NCBI RefSeq assembly: GCF_023055435.1 | Contig: NW_025963890.1 | Location: 57,598,001-57,662,000, forward strand | Direction: 5' to 3' | Length of the DNA stretch: 64,000 bases | Source of the DNA: Haliotis rufescens | Taxonomy: Eukaryota | In this document: positions 1-64,000 of the stretch, in pieces | Numbering within the stretch: the stretch's first letter is position 1 | Layout: each line of letters opens with the position of its first letter | Made by a program: the position numbers and the translations under genes | The notes under the pieces: model-generated | The model's database searches: none | Told to the model about the DNA's origin: nothing | Seen by the model: the letters and a program-made list of their open reading frames with translations, nothing else

Positions 1-101
1 GACCAGACAATCCAGTGATTGACATCATGAGCATCAATCCACGCAATTGGGATACGATGACATGCATCAACCAAGTCAGCGAGCCTGACCACCCTATCCC
101 G
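1..101 (-). mobile_element. Family C short retroposon, internal fragment lacking the 5' head
   Basis: Reverse complement of the family C body (cgggatagggtggtcaggctcgctgacttggttgatgcatg...ctggattgtctggtc). Confidence 0.85.
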
Positions 102-1304
102 CTAAAAACTCTTACAAACTTTTGTTTTCATGTTCTTCCAACTTCTAAATCCTTATCCAAGACTTACCAATGTGGATGTACACTGATGTACATTGTTTTA
201 TATATATATAAATATATATCAGAAGAAAATCAGAGAACCTCTGACAATGACTTACTAATTAATGTCTTGAAATTGAAAGGAAGTTATTTGTTAAATGTAA
301 AGACATTACTCCATGTATTAAACTTAACAGTCTTCAATGCTGCAAAATTAACATTTAATTAAAGAAGAATATTTCATTTGCATACACTTGAAACAAAGCA
401 AATTAGAACAGTTCTCGATTCTTTGTAAAATGTGTCATTGGAAAAAAGAATGCATTTTCAGCCTTTCATCCATTACAGAAATTAATCTTTGATCAAATTG
501 CAAGGGAAACGCCATATAAATATCTGATAAATTTTCTTACAAAACTGCAAGTAAACAGGATCTGCCCAAAACTGGGATATACTTTCATCCAATTATTCCA
601 GTTTGGATGAGCCAATAACCTTTCTCAAGTTTCTCCTCTGATAAGTTGTAACAATATTTATGATATAAGGGGGGTAACTCCCCACACACGACTGCTATCT
701 GCTGGAGGAAAGAGCTGCGCAGCTGGTTGATTGTGAGATGAGGGGAATCCCTTCGGTGGGACTATCTAACCGGGGCTTATCATCACGAAAATCGGGGCGG
801 ATAAAAGTGCCAGGCACTATAGCTATACAATTTACAGCAAACAGCTGTTGAAAACAACCTAAAAACGTCATCTCCCTTTACGAGATATTAGATATTAAGA
901 GTCAAAGAGAGAGCTTTAGTCATCTTCTTCCACTCAAGATCTACTTGAAAACTAGTTCTCAGAATAGAATGGTCTGTTAATATATGCACATGAGATTTGG
1001 TTGATGAAAGTGTTCAATGGTGCACAGAGCCTTACCTTTTTGCATCAAAACATCAAACTTTACCAGTGCAAATACATCATAAATGGTTTGTGTTAAAGAA
1101 CTTATCTTTACCAGCATACAGATTGTTTATCATTCTTCAAATCTCTATTACTTCTTAAAAAAACACACAAATATCATTTTTGAAACATTTCATACTGAAA
1201 GACTTCATTACTCTGTGTGAACTGGGCCTGATGCCTATTTAAACAATACTTTTTTCACGGACTTGTCAGCTTAATGTGGGAGGAAAGTCCCAAGTCACAC
1301 AGGC

Positions 1305-1500
1305 CATAGTAGACTTGCACAAGTCTCTTAGGCAATAATTATTAGTCTAAATCATAAGTTCTAGATTAAGTAAATAATAAGAACAAGTTGTCCCTGTAAG
1401 AGACTGGTGTGTACTGTCCACATATCTAGACTCCTATTAGGAGGATAGAATTACGAAACATCCATGGACGTTTCTTTCAGTACAGCCTTGGAGCAAGGCC
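1305..1500. mobile_element. Dispersed repeat fragment (probable non-autonomous DNA transposon); second copy at about 58610-58802
   Basis: tagacttgcacaagtctc...aataataagaacaagtt...cagtacagccttggagcaaggc present at both loci. Confidence 0.65.
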
Positions 1501-1628
1501 AAGGCCACAGCTGTTTGTCACTTTGGTGAAACCCACGAGCACAAGGTCGGTGCTCACAAATCAAGTTCATAATCAGAGAAAATACGAGATTCGAACCCAT
1601 GATCAGTGGAACCTTGCACGGTTAGAGG

Positions 1629-1976
1629 TGAGGTGAAATTGGGTTTAACGTCGCGTCCAAGATTATTGCACTTATATAGCAACGTGCATGCACGTGTGTG
1701 TGTGTGTGGCTGCTTGTACTAGTCCGGACCCCTCTGATTTATAGTGCTAGTCCACTGAGATACCATGCCACAGTTTAACATGAATATCCCACTCAGACAC
1801 AGTATACTGACTCCCGAGCCGACCAGTCCTTGTTTTAGCCCCTTAATGCCGAGCGCCAGACAGGGTAACAACAAGTACCATCTTTTAACGTCTTTTGGTA
1901 TGACGCGGCTGGGGATCGAACCCCGGACCTTCCGCTCTCTGGGCGGACGCTCTACCACTAGACCACGGAGGCAGTC
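1629..1976 (-). mobile_element. Family D: full-length tRNA-derived SINE with Meta/MESC-type core and (ACCTC)n tail
   Basis: Head GTGGTCTAGTGGTAGAGCG (A box)...GGTTCGATCCC (B box), then gtcataccaaaagacgttaaaagatggtacttgttg...ggcgctcggcattaagg as in Meta/MESC cores; 14-bp TSD tgcacggt(t/a)agagg. Confidence 0.88.
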
Positions 1977-3069
1977 TGCACGGTAAGAGGATGCAAACAG
2001 TCAAATGCAGCACTGAGACCCCTGGGCTGCCACACCCCATTTGCAAACTAAAACTGTGAATGCTTCTTTAATCATAGATATTTGGTGACTAAGACCTGAA
2101 GGTTTCACATATCATTGTTATCAACAACCCAGGTGCAGCGTAAAGCCTGTGTACACCGTGTCATACCCACACACTATGATCACTATATGAGAAATGTACA
2201 ACTCTGATGACCTACATGTCCGTATAACCTTATTTCACTCAGTGGTGAATAAATAATATATCTCATGTGCAAGAATAAACATAACACAAACTGTTACAAA
2301 AACAATCACGATATTTCATCCAGATTAAGAGACCATTATAATATAATCTTTCATGAAATATTTTTTCCTAAATTTCAACTAAAGTATATTCAAACGTAAG
2401 CTGTCAAACACACTGTTCTCAACTACACATGCCATATAGAAGCTATTCGGTGTCCATGCTGAATCTACAAACAAAACTGATGAAGAACTATGTACTCAAA
2501 CCATGCATCTGGACATTGATCATGTCAATATCAGTGATGTGCCACTACACAATAAACTGTGAGATGAAGTGAAATAAGAAACAGTTTATCTGTTCCAAGT
2601 TAAATTTTTTATCAAGCATATAAAACTGTCCGGAACTGAGCTCCACAAAGTTTATATTACAAGCTGCTCAGATCCAATTTCAAATGAAAGATTTCATCAC
2701 TTCTACACGGAATCTGTTTAAGTATTTGTAATCAATTATTTATTGTCATATCTGAAAAAACATATGACCAACCAATTCTTTTCATTCTAAAGCCATAAAT
2801 ATTAACAGACTGGTGAAAAAGATGAAATACTACACAAAGCCAAACATTTGTTCAAACAGTCGCAACAAAAATGTATAGAAACCATGTGACACACATCAAC
2901 CAATCATTTCAATGGATGGTCGTGATAACATCTGTCTCTATCAACACAGCAATATCACAAAAAGACATTCAGAAATAAATAAAATGCACACAATTACTCT
3001 GAAACTAAACTTCACATAAGTACGAAAAGAAAAATCAACACATTTGGGCGAGTCTGAAAACATGAACTC

Positions 3070-3083
3070 CATGCGATCATGCA
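3070..3083 (-). promoter_or_regulatory. RBFOX-type intronic splicing motifs (UGCAUG and GCAUG) downstream of the microexon
   Basis: Plus-strand catgca (3078-3083) and catgc (3070-3074) read UGCAUG/GCAUG on the transcript 83-96 nt after the microexon donor. Confidence 0.45.
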
Positions 3084-3165
3084 CATGAAATGTACGACTA
3101 CAGCTAGAGACATCTACACGAGGGAATGGACGAGAGTCAACTGCAGCATTCTCCAAACATGTTAC

Positions 3166-3183
3166 CTGTGAAAACCTCCAATG
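3166..3183 (-). CDS. MACF1/DST: 18-nt microexon of the same spectraplakin gene (HWRFSQ), plectin exon 2-alpha-like
   Basis: Minus strand: ctgac...tcctcttcctgttgattacatgcag|CAT TGG AGG TTT TCA CAG|gtaaca. Phase 0/0, so it joins in frame after KHLLK; peptide resembles plectin 2-alpha HWRAE, which sits at the same position. Confidence 0.72.
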
Positions 3184-4983
3184 CTGCATGTAATCAACAG
3201 GAAGAGGATACCACTGTCAGAAACAAACATCACAGTTGTCAACAATATTAAATATGAATACATCAATACAGTCTTCTCACGACAATAAACCATCCTGAGA
3301 CATAATAACTTCATGGACAGAAAGTCCTTTCCTTTCCAATAAATGTCCACCCAAAATGAATCTACTGGCCATAATTGTTCCTTGGCATCATTTTTCGGAA
3401 GAACATTTTCTTTTCATATGGGCTTGCAAAAAGCTATGTATACTTGCCCCAAAGAATTTTTCCAATAACCTTGGGATTTCACCAAGGGTCTGTCATCTGA
3501 TACTGGCATACCAATCAATTATCCCACTAAATATATGAAAAAAGTCAAATTCATCCCATTTAAATAAGTATGTAAATACAGATGAGGATCAGATCAAGAT
3601 AAGAGGATCGTATCATTGGTTCCAAGGCAGTGTGGTCTCTCTCTATAATGGGAGACAACTCTGTAAGGCTGTTTGCTCATTCCCCAGTACACTGGCCAAC
3701 TTTACTTTACTTGCTGTAAATGGCTGTTGTATCATGGATGTGTTGAAACACTATTACACATGATTTTTCCTAAAATTCAATTCAGCCATTCCTGTAATGA
3801 GGGTCCTATTATCAACTGATAATTCTGGTATGTTTAGCCATCCATATCAGGTCATGTCATGACCAAACAAATATCTACGAACATAAATTATAAATTTGGT
3901 CTATATATCATTGTCTTTTTATTCTATCCCTTATCACACATGTCAGTGTAATATATACATAGGTACATCGCATCTTCCCCACTGATACGAACTGAGCCTC
4001 AAGCACAATGTTGCAAACAAATGTAAATAATTAGCAATGTCTACAGCAGCTAGAGCTCCTGGGGACGATTTGAAGTTTTGTAAGATTTTTCTATTCCACT
4101 GACAGCAAAAGCTTTGGATGACAAAAATATTAACGATGAATTCGGCATCGACTAAATGATGACATGAAACTGTGTCTTGAGAGCAGGTTTTAATACTGCA
4201 AAACAGAAATAATACAAATTTTGAAACTGACATCAATTTTAGTCACCAGGTACAATTAAAAGCAACAGAACCAGGCCTAGACAGAAATCTTATATTTCCA
4301 TGAAATGACCCAAATGAATAAATATAAACCTCAAACAAGCTGTTAAAACCATTTAGATTTATTGTTATTCAACATTTTGAAATGAAATCCACAAACCAAT
4401 TTTTTAAAACTGGTTTAATCATTGTACAGACACTGACAAGTTAGAGGTGTACGTGTCTCCCAATCCCGAGGGGGTAGGTGTTGCAGTGCCTGGTGCATGG
4501 AGACTGTTATCATTGTACGTTGAACGAGGTGTACATGTCCCTCTGACTCATGCACGGCTTCATCTAGTCTGTTATCTCACATATACTCGCCCATATCTCA
4601 TACATCACACACCTTCTGTAAATATCAATGTCAGAATTGAATCTGTGTCAGGTTTATACACGTGCTGGGATGGGAATCCAAAGCAAGAGACTTTGTCTCT
4701 GAGTTTAAAATTCCAAATGCAACTTGGCAGTATGTCCCTTATTATAGACATGATCAATGGTAGTCTACATATTTATGTCAGGTATGTAATTTGTGGCTGC
4801 AACTCTTCCTATTTATTGTTTGCATGTCCCTTCCAAACTTTCAAAGTAATTATAATCATGAATATCACACCAAAATAGTTAACATTTTATTATGTACATA
4901 TTGGCACAAATTTTTCATGCACCTGTTACAAATATGGAAACTTTCAAAATTTAAACAATAGTTATCATTGTTAATAATTAAAA

Positions 4984-5242
4984 GTGAGTGAGAATGGTTT
5001 TATGCCGCTTTTAGTAATATTCCAGCAATATTCTAGCAATATCACAGTGGGGTACACTAGAAACCCGGATCTAAGCCGTGACGAGCGATACTTTATAATA
5101 ATTCAAAGCCATAAAACCTAGAAACATAATTAAGGCAAACTGGGATCAGAACCTATGATATAGGTTCCTGGCACACATAAGGGAGGCAACTCTGCACAGT
5201 TAATTCAGTGCCGCAGACAACAGAGCCACCCATGCCCCCCAC
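4984..5242 (-). mobile_element. Adjacent degenerate family A (4984-5098) and family B (5105-5242) fragments
   Basis: gtgagtgagaatggttttatgccgcttttag... followed by aacctagaaacataat...gccacccatgccccc. Confidence 0.65.
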
Positions 5243-7762
5243 TTAATTAAATGACAGGTCCCTAAAATAGTTTGTTTGTTTGTTTGATTTTGATCCGATG
5301 CTACTTAAACCTACTGTAGACACTGATAATGCAAGTAGATTCAAGGATGCTTCATGTCCATCAGGGACAGTGGGAGATGGTACCTGGGACATGCAGCTTC
5401 GTTTATATCACTCCATACATCCTGGGAGCGACACATGTCAGAAAACAGGCTTCTTGTCACCATCTCCATTAGCTAACTCTCTCTGATGACCTCAGCTTGT
5501 CTTAGTCATCAGTTCAAAGGGACAGAAAGAAGATAGTACATCTTAAGGCCTGGTCCACCACTATGGCTTAACATTAAATGTTTCAAACTGGTTTCAGATC
5601 TTAAGGGGATGGATGAGGAATCATAAATATTGGTTCTAATCTAACCATAAGACAATACGATGTTGAAAATAATCAAATCCAAAACATTTTATAGCAAATC
5701 TGAATATTTGTTCTTCACTACACTTTGAAGCACACTGAATTTTGGTTAACTAAGCAGTACAGCACTAAGTGAAAATGTCTGGTTTAACAAATTATCAGAT
5801 TTATGAATCATGAGTATGGAGTAATGATCCGTTGGCTATACAACATTCCCAACAAGACCTTGGAAGGCGGGGGTTTCCATGCAACAGACGAGACATGCCG
5901 GGTTTTTTCCAGTATCTGTGAGATTCAGTACTAATGACATGAGAATTCAAGAGACAGAAACTGAATTCACTAGCCGTAACTGTCACGTAATGATAGACAC
6001 ATCTGCCTTGGTCTCAGCTGTGTTTTTTAAACCTGCAAGCTGGCAAAATCAATGATGAAAGGTGTGGAATTAGCAGCAACCTATCCTGGTTGCTTTACCC
6101 ACTTACAAGATTACCTCCCCTTGAAAAATTTCCCAGTCTGCCCCAGGCGTACGGGCCTCTCGCACATGCACTCGGCAGCAGAGTGGTCACCTGCCATGGC
6201 TAGACCAACATACAGTCCATCAAATCTTGAAGTACACAATCAGTTTTGTTGTTTTTCGCCTTTTTAAATTCTAAAGCTAGATTTGTCTATCTTCATCATC
6301 TCGACTTGGGTCATTCTGCAGTCAAGACTACTACACCAGCCAACATATTTTTACTGTATTGTTACGGAACCTGACCTTCGATCTAGTATGTCACTTGTTA
6401 TGACAAACAAAGACTAACACATAGTCAACGAAAACAAAATAATTTTAACTTTTTTTCGTCGGAAGTTTTACAAGCAAACTCGACTTGGTTTAGTTTGATA
6501 TTGACTTGCCAAGGCTTTTAGTAAAACAAAATCCCCACAACTGGCCAGTATATGATAAAATCAATGAAACATGCAGCACATACCATACAAGATCAGGCTG
6601 CCCAACTGATTACCTGACATGGCTGGATGCAACTATATTTTCTTTGCTTTTCTAGGCAGTCATTCAATAACAACTATATTTAGTTGTAATTCTACCATAA
6701 CCTTGAAGAATGATTTATTCTGATTGGTTAAAAAGAGGTATTCTGTTTCATACTGAAACCTATTTCAAACACTCAGTGCATGGTTCCAAATTGAAATAAG
6801 AGGCATCTAGTCTACAGAGGGACTACAACAAATTTCAAAACAGTAGATGTATATCCTGAATATTCCCCTGGGAAAAGGTCAACATCTTCAAGTGAAGTGT
6901 TGCTGTATGTTATTATCAACAACAATCCAGCAATTAGAAATTCATTTTCGAAACAGAAAACCATAAATTTGTTTTAATGGAGAATAATTTGAAAAAAGGT
7001 ATGTATGTTGACTTCTAAACTGGTTTTTAAACATTTTGAGATCTCTCAGCTGGTATGATACAGATGAAGAATTTCTGAGTTTGTCCTCGTTTTGCATCCT
7101 CAGCATATTTATTCCATCAATAACGTGAACCATTTTATCACCTAACAATATCTTCAAGAGTCATCCACCTTTAACTCCAGCATAGCCATAGAAACCTCTA
7201 GGCGTGTCAATATCACCATGTGTCTGGAGCATAAAAACTGACAACTAGGGTTAAGTCATTTTAATCACCTTTGTATCTATACAATTCAGTACAAAACCAG
7301 CTCTTATATCCCGGGAGTGTCAGTTTCAACAAGACTCTCGGTGTATACTATGTATATACCACAGCAATAAGATAGACTTCAATGGGCCACACGTGGTTTG
7401 ATTATCCAGCTGTCATGCTTGATTACGTTGCATATCATGGATTGAAATGTACATTAATCGATCAGTCAACATCATGTCTATTACAAAGACACCCCATTAT
7501 AACTTTATTGCAAGGTCTTCAATGAATACATAACAGGATCCATGTATTACCCCAGCTGATTAATTCTCGTTTTGAAAACACTTAAGATGTAATAATCCTG
7601 GGTCAACCTCATAAATGTGTTGGTAAAATAGAATATATTAACACAGTGTTAAACCAGATGTAGCATTCCCAGAGACAGTGTCGAGATAAACACATCAGCA
7701 GGTTACAGAATCATTGGTATGGAGTGATGTCGATTTGTATATATATATATACTACTCAAATG

Positions 7763-8043
7763 AGTGAGTGAGTGAGTTTGGTTTAACGCCGCTTTTAACG
7801 CTATTCCAGTTATATCCCGGCGTGTCAGCTTAATGTGGGAGGAAAGCCCGAAGTGATGCAGGTATCAGACGTTTACCACTTCGGTGAAACCCACGAGTAC
7901 GGGTATGGTGCTGACAAACCTAGAAACATAATCGGGGCGAACCGTGATTCGAACCCACAATCATAGGTTTCTGGCGTGCCCAAGGGACGCAACTCTGCAC
8001 AGCGAATCGCGATGCCTAAAACAACTGGGCCACCCGTGCCCCC
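7763..8043 (-). mobile_element. Family B: full-length tRNA-derived SINE with (ACTC)n tail
   Basis: Head GGGGCACGGGTGGCCCAGTTG...GGGTTCGAATC; body with gctttcctcccacattaagctgac; TSD ctactcaaatga on both sides; inserted into a tiny tatactactcaaa...tttgagtagtata inverted-repeat element. Confidence 0.9.
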
Positions 8044-8994
8044 TACTCAAATGAAGTTAAAGAACATCTTTTGAGTAGTATATATAATCTCATCACTAAT
8101 TGCTCGGACTGTAGGTTTCTCAGTATTGATGACAGAACTGAATGCAAATTTGTAACATCAAGTGTTAAAAGAAATTACCACACTGGAATAAGATAGCTCA
8201 TGGACACTAGGGCAGAGGACAAGAAGAATCAGCCATTTATAATCAATAAAAAATAATCTGCTGATAATGTGGAAGTATTTGTAAAATTTGTCAATATCCG
8301 TTTTGTTCCAGATCATTTTTCACTGTTCAAAGATTAGTCAGAAAATACAGGTATTGCTTCCAAAAGTCTATCTGAATGTCATGACAACCAACACGTAGTC
8401 AGAACACTTTTAGGCAAGACAATGAAATATGAACTAAAAGACAAACAACAAAAATAAATAAAGAATCTTCATCAATCAACTACATCTGATAACCAAAAGT
8501 TTAAAATATTGAACTTCTAAAACCAAAACAGAAAATGAATGATTTTTTCCCACAATATAATGAAAAACATGACAGGAGAGACAAACATGAAAAACAAAGG
8601 CTATGGTTGGTATGAGGCTGTAGGAGTCTGAGTACTATTACCACATATCTGGCACTGCATGGGAATGCCTTATCTAATCAACGTGGGATAACATTACCAG
8701 TAGCCTGTAGTTCTCCACTCCAGGAACCTCCCTGAGTTTGTTTCCCACAAGTTTATTAGCCTTATTTCATGGAGCGCCATATGCTTCACAAGAGACCAAA
8801 TAGGCTCAGTTCATAACCTGGCAATGGGCTGATGAGTCTGCGACCAGGGACGATGGAATGATGGCCTGGATGATATTACAGGCTTACATTTTTGTCAATT
8901 TCTTTCTGATTGAAAATTAAAATGTTATAAACGAAGTCGGATTGTTAATCATTGCTCCTAATATGATACTTTCAAAACTTCATTATTTTCAGAT

Positions 8995-9240
8995 CCATGA
9001 AGATCCAGGTTTGAAAAGGTCTTCAGCAACCCAAGCTTGCCATAAAAGGTGAGTATGCTTGTCGATAGAGGCAACTAACAGGATCGGGTGGTCAGGCTTG
9101 CTAACTTGGTTGATCCACGTCATCAAATCCCAATTGCATAGATCGATGTTGATGACATCAATCACTGGATTGTCTGGACCAGACTTAATTATTTACAGAC
9201 CACTATTATTGCTGAGTGTGGCATTAAACAACAAACAAAA
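8995..9240 (+). mobile_element. Family C short retroposon, near full length
   Basis: ccatgaagatccaggt...ggtcttcagcaaccc...atcactggattgtctggaccagac...ggcattaaacaacaaac. Confidence 0.85.
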
Positions 9241-9462
9241 TTATTTTCATCATCTTCACTGTTTGAACATCAACATGATATGAGCATCATCATCAACACA
9301 ATCTTACTAACATTATAATCATAATCATAATCATCATAATCATCATTGCCATCTCAATAACATCATCAAACCCATTAACTCATTCATAGCATCAGCAGCA
9401 ACATCACCACCATTTTAATCAACATCATCTCGTTAACATTATCACCATCATCAACATCAAGC

Positions 9463-9671
9463 AGACACAATTTATGGATAAATTATTTACAGTAAAGGTG
9501 ACGTTCCATTTATAGATCCTTCAAGCAAGGCTTGAGGTATAAGGTATAAGGTTTTAGGTATAAGGATCTATACCGAAACGTCACCTTTACAGTAAATACT
9601 AAAGTTGTTATCCTTAAATTGTGTCTACTTTGCCATCCGTCAACTTTTAAGTAGTGCTTTTTAAACAATTC
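9463..9671. mobile_element. Inverted pair of Penelope-like element end fragments
   Basis: 9463-9525 is the reverse complement of about 9562-9627 (aaggatctataccgaaacgtcacctttacagtaaata...atccttaaattgtgtct); a related copy at about 48044-48150 shows it is a dispersed repeat. Class inferred from the ...CCGAAACGTC... motif and inverted layout. Confidence 0.5.
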
Positions 9672-10544
9672 ATCAACACCATTTCCATAACATCATCATC
9701 ATTTTTGCCATCTCTTTAAAATTATCACCATAATAACTGTGTTAGTGAGATTTTATTGTTTCAACAAGTTACAATTTCAGCAGTCCACTTAAAACTGTAA
9801 CAATAACAGTGACATCTGACCTGAACAAATTCATCAATTATTAAACAGGTAGTAATTAACAGTATATTATTCCACGTGTTTCAAGGGACTTCAAAGACAC
9901 AGCTTTCCCCCATCCAGAGCTCCACACAGTGACACAGGATAGCCAAGTCAAACAAATCACCTGTCACTCAGGAGTAACCCCACCCATAAGACTGCCGGTG
10001 AGGGCAAACATCCCACCCACACAGGCACCGAGCACTCTGTGTATGTAACTGATACGCCAACACCTACAAATTACCTTTTTCTCCCACACTACTAATATAC
10101 AGGGAGTCAATAAATGTCTCCGTCTCGGGCATCCCTCTCCAATATCTACCACAAATGTTCACCACAGAAGATCAATGTCAGTTATGTCCCTGTAGAACGC
10201 CTCAACACAGACATCCATCTCAACCCATTTTTCCTCTAAAAGAACTGTAAGATTGTTGTGAGCAATGTCTATGTTATATCTGAAGATGCATTTTGAGAAT
10301 TAAACTAACAACCAAAGCCTTAAAGAAATGACAGGTCTTAAATTTTCCTTATGAATCAAATGTCTGCTATATGCATATCAATCAGAAGTCAATTAAAAAA
10401 GAGTTGTTGTTTTTTAAGTTAAACACAAACTGAAACTATTTAAAAGAAATCAAAGAGTTATCAGCTTGAAAGTCAATGTGTACAGATAGGAGCAAGTCTC
10501 TCCCCCAATCACACAAGGACTAAATCTACCGGTACACCTCGATG

Positions 10545-10750
10545 AGTCATATCCCAGCTTGTCAACTCTAGGAGGGAAGAAAGCCCAAGGTGGCAGACAG
10601 TTATGAAGGCCAGGAGCACAGGTATGGTGCTGACAGATGAAGACTCACTATCAGTGGAAAATTGAGATTCAAACATCAAAACAGCAGAACATCACAAGGG
10701 GGACAACTCAGCACAACAATTGCTGAGCCACAGACCACTGGGGTTCCACA
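10545..10750 (-). mobile_element. Highly degenerate family B SINE
   Basis: ggaagaaagcccaaggtg...gagcacaggtatggtgctgaca...gagattcaaac. Confidence 0.55.
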
Positions 10751-11263
10751 GGGACAGGGACTAAACTGACAAAACCTATTTCATCAAAGAAATTATTTAT
10801 TTATTAATTTACTTATCATATTTGAAGAGGTGACTTCAGATTTTGAAAGTAATCCCCACTAAGGCATGGAAGAAGCTACTAGCTAACATTGTGGTTTACG
10901 ACGAGTGTAGATATCTGACTTCAAACCCTTGCTGTGTGTGCAGGTCACAACCCCTTACATTGATTTCCACCGCAAGTAAACCCAAGTTGAATTTTTATGC
11001 TGAACAAATATCTGATAAATCCAAACTCAAACAGCCTTGTCACAACCTTTATATCATGGTACTAAGAAAGAAACCACATCAACATGGGACTTGAGTTGAA
11101 AGTTCGGTCGAAGTAAATGTAGATGTGTAGACAGTGTCGTGCAGGGAAGAATGGAGAACAGCTCTCTGATGTGTTAATTGCAGAGATCTAACAGATCTTT
11201 TTGATTTCAAAGTTTGAATACAAAGTACTTGAGGAATTTGTACTACTGCAGTGCCTGGTGATT

Positions 11264-11520
11264 TGAGGTGAGGTGAGGTGAGGTGAGGTGAGGTGAGGTG
11301 AGATGAGGTGAGGTGAGGTGAGGTGAGGTGAGGTGAGGTGAGGTGAGGTGAGGTTAAATGGGGTTAAACGTTGCATTCAAGATTATTGAACTTATGTAAC
11401 ATGCATGAATGTATGCATGTCTGTCTGCATGTACTTGTCAAGATTAATTCTGTTTAATAGTGCTAGCCTCCTGCCATACCATGTCATAGTCCTTGTTTTA
11501 TACCCTCAATGCCAAATCTT
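11264..11520 (-). mobile_element. Family D SINE 3' fragment with expanded (GAGGT)n tail (about 11264-11354)
   Basis: About 18 GAGGT units followed by caagattattgaacttat and tagtgctagc as in the 1629-1976 copy. Confidence 0.8.
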
Positions 11521-11721
11521 TTATTAGGCAATAAATTTCTCAGCTTTTAAAAAACATACTACAGCGGACAATAGCTACATAGATTTCTTATCATCTAGAC
11601 TGGGTGTGATTAAAAGCAGATCTTCAAGTTATCATGCTGACTAAAGACTGGTCTGTTCCTGTCTGAATGGCATATCTTCAGAACATGGTCACGTGACATA
11701 CTCACTTCCTTCACCCTTTAA

Positions 11722-12076
11722 GGCTTAAAAGAATAAAAGAATTGGTTCTCAGGCAATGGTTTTCGAAAATATAGTGTTGGCGGGCGGTTTTTTTTTCTTT
11801 TTTGGGGATGTGGGGGGGGGGGGGGGGGGGGTTGTTCAAACTAGTATGTAACCAAATAAACAGTTGTGTACAATCAACCTGGGAAAGGACCTCCCTACAT
11901 TAATGTATTCCTTGACGAGTAAAAATCTGGAATAGTGTATTTGACTGGCGTTGGACTTGAAATATTTATGGATTTAAAAAATAAATGAATCAAAAATGGA
12001 AATATAAACAAAATGTGCAGTGGACTTTATGATGCAGGGGGTGCCTGAGAACCAAGACTATTATTATTTTTTAGCC
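11722..12076. mobile_element. PIF/Harbinger-like MITE
   Basis: Imperfect about 35-bp TIRs ggcttaaaagaata...ttggttctcaggca / tgcctgagaaccaa...tattttttagcc; TAA on both flanks; internal poly-G run. Confidence 0.7.
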
Positions 12077-12534
12077 TAACATGACTCCATTACAGGGAAG
12101 TCTACAAAAACATGGCTGAATTGGAATGTGTAACAGTTGTTCAATACTCACAAGAATAACAATCAATAAATTATGAGGCTAGTATTTTGGAACATTATTA
12201 ATTTCTCAGTCCTGACTTGCTTTACAAAACTTTTAAGTGTTTGAAGATGGATATATTTGTGTCAGCACCCTTTCACCATTATTGATATATCCACCATTAA
12301 TTCGAACGACTATTGCACCATAATAGCAGCACCACACTAAAGAGTTAGCAATGGGTTTGATCGCAATGTTGATTACAAAATGTTAACAGGCAAACTGTTA
12401 AAGCAATCGATCAGACTCTATCGGCGATATATTTAAACAATTGTATTGAGGTATTGTGGATTGCATTATGGGAAAATTATTAACATGAGATTCACCTCCA
12501 GCAGACAGAACAACTAAAACATACACCTAATAAG

Positions 12535-12720
12535 TAGACTAACATATAGTCTCTGAAATGAACATATCGTACAGAAAAAAACAGTTGTTCAGTTATCTTA
12601 ATAAAAATCTAATAAAAAGGGAGCCCAGTAATTCTCTTCATTTTCTACTTGCCAAACATTATAGACTTGCATGGGCTGTAGTTGATATAAATGTATCAGG
12701 GTCTGTAAGACAGACTAACC
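12535..12720. mobile_element. Dispersed repeat fragment; second copy at about 22470-22700
   Basis: tagactaacat(a/c)tagtctctgaaatgaacata...aataaaaagg...ctcttcattttc...atagacttgcatgg...cagact shared by both loci. Confidence 0.6.
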
Positions 12721-12953
12721 TAATAAGCTCCAGTAGGGTTGTGTTGGGTGGCTTTGGGGGAGACAAATGCCATTTTGATATTTTCATGGTTTTAGCAACT
12801 TATGATAGGACATTCCTCAATAACATGACCAAAATTGAAAAATATCTTTATAACATTTTGGAGAACAGTCAGTCAGTGTTCCAGAAAATGAACCAATCAG
12901 AACCCATGGACAAAACAGCTCACTAGTTCATAACACTTATAAACTACCCATAA

Positions 12954-13048
12954 GGCCATGCTTTTTATGTTTTAACTTATTTCTTTGACAGGCTGCTTTT
13001 CAGTCGGGGTGGTGGTTCCGTGAAATGAAAAATAAAAAATGTGCGGCC
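12954..13048. mobile_element. Short putative Harbinger-like MITE remnant
   Basis: taa|ggccatgctttttatgtttt ... aaaataaaaaatgtgcggcc|taa. Confidence 0.4.
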
Positions 13049-15328
13049 TAAGTGAAGATAGGTTGAGTGGAATAACTTTCCAATACTTGCACCTTTGTGG
13101 TAACTTTGGTATTAAAACCAGCACATAACATGTTTTACTGTAAGGTTCTACAACTGTGCCATCAACGACCTTGTCCTTATCCACCTGAAACTTATACCCT
13201 CACCAACTTGTCAATTCCATATTAATCACATGCAATAAACTCTGACATACATCATGTACGTAGAGATCACAGCACCTGTCGCAAGGACAGACACTTATCG
13301 CCTTCATGCTTTGCAAATGCATGTATATGAAAAAAAGACAAAAGTCTGTTCTCTTGAATTGATTTGAATAAGAAACCACTGAGGCATCCTTTTGAAGCAC
13401 AACAATGTTTAGAATGAAAATATCTGTGGAATGATGCCGTACAACATTTACTTCACAATTTAACTCAGGGCTTCATTGTTATTCTTAAATCAACCAGTCT
13501 TTGCAGTCATTTTCTTTGAAAGCAATCCAAATACATTACAATCAAAGTATGCATGGCAGAATATAATTGATGCTGATTTCATATTTGAGTGATATTGAAT
13601 ATCAACAGAGGTGTGGCTCTTATTCCCTTATGAAACAATTTACATCAAATAGAAACTAATTTCAACATCTAAAAATAATTATATAGCCTATTTATCTTAA
13701 TTCCATAGTCTAGTTTTTGTAATAATGAATAAAATTATTTGTGACATGTTTATTAACCAATTTAGTCCTATCTGGAAAGCAGATGTCTGCATTTTGTTTC
13801 TTTCAACCTCAAAAGAGCAAATGTGTAATACAAGCAGTATATGTGTATATAACATGTCAATTGCAAATGTTTATCTCAAACGTAATCCATATTTACTCCA
13901 TGACCCATCTTACATTATCTGACATGAAGTATCATTTATCTCCCCTTAAGATGGTATTCATCCTAATTTATAACAATATATAACACAGTGACAGTCGCAG
14001 ATGGTGTATAAATTGTATATAGACCACATCACATTAGGCCTACATCATCCTTCTTTGCTGTCAATTTCACAGACATGTGGCACTTAAAGTAATGTACATG
14101 CTATATACGATATATTTCATGCAGGAGGAAAGCATCTCATCCATTCGGACATCCCATATTCAACGATGTAATTACATCTGGAAGAATTTGGTTTCTTTTC
14201 CCTGTGCTTCACAATGAGCTAGTGCAGCAATGTGCTTTTCAATTAGGAACAGAAGCCTTGAAACGAACTTTGAAGGTCAATGTGACCTGTATCAGCTTTC
14301 CTACAACATTTAGACTGCCATATTGTGTTTCAATTATATATATTTACTTGATGATTCAACATAATTACAGCCATATTACTAAATACAAAAAGTCTGGAAT
14401 CATTAAAAAAGTATGTTTTCTGTTTAAAATTGAAGAGTTCTGTAGCCCAGTGTTTAATGTGTTTCTCTAATCACATTAAAGGCCAAGGTACAAATCCCAC
14501 AAAATCTCTGATGTCTATTTTGGGTATTTTACCATAAACTTACTACAAGATTGATTAACTTGTCAAACCTCTTCACTCTCAATCTCCTAAATCAATTCAA
14601 CAACTGATTAACTGCAAACTGATTCCTAAAGTTTCAAACTCTATTCTCTCTTCCTTCATCCCTTTTTAACATATTTCCTAATCTCATGATGCACAAAGCA
14701 ATACTAAACCTCAAATAATTTGACTCATTAAAACTTGGGTGCATTAACAACAGGGTTGTTCAATTAACAACACCTCCATATGCAATCATCACTTAATCAT
14801 TGTTACACAAGACAGTCCCTATCAAAATCCACCTGCCTCCATCCCTGAAATGTATCCCTAGTTAATAGCAACCTTCTGTGTTATACCGACATGTCAGTGA
14901 CATTATTTATCTAGGTGGCTCGCAATATACGAGTACAAAGGGGAGAATGAGGCTTGGGAATCTGGGATATGTAGGCGGCATTCCAGCTACATGGGCAACA
15001 GCCTTATTCTCCTTGATACCTACAACAATGTAGGCGGGGAAATATACAGGTTTATCCCCCCTGGGAGACATGAAATGATTGCCATCTTCTTGGTGGATAT
15101 GAAATGTATATATGTCACTGTACATCACTGTAGCTAATAAAATGATATCAATTTAGTCTGGATTGTAGGACGAGATTATGTAGTCTGGAAATTTTTTTAG
15201 GATCAATAAGGATGAATTTCACTCCCAAAGGATATATATTGCTGTACGAAAACCTTTCCATAAGAGCCATTTCTGATACTGAAAGCCTTAACATATGTAA
15301 GTTTTCATTTCTTATTGCTTATTTTTTA

Positions 15329-15650
15329 TGTGAGTGAGTGAGAGAGTGAGTTGGGTTTAATGCCGCTTTTAACAGTTATACCGCAGCATGTAAGCTTAAT
15401 GTGGGAGGAAAGCCTGAAGTGATGCAGTCTCAGATGTGAGTGAGTCAATATTTAACGTCACATCGGCAGTATTTCAGCCATATCGTGACGATGTCTCAGA
15501 CATTTACCACTTCAGTGAAACCTATGAGCACAGGTATGGTGCTGACAAACCTAGAAACATAATTGGAGCAAACCGGGCATCGAACCCACAATCATAGGTT
15601 TCTGGCGTGTCCAAGGGATGCAACTCTGAACAGCAAATCGCAGTGACCCC
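15329..15650 (-). mobile_element. Family B SINE with a short retroposon 3'-tail fragment nested at about 15436-15492
   Basis: B sequence interrupted by gtgagtgagtcaatatttaacgtcacatcggcagtatttcagccatatcgtgacg, flanked by duplicated gtctcaga. Confidence 0.8.
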
Positions 15651-17657
15651 TATTTTTTAAGACTCAGAGACAATTATATATGAACATAAAAAGAATGTGA
15701 AAAAGGGTCCATAGTCATAGAAATAAATGCTCTTGTGCCTAAGATTGAATAGTTTCCTGCTCCCGATAGTCATGTCAAAAGTAATTTAATGATGGAAATC
15801 TCCATCAGAAACAAACAATAAATGTCTTCATGCCTAATATTTCATTTTGGAATTTAAGTCATAAATTGTGGTAAACAAAAAGTAGAACAAAGATTCAATT
15901 CCTATTCACACAAGTTGTAAACAAGATATTAAGTACAATTATTGACCCAATACAGTTGAAGTGATTACTGTAATTAACACCCAGGGTTCCAGTAATTAGA
16001 TCTGCCATATGTAGATAGAACCAATTTGATTGATTGATACAGACATTGGCATCTATTCTATATACCAACCGGAAGAATTTGTTTAGTCTGTCATCAATAT
16101 TATGATCAAAAAGGAAATTATGATCCCCTACCTGCAATGATCTATCAGAAAATTATGAAAAACTCTAAAATATAAAATTCAATACCATCACAATCCAGTT
16201 GACATAAGTTCTTGCCAGATATCAATATGTTTATAATAACTCAATAATTACCATTATCATCATGCATAGAATAACGTCAATGTCCAACGCATACTGAAAT
16301 TTATTACATCCGATATCACCTACAGATGTAACTGTAAACCACTGATAAATCTATATAATCCATCCTATGCGGCACAGAAAACAATGATATGCATTTCATT
16401 ATTCCTCAATTGACCCCATGCAATATGCTCCACACTCTAATGGTAATAACCAACGTCTAGGTCACCGCGACCTGGAACTATGAAGGCAGAGGTTTATTAC
16501 CAGAATGGATTATTGCGATCATATTCAGATTTATTTCATTGTTTTACTGCTACTGACGACTTATTCCTGACTGACATTAGATCTTTCCTATGAAATATGC
16601 AACACCCCGTTCCCAGATGATTAATAACACAGGTGATCAATTTCCACATCACTACTTTCTCATAACTGAGATTAATACGAACATGAAAGTGTGATATTGC
16701 TGACGATGCACAATCGGTTCTGTCAGCAGTAATACATAAACCAAAGGAAAGGCCATGTGTTTCTGTTTGCAATGCTGTTTTCATGTCATACAAGCAATGT
16801 CTTCCTTGTGAAGGTAGACTTGGAGAAGTTATGGCAGCCGAGGGACAAATCAATACTGCTCATCAACTTAAGAGGATTTGATCAAGTAGAGACATCACTG
16901 ATTGTTGTTCAGCAAATTCTTTGTCCAGTAACGACCCAGCTTTGTTCTTTTCATCATGACACACGTCAATCAAGTCTGTGGAATTGGGTGGAATCGATAA
17001 ACATCTCCGCTTTACACACGTATTTGAACGTATATCTCCAGCATTTCCCACTCTAATTCTTGAGATCCTGTGTACAGTCTGTCAACATGTTCTATCGTTC
17101 TTCTCATACTTATATCTTTTCCAGTCTGTCTCAGTCCAAACCTTATCATCTCGCTGTTGCCCAGCCCTTAATGTAATGCTTAGCCCTAAAAGAAGCAAGT
17201 CTAGATATTCCACAGGTTCAGGTTCTGAATCACCCATCTCACAAGGGCTCCTTTTCAATATAAAAGGAGCTGTTTCTATCAAAACTATATATTTTAAGAG
17301 ACCAAGCTTCAGGCTTCCCCTTTTCCTTAACCTCCTTATTTCACAGGTGACAATCCTATCTTTCACTATTTCTTACAATGCATCGCTTCCCATGATACAA
17401 GCATTCATGTTTAACTGACAACCACTATTCTATATCTTAGCCTTGAGTTCCATGGACGAAGAGCCCTACTAAGCACTCCCTGACAACTCTTGTATCCCAG
17501 TAGACATTTGTAGTCTCCAAGAGCAAGGCAAAACCCCTTTAAATCCATTAGCATTTAGCTAGCTCCTTAGAAAGCCAGCATTCTTTGATAACCAACCCCT
17601 TAAGGCCATTAGCCTTTAGCCAGCTCCAAAGACCCAAATGTTTCCTCTGACCCAGTA

Positions 17658-17804
17658 CAGTAAACTACGTTTATAACAAACGCTTACAACGAACAAACCG
17701 ATATATTTGATGTATAAATGCTGTATATAAGCTTTTAACGAACTACGGTTATTACGAACTAAAATTAGTGGTCCCTTCGAGTTCATCTTAACCGTAGTTT
17801 ACTT
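17658..17804. mobile_element. Family G: Tc1/mariner-pogo (Tigger-like) MITE
   Basis: ta|cagtaaactacg ... cgtagtttact; same family as 51907-52064 in the opposite orientation. Confidence 0.7.
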
Positions 17805-17899
17805 TAATTAATTATCTTTTAGCTTTCTCCAGCACTCCCTAAGAAATAAAAAAACCCATTAGACTGGATCCAAAAACCCCAGCATTCAAAACCCCTTAG

Positions 17900-18160
17900 T
17901 TTATATCCTTCTCTAACTCCCTCTGCCAACTTTCCCTCAGCAAGACATGCTTTCCCTCCCTCCCTCCCCCATCTTGCCCCTCTTTGACAGCCTTCCCTCC
18001 CCCTCTTGCTCCTCTTTGACAGTCACCCTCCCCTCTCATCATCACCAAAAACCCTCCCCTTCTTTTGAGCCTTTATCCTTCCTCCTCCCCTTTCACCGAC
18101 ATCCCCCAATCTACCTTCCCCTGCCACTAACCTACCCATCTCCTCCATCTCCTCGATCTC
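17900..18160. repeat. C/T-rich low-complexity tract
   Basis: Dense ccct/cctc runs; the Pro/Ser-rich ORF here is compositional. Confidence 0.6.
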
Positions 18161-18791
18161 CACAACAAACACATTCCAATACAAGGCTGACAACCCTCCT
18201 GCAGACAAATTCATAAACGTCATAATCGTGACAAAAATGAATCTTACTTAATCCAACCATCACTCAAATTTACTGCATTATCTCACAAATACTCTCTGCA
18301 AGGTCACCTTGACCCACATACATTCTTCCACTTTTTTCATCCAGTACACCAATCAATACACACGCTGGAAGTCCAACACTGTACTCTCCGTAGACTCGGC
18401 AACCACTATTATATTTCCTCTTCTTCCCACACTGCCAGACTAGACACTTGTCCAACTCCAAGACTGAAGCATGGAACCAGCATTCCTGGCAATCTGGGGC
18501 CAGTGCCAATGCTCATTACGTATGTCTGACATTGTGCCCCGTTTCAATCGTTAATTTCAAACGGGAATATAACAATGGCTGCACAAAGGCTACACATCAG
18601 GAAACGGGCACCATCACCACCACCTCTGCAATCATGCATTAACAATGGACTACATGTGTTCCGATCAGACCTAACCATCATATAACAGGTTATTAACTGC
18701 AGTTTTACTATTTTCGGTATAAAACATGACAAATGTAAAAAAATAAGGCCTTTCCCAGGCTGACTGACACAAGAATGCTAATCGTTGGCTG

Positions 18792-18892
18792 ATTTGTTTG
18801 TTTCTTTGTTTGGTGTTTGATGGCTGTCTGTAAATAATTAAGTCAGGAACAGACAATCCAGTGATCGACATCATGAGCATTGATCTACACAA
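18792..18892 (-). mobile_element. Family C 3' fragment
   Basis: (tttg)n tail, ctgtaaataatt, cagacaatccagtgatcgacatcatgagcat. Confidence 0.75.
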
Positions 18893-19260
18893 AGCTCCTA
18901 CCATTCATGGATACTACAGGTCCTATTCCCAATATGATCCTACATAATTCATGTCAACCCCAAATAAAACAACATTTTTCTTTATTTGAACAGGTGGAAA
19001 AAGGTCTGTGTATAAAGCACAATCACACATTGATATGCCTGGAGTTGATTTCTTATTCCCACATTATATCTTATGTAATATAATAGCATAAAATAAGTTT
19101 CAGATTCAGTCCAACGATCTTGAAGAAATTGTGATTTATGGAACTTTGCTTAGTGTTGATGTCAGTACCAAGGTTTAATTCTGGATCAGACAAACTAGTG
19201 GTCAGTAACTTGACCCCCATCCATGACATGGGGAATATGCACATTCAGCCTTTACACACC

Positions 19261-19475
19261 GAACAGGTCTTCAACAACCCATGCTTGCCGTAAGAGGCTA
19301 CTAACAGGATCGGTGGTCAGGCTTGGTTGATGCATGTCATCATATCTAAATTGTGGGGATTGACGCTCATATCATAACATCAATCACTGAATTGTCTGGT
19401 CCAGCCTCAATTATTTACAGACTGCTGCCACATATTGGACTATTGCTGAGTGCGGCTGTTAAACAAACAATCCAA
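19261..19475 (+). mobile_element. Family C short retroposon, slightly 5'-truncated, single-hairpin variant
   Basis: gaacaggtcttcaacaacccatgcttgccgtaagaggctactaac...tattgctgagtgcggctgttaaacaaacaa. Confidence 0.85.
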
Positions 19476-20148
19476 CACACATTGCAACAACCCAATCCAC
19501 ATTTTATGTAATTTTTTATTAAAGGCTTGTGGTATTGGCAGCTAATCTGTTCTGCAATCCCCTCTAGGAGTCTCGAAGGACTGAGAACCATGAAGCAAAG
19601 ATACCATCCCTTATACAGAGGCAGATTCATCGTTGACAGACAAGCAAAACCAAATTGACCAAAACACATGACCAGTTTGTCCACAGGTCAAGTTGTTCAT
19701 GGTTACAAAATTGTTTATAATGAAATCACATATATCTACACCGATCTGACAACCAATTTCTTCAAAACAAACTTTCCGATATTTCTGATAGTTTCATCCT
19801 ATGAAATCAATACATCAAGGCGCGTCAAACAGGGAACAAATGTTCTGATAAAAGACATTCCTGGCATGTCTACAATACAGATTAATCTTCCCATAAAACA
19901 GTAGCCTCCAGGTCTGGGCTCTTGACAAATTCCTACCACATGAAATCATTGACGTATCAGCTCCAGTATCAAGTGATAAACAAATCATCACATCATAACA
20001 CTTCCTGACATAGCCCAATATACCCCACAATCAGATAACAACAAAGATAATCAGCCTTTGTGAGGTGTCTGTCCTGTAACCTTAGTGACCTCACACGAGT
20101 CATGGCGGGCGACAGTCTTCTACGGTATGTTTGTATCGGTGATGGACA

Positions 20149-20498
20149 CAGAGCTCCAGATAAGCTGCGTATCTGCGTGAAATACGCATCAGAAATGCAG
20201 AAATACGCAGTAAAATGCCAAACTCCACGATGACAGTTACATCATGATCATTTGCCATCATACTTTCGTGTGGAAGTATCGTGGTATTTTTGAGTCCAAT
20301 AAAGCTCTCGAACCCACACGACACCAGTTTGCAGGGGCTAGATGAATAGTGTTTTTAAATATTTAACTTAAATACCCACATGTGTAAAAACTAGTGGGTA
20401 ACAGAAATTTGAATACGCAGATAGAATTACTGATACCCAATGATTTTAAAATGCATGGGTAAAATACCCACAACACCAAAAGCTTATCTGGAGCTCTG
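20149..20498. mobile_element. 350-bp MITE with CAG...CTG termini (P-element/hAT-like)
   Basis: Perfect 18-bp TIR cagagctccagataagct / agcttatctggagctctg; tggaca on both flanks. Confidence 0.8.
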
Positions 20499-23400
20499 TG
20501 GACATGATGGACAACACCCTGATGACTCGGCCATGGAGCAGATTCTAACAGCTTGCTTCCAGAAGGCTCTATCTACATGCTTCCTACAAAGAACAATGAT
20601 GTCATGTCTGTTTGTTGTTTTATGCTCACTCAGCAATATTCCAGTCATATGAAGGTGGCCCGTCGGCAGACTCCCCCAAATGAAACACACAATAATTGTT
20701 TAACGAGTAGGCTTTGTGTATCATTCAAGTTATGTGTGGTATGCATAAATGCTCAGGTTCCAAAATATCAAAAAGATTCACACATTTTCAGATTATTATT
20801 TCTCAAATCAAGTCAATGCATCAGCAAGTCCTCGTTGTGGTTGTCTCTATTTAATGCTGCAGCAATGGCTGGCCACAATGACAGCTATTATTAATAAACA
20901 ATGGTCCACACTTTCTGATATATTTTCAGGTTCCATACAAGCAGGTCCGATGACACCATAACATTGATTGGTTACTCATGTCGACTATAGTTGTTTCTGA
21001 AGGTCACTAAAACTACACATGCACCAGTCTAGTACTGCAACATTGCAACTCTGTCCTGTGTTGATGCTGTCACACTAAGTGATGCTGACTCACTCATGAC
21101 AAGGGCGTTGAGACATGTCAATAGCAGTGTTGACAACACTTGATGCCCTGGCCGATATACATGGGTCAGTGTGGGGACACATGTCTCCCTCTACAGGGGT
21201 CTGTACCCACAACAATAGCTACACTGTTCATGGCACTAGTGTGAAGGTGTCAATATCACAGTGATAACACCCTAATAGCTCAGATGTCTATCACCAAACG
21301 TTGTCAGTTTCACAAGTGTGTTGGAACTTGGGTGTTAATATCATGCTAATATCACATAGACAACCACAAATGTCTCCCATATATATCACCATACACCCGG
21401 GTGCTGTTGGGGATAAACTGTCTCAGGAGAGGCCAATTCTATTACCACAATACATTGTATGAAGGAAGATAGGTGTTAATATTACACTCATATCAAATAG
21501 ACAGGACCTAATGTCTCATATTATCATGTATCACCACACAAAGGGTTACTGAAGGGTATAAACTGTATACATGAGGGACCAACATCATTAGAATCCTTGG
21601 CATTTAAAAATGTCAGATGGCAGTTGGGCCACCATCCAAAACTGGAAGGGTGTGTATGGGCAGGGCATTAATTACAGCAATTGCGGTAATTACAATGTAC
21701 TTGTTGCTCCAGGAGAATCACTCACTCACTCTGACTCTGACTCACTCCTTCCGTCAATACAAACATGTATACAAGCATCAGAATTCTGATTAACATGACT
21801 GATGTTCCCATTTTTTTAAAAATTCCCAATGTTCGAAAGTGTCCCGTAACCATGGCAATCAATACCATCAGATGATGTAGACCCCCTGTTCTTCCTTCCC
21901 AGGTGTCCCCTCTTCCTGGCTGTAAATTACAGTAGCCGGTACTCAGTGTTCATCTAAGCAAGAGTCAATCAAGATGTCACTCTAAGCCAGGTGTTTCCAC
22001 CTACTATAATGACCTCATCAGGGTTCAGCCCGGTCAGGCACTCAGGACCCCAGGAGCCTCTGATGGTGTAAGTCAGGCAGGGAACAAATAGGTATTTGCC
22101 ATCTACTCATCAAGAAAATTTACCTTGTACAGTTGTGGAGGGGGTAACATCAAAAAGTGCTTCCAAGAAACAGTAAAGCCATTCAAGCAGGTGAAGGTAT
22201 AGACCAAACCTTCTTGATACTCGTTTCAAGGACAAGAGCATTTGAAATACAAATATGAAGGTTTATTAACGGTCACAAAAGCGGCATATAAAAGCTTAAT
22301 GGCATTATTACACAATCTGTCTTCTTTCAGATTTCATTCCGTTGTCAAATCTGCCGTATACTTACACCAGTGTTTTGCTTGTCCGCTTGTCCAAGACTAC
22401 TACTAAAAAACACTAGTTCTCTGGACTAGTCTTGTAAACGCCACAATTTCTAAGGCTGTTACACTGACTGCAGTGTTGGAGATAAACATTGCAATGCAAT
22501 ACCTAGACTAACATCTAGTCTCTGAAATGAACATATTTTATGGATAAAAACAGCTGTTGAATTATAGTTATGAAATATAATAAAAAGGAGTCTAGAGACT
22601 CTTCATTTTCAGACACTGATACTTCAGCAATCTAGACTTGCTGAATATCATAGACTTGCATGGACTGTATTTGTTTCAGGGTTCGTATGACAGACTTATG
22701 CAATACCTGGTCCATAAATTTTAAAGAAAGAGTCTCATCCTGGCCAAAAAAGATTTATCAATTCACAGGTGTCATAAATCAAACATAACTGGTTCCCAAA
22801 GATAATTATTGTATGGCAATGGAAGGAGTCCCTTAATGAAGGTCAAACTAAACATAGGCCCCATCTTAAATAGCCCTTCAACTACAAGTGGTAATATTCA
22901 GGAAACAGGTTTAAAGCAAATAGTCAGTGCGTGACCGAAGATTCCTTCATGTCTTCAAAGATATCTACAACTAAAATAACTTTTAGAAAAGACACATGAG
23001 TGCCTTGATCATGCAAGTGGTCCCAGGCTGCTTCGTCCTGTCAGGCAGCAGTCCATATACCCCACAACACAGCATTGTGGTAGTCATTAAACCACTCATC
23101 TGTCACTAAACATTCAGCCTCAGGCTCCCACAAAAAATTGGCCACGGTTTTTGATTCAGAAGAGAGTCAGCATTTGTTGTGGACCAGCAAAGCATGGAAC
23201 TTGTATCCGGCCCTAAGAAAACACTACACAATGTTGTCACACGACAGAGGAAAGAAAGCCATGAAGTTTCATTTTTCCTCACCCTTTACAGAGCATGTGT
23301 CATGCTCAATCATGCCACATCCTGCGAGTGCCATGCTATAACATGCGTAATGAACAGTTGCTTTCAGAAAAGCAGGAATTGCAGGTTTTCCAAGGTTCAA

Positions 23401-23718
23401 TTCCGATAGAATGTCATCACTTAGTCTCCTTCATCCCCACCATCTGCAAGATAATGATTCTTAAGTCTCTCTTTTCACTGATAAAATTGTCTTGAGCCAC
23501 AAAGAAATAGCCTTGAGGCAGTGTGGTTTGGTGATTAGACTGTTTTCCCCAAATAAAAGCTTTTGGTTTTTGTAATGAAATTAGTTTTATGTCCTATCCA
23601 CCTGAGTTTAAACACTTACAATGTGCACTGATGTCAGTTGTCATTTGTCAATTAATGAAGAAGGGAATAACATCATATTTACTATCTACTCACAGCACTG
23701 CCACTCGGTAATTAAAAG

Positions 23719-23830
23719 AGTGAGTGAGCATGGTTTTATGCTGTTTTTAGCAATAATCCCATCATTTTACATTGGGGAAATAACAATAATGGGTTTCACA
23801 CATTGTACCCATGTGGGACATCAAACCCAT
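23719..23830 (-). mobile_element. Degenerate family A SINE
   Basis: gtgagtgagcatggttttatgc...atgggtttcacacattgtacccatgtggg. Confidence 0.7.
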
Positions 23831-24293
23831 GCAGATATAAAAAGGGAACTGTATGAAAGAAAAACAAAATCCTCATATTGTGATGAACATATATAAAGAA
23901 ATATTCACCAAATATTTTAACATCTGTCACAAAAATAAAAGCCTCAAAACCATTTCCATAATCAAAGGAAATTCCATCAGCATTATGAGCTTGTGTTTAT
24001 GAATCACTATCAAATGGTGATGATACCAGGTTTTCACAAAAAGGTGAGTGTATCCTGCCACACTGGTGGCACCTGTCACAAACACATGCAAAGGCAAGTC
24101 AATTGTTTATCTGAAAATACACAGCAACATGTGGTACAAGTCAAAATAGGGAATTGCATCGAACATCATTTTTGTCACTGATGCATGAAGCAAAAATCTT
24201 TAAGTCTTTTCATTACTCGGTGAATGTCATCAAAAGTCATTCATACGAACAGACTTTTCAAGTATCAACCATCTTCATAACTGAGTGCTAAAT

Positions 24294-24527
24294 GTGAAGA
24301 TCCGGGGTAGAATAGGTCTTCAGCAACCCAAGCTTGCCATAAAAGGCGACTATGTTTGTCATCAGAGGCGACTAACATGATCGGGTGGTCAGGCTCACTG
24401 ACTTTTTTTTATGCAAGCCATCATATCCCAATTGTGTGGATCGATGCTCATGATGTCAATCACAGGATCAACTGGTCCAGACCGCTGTCATATAGCTGAA
24501 ATATTGCGGAGTGCAACAAACAACCAA
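24294..24527 (+). mobile_element. Family C short retroposon, near full length
   Basis: gtgaagatccggggtagaataggtcttcagcaaccc...aaaggcgactatgtttgtcatcagaggcgactaa...atattgcggagtgc. Confidence 0.87.
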
Positions 24528-27500
24528 AGGAAAATGTTTCAAAGCATATATATCCACACTCATTTATAGATCTATAGCATAAGAAGAAGAATTGTAATAT
24601 AACATTAATCGAGCAACTTAACCCTTTCCACCCTAATCCTTTAAAGTTAAACATATTAGTCCAAGCTTACTGCAAATTAATACCCCCAAATCAAAATATT
24701 GCATCATGACAACACATGAAGAAAAACATGTTGACATTACACGGCATACAAAGACCCAGATCTCCATCTGTTAGAAGTCCCTACCCTAATACCTTCAGTT
24801 AATCCCTATAATCCTAGTCCCTCCTCTATATAAACTGCCTATGGGTATTAACCCCTTACTCTCACTGTCACTCCTTAACCCCTTTAAGACTAACACATTC
24901 TAATTGAAATACCTCAAAACTCAAGCAAAACCATCACAAAGCAATAAATGTCACACTGACCCATTTCGCCTTCCAGGGGACCTCCTACCCAATAAACAAG
25001 GACAGCACACCTCCAATTATCACCTATTAATCTACAGGGGCCAATCTACCTGTAGCACCAAACATAAACATCTTGTCAGATTTATATAAGGTCTGTTGAA
25101 ACCAATTCAGAACCTTCTTACTGCCACTTGAGCCACCAAAGCTTATGGCCACCGACTGAGATTCTTCAGTACTTAACACTATAAGTATGGGGGTCAGTGA
25201 GGTCAGAAGGACCCCTGGGACGCAACTGTACCCTTACCCTCAGGGTCACGAGCAAGGATGTTGCTAGCATTTTTATATACGAGGTTTTTTTACATTTAAA
25301 ACAGAATACGTAATAATGAAAGATTGACTCACTGGCAACTACATGACATGACCATTGAATAATGATCTCATATCTCCTTAAAATGTTAAGCAATAGATTT
25401 TGGTAAGAAATATACATACACACAACTTTAAAATGTAGGAATTAAATGTCTAAATCTTGGCATACACGCAAGATGTATATAGATTATATTTCGAAGTTCT
25501 TGAATATCCAACCCTAAAAAGGGTTTGCATTTGCTGTGTAAATATGATTGAGAAGAGTAGTCTTGAGCAAACCGCAACAACACTAAAATTGAAGAATTTC
25601 ACATCAGCCTAAAGCAATGGGATCTCAAGTAAACTGAGCAGAGAGACAAACACAGACAACATTTACTAGCATGTGATCAAAACATCTCAAAATCAACCTA
25701 AAAAACATTTAATACTGAACAAAAATAGCACCTTAACAAGAAACTTGACATGCTTCAAATAAAATTACCCCGTCACATCAAACCCTTAAGACTGCCTAAT
25801 TTGCAAAACTGAATCAATCTTTTTATATATGTAATTGCTCCATCAATTTCATTATGCAACGCTTGCCTCTGATCCCTATTGACCAATCCAACACTGTTTT
25901 TACCCCCAACCCCAAAAACCTCATAAATCACAAGTAATTGGTCTTACTGGACAATTAACAATAGACATAGTGTGAGTGTCCATTTCTTCAACTCCTCAAT
26001 CTGAGGAACCCATAAAAACTTCAAAATGTACAAGCAGAGATTACACAATGTTACGACTGCAATAAACCTCCAATGGCAATTTAACTGATGACTTCTCATT
26101 TGCAGTCCAATTAATGTTGAATAAACTACCGGATGAATAGCGTCAGAGAGGCTTCAGATTGATAACATACTCAACCTTTCAAATTTAGGGATCTTGTGAG
26201 ATAATTGAAAAACACTCCTTTCCAATTAATTGAATAAATCTGACAAATCAATTGGGCAAGAGAGCTTTAATAGGACAACACTGAGGATAAGATTCAATAG
26301 CATTACTTCACCTTTGTGAAAATAATACCATGCTAAGCATGATTAAAATGCAATTTAATTTTGTTGAGGTATTTGTTAAAAGATCAAAGGGGTAGGATTC
26401 AGAATAGAACTAAAATGACAACACTATTCAATCATGAGGCAGTTCCTGGATTCTTTCAACGATGAAATGATGTCTCCATGATGTGATTGGCAATGTTCCT
26501 GACTTAACTTCTTAATGTTCATAAACAGACAACAACAAAATAGACCAGGGGTAGACACATCCACTTGTGCATTAGTCTGAATCAAGTTAACATCTTGAAG
26601 GGACTAGTTGTTTTATCTCAACGTGTAGTTATTTTACATACACATCAAGTCTCATTCAAGAAATGTCAGCATAGGAAGTTACATGCATCATACAGAAGAT
26701 CGACAGTCCCCAAATTACGCTTTTCATAAAAAACCCACCTCATTTGTCATTAATGTTATGATTAATTTTTTTTAATACTATAATTGCAATTTAACAATAT
26801 GTCAGTCAAACTACTAGCCACACTTGATGTAAATGTCATAGCGATGAAATGAAGCAGAAGGTCTCTGTGTCGTTTCATCAATCATTATTCGCAAACGATA
26901 ACACCAACAGGAAGATAGCTTTAAGCCAGCAACATTTAGACACAGATCAAAGTGACCTAACTGTGCCATCAGTGCATCTCGACTAAATTTAAACATTAGC
27001 AGGAATCTCACAAATGTTCTAAAAGTGCTAAGGAAACATGTTCAGTGTCTTAATCTTTCTGCACATATAACTTGCGGAGCAACATCAAGGCCATACTTTG
27101 AAAACGGTGCTGTATTCCTATCCAAGTATTCATATAGTTGTTGAATGTATCATGTTGGATGGAAACATGTATTTTTGCCAGATCTCAATCCCGTGTTGAG
27201 AAGCTGACATGTTTGAGCAACAACATCCGAGAACAATATTTCGCTTGCCAAGAAACATTTTTTTGAAACAAAAAGCAAACACTGAAAATAGCATCTACAG
27301 ATGTAGATATTTAAATGTACATTAAGGCCCTTTACAACTGTCAACTTAATAATGGACAAGAGCTGATATTAATGGAGATGGAGAAACAGTCTCAAAATCC
27401 CAAATACAAACATTTGTTCACAATTTCTAATGGTACTGAAGAACTCAGGTTCTCAATGAAACTGTTTCATCCAATGACGTGACAGCTGTACAGGTGATGT

Positions 27501-28732
27501 TATGAACCGTAATGTACACCTCAGTGACATCCACAGGCATGTTAACCGCATGTAGCAGTAGGCGCTGTTCCAGAAATGTACGTCAGTGTAATGATACTGA
27601 TGACTTTACCATGTGTCAAACAGGTAGACAGACACACAGGAGAAACACAATTCCTTTCTGCCAACTGTTGATCAGTGTTTGGCAATCTCCTGCACAGGCT
27701 TGTTGGCAAAGCGTTTGATAACAATACATTTTTCAGAACAGAATGTTTTATTAAGTAAAACCTTGAAAAAGATGCTGATGAATAACAAGAGCAGTAGTTT
27801 GAAAAGAGCTTAATTATACACCTCACAAGAGAAATATTTATCATTGTTTGTTTTTTTCAATAATAAACAAATTAACTTCAGACTGGTGTCAAATCTTTCA
27901 TGTTCTAATTTTATATAACTATTAACAAAAATCCAGGCATATTATTTGCCATGCATAAGCTCCCCAATATAAATGAAGAGGTAAAAGATACCATGAAGTG
28001 ATGGGAACCACAACATGTTTTTACATCTACAAAGTTCCTTTAAACATTCCTAAACCATAGCTTGATCATCAAAACCTGAACCAGTGCAGCCATGTTTGCA
28101 AATATCAAGGGGCATAACTCAGCAGATATGCATACAAACTTCCCTGTCATGTTGCATACGATCACAGCTGAAGAAGAGACACATTAAACCATGAATCACT
28201 GTAAAAACAGCAGACATCTCCTACTGTGCTATCTGTCTCCATCAAACCAAATTAGATGAAGAACAAAATTTGTAAAGAAAACACAAACACGTTCTACCAG
28301 TTGAGAATTCATTAACCTGGATAAACAAGTTGTGTTGTGTTTGAGAGGCACGATAACATCTATGAAGTCTTTGGTTAAGGTTTAACCAACTCCATGTAGA
28401 CGACACTCATATATAAAAGATGGATATCACACAACCTTTTTGCTTGACAATATAAGACTAAGCAAATACAGGGGATTGATAAGAGATAATACCCCGACAC
28501 CAAAACCATGTTGTCACAGGGTAATATATATCTTATATAACCTTTAGAGCTAATATATGCCATGAAGGATATACACACTTGGTGATATACAACCCCTCCT
28601 CTGTGCTGTAAGCCATGTACATACATGCAGTACTATGCAGTAAATGATGACACCAATGTGCTACAAGTTGTTTATGGAACAGGTGTAAATGAATTGTCCA
28701 TGTTAGACATGATGTACTTGGCTGCAGTATCA

Positions 28733-28860
28733 GAGTGAGTGAGTGAGTGAGTGAGTGAGTGAGTGAGTGAGTGAGTGAGTTAGTGAGTGAGTGAGCGAGC
28801 GAGTTTGGTTTCACACCATTAAATTCCAGTTATATCACTGCGTGTCAGATTAATGTGGGA
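28733..28860 (-). mobile_element. Family B 3' fragment with long (GAGT)n tail
   Basis: About 17 GAGT units then ttggtttcac...attccagttatatc...gtgtcagattaatgtggga. Confidence 0.75.
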
Positions 28861-28887
28861 TCACGATTCTTGATATTCTTGTAATTA

Positions 28888-29088
28888 GTACAATGTTACA
28901 TCAATATCCTTACAATGGTACACCAGTATCTGTACAATGGTACATTCATATCGGTACAATGGTACATCAGTATTGGTAACATTCATCGATATCGGTACAA
29001 TGGTACATCCATATTAGTACAATGGTACATCCATATTGGTACAATGGTACATCAATATTAGTACAATGGTACATCAATATCGGTACAT
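28888..29088. repeat. Minisatellite, ~22-bp unit
   Basis: gtacaatggtacatc(a/c)atat(t/c)(a/g) repeated about 9 times. Confidence 0.85.
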
Positions 29089-30408
29089 TGCAAAAAGCAG
29101 CATTAATCTCACTCACTTACTGATTTTTCTTCTTCTTATAAATAATTTAAGTAAAAAAGAAGCTGGCATTCAGATATATGTTCATCGATCATAAGACCCT
29201 TTCAGCATAATGGATAACTGAGAATGCCAATGAACATCGTGATATGATGAGTAATCAGTATCTGTTGCATAACAGTTTATTGCATGTCATACACTGAAAC
29301 ATACAAGTGACATCATTACATTATGAAATGTGCAACAGTGAAGCAATATCATTGTTTATACACACCATGGTGCATACAGTAAGGAACATCCAACATTTAA
29401 TGCCAATTTCAGCACCAGGTGAAATCAGCAACACAACTCCAAGACAACCCTCCATGCTTTATACACCATATGCTGTAATATACACCATCCGGTTGATATC
29501 ATTACGCGATGGTTCCAGGTAGGATCAACCACATGAGTCACGCTCAACACCAGCATAATGGATTGATATATATATTAGAAATAGGTTTAGACAAATTTGC
29601 CTTGTCAGAGTTTGGTTGCTACCCATCTGCACACACTCCTAATACCCAACCCAAAATTAATCCACTAATGTGTCTGTTCCAGCACGATGCCTGAATTGAT
29701 TATTGCCTCAGAAAACAGCCCTAATATCTGCTTTCCTCTTATAAGATCTCTCAAGTTTTTATCTTTTCAATCAAACTTCTTGAGACTTTCTTAATCAAGA
29801 ATAGATGTTGAAACATACACACATAAATAATTGAAAAGTAAACATGTATGAAATTCAGTTTCTATCGTGATTCAATGATGAGTCACGCACTCCAGTATTT
29901 GCTGAAATAATATCAATTTGTGAGAAATCGACAACGGAGCATTACTTGAGATACTAACGATTTATTGATCTGATGTAGGGTTAAACATTCCTCAGTGACA
30001 AAACCCAAGATAGTACACGCTAGTATCCTGATTATGTAATGACTCATTTACTCCCCAACACATGTCCATACTTGGCTATAAACCTACTTTCAGCTTCCTC
30101 AGCAAATAACCAAACAGGTTCTTGTCAAACAAATTGCCCATCCCAAATTTTAGGTCTTTTAACTTGAGAGAACCATGTAATGTAAAGCCCCCCAAATGTC
30201 AATCTAAGTGAGTGAGTGCATGTTGTTTTGCTGTCTGTCAAGAAAAACTCCATCTAGTCTGGGTCAGACAAACCAGTAGCTGATGGCTGAAAAACTGTCC
30301 ACTACATCGAGATACAACCACATATAATGAGCCAGTGCTGGTGCTGCCTATTCTGTCCTGTTACCCCCCCCCCCCCAAACTTGGGATGTCCCTTTATATC
30401 ACTAAAGA

Positions 30409-30574
30409 GTGAGTGAGTGAGTATGGTTTTACGCGGCTTTTAGCAATATCCCAGCAATATCACGACGGGGAACACCAGAAATGGGCTTCACACATTGTAC
30501 CCATGTCGGGAATCGAACCCGGGTCTTCGGCGTGATGAGCGAACGCTTTAACCACTAGGCTACCCGACCGCCCC
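30409..30574 (-). mobile_element. Family A: full-length tRNA-derived SINE (~165 bp) with (ACTC)n tail
   Basis: Head GGGGCGGTCGGGTAGCCTAGTGGTTAAAGCG (A box)...GGTTCGATTCC (B box); TSD tatcac(t/g)aaaga. Confidence 0.92.
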
Positions 30575-30685
30575 TATCACGAAAGAAGACCCTACTATGT
30601 ATTTCACAGCTCTCCATGTTACAACATCCCCTATAAGGACAAAATACTTCTAGGGGATGGTCTGTGAACTGTGTTTCCTGCTGTG

Positions 30686-30725
<40 letters not shown>

Positions 30726-30914
30726 GTATGTGACATCATCATCATCTACATGATCCAGGAAAAGAAAACAAATTGCAAGTCTTCATTCAGAAACTCTCCT
30801 CACATTCAAGCATCATCATCATCATGTATGTGACATCATCATCATCATATACATGATCCAGGAAAAGAAAACAAATTGCAAGTCTTCATTCAGAAACTCT
30901 CCTCACATTCAAGC
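30686..30914. repeat. (CAT)n microsatellite plus ~103-bp tandem duplication
   Basis: catcatgtatgtgacatc...ctcctcacattcaagc occurs twice in tandem. Confidence 0.85.
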
Positions 30915-31361
30915 TGTACAGGAAGCTGATAAAAATGTTTACTTTATGAGAACCTTATTATAACATCAAAATAAACAAATTTCGAGATAACCTTAAGGTA
31001 CTTCAAACAAAGTTTTAAAAATTCCTTTCAAGATGAATACATTTATGCCTCACAGTTTACAATAAGTAACAGCTATTAACAGACTTCCGTGGCTGAGCTA
31101 CCAATGGAGACGAGAGATGTTTTATGTGAGGTGTATTACAAGGTCTATGAGATACGCCCTTGTGTAATGTTTAATGTTGAGGAAATATTTACGATGGCGT
31201 AAAGGTTGGACCATTCGTCTGGTGTTGGACAACTACTGTGGGCTCTGTAGGTGAGTGAGTGAGTTGGGGTTTAATGTCACCTCTGAACAGGAGTTCAGTG
31301 TGTGACCAGTGTCCAAAGTGAAGCAAAGATGATTTCACTCCGGCATTCAAGGACCAAAGTG

Positions 31362-31784
31362 AATCTGTGATGAAATCACTGGGACAACGATGCCCCCTGA
31401 TGGCAAATCTGTGATGAACCAAAGGGACAACGCTGCCCCCTGGTGGCAAATCTGTGATGAACCAAAGGGACAACGCTGCCCCCTGGTGGCAAATCTGTGA
31501 TGAACCAAAGGGACAACAACGCCCCCTGGTGGCAAATCTGTGATGAACCAAAGGGACAACGATGCCCCCTGGTGGCGAATCTGTGATGAACCAAAGGGAC
31601 AACAATGCCCCCTGGTGGCGAATCTGTGATGAACCAAAGGGACAACGATGCCCCCTGCTGGCGAATCTGTGATGAACCAAAGGGACAACAACACCCCCTG
31701 CTGGCGAATCTGTGAAGAACACATTGGGGCTAATCTGTGATGAACCCACTTGGACAACGATGACCCCTGGTGGCAAATATGTGA
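31362..31784. repeat. 43-bp minisatellite, ~10 units, each with a CTCF-consensus-like motif
   Basis: Unit aatctgtgatgaaccaaagggacaacgatgccccctggtggca. Confidence 0.92.
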
Positions 31785-32547
31785 ATCCATGGTGTAGTCA
31801 TACGAAGGCAGCCATGCTTAATATTTGGAGAAAGTAGTTATTGAAAAGTGTCTTGTTTGTTTGTTTGTCAGCAATATTCATTTCCATTGAGTTATTCCAT
31901 AACATTACACTGACTCCAATAATAAACTGACAAAAACCATCTTGATCTCCAGCAATGAATCCTGAAATCCATTGTGGTTTGAATACACAATCAAAATCAA
32001 TGGGCTCAATGGTTTAGTGTTTGACCTTCAACTTTGTCAGTGTATACAAGAGCCAATGGCAACATGTCCTTGCATATTGACAGCACAACACATGTCAGCT
32101 CCCGCAATGAAGGCCTCAAGACAACTTGTTACCATTGCTTCCCAATAGGGAAGCTCCACACGGTGTAATACACATGGTAGTCAATGCAATGTGCTGGAAA
32201 CGCTGATCCATGTGATGTTACTTTGTATGTACTGACATGACATTTGGTCAATATTTGCTAGACTGATCAAATTTTTCTGTACAAGCACTCAGCCACAATG
32301 GAAATGAATCAATCGAAAAGTTATATGGGATCATGTTGGATCACACCAGACAGTTGTTACCCTGTTCCTGCTGAAAGGAAATGGAATTCTTATATCAATT
32401 CACTACCTTATCACAGCAAATCACAAACGGGTGTAAGTTATATGCTATAATTCTGTTCAAGCGAGTGAGTGAGTATGGTTCTACCCAATCTCCTGTTCAG
32501 CAACAGATCTATGATTGAGTGTGGATGTATATGCTTTGAAACAATAA

Positions 32548-32690
32548 GTGAGTGAGTGAGTGAGTGAGTGAGTGAGTGAGTGAGTGATAGGGGTTTTACC
32601 CTGCTTTTAGCAATATTCCAGCAACATCACGGCAGGGGACACACAAATGGGCTTCACACATTGTACCCATGTCGGGAATCGAACCCAGGT
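32548..32690 (-). mobile_element. Family A SINE, 5'-truncated
   Basis: (GAGT)n, cttttagcaatattccagcaa, atgggcttcacacattgtacccatgtcgggaatcgaaccc. Confidence 0.85.
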
Positions 32691-33059
32691 GATTTATACA
32701 AAGAACTCCCAATTTCAAAAGAAGCTAATGAAAACCCGATAATGAAGTTAAAGAACACCCAATTTCAAAATTAGTTAAAAGAACACCCAATTTTTTTATT
32801 TGACTATTGTTATTGTCATGTCATGGCAGATTAACTAGGGTCATATGAAACAATTAGGTGTTCTCCTCAAATATGTTTCAATCTTGTGAATTACACATCA
32901 TTTCTAAAAAAAATTAAAAAAATTAAATCCATGTTTTCAATATGAATATCATGCATCTAATATTCTCTGATTACAATGTAAATAAACTAACACTATGACC
33001 AAATGTGTTCATCTTTCAATGGCATCCATATACAACTGGCATTTCATACAGCTTTTCGT

Positions 33060-33355
33060 GGGCACGGGTGGCCCAGTCATCTAAGGCCCTGTGATTCACT
33101 GTGCAGCACTGTGTCCCTTGGGCACGCCAGATTGTGGGTTCGAATCTCGGTTCGCCCCAATTATGTTTCTTGTTTTGTCAGCACCATACCCATGCTCATG
33201 GGTTTCACCGAAGTGGTAAACGTCTGAGACCTGCATCACTTCAGGCTTTCCTCCCACATTAAGCTGTCACACCGCGATATAACTGGAATACTGTTCAAAG
33301 ACGAGTCAAACCCAACTCACTCACTCACTTACTCACTCACTCACTCACACACTCA
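33060..33355 (+). mobile_element. Family B SINE, full length
   Basis: gggcacgggtggcccagtcatctaaggc...gtgggttcgaatc...(actc)n; approximate TSD tcat(a/c)cagcttt. Confidence 0.88.
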
Positions 33356-33821
33356 TCCAGCTTTCCAGAAAGTCAGTCCCGGCTTGCAGCTACGGATCAC
33401 TAGCCTTTACACAACATACACATTTTTACCTGCATATCGTTTTTCTTCAGGAACGCACCATGGCTTTCTTTATCTCCACAACAAAGACACAACCCAAGAC
33501 TAAAATTGATATCATATCCCCATAACCTACAGGATGACACAACACATCAATGGGGGAGCTCCACATAGTTATGACCTAACTGTTTATATATACATTAGTG
33601 TGGTGAGAGTCCTCTATACATGTGGATTAATTTCATTCTTACCCAAACATTATGAGACAGGAGTGGTGAGATCACCATCTTCCCCACATTCATCATCAGT
33701 CAAAATGTGTCGAGTCACAGCTAGGGGTCTGATAGCGTAAGTGCAAAGATGTCATTCATTTTATCAGATTTTGTCCAATCCATGTGCAGCTGCTGGTGCT
33801 TTTGTATAACTGGAAGCATTG

Positions 33822-34058
33822 TCTATAAAGGGACTGTTGCGCCATATCAGTTTTGTGCTGTTCTTTAAAGGGACTGTTTCTCCATATCAGTTTTGTGCTT
33901 GTCTTTAAAGGGACTGTTTCTCAACATCAGTTTTGTGCTTGTCTTTAAAGGGACTGTTTCTCCATATCAGTTTTGTGCTTGTCTTCAAAGGGACTGTTTC
34001 TCAACATCAGTTTTGTGCTTGTCTTTAAAGGGACTGTTTCTCCATATCAGTTTTGTGC
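33822..34058. repeat. 40-bp minisatellite, ~6 units
   Basis: Unit tttaaagggactgtttctccatatcagttttgtgcttgtc. Confidence 0.9.
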
Positions 34059-34224
34059 TAGATTGCCAGTGGAACAACAGCATACGTGTATATGCAACTA
34101 TGTGTTCATGCTGTGTTGTAGATAGTGTCATGTGTATTGTGTGGTGTATGCACTTGTGTAATGATGGTTTAATGCTGAATGTTTATAGTGTCAATTATGC
34201 TGCATAGTTTAGTTTAGTTCAGCA

Positions 34225-34655
34225 TGCATGTCTTGTGCTTAACGCTGCATGTTGGTAGTGCTTAATGCTGCATGTGAGTCCTGCTTAATGCTGCATGTGA
34301 GTAGTGTTTAATGCTGCATGTCCAGTGCTTAATGCTGCATGTTGGTAGTGCTTAATGCTGCATGTGAGCACTGCTTAATGCTGCATGTGAGTAGTGTTTA
34401 ATGCTGCATGTCCAGTGCTTAATGCTGCATGTCCAGTGCTTAATGCTGCATGTGAGTAGTGTTTAATGCTGCATGTCTTGTGCTTAATGCTGCATGTGAG
34501 TAGTGCTTAACACTGCATGTGAGTAGTGCTTAATGCTGCATGTCTTGTGCTCAATACTGCATGTCTAGTGCCTACTGCTGCATGTGAGAAGTACTTAATG
34601 CTGCATGTGAGAAGTACTTAATGCTGCATGTGAGAAATGCTTAATGCTGCATGTT
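34225..34655. repeat. 21-23-bp minisatellite
   Basis: gtgcttaatgctgcatgt plus variable cca/gagta/ctt spacer, about 19 units. Confidence 0.9.
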
Positions 34656-35299
34656 GTACCATTTAACTCCGCTTAATATCACAGTGACGTAGATGTACAG
34701 GGAACAGAACTCAGAAAAACACATTAACCACTGTACTACTTCATGACCTTGGGTGTAACAAGCTCTGTTAGTTTAGTTTTATAAATCAAATTTCTTTCCA
34801 TATGTCAGGCCCATGTTTCAAAATAAAATATCAGGAGAATTACGAAGAGAATATAACTGACAACTTAAGAGTCCTCCACAGCAGATTTCCAAGTAATCAT
34901 CTTAACTCAAGGGTCAGGCTCCACCACTCTAAATCACAGTCTAACTTGAAACATTGAATTTTACACATCCCTCGGGCAAGACACTACAACATGAAACCGC
35001 AAGCCTCCTATCTGTCTTTATCATGTCTAGAGATGGAGCCAGTCATACTGAATATAAATCAATAAGACCAACTTCAGAAATCAAGACCAAAATATCTATT
35101 AAGAAACAAAACACACTCCATCCTGTCTAATCTAAATATGTGTGGGGACGTGGTTGTATGCCATTTGCAGCTGTACTACAGGCACAATGTGTCTGGGGAC
35201 ACTGACGGTGAGCACATTGTACCCAGATCACCCTCTTAGACTGAACTGTGAAACATACATCTAATGAAGAATTCATGAGGAAAGACATAGAGAAAACAT

Positions 35300-35590
35300 G
35301 AAGCCATGGTAAAGGCATTGTGAAGACATGGGGAATGCATGGGAAATGCATGGTGAACACATGGGTAAAGCATGGGGAATGCATGGTGAAGACACAGGTA
35401 AAGCATGGGAAATACATGGGGAATGCATGGTGAACACATGGGCATGGGTAAGGCATGGGGAATGCATGGTGAACACATGGGCATGGGTAAGGCATGGGGA
35501 ATGCATGGTGAACACATGGGCATGGGTAAGGCATGGGGAATGCATGGTGAACACATGGACATGGGTAAGGCATGGGGAATGCATGGGGAA
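35300..35590. repeat. 33-39-bp minisatellite rich in CATGG
   Basis: Unit catggggaatgcatggtgaacacatgggcatgggtaagg. Confidence 0.9.
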
Positions 35591-36049
35591 GAAATAAGAA
35601 TAAGGCCCCACAACTGTGAATATGGAAAACTAGGAATATGCTCATATACCTTGTGTAGTAATAGAATATAAAGGAGCTGTCACGCACAGTCGCCATGTTC
35701 TAAATCTTAAAATGTTTTTTTAGAAAGTTGACAGCTTTGTAGAATGTCCTTGAAAAGGAGTTGAAATTTATCAAACGGCATCAGCCAGTCCCGCATCTCC
35801 TCCCAGCTGCAAGGGAGTGGGGGGTGAAGGTGATGTACGCAATTAAACCATGCCGATTCAGGTAAACACGACATGAACGTGTCAGGAGTGCCGATGGCGG
35901 GAATGCTAGTCAACAGGTTTGGCCACTTTGGGACGTGAGGACATTGGTAATCGCCTGCTAAACAGGAGCCCAGTACACTGATGTATACTAGATGACTGAG
36001 GAAAAATATAGAGGGCTTGGGAGGATATAGTGATACAGTGTTCCTTCTA

Positions 36050-36660
36050 TACACTGCTCCATGAAAGGGAGGGTAGAGATAATGTTTATATTACACACTT
36101 TCTCATGATAGGGAGGGTAGAGATAATGTTTATATTACACACTGCTCCATGATAGGGAGGGTAGAGATAATGTTTATATTACACACTTTCTCATGATAGG
36201 GAGGGTAGAGATAATGCTTATATTACACACTGCTCCATGATAGGGAGGGTAGAGATAAAGTTTATATTACACACTTTCTGATGATAGGGAGGGTAGAGAT
36301 AATGTTTATATCACACACTGCTTCATCACACAATGGGTTGGTAGAGATAGTGTATAGATCACATAGTGCTTCATGATATGTTGGGTAGGATAGCGTTCAT
36401 ATTATATTCTGCTTTATCAAGGGTGGGTAGGTGACTGTTTGTACTACTGCATCATCAAGGGTGGATAGGATAGTGTTTATACTACTGCTTCATCAAGGGT
36501 GGATAGGATAGTGTTTATACTACTGCTTCATCAAGGGTGGATAGGATAGTGTTTATACTACTGCTTCATCAAGGGTGGATAGGATAGTGTTTATACTACT
36601 GCTTCATCAAGGGTGGCTAAGGATGGAGTTAATATCATATACTGCTTCATCACAGGGCTG
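36050..36660. repeat. Compound minisatellite: 44-bp units (36050-36330) grading into 38-bp units (36400-36620)
   Basis: acactgctccatgatagggagggtagagataatgtttatattac, then tactactgcttcatcaagggtggataggatagtgttta. Confidence 0.88.
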
Positions 36661-37899
36661 GCAAGGATGAATTATATTATAAGCTTCTGCTTAATCATAG
36701 GACAGGCTATAGGAAGATGATTTATATAGAATTGTAAAACCTGTTTGTTATTTCGATGTATACAACAGTGCATGAATAGAGGCATTCAAGCTGTGTCCTG
36801 GTGAATGGGCAGTGTTCATGAATTCAACACACCCTGTTGTGTGGATACATTGAGGCAGAATAGGGAACTTATTTACATGGCCTTGAACATCATACTGAAT
36901 ATTTCAAAAGTTATCCTACTCTCCTGGACCTCCCTATTCTGCCGACAAGGATCATCTATGAATAGAAGTCAAACTAATACTCTGAAGACCATGTTAAGAC
37001 CCTTGCTATAATAATGGTGACGGAAAGATTAAGTATTAGTTCCTTAGCAACAGCATCAATATTCTCATCTGTGGTCTTTAAAGGGGGCTGTGCCCGTTTT
37101 CTGTCCTATTCATTGTAGTTAATAATGGGAGGAACTAAGACTTTGTCTCATTGAAATATTTTCATTATCATAAACTGCATAATAAAATTTCATCTTGCAG
37201 ACAAACAGGGTGTTTTTGTTTGAGAAACTTGAATTGAATATGCTAGTGCTGCCAAGTAGCCTGAGCCTTTACCTTTCACTATTTGACAGGTGCTGCTTTA
37301 TCAACTGAATTTACATGGTTAATATTTTTATTTTTTTAAATTATTTTAATTTAACTGATGAGGATGAGTGGGAAATGCCAATTCACCTTGAGGGAATAAA
37401 TATATTTTATCAAGAGTAAACATGAAGATGCAATAAATTTCTATTTACATTTCTTAAGGTTCAATATTTGTATGCCAGAGTTTGTTAATATCTCTAAATT
37501 GTGATAAAGAAAAACCTCTTATCATGTCAAGGAAAAATATTCCCATAATGTACAAATATTATGTCTTCCTCTCGTGTTAATTTCATCAATACATTTCTGT
37601 GAGTTTTAATAAACCTCTTAACAAGCTCAGGGTAATGCACTTCCATAATGTTCAAATATTACATATTCCTACCCTATTAATTTGACAACACACCTTTGAA
37701 TTTTAATAAGGATCAAACTTTATGTTCAAATATTATCATGCAAATTTCATCCGACACACCTGTGCAATGTACAACATCAAGCTATCCATCACATCACAGG
37801 TGTGACATCAGCTGGGTGATACATTACAGTATCTGGGTGTTAATCGACATCTTAACCTACTTTTATGTTTATTTTGGCTCAGGACTATTCAGAGAGTGT

Positions 37900-38800
37900 G
37901 CCATAGTACACATACCCTTTCCCTATCGGGTGGGGAAAGACTACCGAAAAACAGCAGTTGACTGCCCTGAGGGTTAGCCTATAAGGGGGCTTGGTAGTAA
38001 AGAATGTTTTTGTACTGGCGGTTCTTAAGTGTATTTGCGGAGCTGAGATGGGTTAACATGCTATTTCTGATATTCTACACAATGTCAGTGATTCATTCAT
38101 TTCTTGCATGGGAATTCATGAAAGCAAATCAAACAATAAAGATATACTTCCAATTTACATCAAACATCCGATAAACTAGATTTCTGATCCGATACAATAA
38201 ATTGTTGGCCAAACCAAAAATAGGTCTTTTACCATCAAAACATGTCATGGTTCAAAGGAGAAAAGAAATAATGCATATATATGCTATAATCTGAAACCTC
38301 TGAAATAATAACAGTTTGCACATAAAAAACACAATTGTGATGGCTGTAATCTTTATAATATTGCTCTATTATCAACAAGCAGTGGGTGTCCCGGAAAAAC
38401 ATCCAGTTCCTGACATATGAAAGAAAGTACTATCCTGGTTCAGAGAGGCCCCAAGTGTCATTGTAAACAGTAAGCGTAAAAGCATGGCCAGGATTACTAT
38501 AGTGTGCTTCAAGTCTTGCAAATTGCTAGTTGGTAACGTGCAGGGACCTCCCCCATATTGTTGGTGTGCAATGGTGGAAATGATCCACACGGACCATAGG
38601 GCCATAGTGCTCGGAAGCTGAGCATAACAAGGCCTTGAATATATGAATAACATACTCCCAGACATTAGGGAGGCAAGGTCATAAAAACAGCTTAGTTGAC
38701 TTGATTCAGTCCTTCGGGACATCGGAAGGGAAGTCTTCAATGTCATGACATCTGGATTAAAGTGACCCAGTTTAGTCCCTAATCCAATGACAGGCCCTTT
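37900..38800 (-). mobile_element. Possible decayed LINE 3' region
   Basis: More GC-balanced segment with broken frames weakly recalling the post-RT domain of CR1/L2-group LINEs; no intact motif. Confidence 0.25.
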
Positions 38801-38833
38801 AAAATGTAGTAGGTTATAACATTAATGTGTGAT

Positions 38834-38990
38834 TGAGTGAGTGCATGAGTGAGTACGCTTTTATGCCACTTTTAGCAATATTCCAGCAATTATCACGACA
38901 GGGGACATTGGGGAATTGATACATGGAATCGAACCCAGACCTTCGTCGTGACAAGTGAATGCTTTATCCACTAGGCTACCCCATCGCTTC
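38834..38990 (-). mobile_element. Degenerate family A SINE
   Basis: gagtgagt..., cttttagcaatattccagcaat, ggaatcgaaccc...ccactaggctaccc. Confidence 0.8.
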
Positions 38991-40024
38991 TTTAATATTA
39001 ACGAATATAATATAGGCAAAAATATATTTATTTCATCATTTAATTAAATCTGAAAGTTGATAGGATGGATAATTCTGCAATCGTAAAGATGTCGAAATGT
39101 GTAGTTTTGAGAGTATTTGAAAGTTCATGTAATGGGCCGTAGGTGTGTTTTTGGTCTTAGAACATAGATGGCTTGAAAAGTTCCAGAGCTGTGAAAGATG
39201 ATCTGCTTTTCAACATCTTTCGACATACTAATTTAGAAACAGGTCATTCTCTTATTCCAACACATGGCAAAAGAAACTGACTTCCACTGCAACAAATCAT
39301 TCCCTCGAAACAAAAAGTGCAGAACAGCTTTCTGCATCATGTTATTGCCTTGCATCCATACAGTGCATGCATGTTAGTTGTTGAGACCCACAATTCCCCT
39401 TTCAAACAAAGTCATCTTTTCCTCCAAAAGTTCTTATATTCGAAAGCAGTCTGGGAAAAGAGGAAATCTTGATACCTTTCTAAGTACTACCTCCCTGTTT
39501 GAGACGGAGAGATTTGTTTGTTTGCCAGTGCCTTCCAGATATACACAAAGCTGTTTGTGTCGACAAGGCAGGTCAAAGACTGTTAAGGCTGCTGGGGTTA
39601 CTGACATCAAAGGCTGCAACTGCTCCCCTACAACTGACCAATACATCAAGTAGTGGGCAGCAACTAGCATGACTAGGTGGGGCACCTGTTGATGGTTTGG
39701 ACAGGCTCTCCTTCTACAGGTCCTTGAATGGTCAGTTGTTTGGTCAGATAGCCACTTGAACCTTGGATTACAAATGTGTAGGGACAGCTGGATGGGCTGA
39801 ACTGATTTGAAGATCTTCAGAAAAACTAGAATGACCATTGGCTTAACTCATATGCTTCACGGTCTGGTGTCCATTTCTACAAAGCTTTCAGCAATATCAC
39901 AGCAGGGGACGGCAGGAATTGGTTCACAGATTGTAGGGAATCACTCTCAGGTGTGACCAACCACAAAGCTACCCAACAACCATTAATAAATATGTATATG
40001 GGGGTCTACAACTACAATGTTAAA

Positions 40025-40437
40025 GGGGCGGTGGGGTAGCCTAGTGGTAAAAGCGTTTGCTCATCACACTAAAGACCTGGGTTTGATTCCCCACATGGGT
40101 ACAATGTGTAAAGCCCATTTCTGGTGAAGATCCAGGGAAGAATAGGTCTTCAGCAACCCATGCTTGCTGTAAAAGGCGACTATGCTTGTCATAAGAGGAG
40201 ACTAATGGAATCGGGTTGTCAGGTTCACTGACTTGGTTGGTGCATGTCATTGATCCCAATTGCGTGGATCGATGCCTATGATATCAATCATTGGATTGTC
40301 TGGTCCAGACTCGATTATTTACAGAGAGCAGTTAAACAAACAAAGAAACAAACAAACATTTCTGGAGCTCCTTGCCATGATATTGCTGGAATATTGCTAA
40401 AGGCAGCATAAAACCATACTCACTCACTTACTTACTC
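40025..40437 (+). mobile_element. Family A SINE interrupted by a family C element
   Basis: ggggcggtggggtagcctagtgg...aagcccatttctgg [insert] catttctggagctc...aaaccatactcactcac. Confidence 0.88.
40125..40356 (+). mobile_element. Family C element nested in family A
   Basis: tgaagatccagggaagaataggtcttcagc...aaacaaacaaa flanked by 9-bp TSD catttctgg. Confidence 0.88.
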
Positions 40438-42072
40438 TCAACATTGAATGGATGGTATGTTAGGACTCTACACAGATGTTCTCCAACTGTATTTGAAAAA
40501 TTGATTTTTCCATCCTTAAACTTTCCCACCCTTGTGAATAAATGAACTGTTCCGCATACAATATAACACCTATGGATCGAACACAACCACAGCTCGGGAG
40601 CTGGTGCACCAGATGCTTGAATAATCATTACGTATTGGCAAACACCCGGCAGACAGAATTTTTTAGATTTGCATAATCAATTAAAATTGATAGTTTTCAT
40701 TCCCACCCTATGAATATTTTGGGTATTCTGTATCAAACACACAGTGTGCTGTTGGTAGGATTATCTCATCATAATATCAGTAACATTTCCTCAACACCTC
40801 AGGAAGTCAAAGCCAATACAATTCCAAATCTAAAACACCCTTGCACTTACCAATGGCTGAAAGAAACTGCTCAAAAGAAGTTAAAGAACACCCAATTCTT
40901 TCATATTAGTTTATAGCCATAACATGAATATGAAAGAATCAGGATTTCTTTAACTTCTTTTGTGTAGCATATTGTCAACAACACATGTCTAGTTCTTTCT
41001 AATTCAGTGAACAACCCTGATGATTTTTACACATATCTAGCAGAACACTTATCTCAAAGACAATTTAGAGTGGCCTCCCCTTGTTTGACACATGGAAATC
41101 CAAATAACACCAAGTAACAATGAACTAGACACACTGACAGTCTTTAGCGACTTTAGCCACTCGTCCAAAGCCCGAGTCTGTTAAACATGTTAAATTTGGG
41201 CTTTTAAGCTCAGCTAATAATAGTCCACAGAAAAATACTAAATTCTACTGATAATGATGCTACGAGCCAAGTCAGGGTCAGAGGTCCCGAAACATTTTGG
41301 CATAGACTGCAGTGACCACTCAATGACCTTTTACAGAGGGTTAATAGATGGCAAATGGTAAAAGCTGACCACTTGTAATGTTGTAACTGTTATACACAGT
41401 AACAATCACTTATGACCAGCAGGGGGATAATGCTATTAACATCCTACATACACTCCCCAACAGGTGTGTATTGCACGTGTAAATATTGCTAGCATCCCAA
41501 TAGCCTATTTCATCATGTGTTACACACTGCAGACAAAACTATCTGTGTATGATATAAACAACTCAGACACAGACAAGATAAATATATACACATTGACAGG
41601 ACAGATGTCTTACAAGCCTTTATTGTTTAAGGGGTCTGCTACTGTAAGGTAAACTGAGTAAATCATGGTCAGTATGTATAGTATTGTATAGGTGTCTCTA
41701 ACATAGGTAGTATCAGCGTTGCTAATTGTGACTCAGGTATCGTTAATTGCAATATAATGTTTCACATCCAAGCTTATTTGTTGGCTATGACTGAGCAGAG
41801 TTTTATGTTTCTAGATATACTGCAGTTCTTCATGGTTGGGTGATAAAGAATGGGATCCCACATATTAACCACATGAGGATTCAAACCTGGGAACTTTTTT
41901 GAAAAGACTACCCACCACTGTATTTCCTAAATGCAGTATTTCCTAGATAAAGGAGTACTTAAAAATAGGATTTTCCTTTTGTATTGGTCTTCTACAATGT
42001 CTACATATCTATTCACAGCTCCAGAAATTGCATCCTTGGTTAACCAAGGTATTATATCTCGATTCTGTTATC

Positions 42073-42317
42073 GACCGGTGAAGATCCTGGTTAGAATAGG
42101 TCTTCAGCAACCGAGGCGACTTTGCTTGTCGTAAGAGGTGACTAACTGGATCGGGTGGTCAGGCTCACTGGCTTAGTTGATGCATGCCACCATATCCCAA
42201 TTGCGTGGATCGATGCTCATGATGTCAATCACTGGATTGTCCGGTCCAGTCTCGATTTTTTACAGACTGCCGTCACATAACTGGAATACGACTGAGCGCA
42301 AACAAACGAAACAAACG
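42073..42317 (+). mobile_element. Family C short retroposon, full length
   Basis: gaccggtgaagatcctggttagaataggtcttcagc...gcttgtcgtaagaggtgactaa...(aaac)n. Confidence 0.88.
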
Positions 42318-43219
42318 ATTCTATTTTCAGCCCAATACATATGACATGACCCTCAGTATGGCCATCCAATCAAACTACTGAGCAAGAGAAATTCTGTCCT
42401 CAGTTAGAGAGGACAAATAAGTCCCGGGTATCATAATACAATCAAGATGAAGCTCCCTAGACTATCAAGGATGCAGAAACTGGAACTCAATTAGATTTCC
42501 TGTACACATCAGTACCAGGACTCGATAAGTCACTGGAATGAGTACGTAATACCACCACAATTTTAAAACCTAATTTCCAAGAAACCAACCGTAAAAAAAT
42601 GACCAGCGAAATAGAAACTAACAATGAATCTTTCTACTTTCCCCACCCCAATTCTGTTGATGTATCCGATCCAATGTTTGCTCGGGGCATACACCAGTCC
42701 AATAACAAGCCATTCAAACTACGAGTGTAGTATTTCAATGGCTGTGACTCATCCGTAACAAATATCCACAACTGTTTGTCTATGTCAAAAAGTGCATTGT
42801 GTACTGAAGTGTTTTTATGCCTCTACGTGCCAACCATGAAACCAAACTCACTATATCCAAGAGGTGGGTGTACGGTGCGGTAATGCACCCAGCAACAAAC
42901 ACAATCCCACCCAAAGCTAACAAGCTGTCCAGATTGCAGATGATTAACAACTGTTCACAGGTCGGAGTGACCTTTGCTGATATTTGACTTGTCATCTGTC
43001 ACCTATGTCTGCACCATCACCTTGTGGTCAGCTATTTGAAAGCTACAACTTAGCACAGTCTAGTCCTGCTATGACTGTGGAATTTATATATTATTTTTTA
43101 CTAAAAGCCAAGGCAAGTCTAGTTTCCTTGATTCCACAGCAGGAGAGGAAATGTTCTTTTCGAGAGAAAAAATTACAATTATTTTAAAGAAACGTTTTCA
43201 TAGACTAATATAAGTGTTG

Positions 43220-43368
43220 CAGCGTTAGAAACTGTCACTTGTCCTGCAGTCCTTGCCAAACTGCCCAATAGTTAAGGTATCATAAGGACTAGTAGAAATT
43301 TGCTGTTTTTAGGAGTTTTGCTATATGTTATCACTATATACATAAGGACTAGTGGAATATAACAGTTA
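43220..43368. mobile_element. Family E MITE copy
   Basis: cagcgttagaaac...agtccttgccaaactgcccaat...aggactagtagaaatttg, matching 54372-54526. Confidence 0.7.
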
Positions 43369-43514
43369 CGTATTACCCAGTCCAGGCACAGTCCTGTTTG
43401 GTAAGTGTTGGAAGGGGGAACTAGCCCTTATACAGAGAGAGAAGCCAATGCTCCTACATCTATGTTGCATGCTATGTTAAACCTATCTTTCCTTATACAT
43501 GTAACATGACAGTT

Positions 43515-44010
43515 GACTGCATTGGTAGATTGTATTTTTAGATTGTATTGGTGGATTGTATTAGTTCACTGCTTTGGTAGATTGCATTGGTAGATTGTAT
43601 AGATTCACTGCATTGGTAGATTGTGTTGGTAGATTGTACAGATTCACTGCATTGGTAGATTGTATAGATTCACTGCATTGGTAGATTGTATTGGTGGATT
43701 GTATTAGTTCACTGCATTGGTAGATTGTATTGGTAGATTGTATAGATTCACTGCATTGGTAGATTGTATTGGTAGATTGTATAGATTCACTGCATTGGTA
43801 GATTGTATTGGTAGATTGTATAGATTCACTGCATTGGTAGATTGTATTGGTAGATTGTATTGGTGGATTGTATTAGTTCACTGCTTTGGTAGATTGTATA
43901 GATTCACTCCATTGGTAGATTGTTTTTGTAGATTGTATGGGTAGATTGCATCCTTTGACTGCATTGGTTAAATTTATTGGTAGAATGCATTGACTGATAT
44001 TGGTGGATTA
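43515..44010. repeat. Minisatellite, ~39-bp unit built from 13-bp subrepeats
   Basis: tagattgtattggtagattgtatagattcactgcattgg. Confidence 0.9.
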
Positions 44011-44661
44011 CAAAAAAGGCTGATGTCATTTGGTGGACTGCACGGACACATTCTAATAATATGGCAATAAAATCACTGTCTGATGATATACTTTCGTTAC
44101 AAAAAAAATCACATGAGTTCACATCTGATGAAAACCTTGGACCACAATCATAAATACCTCTAAATTGGCATTACAGTAAAAAAACAACTGAATAATTTCC
44201 AACATATATTCATAACCTTGCACTAAGAAATTCAAGAAGAAAGTTTGGCACTTATACTTAACATGTTCACACACAGTCTTGACAATCTCCTGTGGATGGG
44301 GTAAGATGGTATCATTATGAGAAATAACAGTAACCATGGTAACTATCTTCATGCACCTTCCTACCCTGTGTTATCATCATAATGAAGACAAAACGGTGGA
44401 AACAAGGGTAGCACAACGTTATCTAACTTCCAATTTGTCTCAAAATTCAAAAACTAAAGAAAAACGAAAGAGAATCATGGACAAGTTTGAGCAATTACCC
44501 AGCATGTGTAAAGTTCATGTACTTCTGTGTTGGATGTAGATATTTCTCTGGTATTATTTTCAGACTGAAGTAATGTGTTAAAACTAAACCAAAGAAGTGA
44601 TCCAGCAAAATCAAGCCTTTTTTACAACACTTCTCCAATGTCAACTAGATCAATAACATTT

Positions 44662-44900
44662 GATTGTTTGTTTGTTTGTTTGTTGGTGTTTAACGCCATA
44701 CTCAGCAGTATTCCAGCTATATGACAGCGGTCTTTAAATAATCAAGAGATATCATGAGCATCGATCCATGCAATTGGGATACGATGACATGCATCAACCA
44801 AGTCGTAAGCCTGACCATTCCATTAGTCGCCCCTTATGACAAGCATAGTCACTTTTTATGGCGAGCAGGGTTTGCTGAAGACCTATTCTACTACGGATCC
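44662..44900 (-). mobile_element. Family C element lacking the first ~10 nt of the head
   Basis: (tttg)n tail to ...gctgaagacctattctactacggatcc; TSD caataacattt. Confidence 0.88.
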
Positions 44901-45509
44901 CAATAACATTTTAATTAGAGCTGAAAACCATATCTTAAACTTTACATAAAAAGTTGTTCTGAACCAAAATGGACAATTTTTTAAAAATATTTCAACCAGT
45001 TTTACCTTTTCTGAAACATTTTCACAAAGACCGGACAATTTCAACAAATTTATTTTAAAAGTTGACCACCATCCACCAATGACGTTTCCAACTCACACAA
45101 GCTCCTATCCAGGCAATTTATACATTCCTTGAAACATTTAAAGGAACATATGACCCTTGCATGATTTCATAACCTGTGCGCTACCACATCAAGATTATGA
45201 TTCATAGATCGCCAAGCTTGGGTTACCTCTAGGTTCAATACATACCCTACTCAGATAAAAAAAACACTGCCCCACATGCCACCATATCCTGGTAACCCAG
45301 CCATGTATTTGTGATAAGCCGTATCGGATATAGCTAATATTTACACCTGTGTAAGCCCTCAAATAATCACCCCAAATCAGGGATATACACACAAACCAGA
45401 ACCAAATAGTTATGCCTGAGTATCAAACTGTTCCTAGCTCTGTTGAAAAAGTTGGATATCTAATCATGAATAAAATTCCGAGCAGAAGTATACATAATGT
45501 TGCCTTGTA

Positions 45510-45661
45510 AGAGTGAGTAAGTGAGTGAGTATGGTCCTACGAAGCTGTTAGCAATAATTCAGCAATATCACGGTGGACAGAAGAAATGGGCTTCACACAT
45601 TGTACCCATGTGGAGAATCAAACATGGACCTTCGGCGCCATGAGCAAACGCTTTAACCACC
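45510..45661 (-). mobile_element. Family A SINE
   Basis: gagtgagtatggt...agaaatgggcttcacacattgtacccatgtgg...cgctttaaccac. Confidence 0.82.
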
Positions 45662-47472
45662 AACACCATTATTCCAAAGTTGTTAAAACACTACTAAAAC
45701 CTAGATCAGCAAAAGAAATCAAATCTTGGCCACACAAACCTGTGGTTGATAGCATAAGCAGCAAACCCTACTATTGAGGTACAATCAGCTCCCAAAATAA
45801 TCGTAGCAATAACATGAGACCTATGATAGTCATAGCCAAGTCTCTGAAAATATAATTTTGACAGAAACAAAAAAAAATCATTTAAATTGAAAAGGACCCC
45901 CAGTGAACTCTAGACATGCTGGAACCACCGGAACACCCATGACCCTGCTGGTGCATGTGTGAATCACAGGGTTTGAATTAACACCAGGACAGCCAGGCTT
46001 CATTTTTAGACAGCATTTACAACCCTCATCCTTATGAAGGCTATTATGAGCAGTCTGTGCACGAACATTTTTTAGTCAATTATCTTGAACTTGGCTCCAA
46101 AGCATCATTTTCAGATTGTCGGGTTATTAGATGGACTATTTTTCGCTTAGGATACTAGACCAAACAGAATTTTATGAGAATCCAGCTTCGGTGGAGTGGC
46201 TAAAGCCACAGACTGTATGAGTAAGAACTGCGAGACTACACAGTTCTTAGAAGATAGGTTTCGTTTCATACCTTCTAATAATGACTCACCCACCCCTTGT
46301 ATCAACAATACAACATAATCCAGGCAGTATAAATCTATATGTTCATTACATTGTTCAGAATTACCTATTTTGTATAAAAAAAGGGTGTAAAACTACTTTT
46401 GCTTTCATTCACTGATTCCTTTTTTGTTTATTTCAGAGAACTTAACAATGCCTTAGGGTCAAATCTCTTCTCAAAGTATTCTAAGGCAACCTGTCAACTT
46501 GGCAAAATATGTTTCAATAAAACTCTACGTTGCTAATACATCATATGCATACACTTGTAACACCTTTTCTCCTCCTAGCATAATACAATAACAAAGTTGC
46601 ACTCAAAAGTAGCCTGTAGTGGTTAATTTATGCCCGATTAGAGTAACCACTTCTTCAGATAGCATACCTGAGGAGGCACATTGTGTTGCCCAGGGCGAAT
46701 CAAGATTCTTTCATGGTTGACTTGCCATGTAGTCGCCAGAATTGCTGATCTAGGAGTCATGGTCGACAACAAGTCATTTTGCAGCAGATTAATCTTATTA
46801 TGTATAAGATCAAGTTTTTTCCCGTTTTTCAGCGTTAAAATACATGTGATTTTACTCATGTACTGATTTAAACAATGGTTATCTTTATAAAGAAAGTCAC
46901 TACATGGCTGAAATATAGCCAATGATGTTAATTTTCAACTTACCGTCGAACAAAGAAAAAACATAACTGAAAATTTTGATCAAGTTATGGTTGGCAAATA
47001 TCCAGGAATGAACTGACCAGTTAGTGACCTAATGACACCGACAATACCGAAATCGGTGGACAAACATCAAGCTTACCCTACGTCAATCAAACCATTAGAC
47101 CGACCAATTACAGGGCCATGCTTACCTGACAGGCAATATTGACAGAACTGTTTTCGCCTCAAACAGTATTGACAGTCGTCACAAAAATAAAAGTGAAATA
47201 TCCAACCCTACTCGACAACCATTACCCACTTAACCTTATGAACTGTGTCGTGAGTCTCACTAGTTCTCACAAGTGTCGACAAGCAAAGCCATGTTACAAC
47301 ACTATGTCAATCGCTTGTCCCTGTCAATAACTGGGAGCATATTGATTGTGGTTGATGATGAATCATGTTAATGACTGTAGCATTCCTCTGCAGGAAACAC
47401 TGCAAGATCTGGCACTGCGAGTAAGTGAATGTTGTTTATTGCCTAGTCAGCAATATTTGAACAGTTTTATGA

Positions 47473-47666
47473 GTGAGTGAGTGAGTGAGTGAGTGAGTGA
47501 GTGAGTGAGTGAGTGAGGTTTTACGCCGCTTTTAGCAATATTCCAGCAATATCACGGCGGGGGACACCAGAAATGGGCTTCACACATTGTACCCATGTCG
47601 GGAATCGAACCCAGGTCTTCGGCGAGACGAGCGAACGCTTTAACCACAAGGCTACCCGACCGCCCC
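47473..47666 (-). mobile_element. Family A SINE, full length, young
   Basis: Near-consensus body, about 12 GAGT units, 15-bp TSD tgaacagttttatga. Confidence 0.92.
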
Positions 47667-47791
47667 ACTGAACAGTTTTATGATGTCGGTCTGTATATGA
47701 TCAATCTGGACTAACTAAACCAGACACTGACAGTATGAGCAACGATACAAGCCATGGCGGCACAATGAGACACAAGCAGTCAAATCTGGAC

Positions 47792-48043
47792 AGGTGAGGT
47801 GAGGTGAGGTGAGGTGAGGTGAGGTGAGGTGAGGTGAGGTGAAATAACGTCGCGTTCAAGATTATTGCACTTATATAGCAAAGTATCAGTGTGTCTGGAC
47901 TAATGCAGATTTTATAGTGCTAGCCCACTGAGATACCATGCTGTAGTTTAACATGAATACCCCACAGACACAATATACTGACTCCAAACCGACCAGTCCT
48001 TGTTTTAGTCCCTTAACGCTGAGCGCCAGGCAGGATAACAACA
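47792..48043 (-). mobile_element. Family D SINE, 5'-truncated
   Basis: (GAGGT)n, aacgtcgcgttcaagattattgcacttatatagcaa, ccgaccagtccttgtttt...gagcgccag. Confidence 0.85.
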
Positions 48044-48150
48044 ATCTATACTGAAACATCGCCTTAACAGAAATTAAGGAAGTAGTTATCCATAAATTGT
48101 GTCTACTTTGTCATCCGTCAACGTCTAAGTAATGCCTATCAAACAATTCA
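48044..48150 (+). mobile_element. Second copy of the Penelope-like end fragment
   Basis: atctatactgaaacatcgcctt...gttatccataaattgtgtctactttgtcatccgtcaac...aaacaattc matches 9566-9671. Confidence 0.55.
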
Positions 48151-50061
48151 ATGCAATACAAGTCATAAAAAGCTATAACATTAGTTATAGCTTAAATGTA
48201 CACATAAACATGAATATGAAAATTTATCAGTCAAATCTGGAAATTTTGAATGGCATTTGAAGCCAAATACATGTAGATGCCTCTGAGCAGGTCTAGACAA
48301 ATTCCTGAGCATTCATACCTCTTAGAATTGAACTAAATAGCCTCAACAATAATTATCATGGCAGACACTCATAATTAGGAAATGAGCTTATTGGATAAAA
48401 CATTACAAGCTTCTCTGGGATCAAATTGTTATTTCAATTCATCTGAACAATCTGGAATCCAAACACTGGAAAATCATTAAAACATTCTTTTCACTGGATG
48501 GTGACAAATCTCAGGAATCCTATTCACAGACAAAGCAAAATCTCCCTGTAATCCCTGCTTGAAACATGTCGGTATAGCAGGACCACTGTCATCCATTCAG
48601 AAATGCCTCGAAAAAGATTTTAGAGAAATTCCCACTTGGGTGAAATATACCTTTGCCCATGTGTGACCTAAATCCCGACCTACGGAGCTAATACCTGCAC
48701 AGACCTTAACGTGTTAGCGAAGATCAGAGATAATTGGGCTTCACTCTCACCTAGTACTGAGTGAGTCATTCTGTAGAGGACACCTTAAAGAGTGGTTACA
48801 CAGTTTCACATAAGCCTCATTATCAGTGGTACATTGTGCATCTTGAAGAAACTGCTAATAGAAAAATTCTGATTTTTAATTGCTGACTCGACAGCTATAG
48901 TATTTCACCAGCTAAATCATGATATATAGGCAATATAAATAGTACCACTTCAGTAATTAAGGGCTTTAAAAACTTTTTCGATAATAGAGCCTAGGCCTGG
49001 TGTTTTCTGTTAAGAAACCTGTTATATACAACAGAAGAATATACACTGGCATGGCCTTTGTAGGGAGTGCTCACAAGATTATGGAGCAGGGCATATAATA
49101 TGGTGAATATGGTAATTCAATAATGAATTACAGAATTATTAAACAAACTCTTGAAATCATAAATGAACGAGATTTACCAAACCGTACCTATGTACATAGT
49201 TGGATAAAAATGCAAGAATTATCAAAAACATGCAAGTCTTCAAACTAATCTTTTAACAAGAAAAAAAAGAATCTTGACGCTGACACTGATGTTCTGACAA
49301 AGGAGATTAACTTTCATAGAGTTGTTTTTTGATAAAAACCAAATTCATTTCAATTCAAGATAAAACACCTTCTGAGTTTGACAAACTCAATTTACAGAGG
49401 ATGGATAACTAACAGAAACTCTCCATCAGAGATAGACTACACCCGACCGAGGATGAAAATGTCTCTGTTGCCCGTTGCAGCAACAATCTGTTGATGAACC
49501 CCCTCCATTCGTCATTACTTGCGACTTTTTTAATTCACTTGTTGAGACAACTTAAAAGAACCCACACTGAAAATGTGTTTGACATTTGAACGCTCAGGAA
49601 ATACATTCAGATTCTAAATATCTACCATTCTTGTTGTGTTAATTTGTACATTTCTGCTTCTAATGTGACTCAAGTCCCCTAAAAAGGACTTCAAAGTCAG
49701 GCGTTAATTTTAACCTGAGGATCATCAATTTCAACGTCAAAATCCAGGCTCGTCGTTGGAAATCTTTTCAGCCATATTTGGTCAGAGCAAATCACATCAC
49801 CACCATGAAAGGATTACAAATTCTGTTCGCAACTGACGAGGGCTGGATGAGAACGACAGAAAACGTCATCCAATCAGACATGTTTGCACGTCGGTTTCAT
49901 GTAAATAGCAGAAGGTTCCCAAGAGCTGTTTTCGTCCCCATTGCAAGGTGTGTCTGCTTGCTAACAGGGGGCGCTGTGTATGTTTCTGTGTCATGGATGA
50001 GCTGCAAAATGTCACCAGACTCGTGCAACAGCTAAAGTAACAGCTTGTCAGCAATACTCAC

Positions 50062-50123
50062 CTTTAATAAATGCTTATTGACCCATTTTGTAAATGTCTT
50101 CTTCTGAACAGCGTCTCGCTGGT
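50062..50123 (-). CDS. MACF1/DST: Spectraplakin (short stop/MACF1/dystonin/plectin family) internal exon, N-terminal helix of actin-binding CH1 domain
   Basis: Minus strand reads gatttctgtttcag|AC CAG CGA GAC GCT GTT CAG AAG AAG ACA TTT ACA AAA TGG GTC AAT AAG CAT TTA TTA AAG|gtgagt = (D)[20 protein letters not shown]. Canonical AG/GT sites, 62 nt, phase 1 to phase 0, matching plectin exon 2 ([21 protein letters not shown]). VNKHL favours spectraplakin over beta-spectrin/nesprin (VNSHL/INSHL). Confidence 0.93.
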
Positions 50124-50879
50124 CTGAAACAGAAATCAACAGACCATTTGAGAATGGAGTCAAATTTAATTCAGAGAAGGAAGGAGGCAGTGTCTTTTAA
50201 AATTCTGTTCTGCCACAGCTGGGTAAAGATACACAGTTTTCAAATAGTCAAACACCCTGCGGAGATGAATGTTGGACGTTAACTCAATGTATATGGACAC
50301 AAAAGCTGGGGCACAGATGGGATCAGCAAATGAGTTGACTTTGAAAGTGCATTTTGGCTTCTGCCGTGAACAATTTCCTTTGAAAAACAAACGGCCTTAA
50401 CCGTGGTACTCGTGAAATAAAACATGAGCTTCTTTGTGTTCATGAAGCATGCAGTAAAAATGTTCATCCATTAAACTCCCCATGGCATTTTTAAGCTTGT
50501 AATTAAAATTAAACTTTCAAATACAAACTACTTTCATAAACATAACCAGACTTAGAAAAGGGAAGTCATGCCAATGAGAGATATTCCTGCTACTTTGGCT
50601 GCAGACACAAACATTGCCTTGATGATGAATGTACACTTGCATAGTGCCAAGTTCACTCAACCCAATACAGCATACACTAACTATATGTTTCGCTCAGCGC
50701 AAGTTTTCTCATCTCCGTTGTTGGAGCTCTTACACTATACAGTGCATAGTGAATCATTGATGAGTTTATGAGTTTACAAAATTACGCTGGAAAGTCGACA
50801 TGCCCCATTAAACCATCAAACTCTTAATTCAAATACATATAGCAAACTTCAAACACCGAGACATTTCACACCCAAGCCC

Positions 50880-50958
50880 TTCATTTTAGTGTGGAAATGA
50901 ACCCTGGCCTTTGGCATGATGAGCAAACACTTTAACCACTAGGCTCCCCTGCTCCCCC
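50880..50958 (-). mobile_element. Family A head remnant
   Basis: gaaccctggcctttggcatgatgagcaaacactttaaccactaggct. Confidence 0.65.
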
Positions 50959-51857
50959 TTAGTTTGAACACTGGATAGTATTACCTGATAGTAAGTGTGA
51001 GTGTAACTTTCTCCCAGCAATAACAGTCAATATACTGTCTTTGACATTCGTCAACAAATATTTTTAATTTATATCGGAAGCTGAGTAAGTAAATCTGACC
51101 CATTGACTGCAGCAATAATGGCGTTAGCGTTGTGAGCATACTTCAACGGATGGACTGTAGCATATTACAAATATCCCTTTTTTATTATTATTATGTACAG
51201 ATTAAAATAATAAATGCAGCAAAGAGGGTTTGGGTGATCCTGGCACAATCAGGCTGGTTAGGCTCATCATCAGCCCAGGGTCCTTGCCCCCTCTACACGC
51301 AGCCCAGACAGAGAATGGGACTTCCCCCAGGAAGCGCTGCCTAGTCAAACCCACCCAGAACTTTTCGGAGAATGTGAAGACTTCCAAACACTGCAGCCTT
51401 CTGCATTACCCAGATTGTCAGAAGGGCTGTATTCCTGGTAGCAAACCCAGGTACTCTCCCAATGTCAGTCAACAGATTGGAAGGTACCAAACCTAACAAT
51501 GGGGAGTTGGACAACTTGGTTAATTACAAAATTACATATTGTTCGAAAGTACAACTCAATGTCACAATGAGGAAACAAACATTTTTGTGTGATCAATGTC
51601 GGCTACATGTCGGCCATCAGGCAGTGTCAGCATGACAGCAGTCAATGACCTAGATCCATCCTAGCTGCAGATGAACATATGACATTGACGTGACAGGTGC
51701 CCTGGTGTGTGTGTCAGTCAGTGTAATAGTCACATCACCTAATTGTCCTTGCATAATCAGACCCATCTATCACCATCCTACTTCTCCTGGTTGTATGGGA
51801 GGCATGACAGGGCTGTGCACATCATGCATCGCTGGATCCAAGGAATCTGTCGCGTAA

Positions 51858-52364
51858 TATACTACCAAAATAAAGTTAAAGAACACACGATTCTTTCACA
51901 TAACTACAGTAAACTACAGTTATAACAAACTCAAAGGGACCACTTATTTTAGTTTGGAGTAGCCGTAGTTCGTTATAAGCATAAAACAGCAAATGTCCGG
52001 AACTAAAAGTTTGTTATATCGGTCAGTTCGTTATAAGCGTGTTCGTTATAAACATAGTTTACTGTATAGTTAATCTGTCGTGTAATACACTACTAAAATA
52101 AAGTTAAAGAACACCTGATTTTTCATATAACTATAGTTGATCAGTTAATAACACCTGATTCTTTCATATAACTATAGTTGATCAGTTAATAAGACCTGAT
52201 TCTTTCATATAACAATAGTTGATCAGTTAATAACACCTGATTCTTTCATATAACTATAGTGATCAGTTGGTAACACCTGAATTTTTCATTCTTTCATATG
52301 CTATGACAGATAAACCATATAATATGAAAAACTCAGGTGTTCCTTAACTTCTTTAGAGCAGTAT
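51858..52364. mobile_element. Family H Tc1-like MITE with duplicated left end, nested family G MITE and internal 41-bp tandem repeat (about 52111-52280)
   Basis: tatactaccaaaataaagttaaagaacac ... gtgttccttaacttctttagagcagtata; related aagttaaagaacac ends at about 8055, 32745 and 40878. Confidence 0.6.
51907..52064. mobile_element. Family G Tigger/pogo-like MITE
   Basis: ta|cagtaaacta...tagtttactg|ta. Confidence 0.8.
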
Positions 52365-52718
52365 ATGTTGTTATAATTCCATATATTAAGTCTGTAAGTG
52401 AGAAAAGGGGGTTTGATGCCCATGTCAGATGTTCTAAAAACTTAAGTTTGATAACCTGGATGAGATAAACCAGATATTGCGAGGTGCAATCTATGCTATT
52501 CAGAACGACATACAATCAGCCAGATAAAGCCTGGACCCGTTATACCAATGGTTGATATTGCGAGCACCAAACCATGTTTTTGGGTACACCATTGTAACCA
52601 CACAATCCTCATTAATGGATGCTGCTGATCAACATGGGATACTGTAGACCTATTATGCTACAGAATCACAAAGGGCTTTCCTGCTTTTTCAGAATGTTTA
52701 TTTTTCAATTGCCATTTA

Positions 52719-53053
52719 CCGTATTCGACGTAATAAGTGCTCCGCTCTAATAAGCGCCAACGGCAATTTTTGCTAATATATTGGCCAGTAAACAATCCCA
52801 ATTGGCATATCGTTTGATCAATGTACACAAGACTTATTTATTAGCTTATAATACTCACTCGTGTGTTATATGCACACTTAATTATGGGCAATTACATTCT
52901 GGAGAAATATATTTGTCGTACATAAACATTTCAGGCTGTCAGCATAAACCATGAAATTTTTCTTTCAACTCTGTTTTTTTCACCAAAATGATATTCTAAG
53001 CCCCCTATTTCTAATTTTGAGAGCGGCCTGGGCGCTTATTACGTCGAATACGG
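52719..53053. mobile_element. Family F Tc1/mariner-pogo-like MITE
   Basis: TIR ccgtattcgacgtaataag / cttattacgtcgaatacgg, TA on both flanks. Confidence 0.88.
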
Positions 53054-53362
53054 TAACACAATTGTACCTTTAAATTTTCACCGTAACACTCAAAGTTTCC
53101 TGGGTTATATGTCAAGTAATAACACTAGCATGTTGCGTAACTTTTGACTATCAGCATATCTCAAACAATATCTGGTTTATACACCACCAAATTCTACACG
53201 ATGTTCAGATAACAATATGTCACTTCCCGATTCAGTCATATTGCAAGGCTGATACTTCTGTATCTCTAAATCAAATCTACATATTGGTCAAGATGTGTCA
53301 CGAGGGGCACTTGGTCTACCCTGTCAGTGGGTTCTCACAAGTGCCACATGTGACCTAGATTT

Positions 53363-53494
53363 NNNNNNNNNNNNNNNNNNNNNNNNNNNNNNNNNNNNNN
53401 NNNNNNNNNNNNNNNNNNNNNNNNNNNNNNNNNNNNNNNNNNNNNNNNNNNNNNNNNNNNNNNNNNNNNNNNNNNNNNNNNNNNNNNNNNNNNN
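53363..53494. other. Assembly gap (132 N)
   Basis: Run of n adjoining a tandem array. Confidence 0.99.
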
Positions 53495-54010
53495 CTCTGT
53501 ACATGACATACTTCACTGTGTACACGACATACTTCACTGTGTACATGACATACTTCACTGTGTACATGACATACATTTCTCTGTACATGACATACTTCAC
53601 TGTGTACACGACATACTTCACTGTGTACACGACATACTTCACTGTGTACATGACATACATTTCTCTGTACATGACATACTTCACTGTGTACACGACATAC
53701 TTCACTGTGTACATGACATACTTCACTGTGTACATGACATACTTCACTGTGTACATGACGTACTTCACTGTGTACATGACGTACTTCACTGTGTACATGA
53801 CATACTTCACTGTGTACATGACGTACTTCACTGTGTACATGACGTACTTCACTGTGTACATGACGTACTTCACTGTGTACATGACATACATTTCTCTGTA
53901 CATGACATACTTCACTGTGTACATGACGTACTTCACTGTGTACATGACATACTTCACTGTGTACATGACGTACTTCACTGTGTACATGACATACTTCACT
54001 GTGAACATGA
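53495..54010. repeat. 21-bp minisatellite, ~24 visible units, running into the gap
   Basis: Unit ctgtgtacatgacatacttca. Confidence 0.95.
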
Positions 54011-54371
54011 CGAATTCCAATTTACATAACATCAGTTCCATGACATTAAACACAGACTTCCAGCATCGTCTCAAGTACATCAATGGAGAAATCGTAATGT
54101 CATCAAGGTAACAGATTTGGGCTACCTTTCCGCAAATACTTAATTTAATATTACCAATACATCATTGAATTCTCTTTCATTACAGTAGACATATGTGTCA
54201 TTATTTATCTACATTAATGTCAAACTGTGAGATGTGCGTTTGATGAACATGCCTCTTAAATCAAATATTTGTTGTTAAATGACATTGAAATGTCAAACCA
54301 ACCCTTTATTATCTACATATCTCACAACAACTATTTAAAACTACCATTAGACTTTATCATTCAGGGCAGTG

Positions 54372-54526
54372 CAGCGTTAGAAATTGGCACTAGTCCTATA
54401 GTCCTTGCCAAAGTGCCCAATGGTAAAGGTATCTTAGGACTAGTAGAAATTTGTCCTTTTTAAGGGTTTTGCTATATGTTATCATTATAAGGACTAGTGG
54501 ATGAAAACTGTTAGTTTCTAACCCTG
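54372..54526. mobile_element. Family E MITE (CAG...CTG termini), complete
   Basis: TIR cagcgttagaaa / tttctaaccctg; cagtg on both flanks. Confidence 0.78.
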
Positions 54527-55010
54527 CAGTGTATGTGTATTTTTATCTTATTTAAATGTTACTGACTTCATAGTGCAATACAAGGTGTTTTTATATACGT
54601 ATTTATGTGTGGATATTGTGTGGGTTGTGAGTGGGAGGTGGGATGGGTATAGATTAGTCCGGGTCGTTGCAAATACTTTTAAAACTGGTTCTCAATAAAT
54701 ATTAAGTCAACACAGCCATGAACTGCATACAAGCCCATACACAAGTGGCTGGTTCATCATGACCTTAAAGCAACACTCATGCTCGGAATACCTGCATAGT
54801 TCAGATTCTTATATGATGCACAACATCCAATTGAATTACATCCAAAATGATAACAGCCTATAGAACTTCTTCACCTCATCTTTATAGGAATTTTAAAACT
54901 TTACTTCTTAACAACTAAGTGGCCCATTATTATCCACATTCAGCTCCTTGTTAGATTAGGTCACATTCTTACAAAACTTCATTTTCGTTAACATTGCGCT
55001 TACATGATTT

Positions 55011-55390
55011 CCGTATTCAACGTAATAAGCGCCCCGCTCTAATAAGTGCATACAGCGATATTTGCTTATACCGTATTCGACGTTATAAGCACCCTTGGCA
55101 TTATTTGCTAATATATTGGACAGTGAACAATCCTAATTAGCACCCTTTCCAATTGAACAATGTACACAAGACTTATTTATTTGAGTATAATACGCACTCC
55201 TGTGTAATATGCACACTAAATTATGGGCAATTACATTCTGGAAAAATATATCTGTCGTACATAAACATTTCAGGCTGTCAGCATAAACCACGAAATTTAT
55301 CTTTCAACTCTGTTTTTTTTTCACCATAATAATATTCTAATAAGAGCCCCCTATTTCTAATTTTGAGAGCACTTATTACATCGAATACGG
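55011..55390. mobile_element. Family F MITE with duplicated left terminus (55011 and 55071)
   Basis: Two ccgtattc(a/g)acgt(a/t)ataagc starts, one cttattacatcgaatacgg|ta end. Confidence 0.82.
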
Positions 55391-55744
55391 TATTCTTCAT
55401 AATCTTAACAAAGTGCAATATGCTCTCACAACAATTGCCAACAGAGACACAAGGTCACCATGACCTTTCTGGCCCCAACAATCACTAGTGACGATCTACA
55501 CCATGTATACAAGAATTACTGGAAACATAAACCTAGATTTCTCAGATATACTCTACAATTAGTAATTACTACAAAGATCATGCGCATGACAAGACTACAA
55601 TCAAGTGTGTTGAGAATTCTGGACGTGGCGTATGATTAATTGTGAAATTGACAACCCTTATCAGATGTAGATAACAATGTGTTCAGGGAAGCATTGTGGA
55701 CATGTGTGTGTCATCCCTCATTGAGTTCCGTGATCCAATATGGG

Positions 55745-56160
55745 GTGAGGTTAGGTCAGAAATGGGTTTACGTCGCGTTCCAAGCTTACTGCACTGACAG
55801 TGACATGCCTGAACGTATGTTTGTGTGGCTGCTTGTAATAGTCTGGAATCTATGTCGGATTCAGGGTAGAAACTAACATTATCAGTCCAGTAGTCCTTAT
55901 AATGATAACATATAGCAGAACCCTTCAAAAATGGCAAATTTCTACAAGTCGAAACTTTAACTATTGAGCAGTTTGGCAAGGACTATGGGACTATAATGCC
56001 AATTTTTAACGTTTTATAGTGCTAGCCCACTGAGATACCATACAGTTGTTTAGCATGGATACCCCCCACTGAGACATTAGACCGACCAGTCCTTGTTTTG
56101 CCCTTAAATGCTGAGAGCCAAGCAAGGTAACAACAAGTACCATCTTTTAACGTCTTTTGG
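55745..56160 (-). mobile_element. Family D SINE interrupted by a family E MITE (55862-56011)
   Basis: gggtttacgtcgcgttccaag... [cagggtagaaactaac...ccaatttttaacg] ...ttatagtgctagcccactgagatacca...aagtaccatcttttaacgtcttttgg. Confidence 0.78.
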
Positions 56161-56238
56161 GAAAATGATGACATGATTTCATCGCCATTAGAAACTTGTA
56201 AAAGTGCAATAGTCTCAAGAACAACTTTGTAGTGGTGA

Positions 56239-56504
56239 AGTGAGTAGTGAGTGAGTTTGGTTCAATGCTCTTGTAAACAGTTTTTCGGTAATATTACTTC
56301 GTGTTGGCTTGATGTCTGAGGAAAGCCAAAAGTGATGCAGGTCTAAGACATTTACCACAGAGACGTGGTGTTACCAAACCTTGAAACGTAATCAAGGTGA
56401 ATCTTGGATTTGAACCCCCGATCATTGGATTCTGGATGCCTGAGGGGAATTAACACAGCACAAAATGTTGCAGCAGCTTGGTCTACTGGGCCACCTGCGC
56501 CCCC
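56239..56504 (-). mobile_element. Degenerate family B SINE
   Basis: gtgagtgagtttggtt...gaggaaagcc...gtgatgcaggtc...ctgggccacctgcgcccc. Confidence 0.72.
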
Positions 56505-56655
56505 TACTAGTTAAGATAAACCAGAGGAATTATGAAAACTTGGAAGGTTTTCCTATACCATGCATCTATAATCATAATCACCGTTGATTTTGAATATTTA
56601 TCTGTAAATGAAATTTAATAGTATCTCTTTATAACTTTAAAAAAACATATTCCTT

Positions 56656-57075
56656 GACCCATGAAGAACCGGTGAGTGAGTGAGTGAGTGAGTATGGTTT
56701 TACGCCGCTTTTAGCAATATTCCAGCAACATCACGGCGGGGGACACCAGAAATGGGCTTCACACATTGTACCCATGTCGGGAATCGAACCCGGGTCTTCG
56801 GCGTGACGAGCGAACGAAGAACCGGTGAAGAATAGGTCTTCAGCAACCCATTCTTGGCATAAAAGGCAACCTTGTTTGTCGTAAGAGGCGACTAACGGGA
56901 TCGGGTGGTCAGGCTCGCTAACTTGGTTGATGCATGTCATCGTATCCCAATTGCATGGATCGATGCTCATGATGTCAATCACTGGATTGTATGGTCCAGA
57001 CTCAATTATTTACAGGCCGCTGTCATATAGCCGGAATATTGCTGTGTGCGGCATTAAACAAGAAACAAGCAAACA
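56656..57075 (+). mobile_element. Family C element, full length, with family A inserted in its head
   Basis: gacccatgaagaaccggtga [insert] gaagaaccggtgaagaataggtcttcagc...ggcattaaacaagaaac. Confidence 0.88.
56676..56815 (-). mobile_element. Family A SINE (5'-truncated) nested in family C
   Basis: Near-consensus A body flanked by 13-bp TSD gaagaaccggtga. Confidence 0.88.
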
Positions 57076-57560
57076 TTACAAAGCACCAGAGAGACACTGC
57101 AGTATGAATGATTAGATTGACTAAATATTACAATGTCAGAAAGTGCTTGTGTTGCATTGTTCTGCAATCTTTCAAATGATGTAATACACTATGGCATGTA
57201 ACCCTGAGACTAGAACATTGCCTAGAGTATATTAATTTCAAATGTTTGAAATGAACAAGACATGCTGATCAATAAAGACCTCGGCATATGGCGAAAATAT
57301 GCTGCGTCATCTGCAGCACAGACTGCAATAAGCAGTAATCAGAATATAGGGCATCAAGTTTGAGTTTGCAACATAACGAAGTAATTTCAAAGGGAGGTGG
57401 GCATGCTACTGATGCATTATGAAAGTGTGTATCAAGTTGCAACCATGGTATATCAAGACCTTCTGAAAGGCCATTATTCGACCCTAAATATCCAGCAAAT
57501 GTAAAAATTTCCAAATTGGAATTAAAATTTGCCCAATTCATATTGGTATAATTATATTAA

Positions 57561-57836
57561 GTGAGTGAGTTGGGTTTAATGCCGCTTTTAACAGTATTCC
57601 AGTTATATCGCAGCGTGTCAGCTTAATGTGGGAGGAAAGCCTAAAGTTAAGCAGGTCTCGGACGTTTACCACTTCGGTGAAACCCACGAGCACGGGTATG
57701 GTGCTGACAAACCAAGAAACATAATCGGGGGTTCCTGGGATTCGAACCTACAATCATAGGTTTCTGGTGTGCCCAAGGGACTCAACCCTGCACAGCAAAT
57801 CACGGCGCCTTAGACAACTGGGCCACCCGTGCCCCC
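57561..57836 (-). mobile_element. Family B SINE, full length
   Basis: Complete head and body; TSD tggtataattata. Confidence 0.9.
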
Positions 57837-57861
57837 TGGTATAATTATAACTAATGTTAGG

Positions 57862-57969
57862 TCCAGGGTCGATTCCCACATGGGGGTTACAATATGTCAA
57901 GGTCATTTCTGGTATCCCCTGCCAGGATATTTGCTGGAATATCACTCACTCACTCACTCACTCACTCAC
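57862..57969 (+). mobile_element. Family A fragment with (ACTC)n tail
   Basis: gggtcgattcccacatggg...catttctggtatccc...(actc)n. Confidence 0.7.
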
Positions 57970-59674
57970 CGGGCAACTCAAGAATATTGAATGCATAAAT
58001 ATACAATTTTTTCACTGTCAATTCTTCCAAAAGTCCTCCATGTCTATTGTAACCCTCCCATATGTCAAACCACTCTGTAATCAAAGACTCTCATGGATTT
58101 TAACAATTTTCTCAAGGGAAGTTGCCAATTTACATCACATCCCAGCAAATTTCTGACAAAACAACTCATTTCCTCCAGCGTCACCAAACACCAGTGCTGG
58201 TCATCATGGGTGCTCACAGTGCACAGTCCTCTAGCAGGGCCAACTGTGTCAACTGGCGACCTTGCCCTTACAAAATCAACATGCAAACATACACGTTTCT
58301 TCACACTAAACAAATATTATTGATTTCCTTGTTGTGGAAAATTAACTGTCTTCATACATTGTACAACACAGTCTCTCATTCATTCTGGTTAAGTGTGGAA
58401 TGCTGGAGGGATGTGGGTGATGAGTGTATCGCGTGACGTTTTCGAATATTCATCCCTTTAGGCTTGTTTCTCAATGTTAAAATTTATAGCTTGATTGTTA
58501 TAATAAATATTGCATGTATGGGCTAGCTTTCCTACTGGGGAGAGATCTAGTGAGGAAAAATGACATGTAAAACTTCAAAACCAGGGCTTTTTATTGGGTA
58601 ACACATAACTTAGACTTGCACAAGTCTCTAAGATAATTATTATGTTAAATCATAATTTATAGATTACATAAATAATAAGAACAAGTTTTCACTAAAGAAG
58701 ACAGGCATCTTAGTACTGGCTGCTTTTCTAGACCTGCTTGTGATAAGGATAGAATGACTTTACCTCTATTGACTTAACATTCAGTACAGCCTTGGAGCAA
58801 GGCTACGTATTATTGCACCTGAAACATTTCAAGAAGCTGTAAGTGTGCCAAGAGGATATTTTATTACTTGATTTACGTTGTTGTTTGTAAAAATCTTATC
58901 CCACACACATTCCATCAAAAAACATTTCAACATGGATTTTTTCACAATCAAGGGTAAACAAAACAGAAACTTTAAAAAAGCAGCATCTACAAGGATGTAT
59001 CTGGACCCGCTCAGAGGCCGATATTAGGCTCCAAGTCTGCAGCAAATGTCAGTAAATATTTCAAAATGGAAACAAAAAAATCCAAATTCATGTTAATATA
59101 GTTATTAATGTGATGTGACTTGTATTTCACTGACAACAGGCCAATATAGAGGAAGAGGAAAAATCTTATGGTTTTTTTTATTTCACTTGATGCAAAATTA
59201 AAGTGCCTATGAAAATAAGTTTTGGAACAAGAGAACAAATTTTCCCAATTTGCATGTTCAAGGCCCTAGATAAATCATATGTATATCCATCCACATGTGT
59301 AGAAATAAATGTCAGATCAGGACCTCAAATTACTTTGTCATGATTACAGTAACATATACTTGTCTTCCGCCCTGGCATGGCATTTCCTCTGTGACATCAC
59401 AGAGGCCCTGTGACTTCCCACAATCAGCTGTCTCCGCAGTCTTAATACAGCTGGAGTCATTACAGCAAATAAGTAACAAAATGTTTAAACATACAGCCTA
59501 TTTGTGACAAATATCACAAAAATAACTGGCATAATGTTTAGAAATACAGTAAACCCAGAATAGAGAGAGCAATGAGTCTCCAGCGGGGAACATAAGTCAA
59601 CGTAAGATCCTACAGTCTGAGTTTGACCCAAATCAGCTAAATGAGAGGATAAGAAGGTCACAATGTGTGACCAA

Positions 59675-60543
59675 GGCCCTGTTCCACAAAGCGATCTTAG
59701 CGCTGTGACTTTCATAAGTCTATAGGAAAGATTGTGAGTTACGATCATATTAGTGCTAAGATGGCTTGGAGGAAGAGGCCCAGGGCCCCGTTCCACAAAG
59801 CGATCTTAGCGCTGTGACTTTCATAAGTCTATATGAAAGATTGTGAGTTACGATCATCTTAGTGCTAAGATGGCTTGGAGGAAGAGGCCCAGGGCCCCGT
59901 TCCACAAAGCGATCTTAGCGCTGTGACTTTCATAAGTCTATATGAAAGATTGTGAGTTACGATCATATTAGTGCTAAGATGGCTTGGAGGAAGAGGCCCA
60001 GGGCCCCGTTCCACAAAGCGATCTTAGCGCTGTGACTTTCATAAGTCTATATGAAAGATTGTGAGTTACGATCATCTTAGTGCTAAGATGGCTTGGAGGA
60101 AGAGGCCCAGGGCCCCGTTCCACAAAGCGATCTTAGCGCTGTGACTTTCATAAGTCTATATGAAAGATTGTGAGTTACGATCATATTAGTGCTAAGATGG
60201 CTTGGAGGAAGAGGCCCAGGGCCCCGTTCCACAAAACGATCTATGCGCTGTGACTTTCATAAGTCTATATGAAAGATTGTGAGTTACGATCATATTAGTG
60301 CTAAGATGGCTTGGAGGAAGAGGCCCAGGGCCCCATTCTACAAAGCGATCTTAGCGCAGTGACTTTCATAAGTCTATATGAAAGATTGTGAGTTACGATC
60401 ATCTTAGTGCTAAGATGGCTTGGAGGAAGAGGCCCAGGGCCCCGTTCCACAAAGCAATCTTAGCGCTGTGACTTTCATAAGTCTATAGGAAAGATTGTGA
60501 GTTACGATCATCTTAGTGCTAAGATGGCTTGGAGGAAGAGGCC
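59675..60543. repeat. Tandem array of eight 106-bp Harbinger-like MITEs (109-bp period)
   Basis: Each unit has about 30-bp imperfect TIRs (ggccccgttccacaaagcgatcttagcgct / agtgctaagatggcttggaggaagaggcc); units separated by CAG; 8x106+7x3 = 869 bp. Confidence 0.9.
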
Positions 60544-60734
60544 CAGGCTGATAATGATCTTTACGGCCCTGATTACCACTAATGCTTACAAACACAGGTT
60601 CCCCCGGCACATATTTGCCAACTTGCAGATCATCATGAATTTTGAAATATTTCTGAATGGCATAAAACTGAATTCACACAGTTTGTTTCAGATATATTTT
60701 CACCAAACAAAAATGAGAATGAGCCCTGTTTATT

Positions 60735-60890
60735 AGAGCGAGTATGATTTTACGCCGCTTTTAGAAATATTCCAGCAATATCACAGCGGGGGACACCAGA
60801 AATAGACTTCACACATTGTACCCATGGGGGGAATCAAACCTGGGTCTTTGGCATGATGAGCGAACGCTTTAACCACTGGGCTACCCCACT
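60735..60890 (-). mobile_element. Family A SINE
   Basis: gagtatgattttacgccgctttt...gcgaacgctttaaccactgggctaccc. Confidence 0.85.
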
Positions 60891-61040
60891 TTGTTAGAAG
60901 GTTCCACTATATCAGCTTTAAGAACTGCTTGATATTTATTTCAAAAGCAATGCATGCAAACACACCCGTCTATGTACAGCGAGGAAGTGGTATGTAAATA
61001 ACTCCAGCAAAAAGCAGCCATTTTATATGTATAATTAATA

Positions 61041-61379
61041 CTGTATTCGACGTAATAAGCACTCCGCTCTAATAAGCGCCCATGGCGATATTTGCTAATG
61101 CTAATATATTGGCTAGTGAACAATCACAATTAGCACCCCTTCCGATTGATAAATGAACACAAGACTTATTTATTCGTGTATAATACGTTTGTTATATGCA
61201 CCCTTAATTATGGGCAATTAAATTCTGGAAACATATATCTGTCATATATAAACATTTCAGGCTGTCAGCATAAAGCATGAAATTTACTATCTTTCAACTC
61301 TGTTGTCTTTCACCAAAATAATATCCTAATAAGAGCCCCCTAATTATAATTTTGAAAGCGCTTATTATGTCCAATACAG
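61041..61379. mobile_element. Family F MITE
   Basis: ta|ctgtattcgacgtaataagc ... gcgcttattatgtccaatacag; body matches 52719-53053. Confidence 0.82.
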
Positions 61380-61920
61380 GAGTTAAAATGTTTCCAATGT
61401 TATTGTTGGTATAGCACTTTATTCAAACAATCCAATCAATTGTAAATACCAACAAACATACTGTTTACGCTCCCTGCTCACAACCATGACCAGCTCTACT
61501 ATTACAAAGCATTTTCCTGTAGCCTCATTACCCTCAAGTCTGAGGAGTCTACTGAAGTCTAAGGACAGTTTATACACATACAGGTCTAATGCAGAGTCTA
61601 ATGTTGTTGTATATTCAGGTCACATACACCTCATGTGTGAACAAGCCACACACTCAACCGTATACACTGTATTGGATTAATCTCAGATCCATAGAAGGGT
61701 TCGTTCATCTGTTATATTTATATAAAAGGCAACATATATTGGTATATTTTCAGCAATTTAATTATTTCATTAATTTTCTCAAACATATGAATATACCTGT
61801 AAGTAAATTTATGCAATGACATGATGAATGAAATACAATTTAGACTATGTTATTTTCTTTTAATCACTAATATGAATTTTATAATTTTTATGGACATATA
61901 TACAATATATATGTGAAGAA

Positions 61921-62085
61921 ACCTGTGAAGATCCAGGCTATAATTGGTCTTCATGAACTCATTCTTGTCGTAAGAGGTGACTAACAGGATGGGGCGGTCA
62001 GGCTCACTGACTTGGTTGATGCATGTCATCATATCCCAATTGCATAGATCGATGCTTATTATGTCATTCACTAGATTGTCTGGTC
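61921..62085 (+). mobile_element. Family C element, 3'-truncated, single-hairpin variant
   Basis: acctgtgaagatccaggc...ggtcttca...cttgtcgtaagaggtgactaac...gattgtctggtc. Confidence 0.8.
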
Positions 62086-62099
62086 TAACACTGCTCTGA

Positions 62100-62495
62100 A
62101 CAATATTCCAGCTATATCACGGCGTGTCAGCTCAATGAGGGAGGAAAGCCTGAAGTGATGCAGGTCTCATACAGGGAATGGCCCTGATATACATGTACCT
62201 AGTGAGTGAGTGAGTATAGTTTGAAGCGGCTTTTAGCAATATTCCAGCAATATCACGGGAGACACCAGAAATGGGCTTCACACATTGTACCCATGTCGGG
62301 AATCGAACCCGGGTCTTTGGCGTGACAAGCGAATGCTTTAACCACTAGGCTACCTGACCGCCCCACATGTACCTAGAAACAGAATCAGGGTGAACCGGGA
62401 TTCGAATCGATGATCACAGGTATCTGGCGTGCCCAAGAGACGCAACTCTGCACAGCGAACTGCAGCGGCTTAGACTACTGGGCCACTCTTGCCCC
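62100..62495 (-). mobile_element. Family B SINE interrupted by family A
   Basis: tattccagctatatcacggcgtgtcagct... [insert] ...acctagaaac...ctgggccactcttgcccc. Confidence 0.82.
62203..62364 (-). mobile_element. Family A SINE nested in family B
   Basis: Full A copy flanked by 12-bp TSD acatgtacctag. Confidence 0.9.
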
Positions 62496-64000
62496 CAATT
62501 ATTATTTAGTACTGAATACTTCAACAGAAGGTGTGATACATACACTACATTGATTGCACAAGTTGTCATGCCTGGACCAGCCCTTTCCAACATAACAGTG
62601 ATCCTTCCAATTAAAACACCACTAAACCTACAGTACATACATACAATGACACATCAATAATTTATTGTCAGACTTCAAATAATATAACATGCCAGTTATA
62701 TCAGATATTCTATCAAGCTCAAGAACAAACAACAGATATATGTTACATTACTGACAACCTCACTAATATGTGTTACCTGCGTTCAAGTTTATGCCAAGGT
62801 ATATTCATGTTACACGTGTCCACTATCAAATAGTCAAACGAGTAATGTGTTGTAAACATATCAAACATAATTATTTTTTAACATCAAATCAATTTTGTTC
62901 AGAGACTTTTTGTTATAGATTTCACTGCGTAGACATAAGAATGGCAAATGCAATGTTCTGCTTAAAGTCAAAATTGAATAAATCATCCAAATAATAACCT
63001 TCTCTATCCAGACCAAATTAACTTGGAAATCACCCTACTGGGCCGTCACAGTTAACAATAATCCTGATTAACAAGGTCCAACATGGACAGTAACTGCTCA
63101 GTTGTAATAAATCCTATAAACAGGAACCTCACTCATACAAAACCTCTAGCATTTAAGAGTTGAGAACAGCCCTGAATAACAAAATCTAACATGGACCATA
63201 TTCAACTGCTCATCCAGATTAATAAACATAAACATGAACCTTACTTATCAAAATCCTATTACATTATTACACAGTCGAGAACAGTCCTGATTAACAAGGT
63301 AGGACCCTGCAGGGTTCAGTTCTAATGTACTAAACAGTGTTCATTTCAACAGTAGGTTGTCAATATCTATGGAATGTTTATGACAGATGACGATAATAAA
63401 AGTATGCTTCCTTCACAAGTCAGTTTTAACTGCTCTAACAGGCATATTTTGCCCACCACCTGATGCCGATGTACTTGCAACTGTAACACTGGGAAAGAAT
63501 TTGCGAATTCCTAACTGATAACAACTGTACTGTTACTGGAAAACTGCCATCACCATAAATACTGCAACCAGGGGCGATGGAGCAAAAATGATTATCTAAT
63601 ACCATCACACCTGTCATAATAGTTGATCAAAGGGGGGAGGTAAAGGGAATGGCGTTGTCATGTGGATTGAGGGACTGGGGGAGAGGCTTATGTAGGAGAG
63701 ATACATGTTATGTGTATGTTGAGAGCCTGGGGGAGGGGCTGTTAATGAAGGGGTTGGCCTGGGGTGGGCTGATGACAAGGGATGTGTTATTAGGGATCAG
63801 CTGGCATGCTTATGTGTGATTGACAGAAACTGATTACTCTCTCAGCAAATTGACCATGCAATGTACAATGACATCACCTTCTTTGAGTGATAGGGTTAAA
63901 ATTAACTTGCTTTGACACACAGTCTCAGGTTGTAAATATGAATGTTAACTGTGATCTAGTGAGCTGTAGATAAACTGTTATATGTTCAGGCAGAAGGATT

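Follow-up and report, generated by a model that had tools for sequence, protein, structure and literature searches.

In sampled introns of structural and channel genes of Haliotis rufescens, short interspersed elements (SINEs) of three families, here called A, B, and D, lie mostly in the sense orientation of the gene that contains them. The bias was first noticed in the window (the whole stretch of DNA analyzed here, 64,000 nucleotides), and it is confirmed as real and as reaching beyond the window to other genes. It is limited to transcription units and is independent of the RNA polymerase III (Pol III) head of the elements and of target-sequence preference. The best explanation, to which we give a probability of roughly 50%, is that antisense copies of these CTCAC-tailed SINEs are purged by selection on splice signals. 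Our literature search found no earlier report of a sense bias for such SINEs; the words "orientation" and "intron" are absent from the main text of PMC4758252, which describes Haliotis SINEs.

Judging from its encoded protein, the host of the window is a spectraplakin (plectin/MACF1-like) gene on the minus strand, so that minus is the gene-sense strand. The first exon of its CH1 actin-binding domain lies at 50062..50123 on the minus strand (plectin/MACF1 CH1 match, E 5e-7) and carries its own donor, AAG/GTGAGT; the following exon, just past base 1 of the window, gives a plectin/MACF1 match as well. The bulk of a host intron of about 50 kb occupies 1..50061 (minus), is CpG-poor, and shows T>A and G>C skew on the sense strand, and 50124..64000 (minus) is probably the upstream intron of the same gene. 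This low-CpG, skewed domain stops about 2-4 kb past the window. An exon-like open reading frame at 17085-17372 was considered as an alternative exon and rejected, having no match in Pfam and resembling a dispersed repeat.

Families A, B, and D can be assigned to the tRNA-derived SINEs by their features: a tRNA-like head, target-site duplications, short length, dispersal, and a tandem-repeat tail. The consensus bodies measure 152 bp (A), 266 bp (B), and 343 bp (D), compared with 251 bp for family C, the fourth common SINE of the window. Both boxes (A and B) of a Pol III promoter were found in the A, B, and D consensuses, and the head of the A copy at 62216..62364 was identified as tRNA-Asp by ARAGORN and as a tRNA by Rfam; family C has neither an A box nor a canonical B box at its head. 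Target-site duplications matching over at least 6 bp, mostly 10-14 bp long, flank full-length copies of A (57 of 74), B (18 of 34), and D (15 of 17), and the target sites are rich in pyrimidine at the tail junction. A first pass returned 6154 candidate copies of family D. Families A, B, and C have a 3' stem-loop in common and similar target-duplication lengths; a further hallmark of tRNA-derived SINEs is a 3' end held in common with a partner LINE. By the features described in PMC4758252, family D resembles the Haliotis MESC SINE, in which (CA)n likewise lies inside the element and (CACCT)n at its end, and family C resembles Hdi_LP (LP-SINE; 255 bp, also without A and B boxes); A and B were assigned to no named family. 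MESC SINEs are further marked by a 95-bp MESC core domain, and LP-SINEs by homology of their first 70 bp to Nimb-17_LMi.

The bodies of A, B, and D differ, and their sole common part is a tail that can form GTGAG on the opposite strand. The first-pass annotation had given these tails as (ACTC)n or (ACCTC)n, and we found (ACTC)n in A and B and (CACCT)n in D. It had further proposed that they read on the opposite strand as repeated GTGAGT or repeated AG/GTGAG, and that in sense they supply UCAC (YCAY, Nova-type) clusters; as sequence, both readings are correct. The (AAAC)n tail of family C is donor-free.

Using the family consensuses, we identified 28 A, B, and D copies in the window, although in one or two cases a pair of entries may be parts of a single element (e.g., 4994 and 5114). 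Twenty-five lie on the minus, gene-sense strand (binomial p=2.7e-5). For family A, the recount gave 12 of 14 sense, close to the 11 of 13 first reported. The sense A copies comprise full-length elements at 30423..30574, 47517..47666 (98% identical to the consensus, with a 12-unit tail at 47470-47517), and 62216..62364; 5'-truncated ones at 23730..23828 and 32592..32690 (10-unit tail, 32547-32587); a 3' end with a short tail at 4994..5031, a fragment at 39886..39935, and a head fragment at 50893..50949; an old copy at 38859..38987; and copies at 45531..45660, 56694..56816 (99% to consensus), and 60744..60889. Nine of the ten B copies are sense, as first counted: full-length elements at 7780..8043 (with an (ACTC)n tail at 7762-7777) and 57571..57836, a fragment broken up by another repeat at 1255..1605, a head fragment at 5114..5239, an old fragment of 68% identity at 10545..10635, two pieces of one copy at 15352..15641, a 3' end at 28823..28860 with an 18-unit tail (28733-28804), an old copy at 56276..56504, and one at 62082..62496 that is broken by the inner A copy at 62216. 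All four D copies are sense, again in agreement with the first count: a full-length, MESC-like element at 1636..1976 with internal (CA)n and a short (CACCT)n tail (1625-1635), a 3' part at 11356..11483 with an 18-unit (CACCT)n tail (11264-11354), a copy at 47845..48044 with 10 units (47792-47842), and one broken by a small DNA-type repeat at 55760..56160.

The three antisense copies, on the plus strand, had been placed at 33060, 40025, and 57862, and the recount agrees to within one base. They are a full-length B at 33060..33314, whose intact 10-unit tail (33315-33355) puts 8 GTRAG motifs into the pre-mRNA; an A copy at 40025..40417, broken by a family C insertion, whose tail yields 4 GTRAG motifs; and an A fragment at 57863..57942 with an intact 7-unit tail (57942-57969). 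Family C, which the first-pass annotation left unmentioned and which ends in (AAAC)n and resembles the LP-SINE, served as a control, with 5 of 12 window copies sense. Its sense (minus) copies are at 1..104, 18818..18892 (a fragment), 20627..20658 (a weak 3' fragment), 44688..44899, and 47673..47768 (a fragment), and its antisense (plus) copies at 8992..9229, 19261..19464, 24294..24514, 40124..40325 (within the antisense A copy), 42073..42299, 56816..57059, and 61921..62085.

We then tallied orientation in 76 intronic stretches from 22 genes, sampled among structural and channel genes. In this sample, 177 of 211 A, B, and D copies were sense rather than about half; without the host gene the count was 154 of 183 (84%), from 21 other genes on both contig strands. 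The fraction was alike for genes on the plus (91/113) and minus (86/98) strands, and for each family taken singly (82-87%). Twenty of the 22 genes lean sense, one leans antisense, and one is tied, and bootstrapping over genes placed the sense fraction at 0.78-0.91. Left out of these tallies were a stretch downstream of its gene (L210; 2/3 sense), 2.7 kb of L079 that overlap L078, and 30 short myosin loci. Between genes the same bias was absent, with 83 of 211 copies on the strand scored as sense, a slight lean the opposite way, and past the likely gene start it fades (11/19 sense). Neither of the two outcomes that the first-pass annotation had named as refuting its proposal was observed. Per Mb, the sampled introns hold 46 antisense and 234 sense copies, and the two intergenic strands 118 and 179. 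DNA-transposon-like repeats showed no bias (31/65 sense); other retroelement families, with at most 7 intronic copies each, were too few to serve as controls.

According to the selection hypothesis, new insertions would start near 50:50, antisense tails would place tandem GTGAG donor-like sites in the pre-mRNA, where they would probably bind U1 and cause mis-splicing, and purifying selection would remove the antisense copies soon after insertion. The 3' end common to A, B, and C may add a weaker cost, since its antisense strand has a branch-like TTTAAC with YAG downstream; this would explain a sense excess of about 2:1 in family C. On the sense strand the tails lack a canonical poly(A) signal, so the mammalian-type cost that pushes SINEs into antisense is likely absent here.

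That donors in the antisense tails drive the purging, as the first-pass annotation had proposed, is in part borne out. Family C is less biased in introns (106/157 sense, 68%) than A, B, and D (p=2.8e-4), and gene by gene the A, B, and D sense fraction exceeds that of C in 13 genes, falls below it in 4, and equals it in 4. Tails with at least 4 donors are sense in 45 of 48 cases vs 97 of 121 for the others (p=0.035, with the cut picked post hoc). A role for the tail therefore fits, given the family C contrast and the long-tail class. Sites of (ACTC)n that lack a SINE body are distributed 15:6 in favor of sense in introns and 8:9 between genes. Natural tail swaps are too rare to serve as a contrast, there being only 3 C copies with ACTC tails (all sense) and no A or B copy with an AAAC tail.

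Other observations do not follow the proposal. Tail length as a continuous variable had no significant relation to orientation (p=0.24), and copies without a detectable tail (35/43 sense) or without the 3' end (28/32) are as biased as the rest. Family C is 68% sense without donors, and within it neither tail type nor A content differed with orientation. The antisense survivors have not been disarmed: among 25-27 such copies no loss of signal was found, their tails keeping intact donors and acceptor AGs, and upstream acceptors are not lacking (21% of 24 survivors vs 29% of random sites). In fully masked intron DNA with minisatellites removed, lone GTRAGT occurs 88 times in 200 kb, a ratio of 0.77 that indicates only mild depletion, and AG/GTRAG has a ratio of 1.56. 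With lone GTRAGT so common, and with antisense copies adding a median of two donor sites, a fivefold depletion seems a large effect for so small a cause. The tail is thus not the whole story, and the splice-donor mechanism itself is only indirectly supported. Two side proposals were rejected: micro-inversions as the origin of the antisense survivors, as the sequence around them shows no reversal of skew, and sense tails as branch-point arrays, as no clear AG avoidance was seen downstream (p=0.89 by score, 0.047 by count). Four putative RNA contig sets were compared with window positions 1500-21400, and three, together with a large run of unknown kind, with one young A copy. No mis-spliced transcript was seen among the matches, most of which came from SINE copies elsewhere; unaligned ends close to the predicted acceptor resembled diverged copies and occurred in the large run as well.

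A further departure came from glutamate and acetylcholine receptor genes, whose introns hold 78 sense copies out of 135 (about 58%; 40/67 in verified introns). Under the selection hypothesis these expanded families would be less biased as selection on them is weaker. They also bear on the strongest rival, in which germline transcription sets the direction of insertion or repair; new copies would then arrive mostly sense in germline-active genes, and selection would be unneeded. This is possible, although we regard it as rather doubtful; its specific form, in which the SINE machinery reads the direction of germline transcription, inserts CTCAC-tailed RNAs mostly sense, and sets the 5:1 ratio at insertion genome-wide, is a little more doubtful still. 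Such coupling would account for a strong bias in low-CpG, skewed gene bodies (179/212 sense) and a weak one in high-CpG receptor genes (96/156 for all high-CpG copies), but high-CpG genes other than receptors are still 19/22 sense, and per-stretch skew fails to predict orientation within any class, with a negative correlation in the receptor genes. It would also account for a bias that is equal at all ages, including copies at least 97% identical (14/16 sense), and for its independence of exon density: giant introns (114/137) and exon-denser stretches (88/102) gave no sign of a stronger bias near exons, in a coarse test with a partial exon map. Of the copies at least 98.5% identical, 5 of 6 are sense, a sample too small to speak to rare insertions. 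Total density is alike in all classes, about 280 per Mb in introns and 297 between genes, as if only the orientation of copies had been redistributed. Family C, probably mobilized by the same machinery, leans sense too, but much more weakly than A and B despite the common 3' end. Moreover, target motifs give no bias, and the strand preferences described so far for retroelements go the opposite way (PMC10030826).

It is less probable that antisense copies in pre-mRNA pair with SINE RNAs, with SINE small RNAs, or with nearby sense copies, the duplex harming the transcript. Such an effect would work anywhere in an intron, without a promoter or an intact tail, and most strongly in genes with broad expression. 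The observations agree with each of these, and SINE sequence is very abundant in putative RNA runs (their RNA status being a guess). However, close inverted pairs of the same family occur at a ratio of 0.80, vs 0.74 for non-homologous pairs and 0.61 for D with other families, and are not rarer between genes. In addition, copies that pair inside a single transcript do so symmetrically, which cannot single out the sense side in 20 of 22 genes. Head-on collision with, or antisense transcription from, a copy's own Pol III promoter would also favor co-orientation, and the presence of promoter boxes in A, B, and D but not in C parallels the ranking of the families. This is very improbable, as is a target-sequence bias, because promoterless copies are equally biased (headless 42/50 vs full-length 112/131; among young copies, 19/21 vs 69/82) and target preference predicts 49% sense. 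Finally, chance, a quirk of the host gene, or an uneven supply of target sites on the two strands can be set aside. The window was indeed chosen post hoc, and pyrimidines are frequent at the tail junction of target sites, but the bias recurs in 21 further genes, on either strand, and the target-site matrix predicts a sense fraction of 0.48-0.49.

If selection against antisense splice signals is the cause, a terminal repeat of 4-5 bases may decide which SINE direction genes tolerate, and these introns would offer a natural experiment in how giant introns handle false 5' splice sites. The tail hypothesis also predicts which species should be biased, as MESC ends differ by taxon (PMC4758252): Haliotis copies end in (CACCT)n and Bathymodiolus copies in (CACT)n, while those of other taxa mostly have (CA)n or (CAAA)n. 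If orientation is instead set by germline transcription, a retroelement system would be sensing the direction of transcription. SINE orientation could also mark the strand and extent of genes in such genomes.

The closest known case is the depletion of antisense Alu in human introns (PMC3088655), where a sense bias likewise goes with a cryptic splice signal on the antisense strand. The Alu signal, however, is an acceptor, and a sense bias of Alu has been reported only at distances of 20-200 bp from exons. The SINEs studied here keep a ratio of about 5:1 far inside introns that span tens of kb, and the signal proposed for them consists of donors repeated in tandem along the terminal repeat. The dog Can-SINE (PMC11699766) resembles the present case in that an RNA-processing signal in the tail is proposed to set orientation, with an intergenic control in both, but is its mirror image, a sense-strand AATAAA leading to an antisense bias; the wrong-way copies in dog have partly lost the motif, and the antisense copies here have not. 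Human L1 and Alu lean opposite to the bias described here (PMC10030826). For mouse intronic transposable elements, as here, the bias was read as purifying selection and is the same for young and old copies (PMC3446317). In mouse, 41.6-45.1% of SINEs and about 32.5% of ERVs are sense; set beside these published values, the 84% found here has the opposite sign, as first noted, and lies farther from 50% than even the mouse ERVs, thus reversing the mammalian orientation rule and exceeding its size.

The window corresponds to C112:57598001-57662000 of the 1.33 Gb genome. The only coding exon found in it (50062-50123, minus strand) matches plectin and MACF1 and has AAG|GTGAGT as its donor; three further CH1 exons lie just past window base 1, and CH2 and spectrin repeats farther along, all on the minus strand, so the window is, judging by these exon matches, probably almost wholly intronic sequence belonging to a spectraplakin gene. 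The window is spanned by a CpG-poor, base-skewed domain that stops sharply 2-4 kb past base 64000 (positions 2000-4000 of the sampled stretch L039), a boundary that likely marks the main start, or promoter, of this gene. The host intron also contains five adjoining minisatellite arrays (33819-36657; periods 40, 23, 11-39, 44, and 38 bp). Elsewhere in the window, a 109-bp unit with inverted repeats inside it occurs as eight almost identical tandem copies (59671-60547), and single-unit relatives are scattered over other loci. On the gene-sense strand, a LINE-like element is represented by its 3' end, which carries a (TAA)n tail (51180-51490); related copies in other places appear to resemble a restriction-type endonuclease region.

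Self-comparison and consensus building defined four SINE families: A and B, 152 and 266 bp long respectively and both ending in (ACTC)n; D (343 bp), ending in (CACCT)n and having features described for Haliotis MESC SINEs; and C (251 bp), ending in (AAAC)n. The features of D make an abalone the likely source of the sequence. Families A, B, and D possess A and B boxes, and a 3' stem-loop is common to A, B, and C. The excess of gene-sense copies reported for the window by the first-pass annotation was borne out (A, 12/14; B, 9/10; D, 4/4), with 5 of 12 family C copies being sense, and tails are intact in all three antisense A/B/D copies. Compound insertions comprise C nested in A (40025-40417), C head-to-head with A (56694-57059), and A nested in B (62082-62496).

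Beyond the window, genes were located by Pfam exon hits, names such as dystrophin and nesprin being read from domain layout, and 10-kb stretches were taken. The largest set, 76 stretches, came from between the exons of structural, motor, and channel genes (24 in all); 60 came from the downstream side of Hox, Fox, and NK genes, 9 from receptor arrays without introns, 39 from genes for glutamate and acetylcholine receptors, and 4 from upstream of the host gene, and one further stretch was dropped. The sample (~1.9 Mb) was hand-picked, and the counts refer to it rather than to the genome. Introns of the structural, motor, and channel genes departed clearly from an even split, with 177/211 A, B, and D copies sense (plus-strand genes, 91/113; minus-strand genes, 86/98; host gene excluded, 154/183), and 20 of 22 genes leaned the same way. 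This bias was not repeated between genes (L111-L170 and L211-L219), where copies leaned against the upstream gene (71/178 and 12/33 sense, or 83/211; p=0.002; young copies, 3/16 sense); upstream of the host gene, 11 of 19 were sense. Neither of the two outcomes that the first-pass annotation named as refuting its reading was thus observed. Base skew was present in introns and absent from the intergenic set, which supports this classing. DNA-type repeats gave 31/65. The sense bias is confirmed and, within the sample, generalises beyond the window.

Several properties had no effect: the SINE's own promoter (headless copies, 42/50 sense; full-length, 112/131), target sequence (a matrix built on 70 duplicated sites predicts 0.49 sense), age (14/16 at ≥97% identity; 63/72 among old copies), and exon density (114/137 vs 88/102). 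Tail length had a weak effect when copies with at least 4 donors were compared post hoc with the others (45/48 vs 97/121, p=0.035), and was not significant in a rank test (p=0.24).

Antisense density is 46 per Mb in introns vs 118-179 between genes, sense density in introns being modestly high (234 per Mb), and the GTGAG-forming tail is the sole feature common to A, B, and D. Family C, which lacks this tail despite sharing the A/B 3' end, is less biased (106/157 sense, p=2.8e-4; A, B, and D together exceed C in 13 genes and fall below it in 4). The low antisense density and the weaker bias of C point to loss of antisense copies through something tied to the tail. Donor-like arrays in antisense tails would be the plainest reason, and the host's own exon uses GTGAGT as a donor. 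The proposal that selection purges antisense splice donors stands in part: surviving antisense copies keep their donor signals and, on a crude score, show no avoidance of upstream acceptors, and family C is sense-biased despite its donor-free tail. Single donor hexamers are common in introns and only mildly depleted, and no mis-splicing was seen in putative RNA contigs, whose alignments were swamped by other SINE copies. On balance, we judge it about as likely as not (roughly 0.5) that selection acts against antisense splice signals.

A coupling of orientation to germline transcription is the next candidate, though a less likely one. The bias is weaker in receptor genes (78/135; verified introns 40/67, comprising glutamate 21/30 and acetylcholine 19/37) and stands at 23/31 in voltage-gated channel genes. 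Genic stretches with CpG observed/expected ≤0.5 gave 179/212 sense and those >0.7 gave 96/156, low CpG here presumably reflecting germline gene-body methylation; high-CpG non-receptor genes nonetheless gave 19/22. RNA pairing involving antisense copies is considerably less probable: non-homologous pairs are as concordant in orientation as homologous ones. All remaining explanations carry little weight. Antisense survivors cluster within ~2 kb whatever the family, a pattern that none of these readings accounts for.

Small DNA-type families E, F, and G have 44 of 45 copies in structural or channel-gene introns (in the window at 52717-53055, 55011-55392, 61039-61377, 43220-43368, 54372-54520, 55865-56011, 1310-1499, and 58611-58805) and none in 690 kb of intergenic or 390 kb of receptor-gene DNA; this near-confinement suggests that they target germline-active gene bodies. 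A satellite at least 10 kb long (L198, G000:C113:3516101-3526100), made up of CAT/CAC units of 12-15 bp and having 13 G in one of its strands, immediately precedes an exon hit for an acetylcholine receptor on the upstream side; the same contig carries a tandem cluster of ~15 compact myosin-head genes (13.92-14.29 Mb), and C124, C246, C301, and C594 hold large acetylcholine-receptor-like gene arrays with the ligand-binding domain in a single exon.

Our literature search, whose coverage excluded most subscription papers and bioRxiv supplements and so cannot prove absence from print, found no sense bias of such size, and the main text of a mollusc SINE paper (PMC4758252) mentions neither orientation nor introns. 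L1 and Alu overall lean antisense (PMC10030826), mouse SINEs are 41.6-45.1% sense (PMC3446317), and the antisense bias of dog Can-SINEs has been linked to poly(A) signals in their tails (PMC11699766). Human SINEs show a sense bias only 20-200 bp from exons, where it has been put down to antisense Alu acceptors (PMC3088655).

Follow-up and report, generated by a model that had tools for sequence, protein, structure and literature searches.

The window analysed here is a stretch of 64,000 nucleotides of Haliotis rufescens DNA, in which a gene read on the minus strand carries a candidate exon within a 50,563-nt intron that is in phase 0 at both ends. The intron is bounded by two exons of calponin-homology domain 1 (CH1), of which the upstream one ends in ...KWVNKHLLK and the downstream one, exon 3, opens the rest of CH1. 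Exon 2, the upstream constitutive CH1 exon, occupies 50062-50123 on the minus strand (62 nt, ending in phase 0); its 3' end reads ...CATTTATTAAAG/gtgagt at 50062, also written ...AAGCATTTATTAAAG/gtgagt, where the slash marks the exon boundary, and its 21 encoded residues, which form the start of CH1, are identical to residues 40-60 of XP_046365486.2. The upstream exon had been predicted to lie about 47 kb away, and by measurement its donor at 50062 is 46,878 nt from the candidate. Upstream of exon 2 the window contains 132 N at 53363-53494. Exon 3 (minus strand, 90 nt, 30 residues, phase 0) lies beyond the window, 503-592 nt to the left of its base 1 (9409-9498 in the fetched neighbouring DNA) and 3,667 nt downstream of the candidate, and reads ttccag/GCTGGAAGG...ATATTG/gtaagc. 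Further downstream in the same neighbouring DNA, CH1 exon 4, with 26 residues, is found at 8680-8757, and CH1 exon 5, with 30 residues, at 8200-8290; the intron separating exons 3 and 4 is roughly 650 nt long.

As for the identity of the gene, a search of the exon 3 peptide against 1.84 billion protein representatives led to a 4,995-residue protein that is identical across exon 3, namely XP_046365486.2, annotated as 'microtubule-actin cross-linking factor 1, isoforms 1/2/3/5-like isoform X11' of Haliotis rufescens. The original prediction had taken the gene for a spectraplakin, and the match of this MACF1-like isoform X11 to both exons 2 and 3 bears this out; moreover isoform X10 of the same species has 6,792 residues, with plectin repeats (PF00681). 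Molluscs have a single spectraplakin gene, to which plectin, MACF1 and dystonin correspond as relatives in vertebrates.

The candidate itself is the 18-nt stretch CATTGGAGGTTTTCACAG at 3166-3183 on the minus strand, which would encode HWRFSQ in phase 0/0, and which is the conserved core of, and nested within, a 48-nt exon of the relatives' public models (3166-3213, minus strand, 16 residues, phase 0/0). Its splice context reads ...tttctgacag tggtatcctcttcctgttgattacatgcag/CATTGGAGGTTTTCACAG/gtaacatg, the upstream flank being also written as ...tttctgacagtggtatcctcttcctgttgattacatgcag. A common donor, CAG/GTAACA at 3160-3165, would serve both the 18-nt and the 48-nt forms, while the nested acceptor UGCAG at 3184-3188 has a UGC (3188-3186) right before its AG (3185-3184). 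The pyrimidine-rich tatcctcttcctgtt at 3196-3210 may be either the tract of the 18-nt form or the codons Y-P-L-P-V of the 48-nt form, and in the same manner ctgacag at 3214-3220 may provide either the acceptor AG (3215-3214) of the 48-nt form or a branch-point-like CUGAC (3220-3216) for the 18-nt form. Downstream of the donor, two RBFOX-type motifs are located at 3070-3083, a TGCATG at 3083-3078 (+83) and a GCATG at 3074-3070 (+92 to +96); all of these elements are likewise on the minus strand. Hence the HWRFSQ stretch, the ctgac, the tract, the cag and gtaac at its two edges and the GCATG motifs at +83 to +96 were all located as originally described. Both ends of the intron being in phase 0, an insert of 18 nt keeps the frame, and in fact the 18-nt and 48-nt forms are both stop-free, multiples of three and in phase with both neighbour exons.

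Several properties set this stretch apart from the rest of the intron. Among the 1,031 in-frame candidates of the form AG/9-30 nt/GT in the intron, it is the only one to start with HW, and an in-frame AG/HWR.../GT of 9-30 nt occurs in 3% of 300 first-order Markov introns of 50,563 nt, with a mean of 0.04. When lengths of 9-60 nt are considered, the intron offers 1,751 in-frame AG..GT candidates, none other of which equals this one in donor and pyrimidine tract jointly, and its donor score falls in the top 0.6% of them, the scoring being a crude one made of a hand-set donor matrix and a pyrimidine count. Moreover, only 1.2% of the 100-nt windows of the intron contain at least two GCATG. The candidate stretch is single-copy in the H. 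rufescens genome, and with one genomic match only, a fragment of a repeat or transposon was ruled out.

The conservation in related species that the original prediction supposed is indeed found. At the same junction, the core (Y/F)MQHWRF(S/T)Q is present in the protein models of H. cracherodii (black abalone), Mytilus edulis, Crassostrea gigas and Lottia gigantea. In H. cracherodii, XP_071119797.1 (isoform X15), which belongs to the same 90% cluster as XP_046365486.2, includes a 16-residue insert, and the inserts of this isoform and of XP_071119796.1 (isoform X14) are identical to the translation of the window from 3213 to 3166; the exon there uses the same donor as the 18-nt candidate and starts 30 nt earlier, at ctgacag/TGG. 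A 16-residue insert also stands at this junction in M. edulis CAG2194122.1 and in C. gigas XP_011436141.1, where it is followed by V and a stop. The oyster model, ending ...HWRFSQ-V-stop, continues past the donor of the exon into the intron, and is either a truncated transcript or an incomplete model. For L. gigantea XP_009056903.1, only ...FMQHWRFSQ is conserved, and the residues upstream are unrelated and come from a predicted exon of another length.

Between the gastropod and the bivalves, the insert is identical in 14-15 of its 16 residues, and exon 3 is identical in 28 of 30 residues between abalone and Mytilus. The identity of the insert is therefore about that of the flanking constitutive exons, which is unlike neutral intron sequence, and it is very unlikely that the open frame is there by chance. 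Part of the support for the exon-including models may come from ab initio prediction, or from one such model having served as protein evidence for another. In the JGI metagenome contigs, a degenerate DNA pattern of (Y/F)MQHWRF.Q followed by GT gave no match. Judging from these protein models, we consider that the conservation of the exon across molluscs is real. The further expectation that gene predictors would miss the exon stood in part, for it holds for isoforms X10 and X11 of H. rufescens, which are without the exon, but not for H. cracherodii, in which it is annotated.

The comparison with vertebrate plectin gives this exon its probable meaning. The insertion site and the phase proposed for it agree with those of plectin exon 2-alpha, which follows KWVNKHLxK and precedes exon 3 of CH1 in phase 0/0, and vertebrate plectins were the best matches when the insert region of H. 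cracherodii was used as query. More than 100 plectin representatives, from rays to mammals, have HW(R/K)(A/V/T/G/P)E between KWVNKHL(I/M/V/L)K and (A/S/T)QRH(I/V), and forms skipping HW(R/K)xE are equally common among the representatives. The same alternation is met in the structures of the plectin ABD, of which PDB 1SH5, 1SH6 and 1MB8 contain HWRAE and 3F7P is without it. Moreover HMMER aligned the HWRFSQ of Lottia to the HWRA-E of 1SH5 and 1MB8, with the upstream residues treated as an extra insertion. In both systems, an intron lies after ...KWVNKHL(I/L/M/V)K and before A(Q/G)R(H/R)I.DLYEDL, and the insert is in phase 0/0, preserves the frame, contains HWR and is optional in annotation. The two differ in length, with 15 nt in plectin versus 18 or 48 nt in abalone, and in the ten further residues of the annotated mollusc form, which are without plectin counterpart. 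They differ as well in the tail behind the common HWR, which is FSQ in the abalone exon versus AE in plectin 2-alpha, and three residues cannot prove homology. In the plectin-b or plectin-like genes of teleosts, we observed the 2-alpha versions HHRRAE (stickleback, 18 nt), CVHHRWAG (trout, 24 nt) and FRTAQ (Takifugu). This variation among the teleost plectin-b paralogues means that the exon can change its length. Altogether the position, the phase and the HWR motif make it probable that the mollusc exon is the counterpart, that is the homologue, of plectin 2-alpha.

It is also conceivable, though we regard it as the less probable explanation, that the mollusc exon and plectin 2-alpha had separate origins, with the phase-0 intron behind CH1 helix A acting as a hotspot, so that the HWR would be convergent or coincidental. 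This would agree with the distribution of the motif, as an HW-type insert was found in none of the insect (fly, mosquito, ant and bee), nemertean, amphioxus or lamprey cluster representatives returned. Annotations often lack short alternative exons, and since only cluster representatives were compared, the absence from these intermediate lineages is weak evidence. It would agree as well with the insects, in which annotated beetle and sawfly isoforms (MACF1/dystonin) of the spectraplakin gene (shot/MACF1-like) have an insertion in CH1 at the same site, the junction after KHLKK. In contrast with the mollusc exon, the insect insertion reads TYTCLHVCV..NN.PCC.P and has 19-20 residues of unrelated sequence; it thus tells that the site tolerates and recruits new sequence independently. 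Besides, it is contiguous with exon 3 in genomic ORF fragments and so has the look of exon 3 extended by way of an alternative acceptor, not of a cassette exon, and as a homologue of the mollusc exon it was rejected for its unrelated sequence. On a wider scale, the eMIC programmes of fly and mouse have only four exons in common at equivalent positions, most of which are better explained by convergence (PMC8797185). Nevertheless, an HWR would occur by chance in a 16-residue insert at about 2 in 10,000 by our own estimate from typical residue frequencies, and the mollusc exon and plectin 2-alpha lie in the same intron and in the same phase, both ending just before A(Q/G)R(H/R)I. A common origin of the two exons is the more probable reading.

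The extent of the exon is a separate question. The AG located 30 nt upstream is used in the models of H. cracherodii (X14 and X15), M. edulis and C. gigas, which yields the 48-nt exon, and because these models start at the upstream AG, what had been taken as a branch point and a pyrimidine tract is in them an acceptor and coding sequence. Thus the 18-nt boundaries first proposed stood at the donor, which is common to the relatives' models, and the Lottia model favours the 18-nt core, but three models give 48 nt. A single donor (between 3166 and 3165) would then be joined with two nested in-frame acceptors, producing either the 48-nt form (3166-3213) or, via UGCAG, the 18-nt form (3166-3183), and the abalone could use 48 nt, 18 nt or both. 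The residues M-Q (AUG CAR) before HWRFSQ are kept in all four mollusc lineages, and this fits either a coding sequence or a conserved UGC-AG acceptor. The next AG stands at -91 from the start of the 18-nt exon, so that the 58 nt before the acceptor AG of the 48-nt form are without AG.

A less likely reading is that the exon is exactly an 18-nt microexon whose upstream 30 nt represent a conserved intronic splicing element of the SRRM/eMIC type, made of the CUGAC, the UCUUCCU tract and the UGC-AG; in that case the predictors in four species would have drawn the exon too long, as far as the next AG upstream. Such a microexon is favoured by the fact that a branch point is not normally used with an AG only 2-3 nt behind its A. 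Moreover, Lottia has FMQHWRFSQ only, and its ten upstream residues are unrelated to WYPLPVDY; as it keeps just the 18-nt core and the MQ, a conserved intronic element may account for the upstream 30 nt, which the predictors would then have read as coding. In size, too, the short form is close to the 15 nt of plectin 2-alpha and equal to the 18 nt of the stickleback HHRRAE. There is also a resemblance to the neural microexons controlled by SRRM3/4 (eMIC-domain) proteins, the architecture of which has been described as a UGC near the 3' splice site, long UCUC-rich tracts and strong branch points (PMC8797185). In the abalone sequence, a UGC at -5 abuts the nested AG, 14 of the 15 positions of tatcctcttcctgtt are pyrimidines in a UCUUCCU-rich tract, and the branch-like CUGAC lies 34 nt upstream of the nested AG; as with those microexons, the exon belongs to a cytoskeletal gene and has highly conserved flanks. 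On the other side, eMIC exons are expected to have a long AG-exclusion zone, which here is limited to 30 nt by the AG at -32, and the annotated 48-nt form exceeds the 27-nt definition of a microexon, with the 18-nt form nested within it. It also tells against an exon of exactly 18 nt that three separate annotations, two of them by NCBI Gnomon, begin at the same AG/TGG, and that PLPV, though it differs in Lottia, is identical in abalone and bivalves at codon positions 1 and 2, which exceeds the needs of a generic pyrimidine tract.

Optional use of the exon is suggested by the annotations, where the RefSeq isoforms X10 and X11 of H. rufescens skip it and the otherwise co-linear isoforms X14 and X15 of H. 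cracherodii include it; no species with both including and skipping forms was found among the protein sets returned. Transcript-like data were considered in the form of contigs of four sequencing runs (labelled X1, X23, X24 and X10) over 5.5 kb with exons 5-3 and the candidate. Exons 3-5 are covered by contigs of runs X1 and X10, and run X10 leaves the introns between exons 3-5 uncovered and so behaves like RNA. In the bin of the candidate, the depth is zero in all four runs, to be read with the facts that run contigs drop minor variants, that an 18-nt piece would not align alone, and that three abundant repeats obscured the exon 3 boundary. Inclusion of the exon is not dominant in those four run samples. 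As a side observation, very abundant repeats contribute pieces to three segments of the intron, and to these segments contigs matched by the tens of thousands, from the RNA-like runs of several related organisms; two of the segments are at about 1500-2000 and about 1-101 of the window (3500-4000 and 1995-2101 of the fetched stretch), and the third is at 855-1041 of the fetched stretch. We infer that the exon is spliced into H. rufescens mRNA.

That the candidate is no exon at all, several predictors having mis-called either non-coding sequence under conservation or a frame left open by chance, is very improbable. In favour of this are the zero contig cover, the lack of the exon in H. rufescens X10 and X11 and the visible imperfection of the M. 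edulis and Lottia models (the former skips exon 4). Against it speak the conserved AG and GT flanks, the open frame that agrees in phase with the two neighbour exons in all four lineages, a peptide conservation equal to that of the neighbour exons, the resemblance to an alternative exon that is proven in vertebrates and occupies this very site, and the inclusion of the stretch in two full-length isoforms that Gnomon gives for the sister species H. cracherodii. Our main reading, to which we give a probability of roughly 0.7, is that the candidate is a real, frame-preserving and optional short exon of the spectraplakin gene, which is conserved among molluscs and is the counterpart of plectin exon 2-alpha.

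Concerning the regulation of this exon, the signals downstream of the donor may be compared with those of cassette exons activated by RBFOX. The UGCAUG at +83 and the GCAUG at +92 lie within the range where RBFOX sites enhance inclusion, just as in such exons; a difference is that there are no more than two such motifs, both read here from the H. rufescens sequence. Taken with the UGC-AG acceptor, the two GCAUG motifs are compatible with activation of the SRRM and RBFOX types in neurons or muscle, and by analogy with such exons the inclusion of the abalone exon may be tissue-regulated, as the original prediction had proposed.

The effect on the protein may also be considered. In the family of ABDs built from CH domains, the first CH1 helix carries the first actin-binding site. 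Inclusion of the exon would lengthen the protein by 6 or 16 residues where this helix ends. In plectin, the 2-alpha exon contributes five residues and enhances actin binding, the 1c-2-2alpha-3 variant is brain-specific, and the ABD with 2alpha/3alpha shows better co-sedimentation with microtubules (PMC8464768, PMC7891324, PMC8391331). Enrichment in brain, muscle or heart is likewise known for the plectin exon (PMC8464768, PMC7891324). By analogy with plectin, the insert would alter the affinity of the ABD for F-actin or microtubules. For the CH1 of Lottia with its insert, an AlphaFold2 model reached a mean pLDDT of 63 and about 50-55 in the insert, too uncertain for use.

A more far-reaching scenario, which we put forward only tentatively and as rather unlikely in its full form, would place the HWR exon in the common ancestor of protostomes and deuterostomes. 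Both molluscs and vertebrate plectin would then have retained it, over more than 500 million years, for the regulated switching of the spectraplakin ABD, and in molluscs two nested acceptors (18 and 48 nt) would yield graded variants of the ABD under a control of the UGC/SRRM and GCAUG/RBFOX types.

As the exon is contained in the public protein models of four molluscs, it is not new as a sequence feature. Its link to plectin exon 2-alpha, on the other hand, appears to be unreported in the searchable literature: no paper was found that combines microexon with spectraplakin or that contains HWRAE, and two papers combine microexon with plectin. To our knowledge, very few alternative exons are common to protostomes and vertebrates. 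For the annotation of the red abalone, the result means that the RefSeq isoforms X10 and X11 lack an exon present in the annotation of the black abalone. If the mollusc exon is a true counterpart, it would offer an invertebrate system in which the effect of the insertion on actin and microtubule binding may be studied, and the tuning of the ABD by this insertion would predate the origin of plectin itself.
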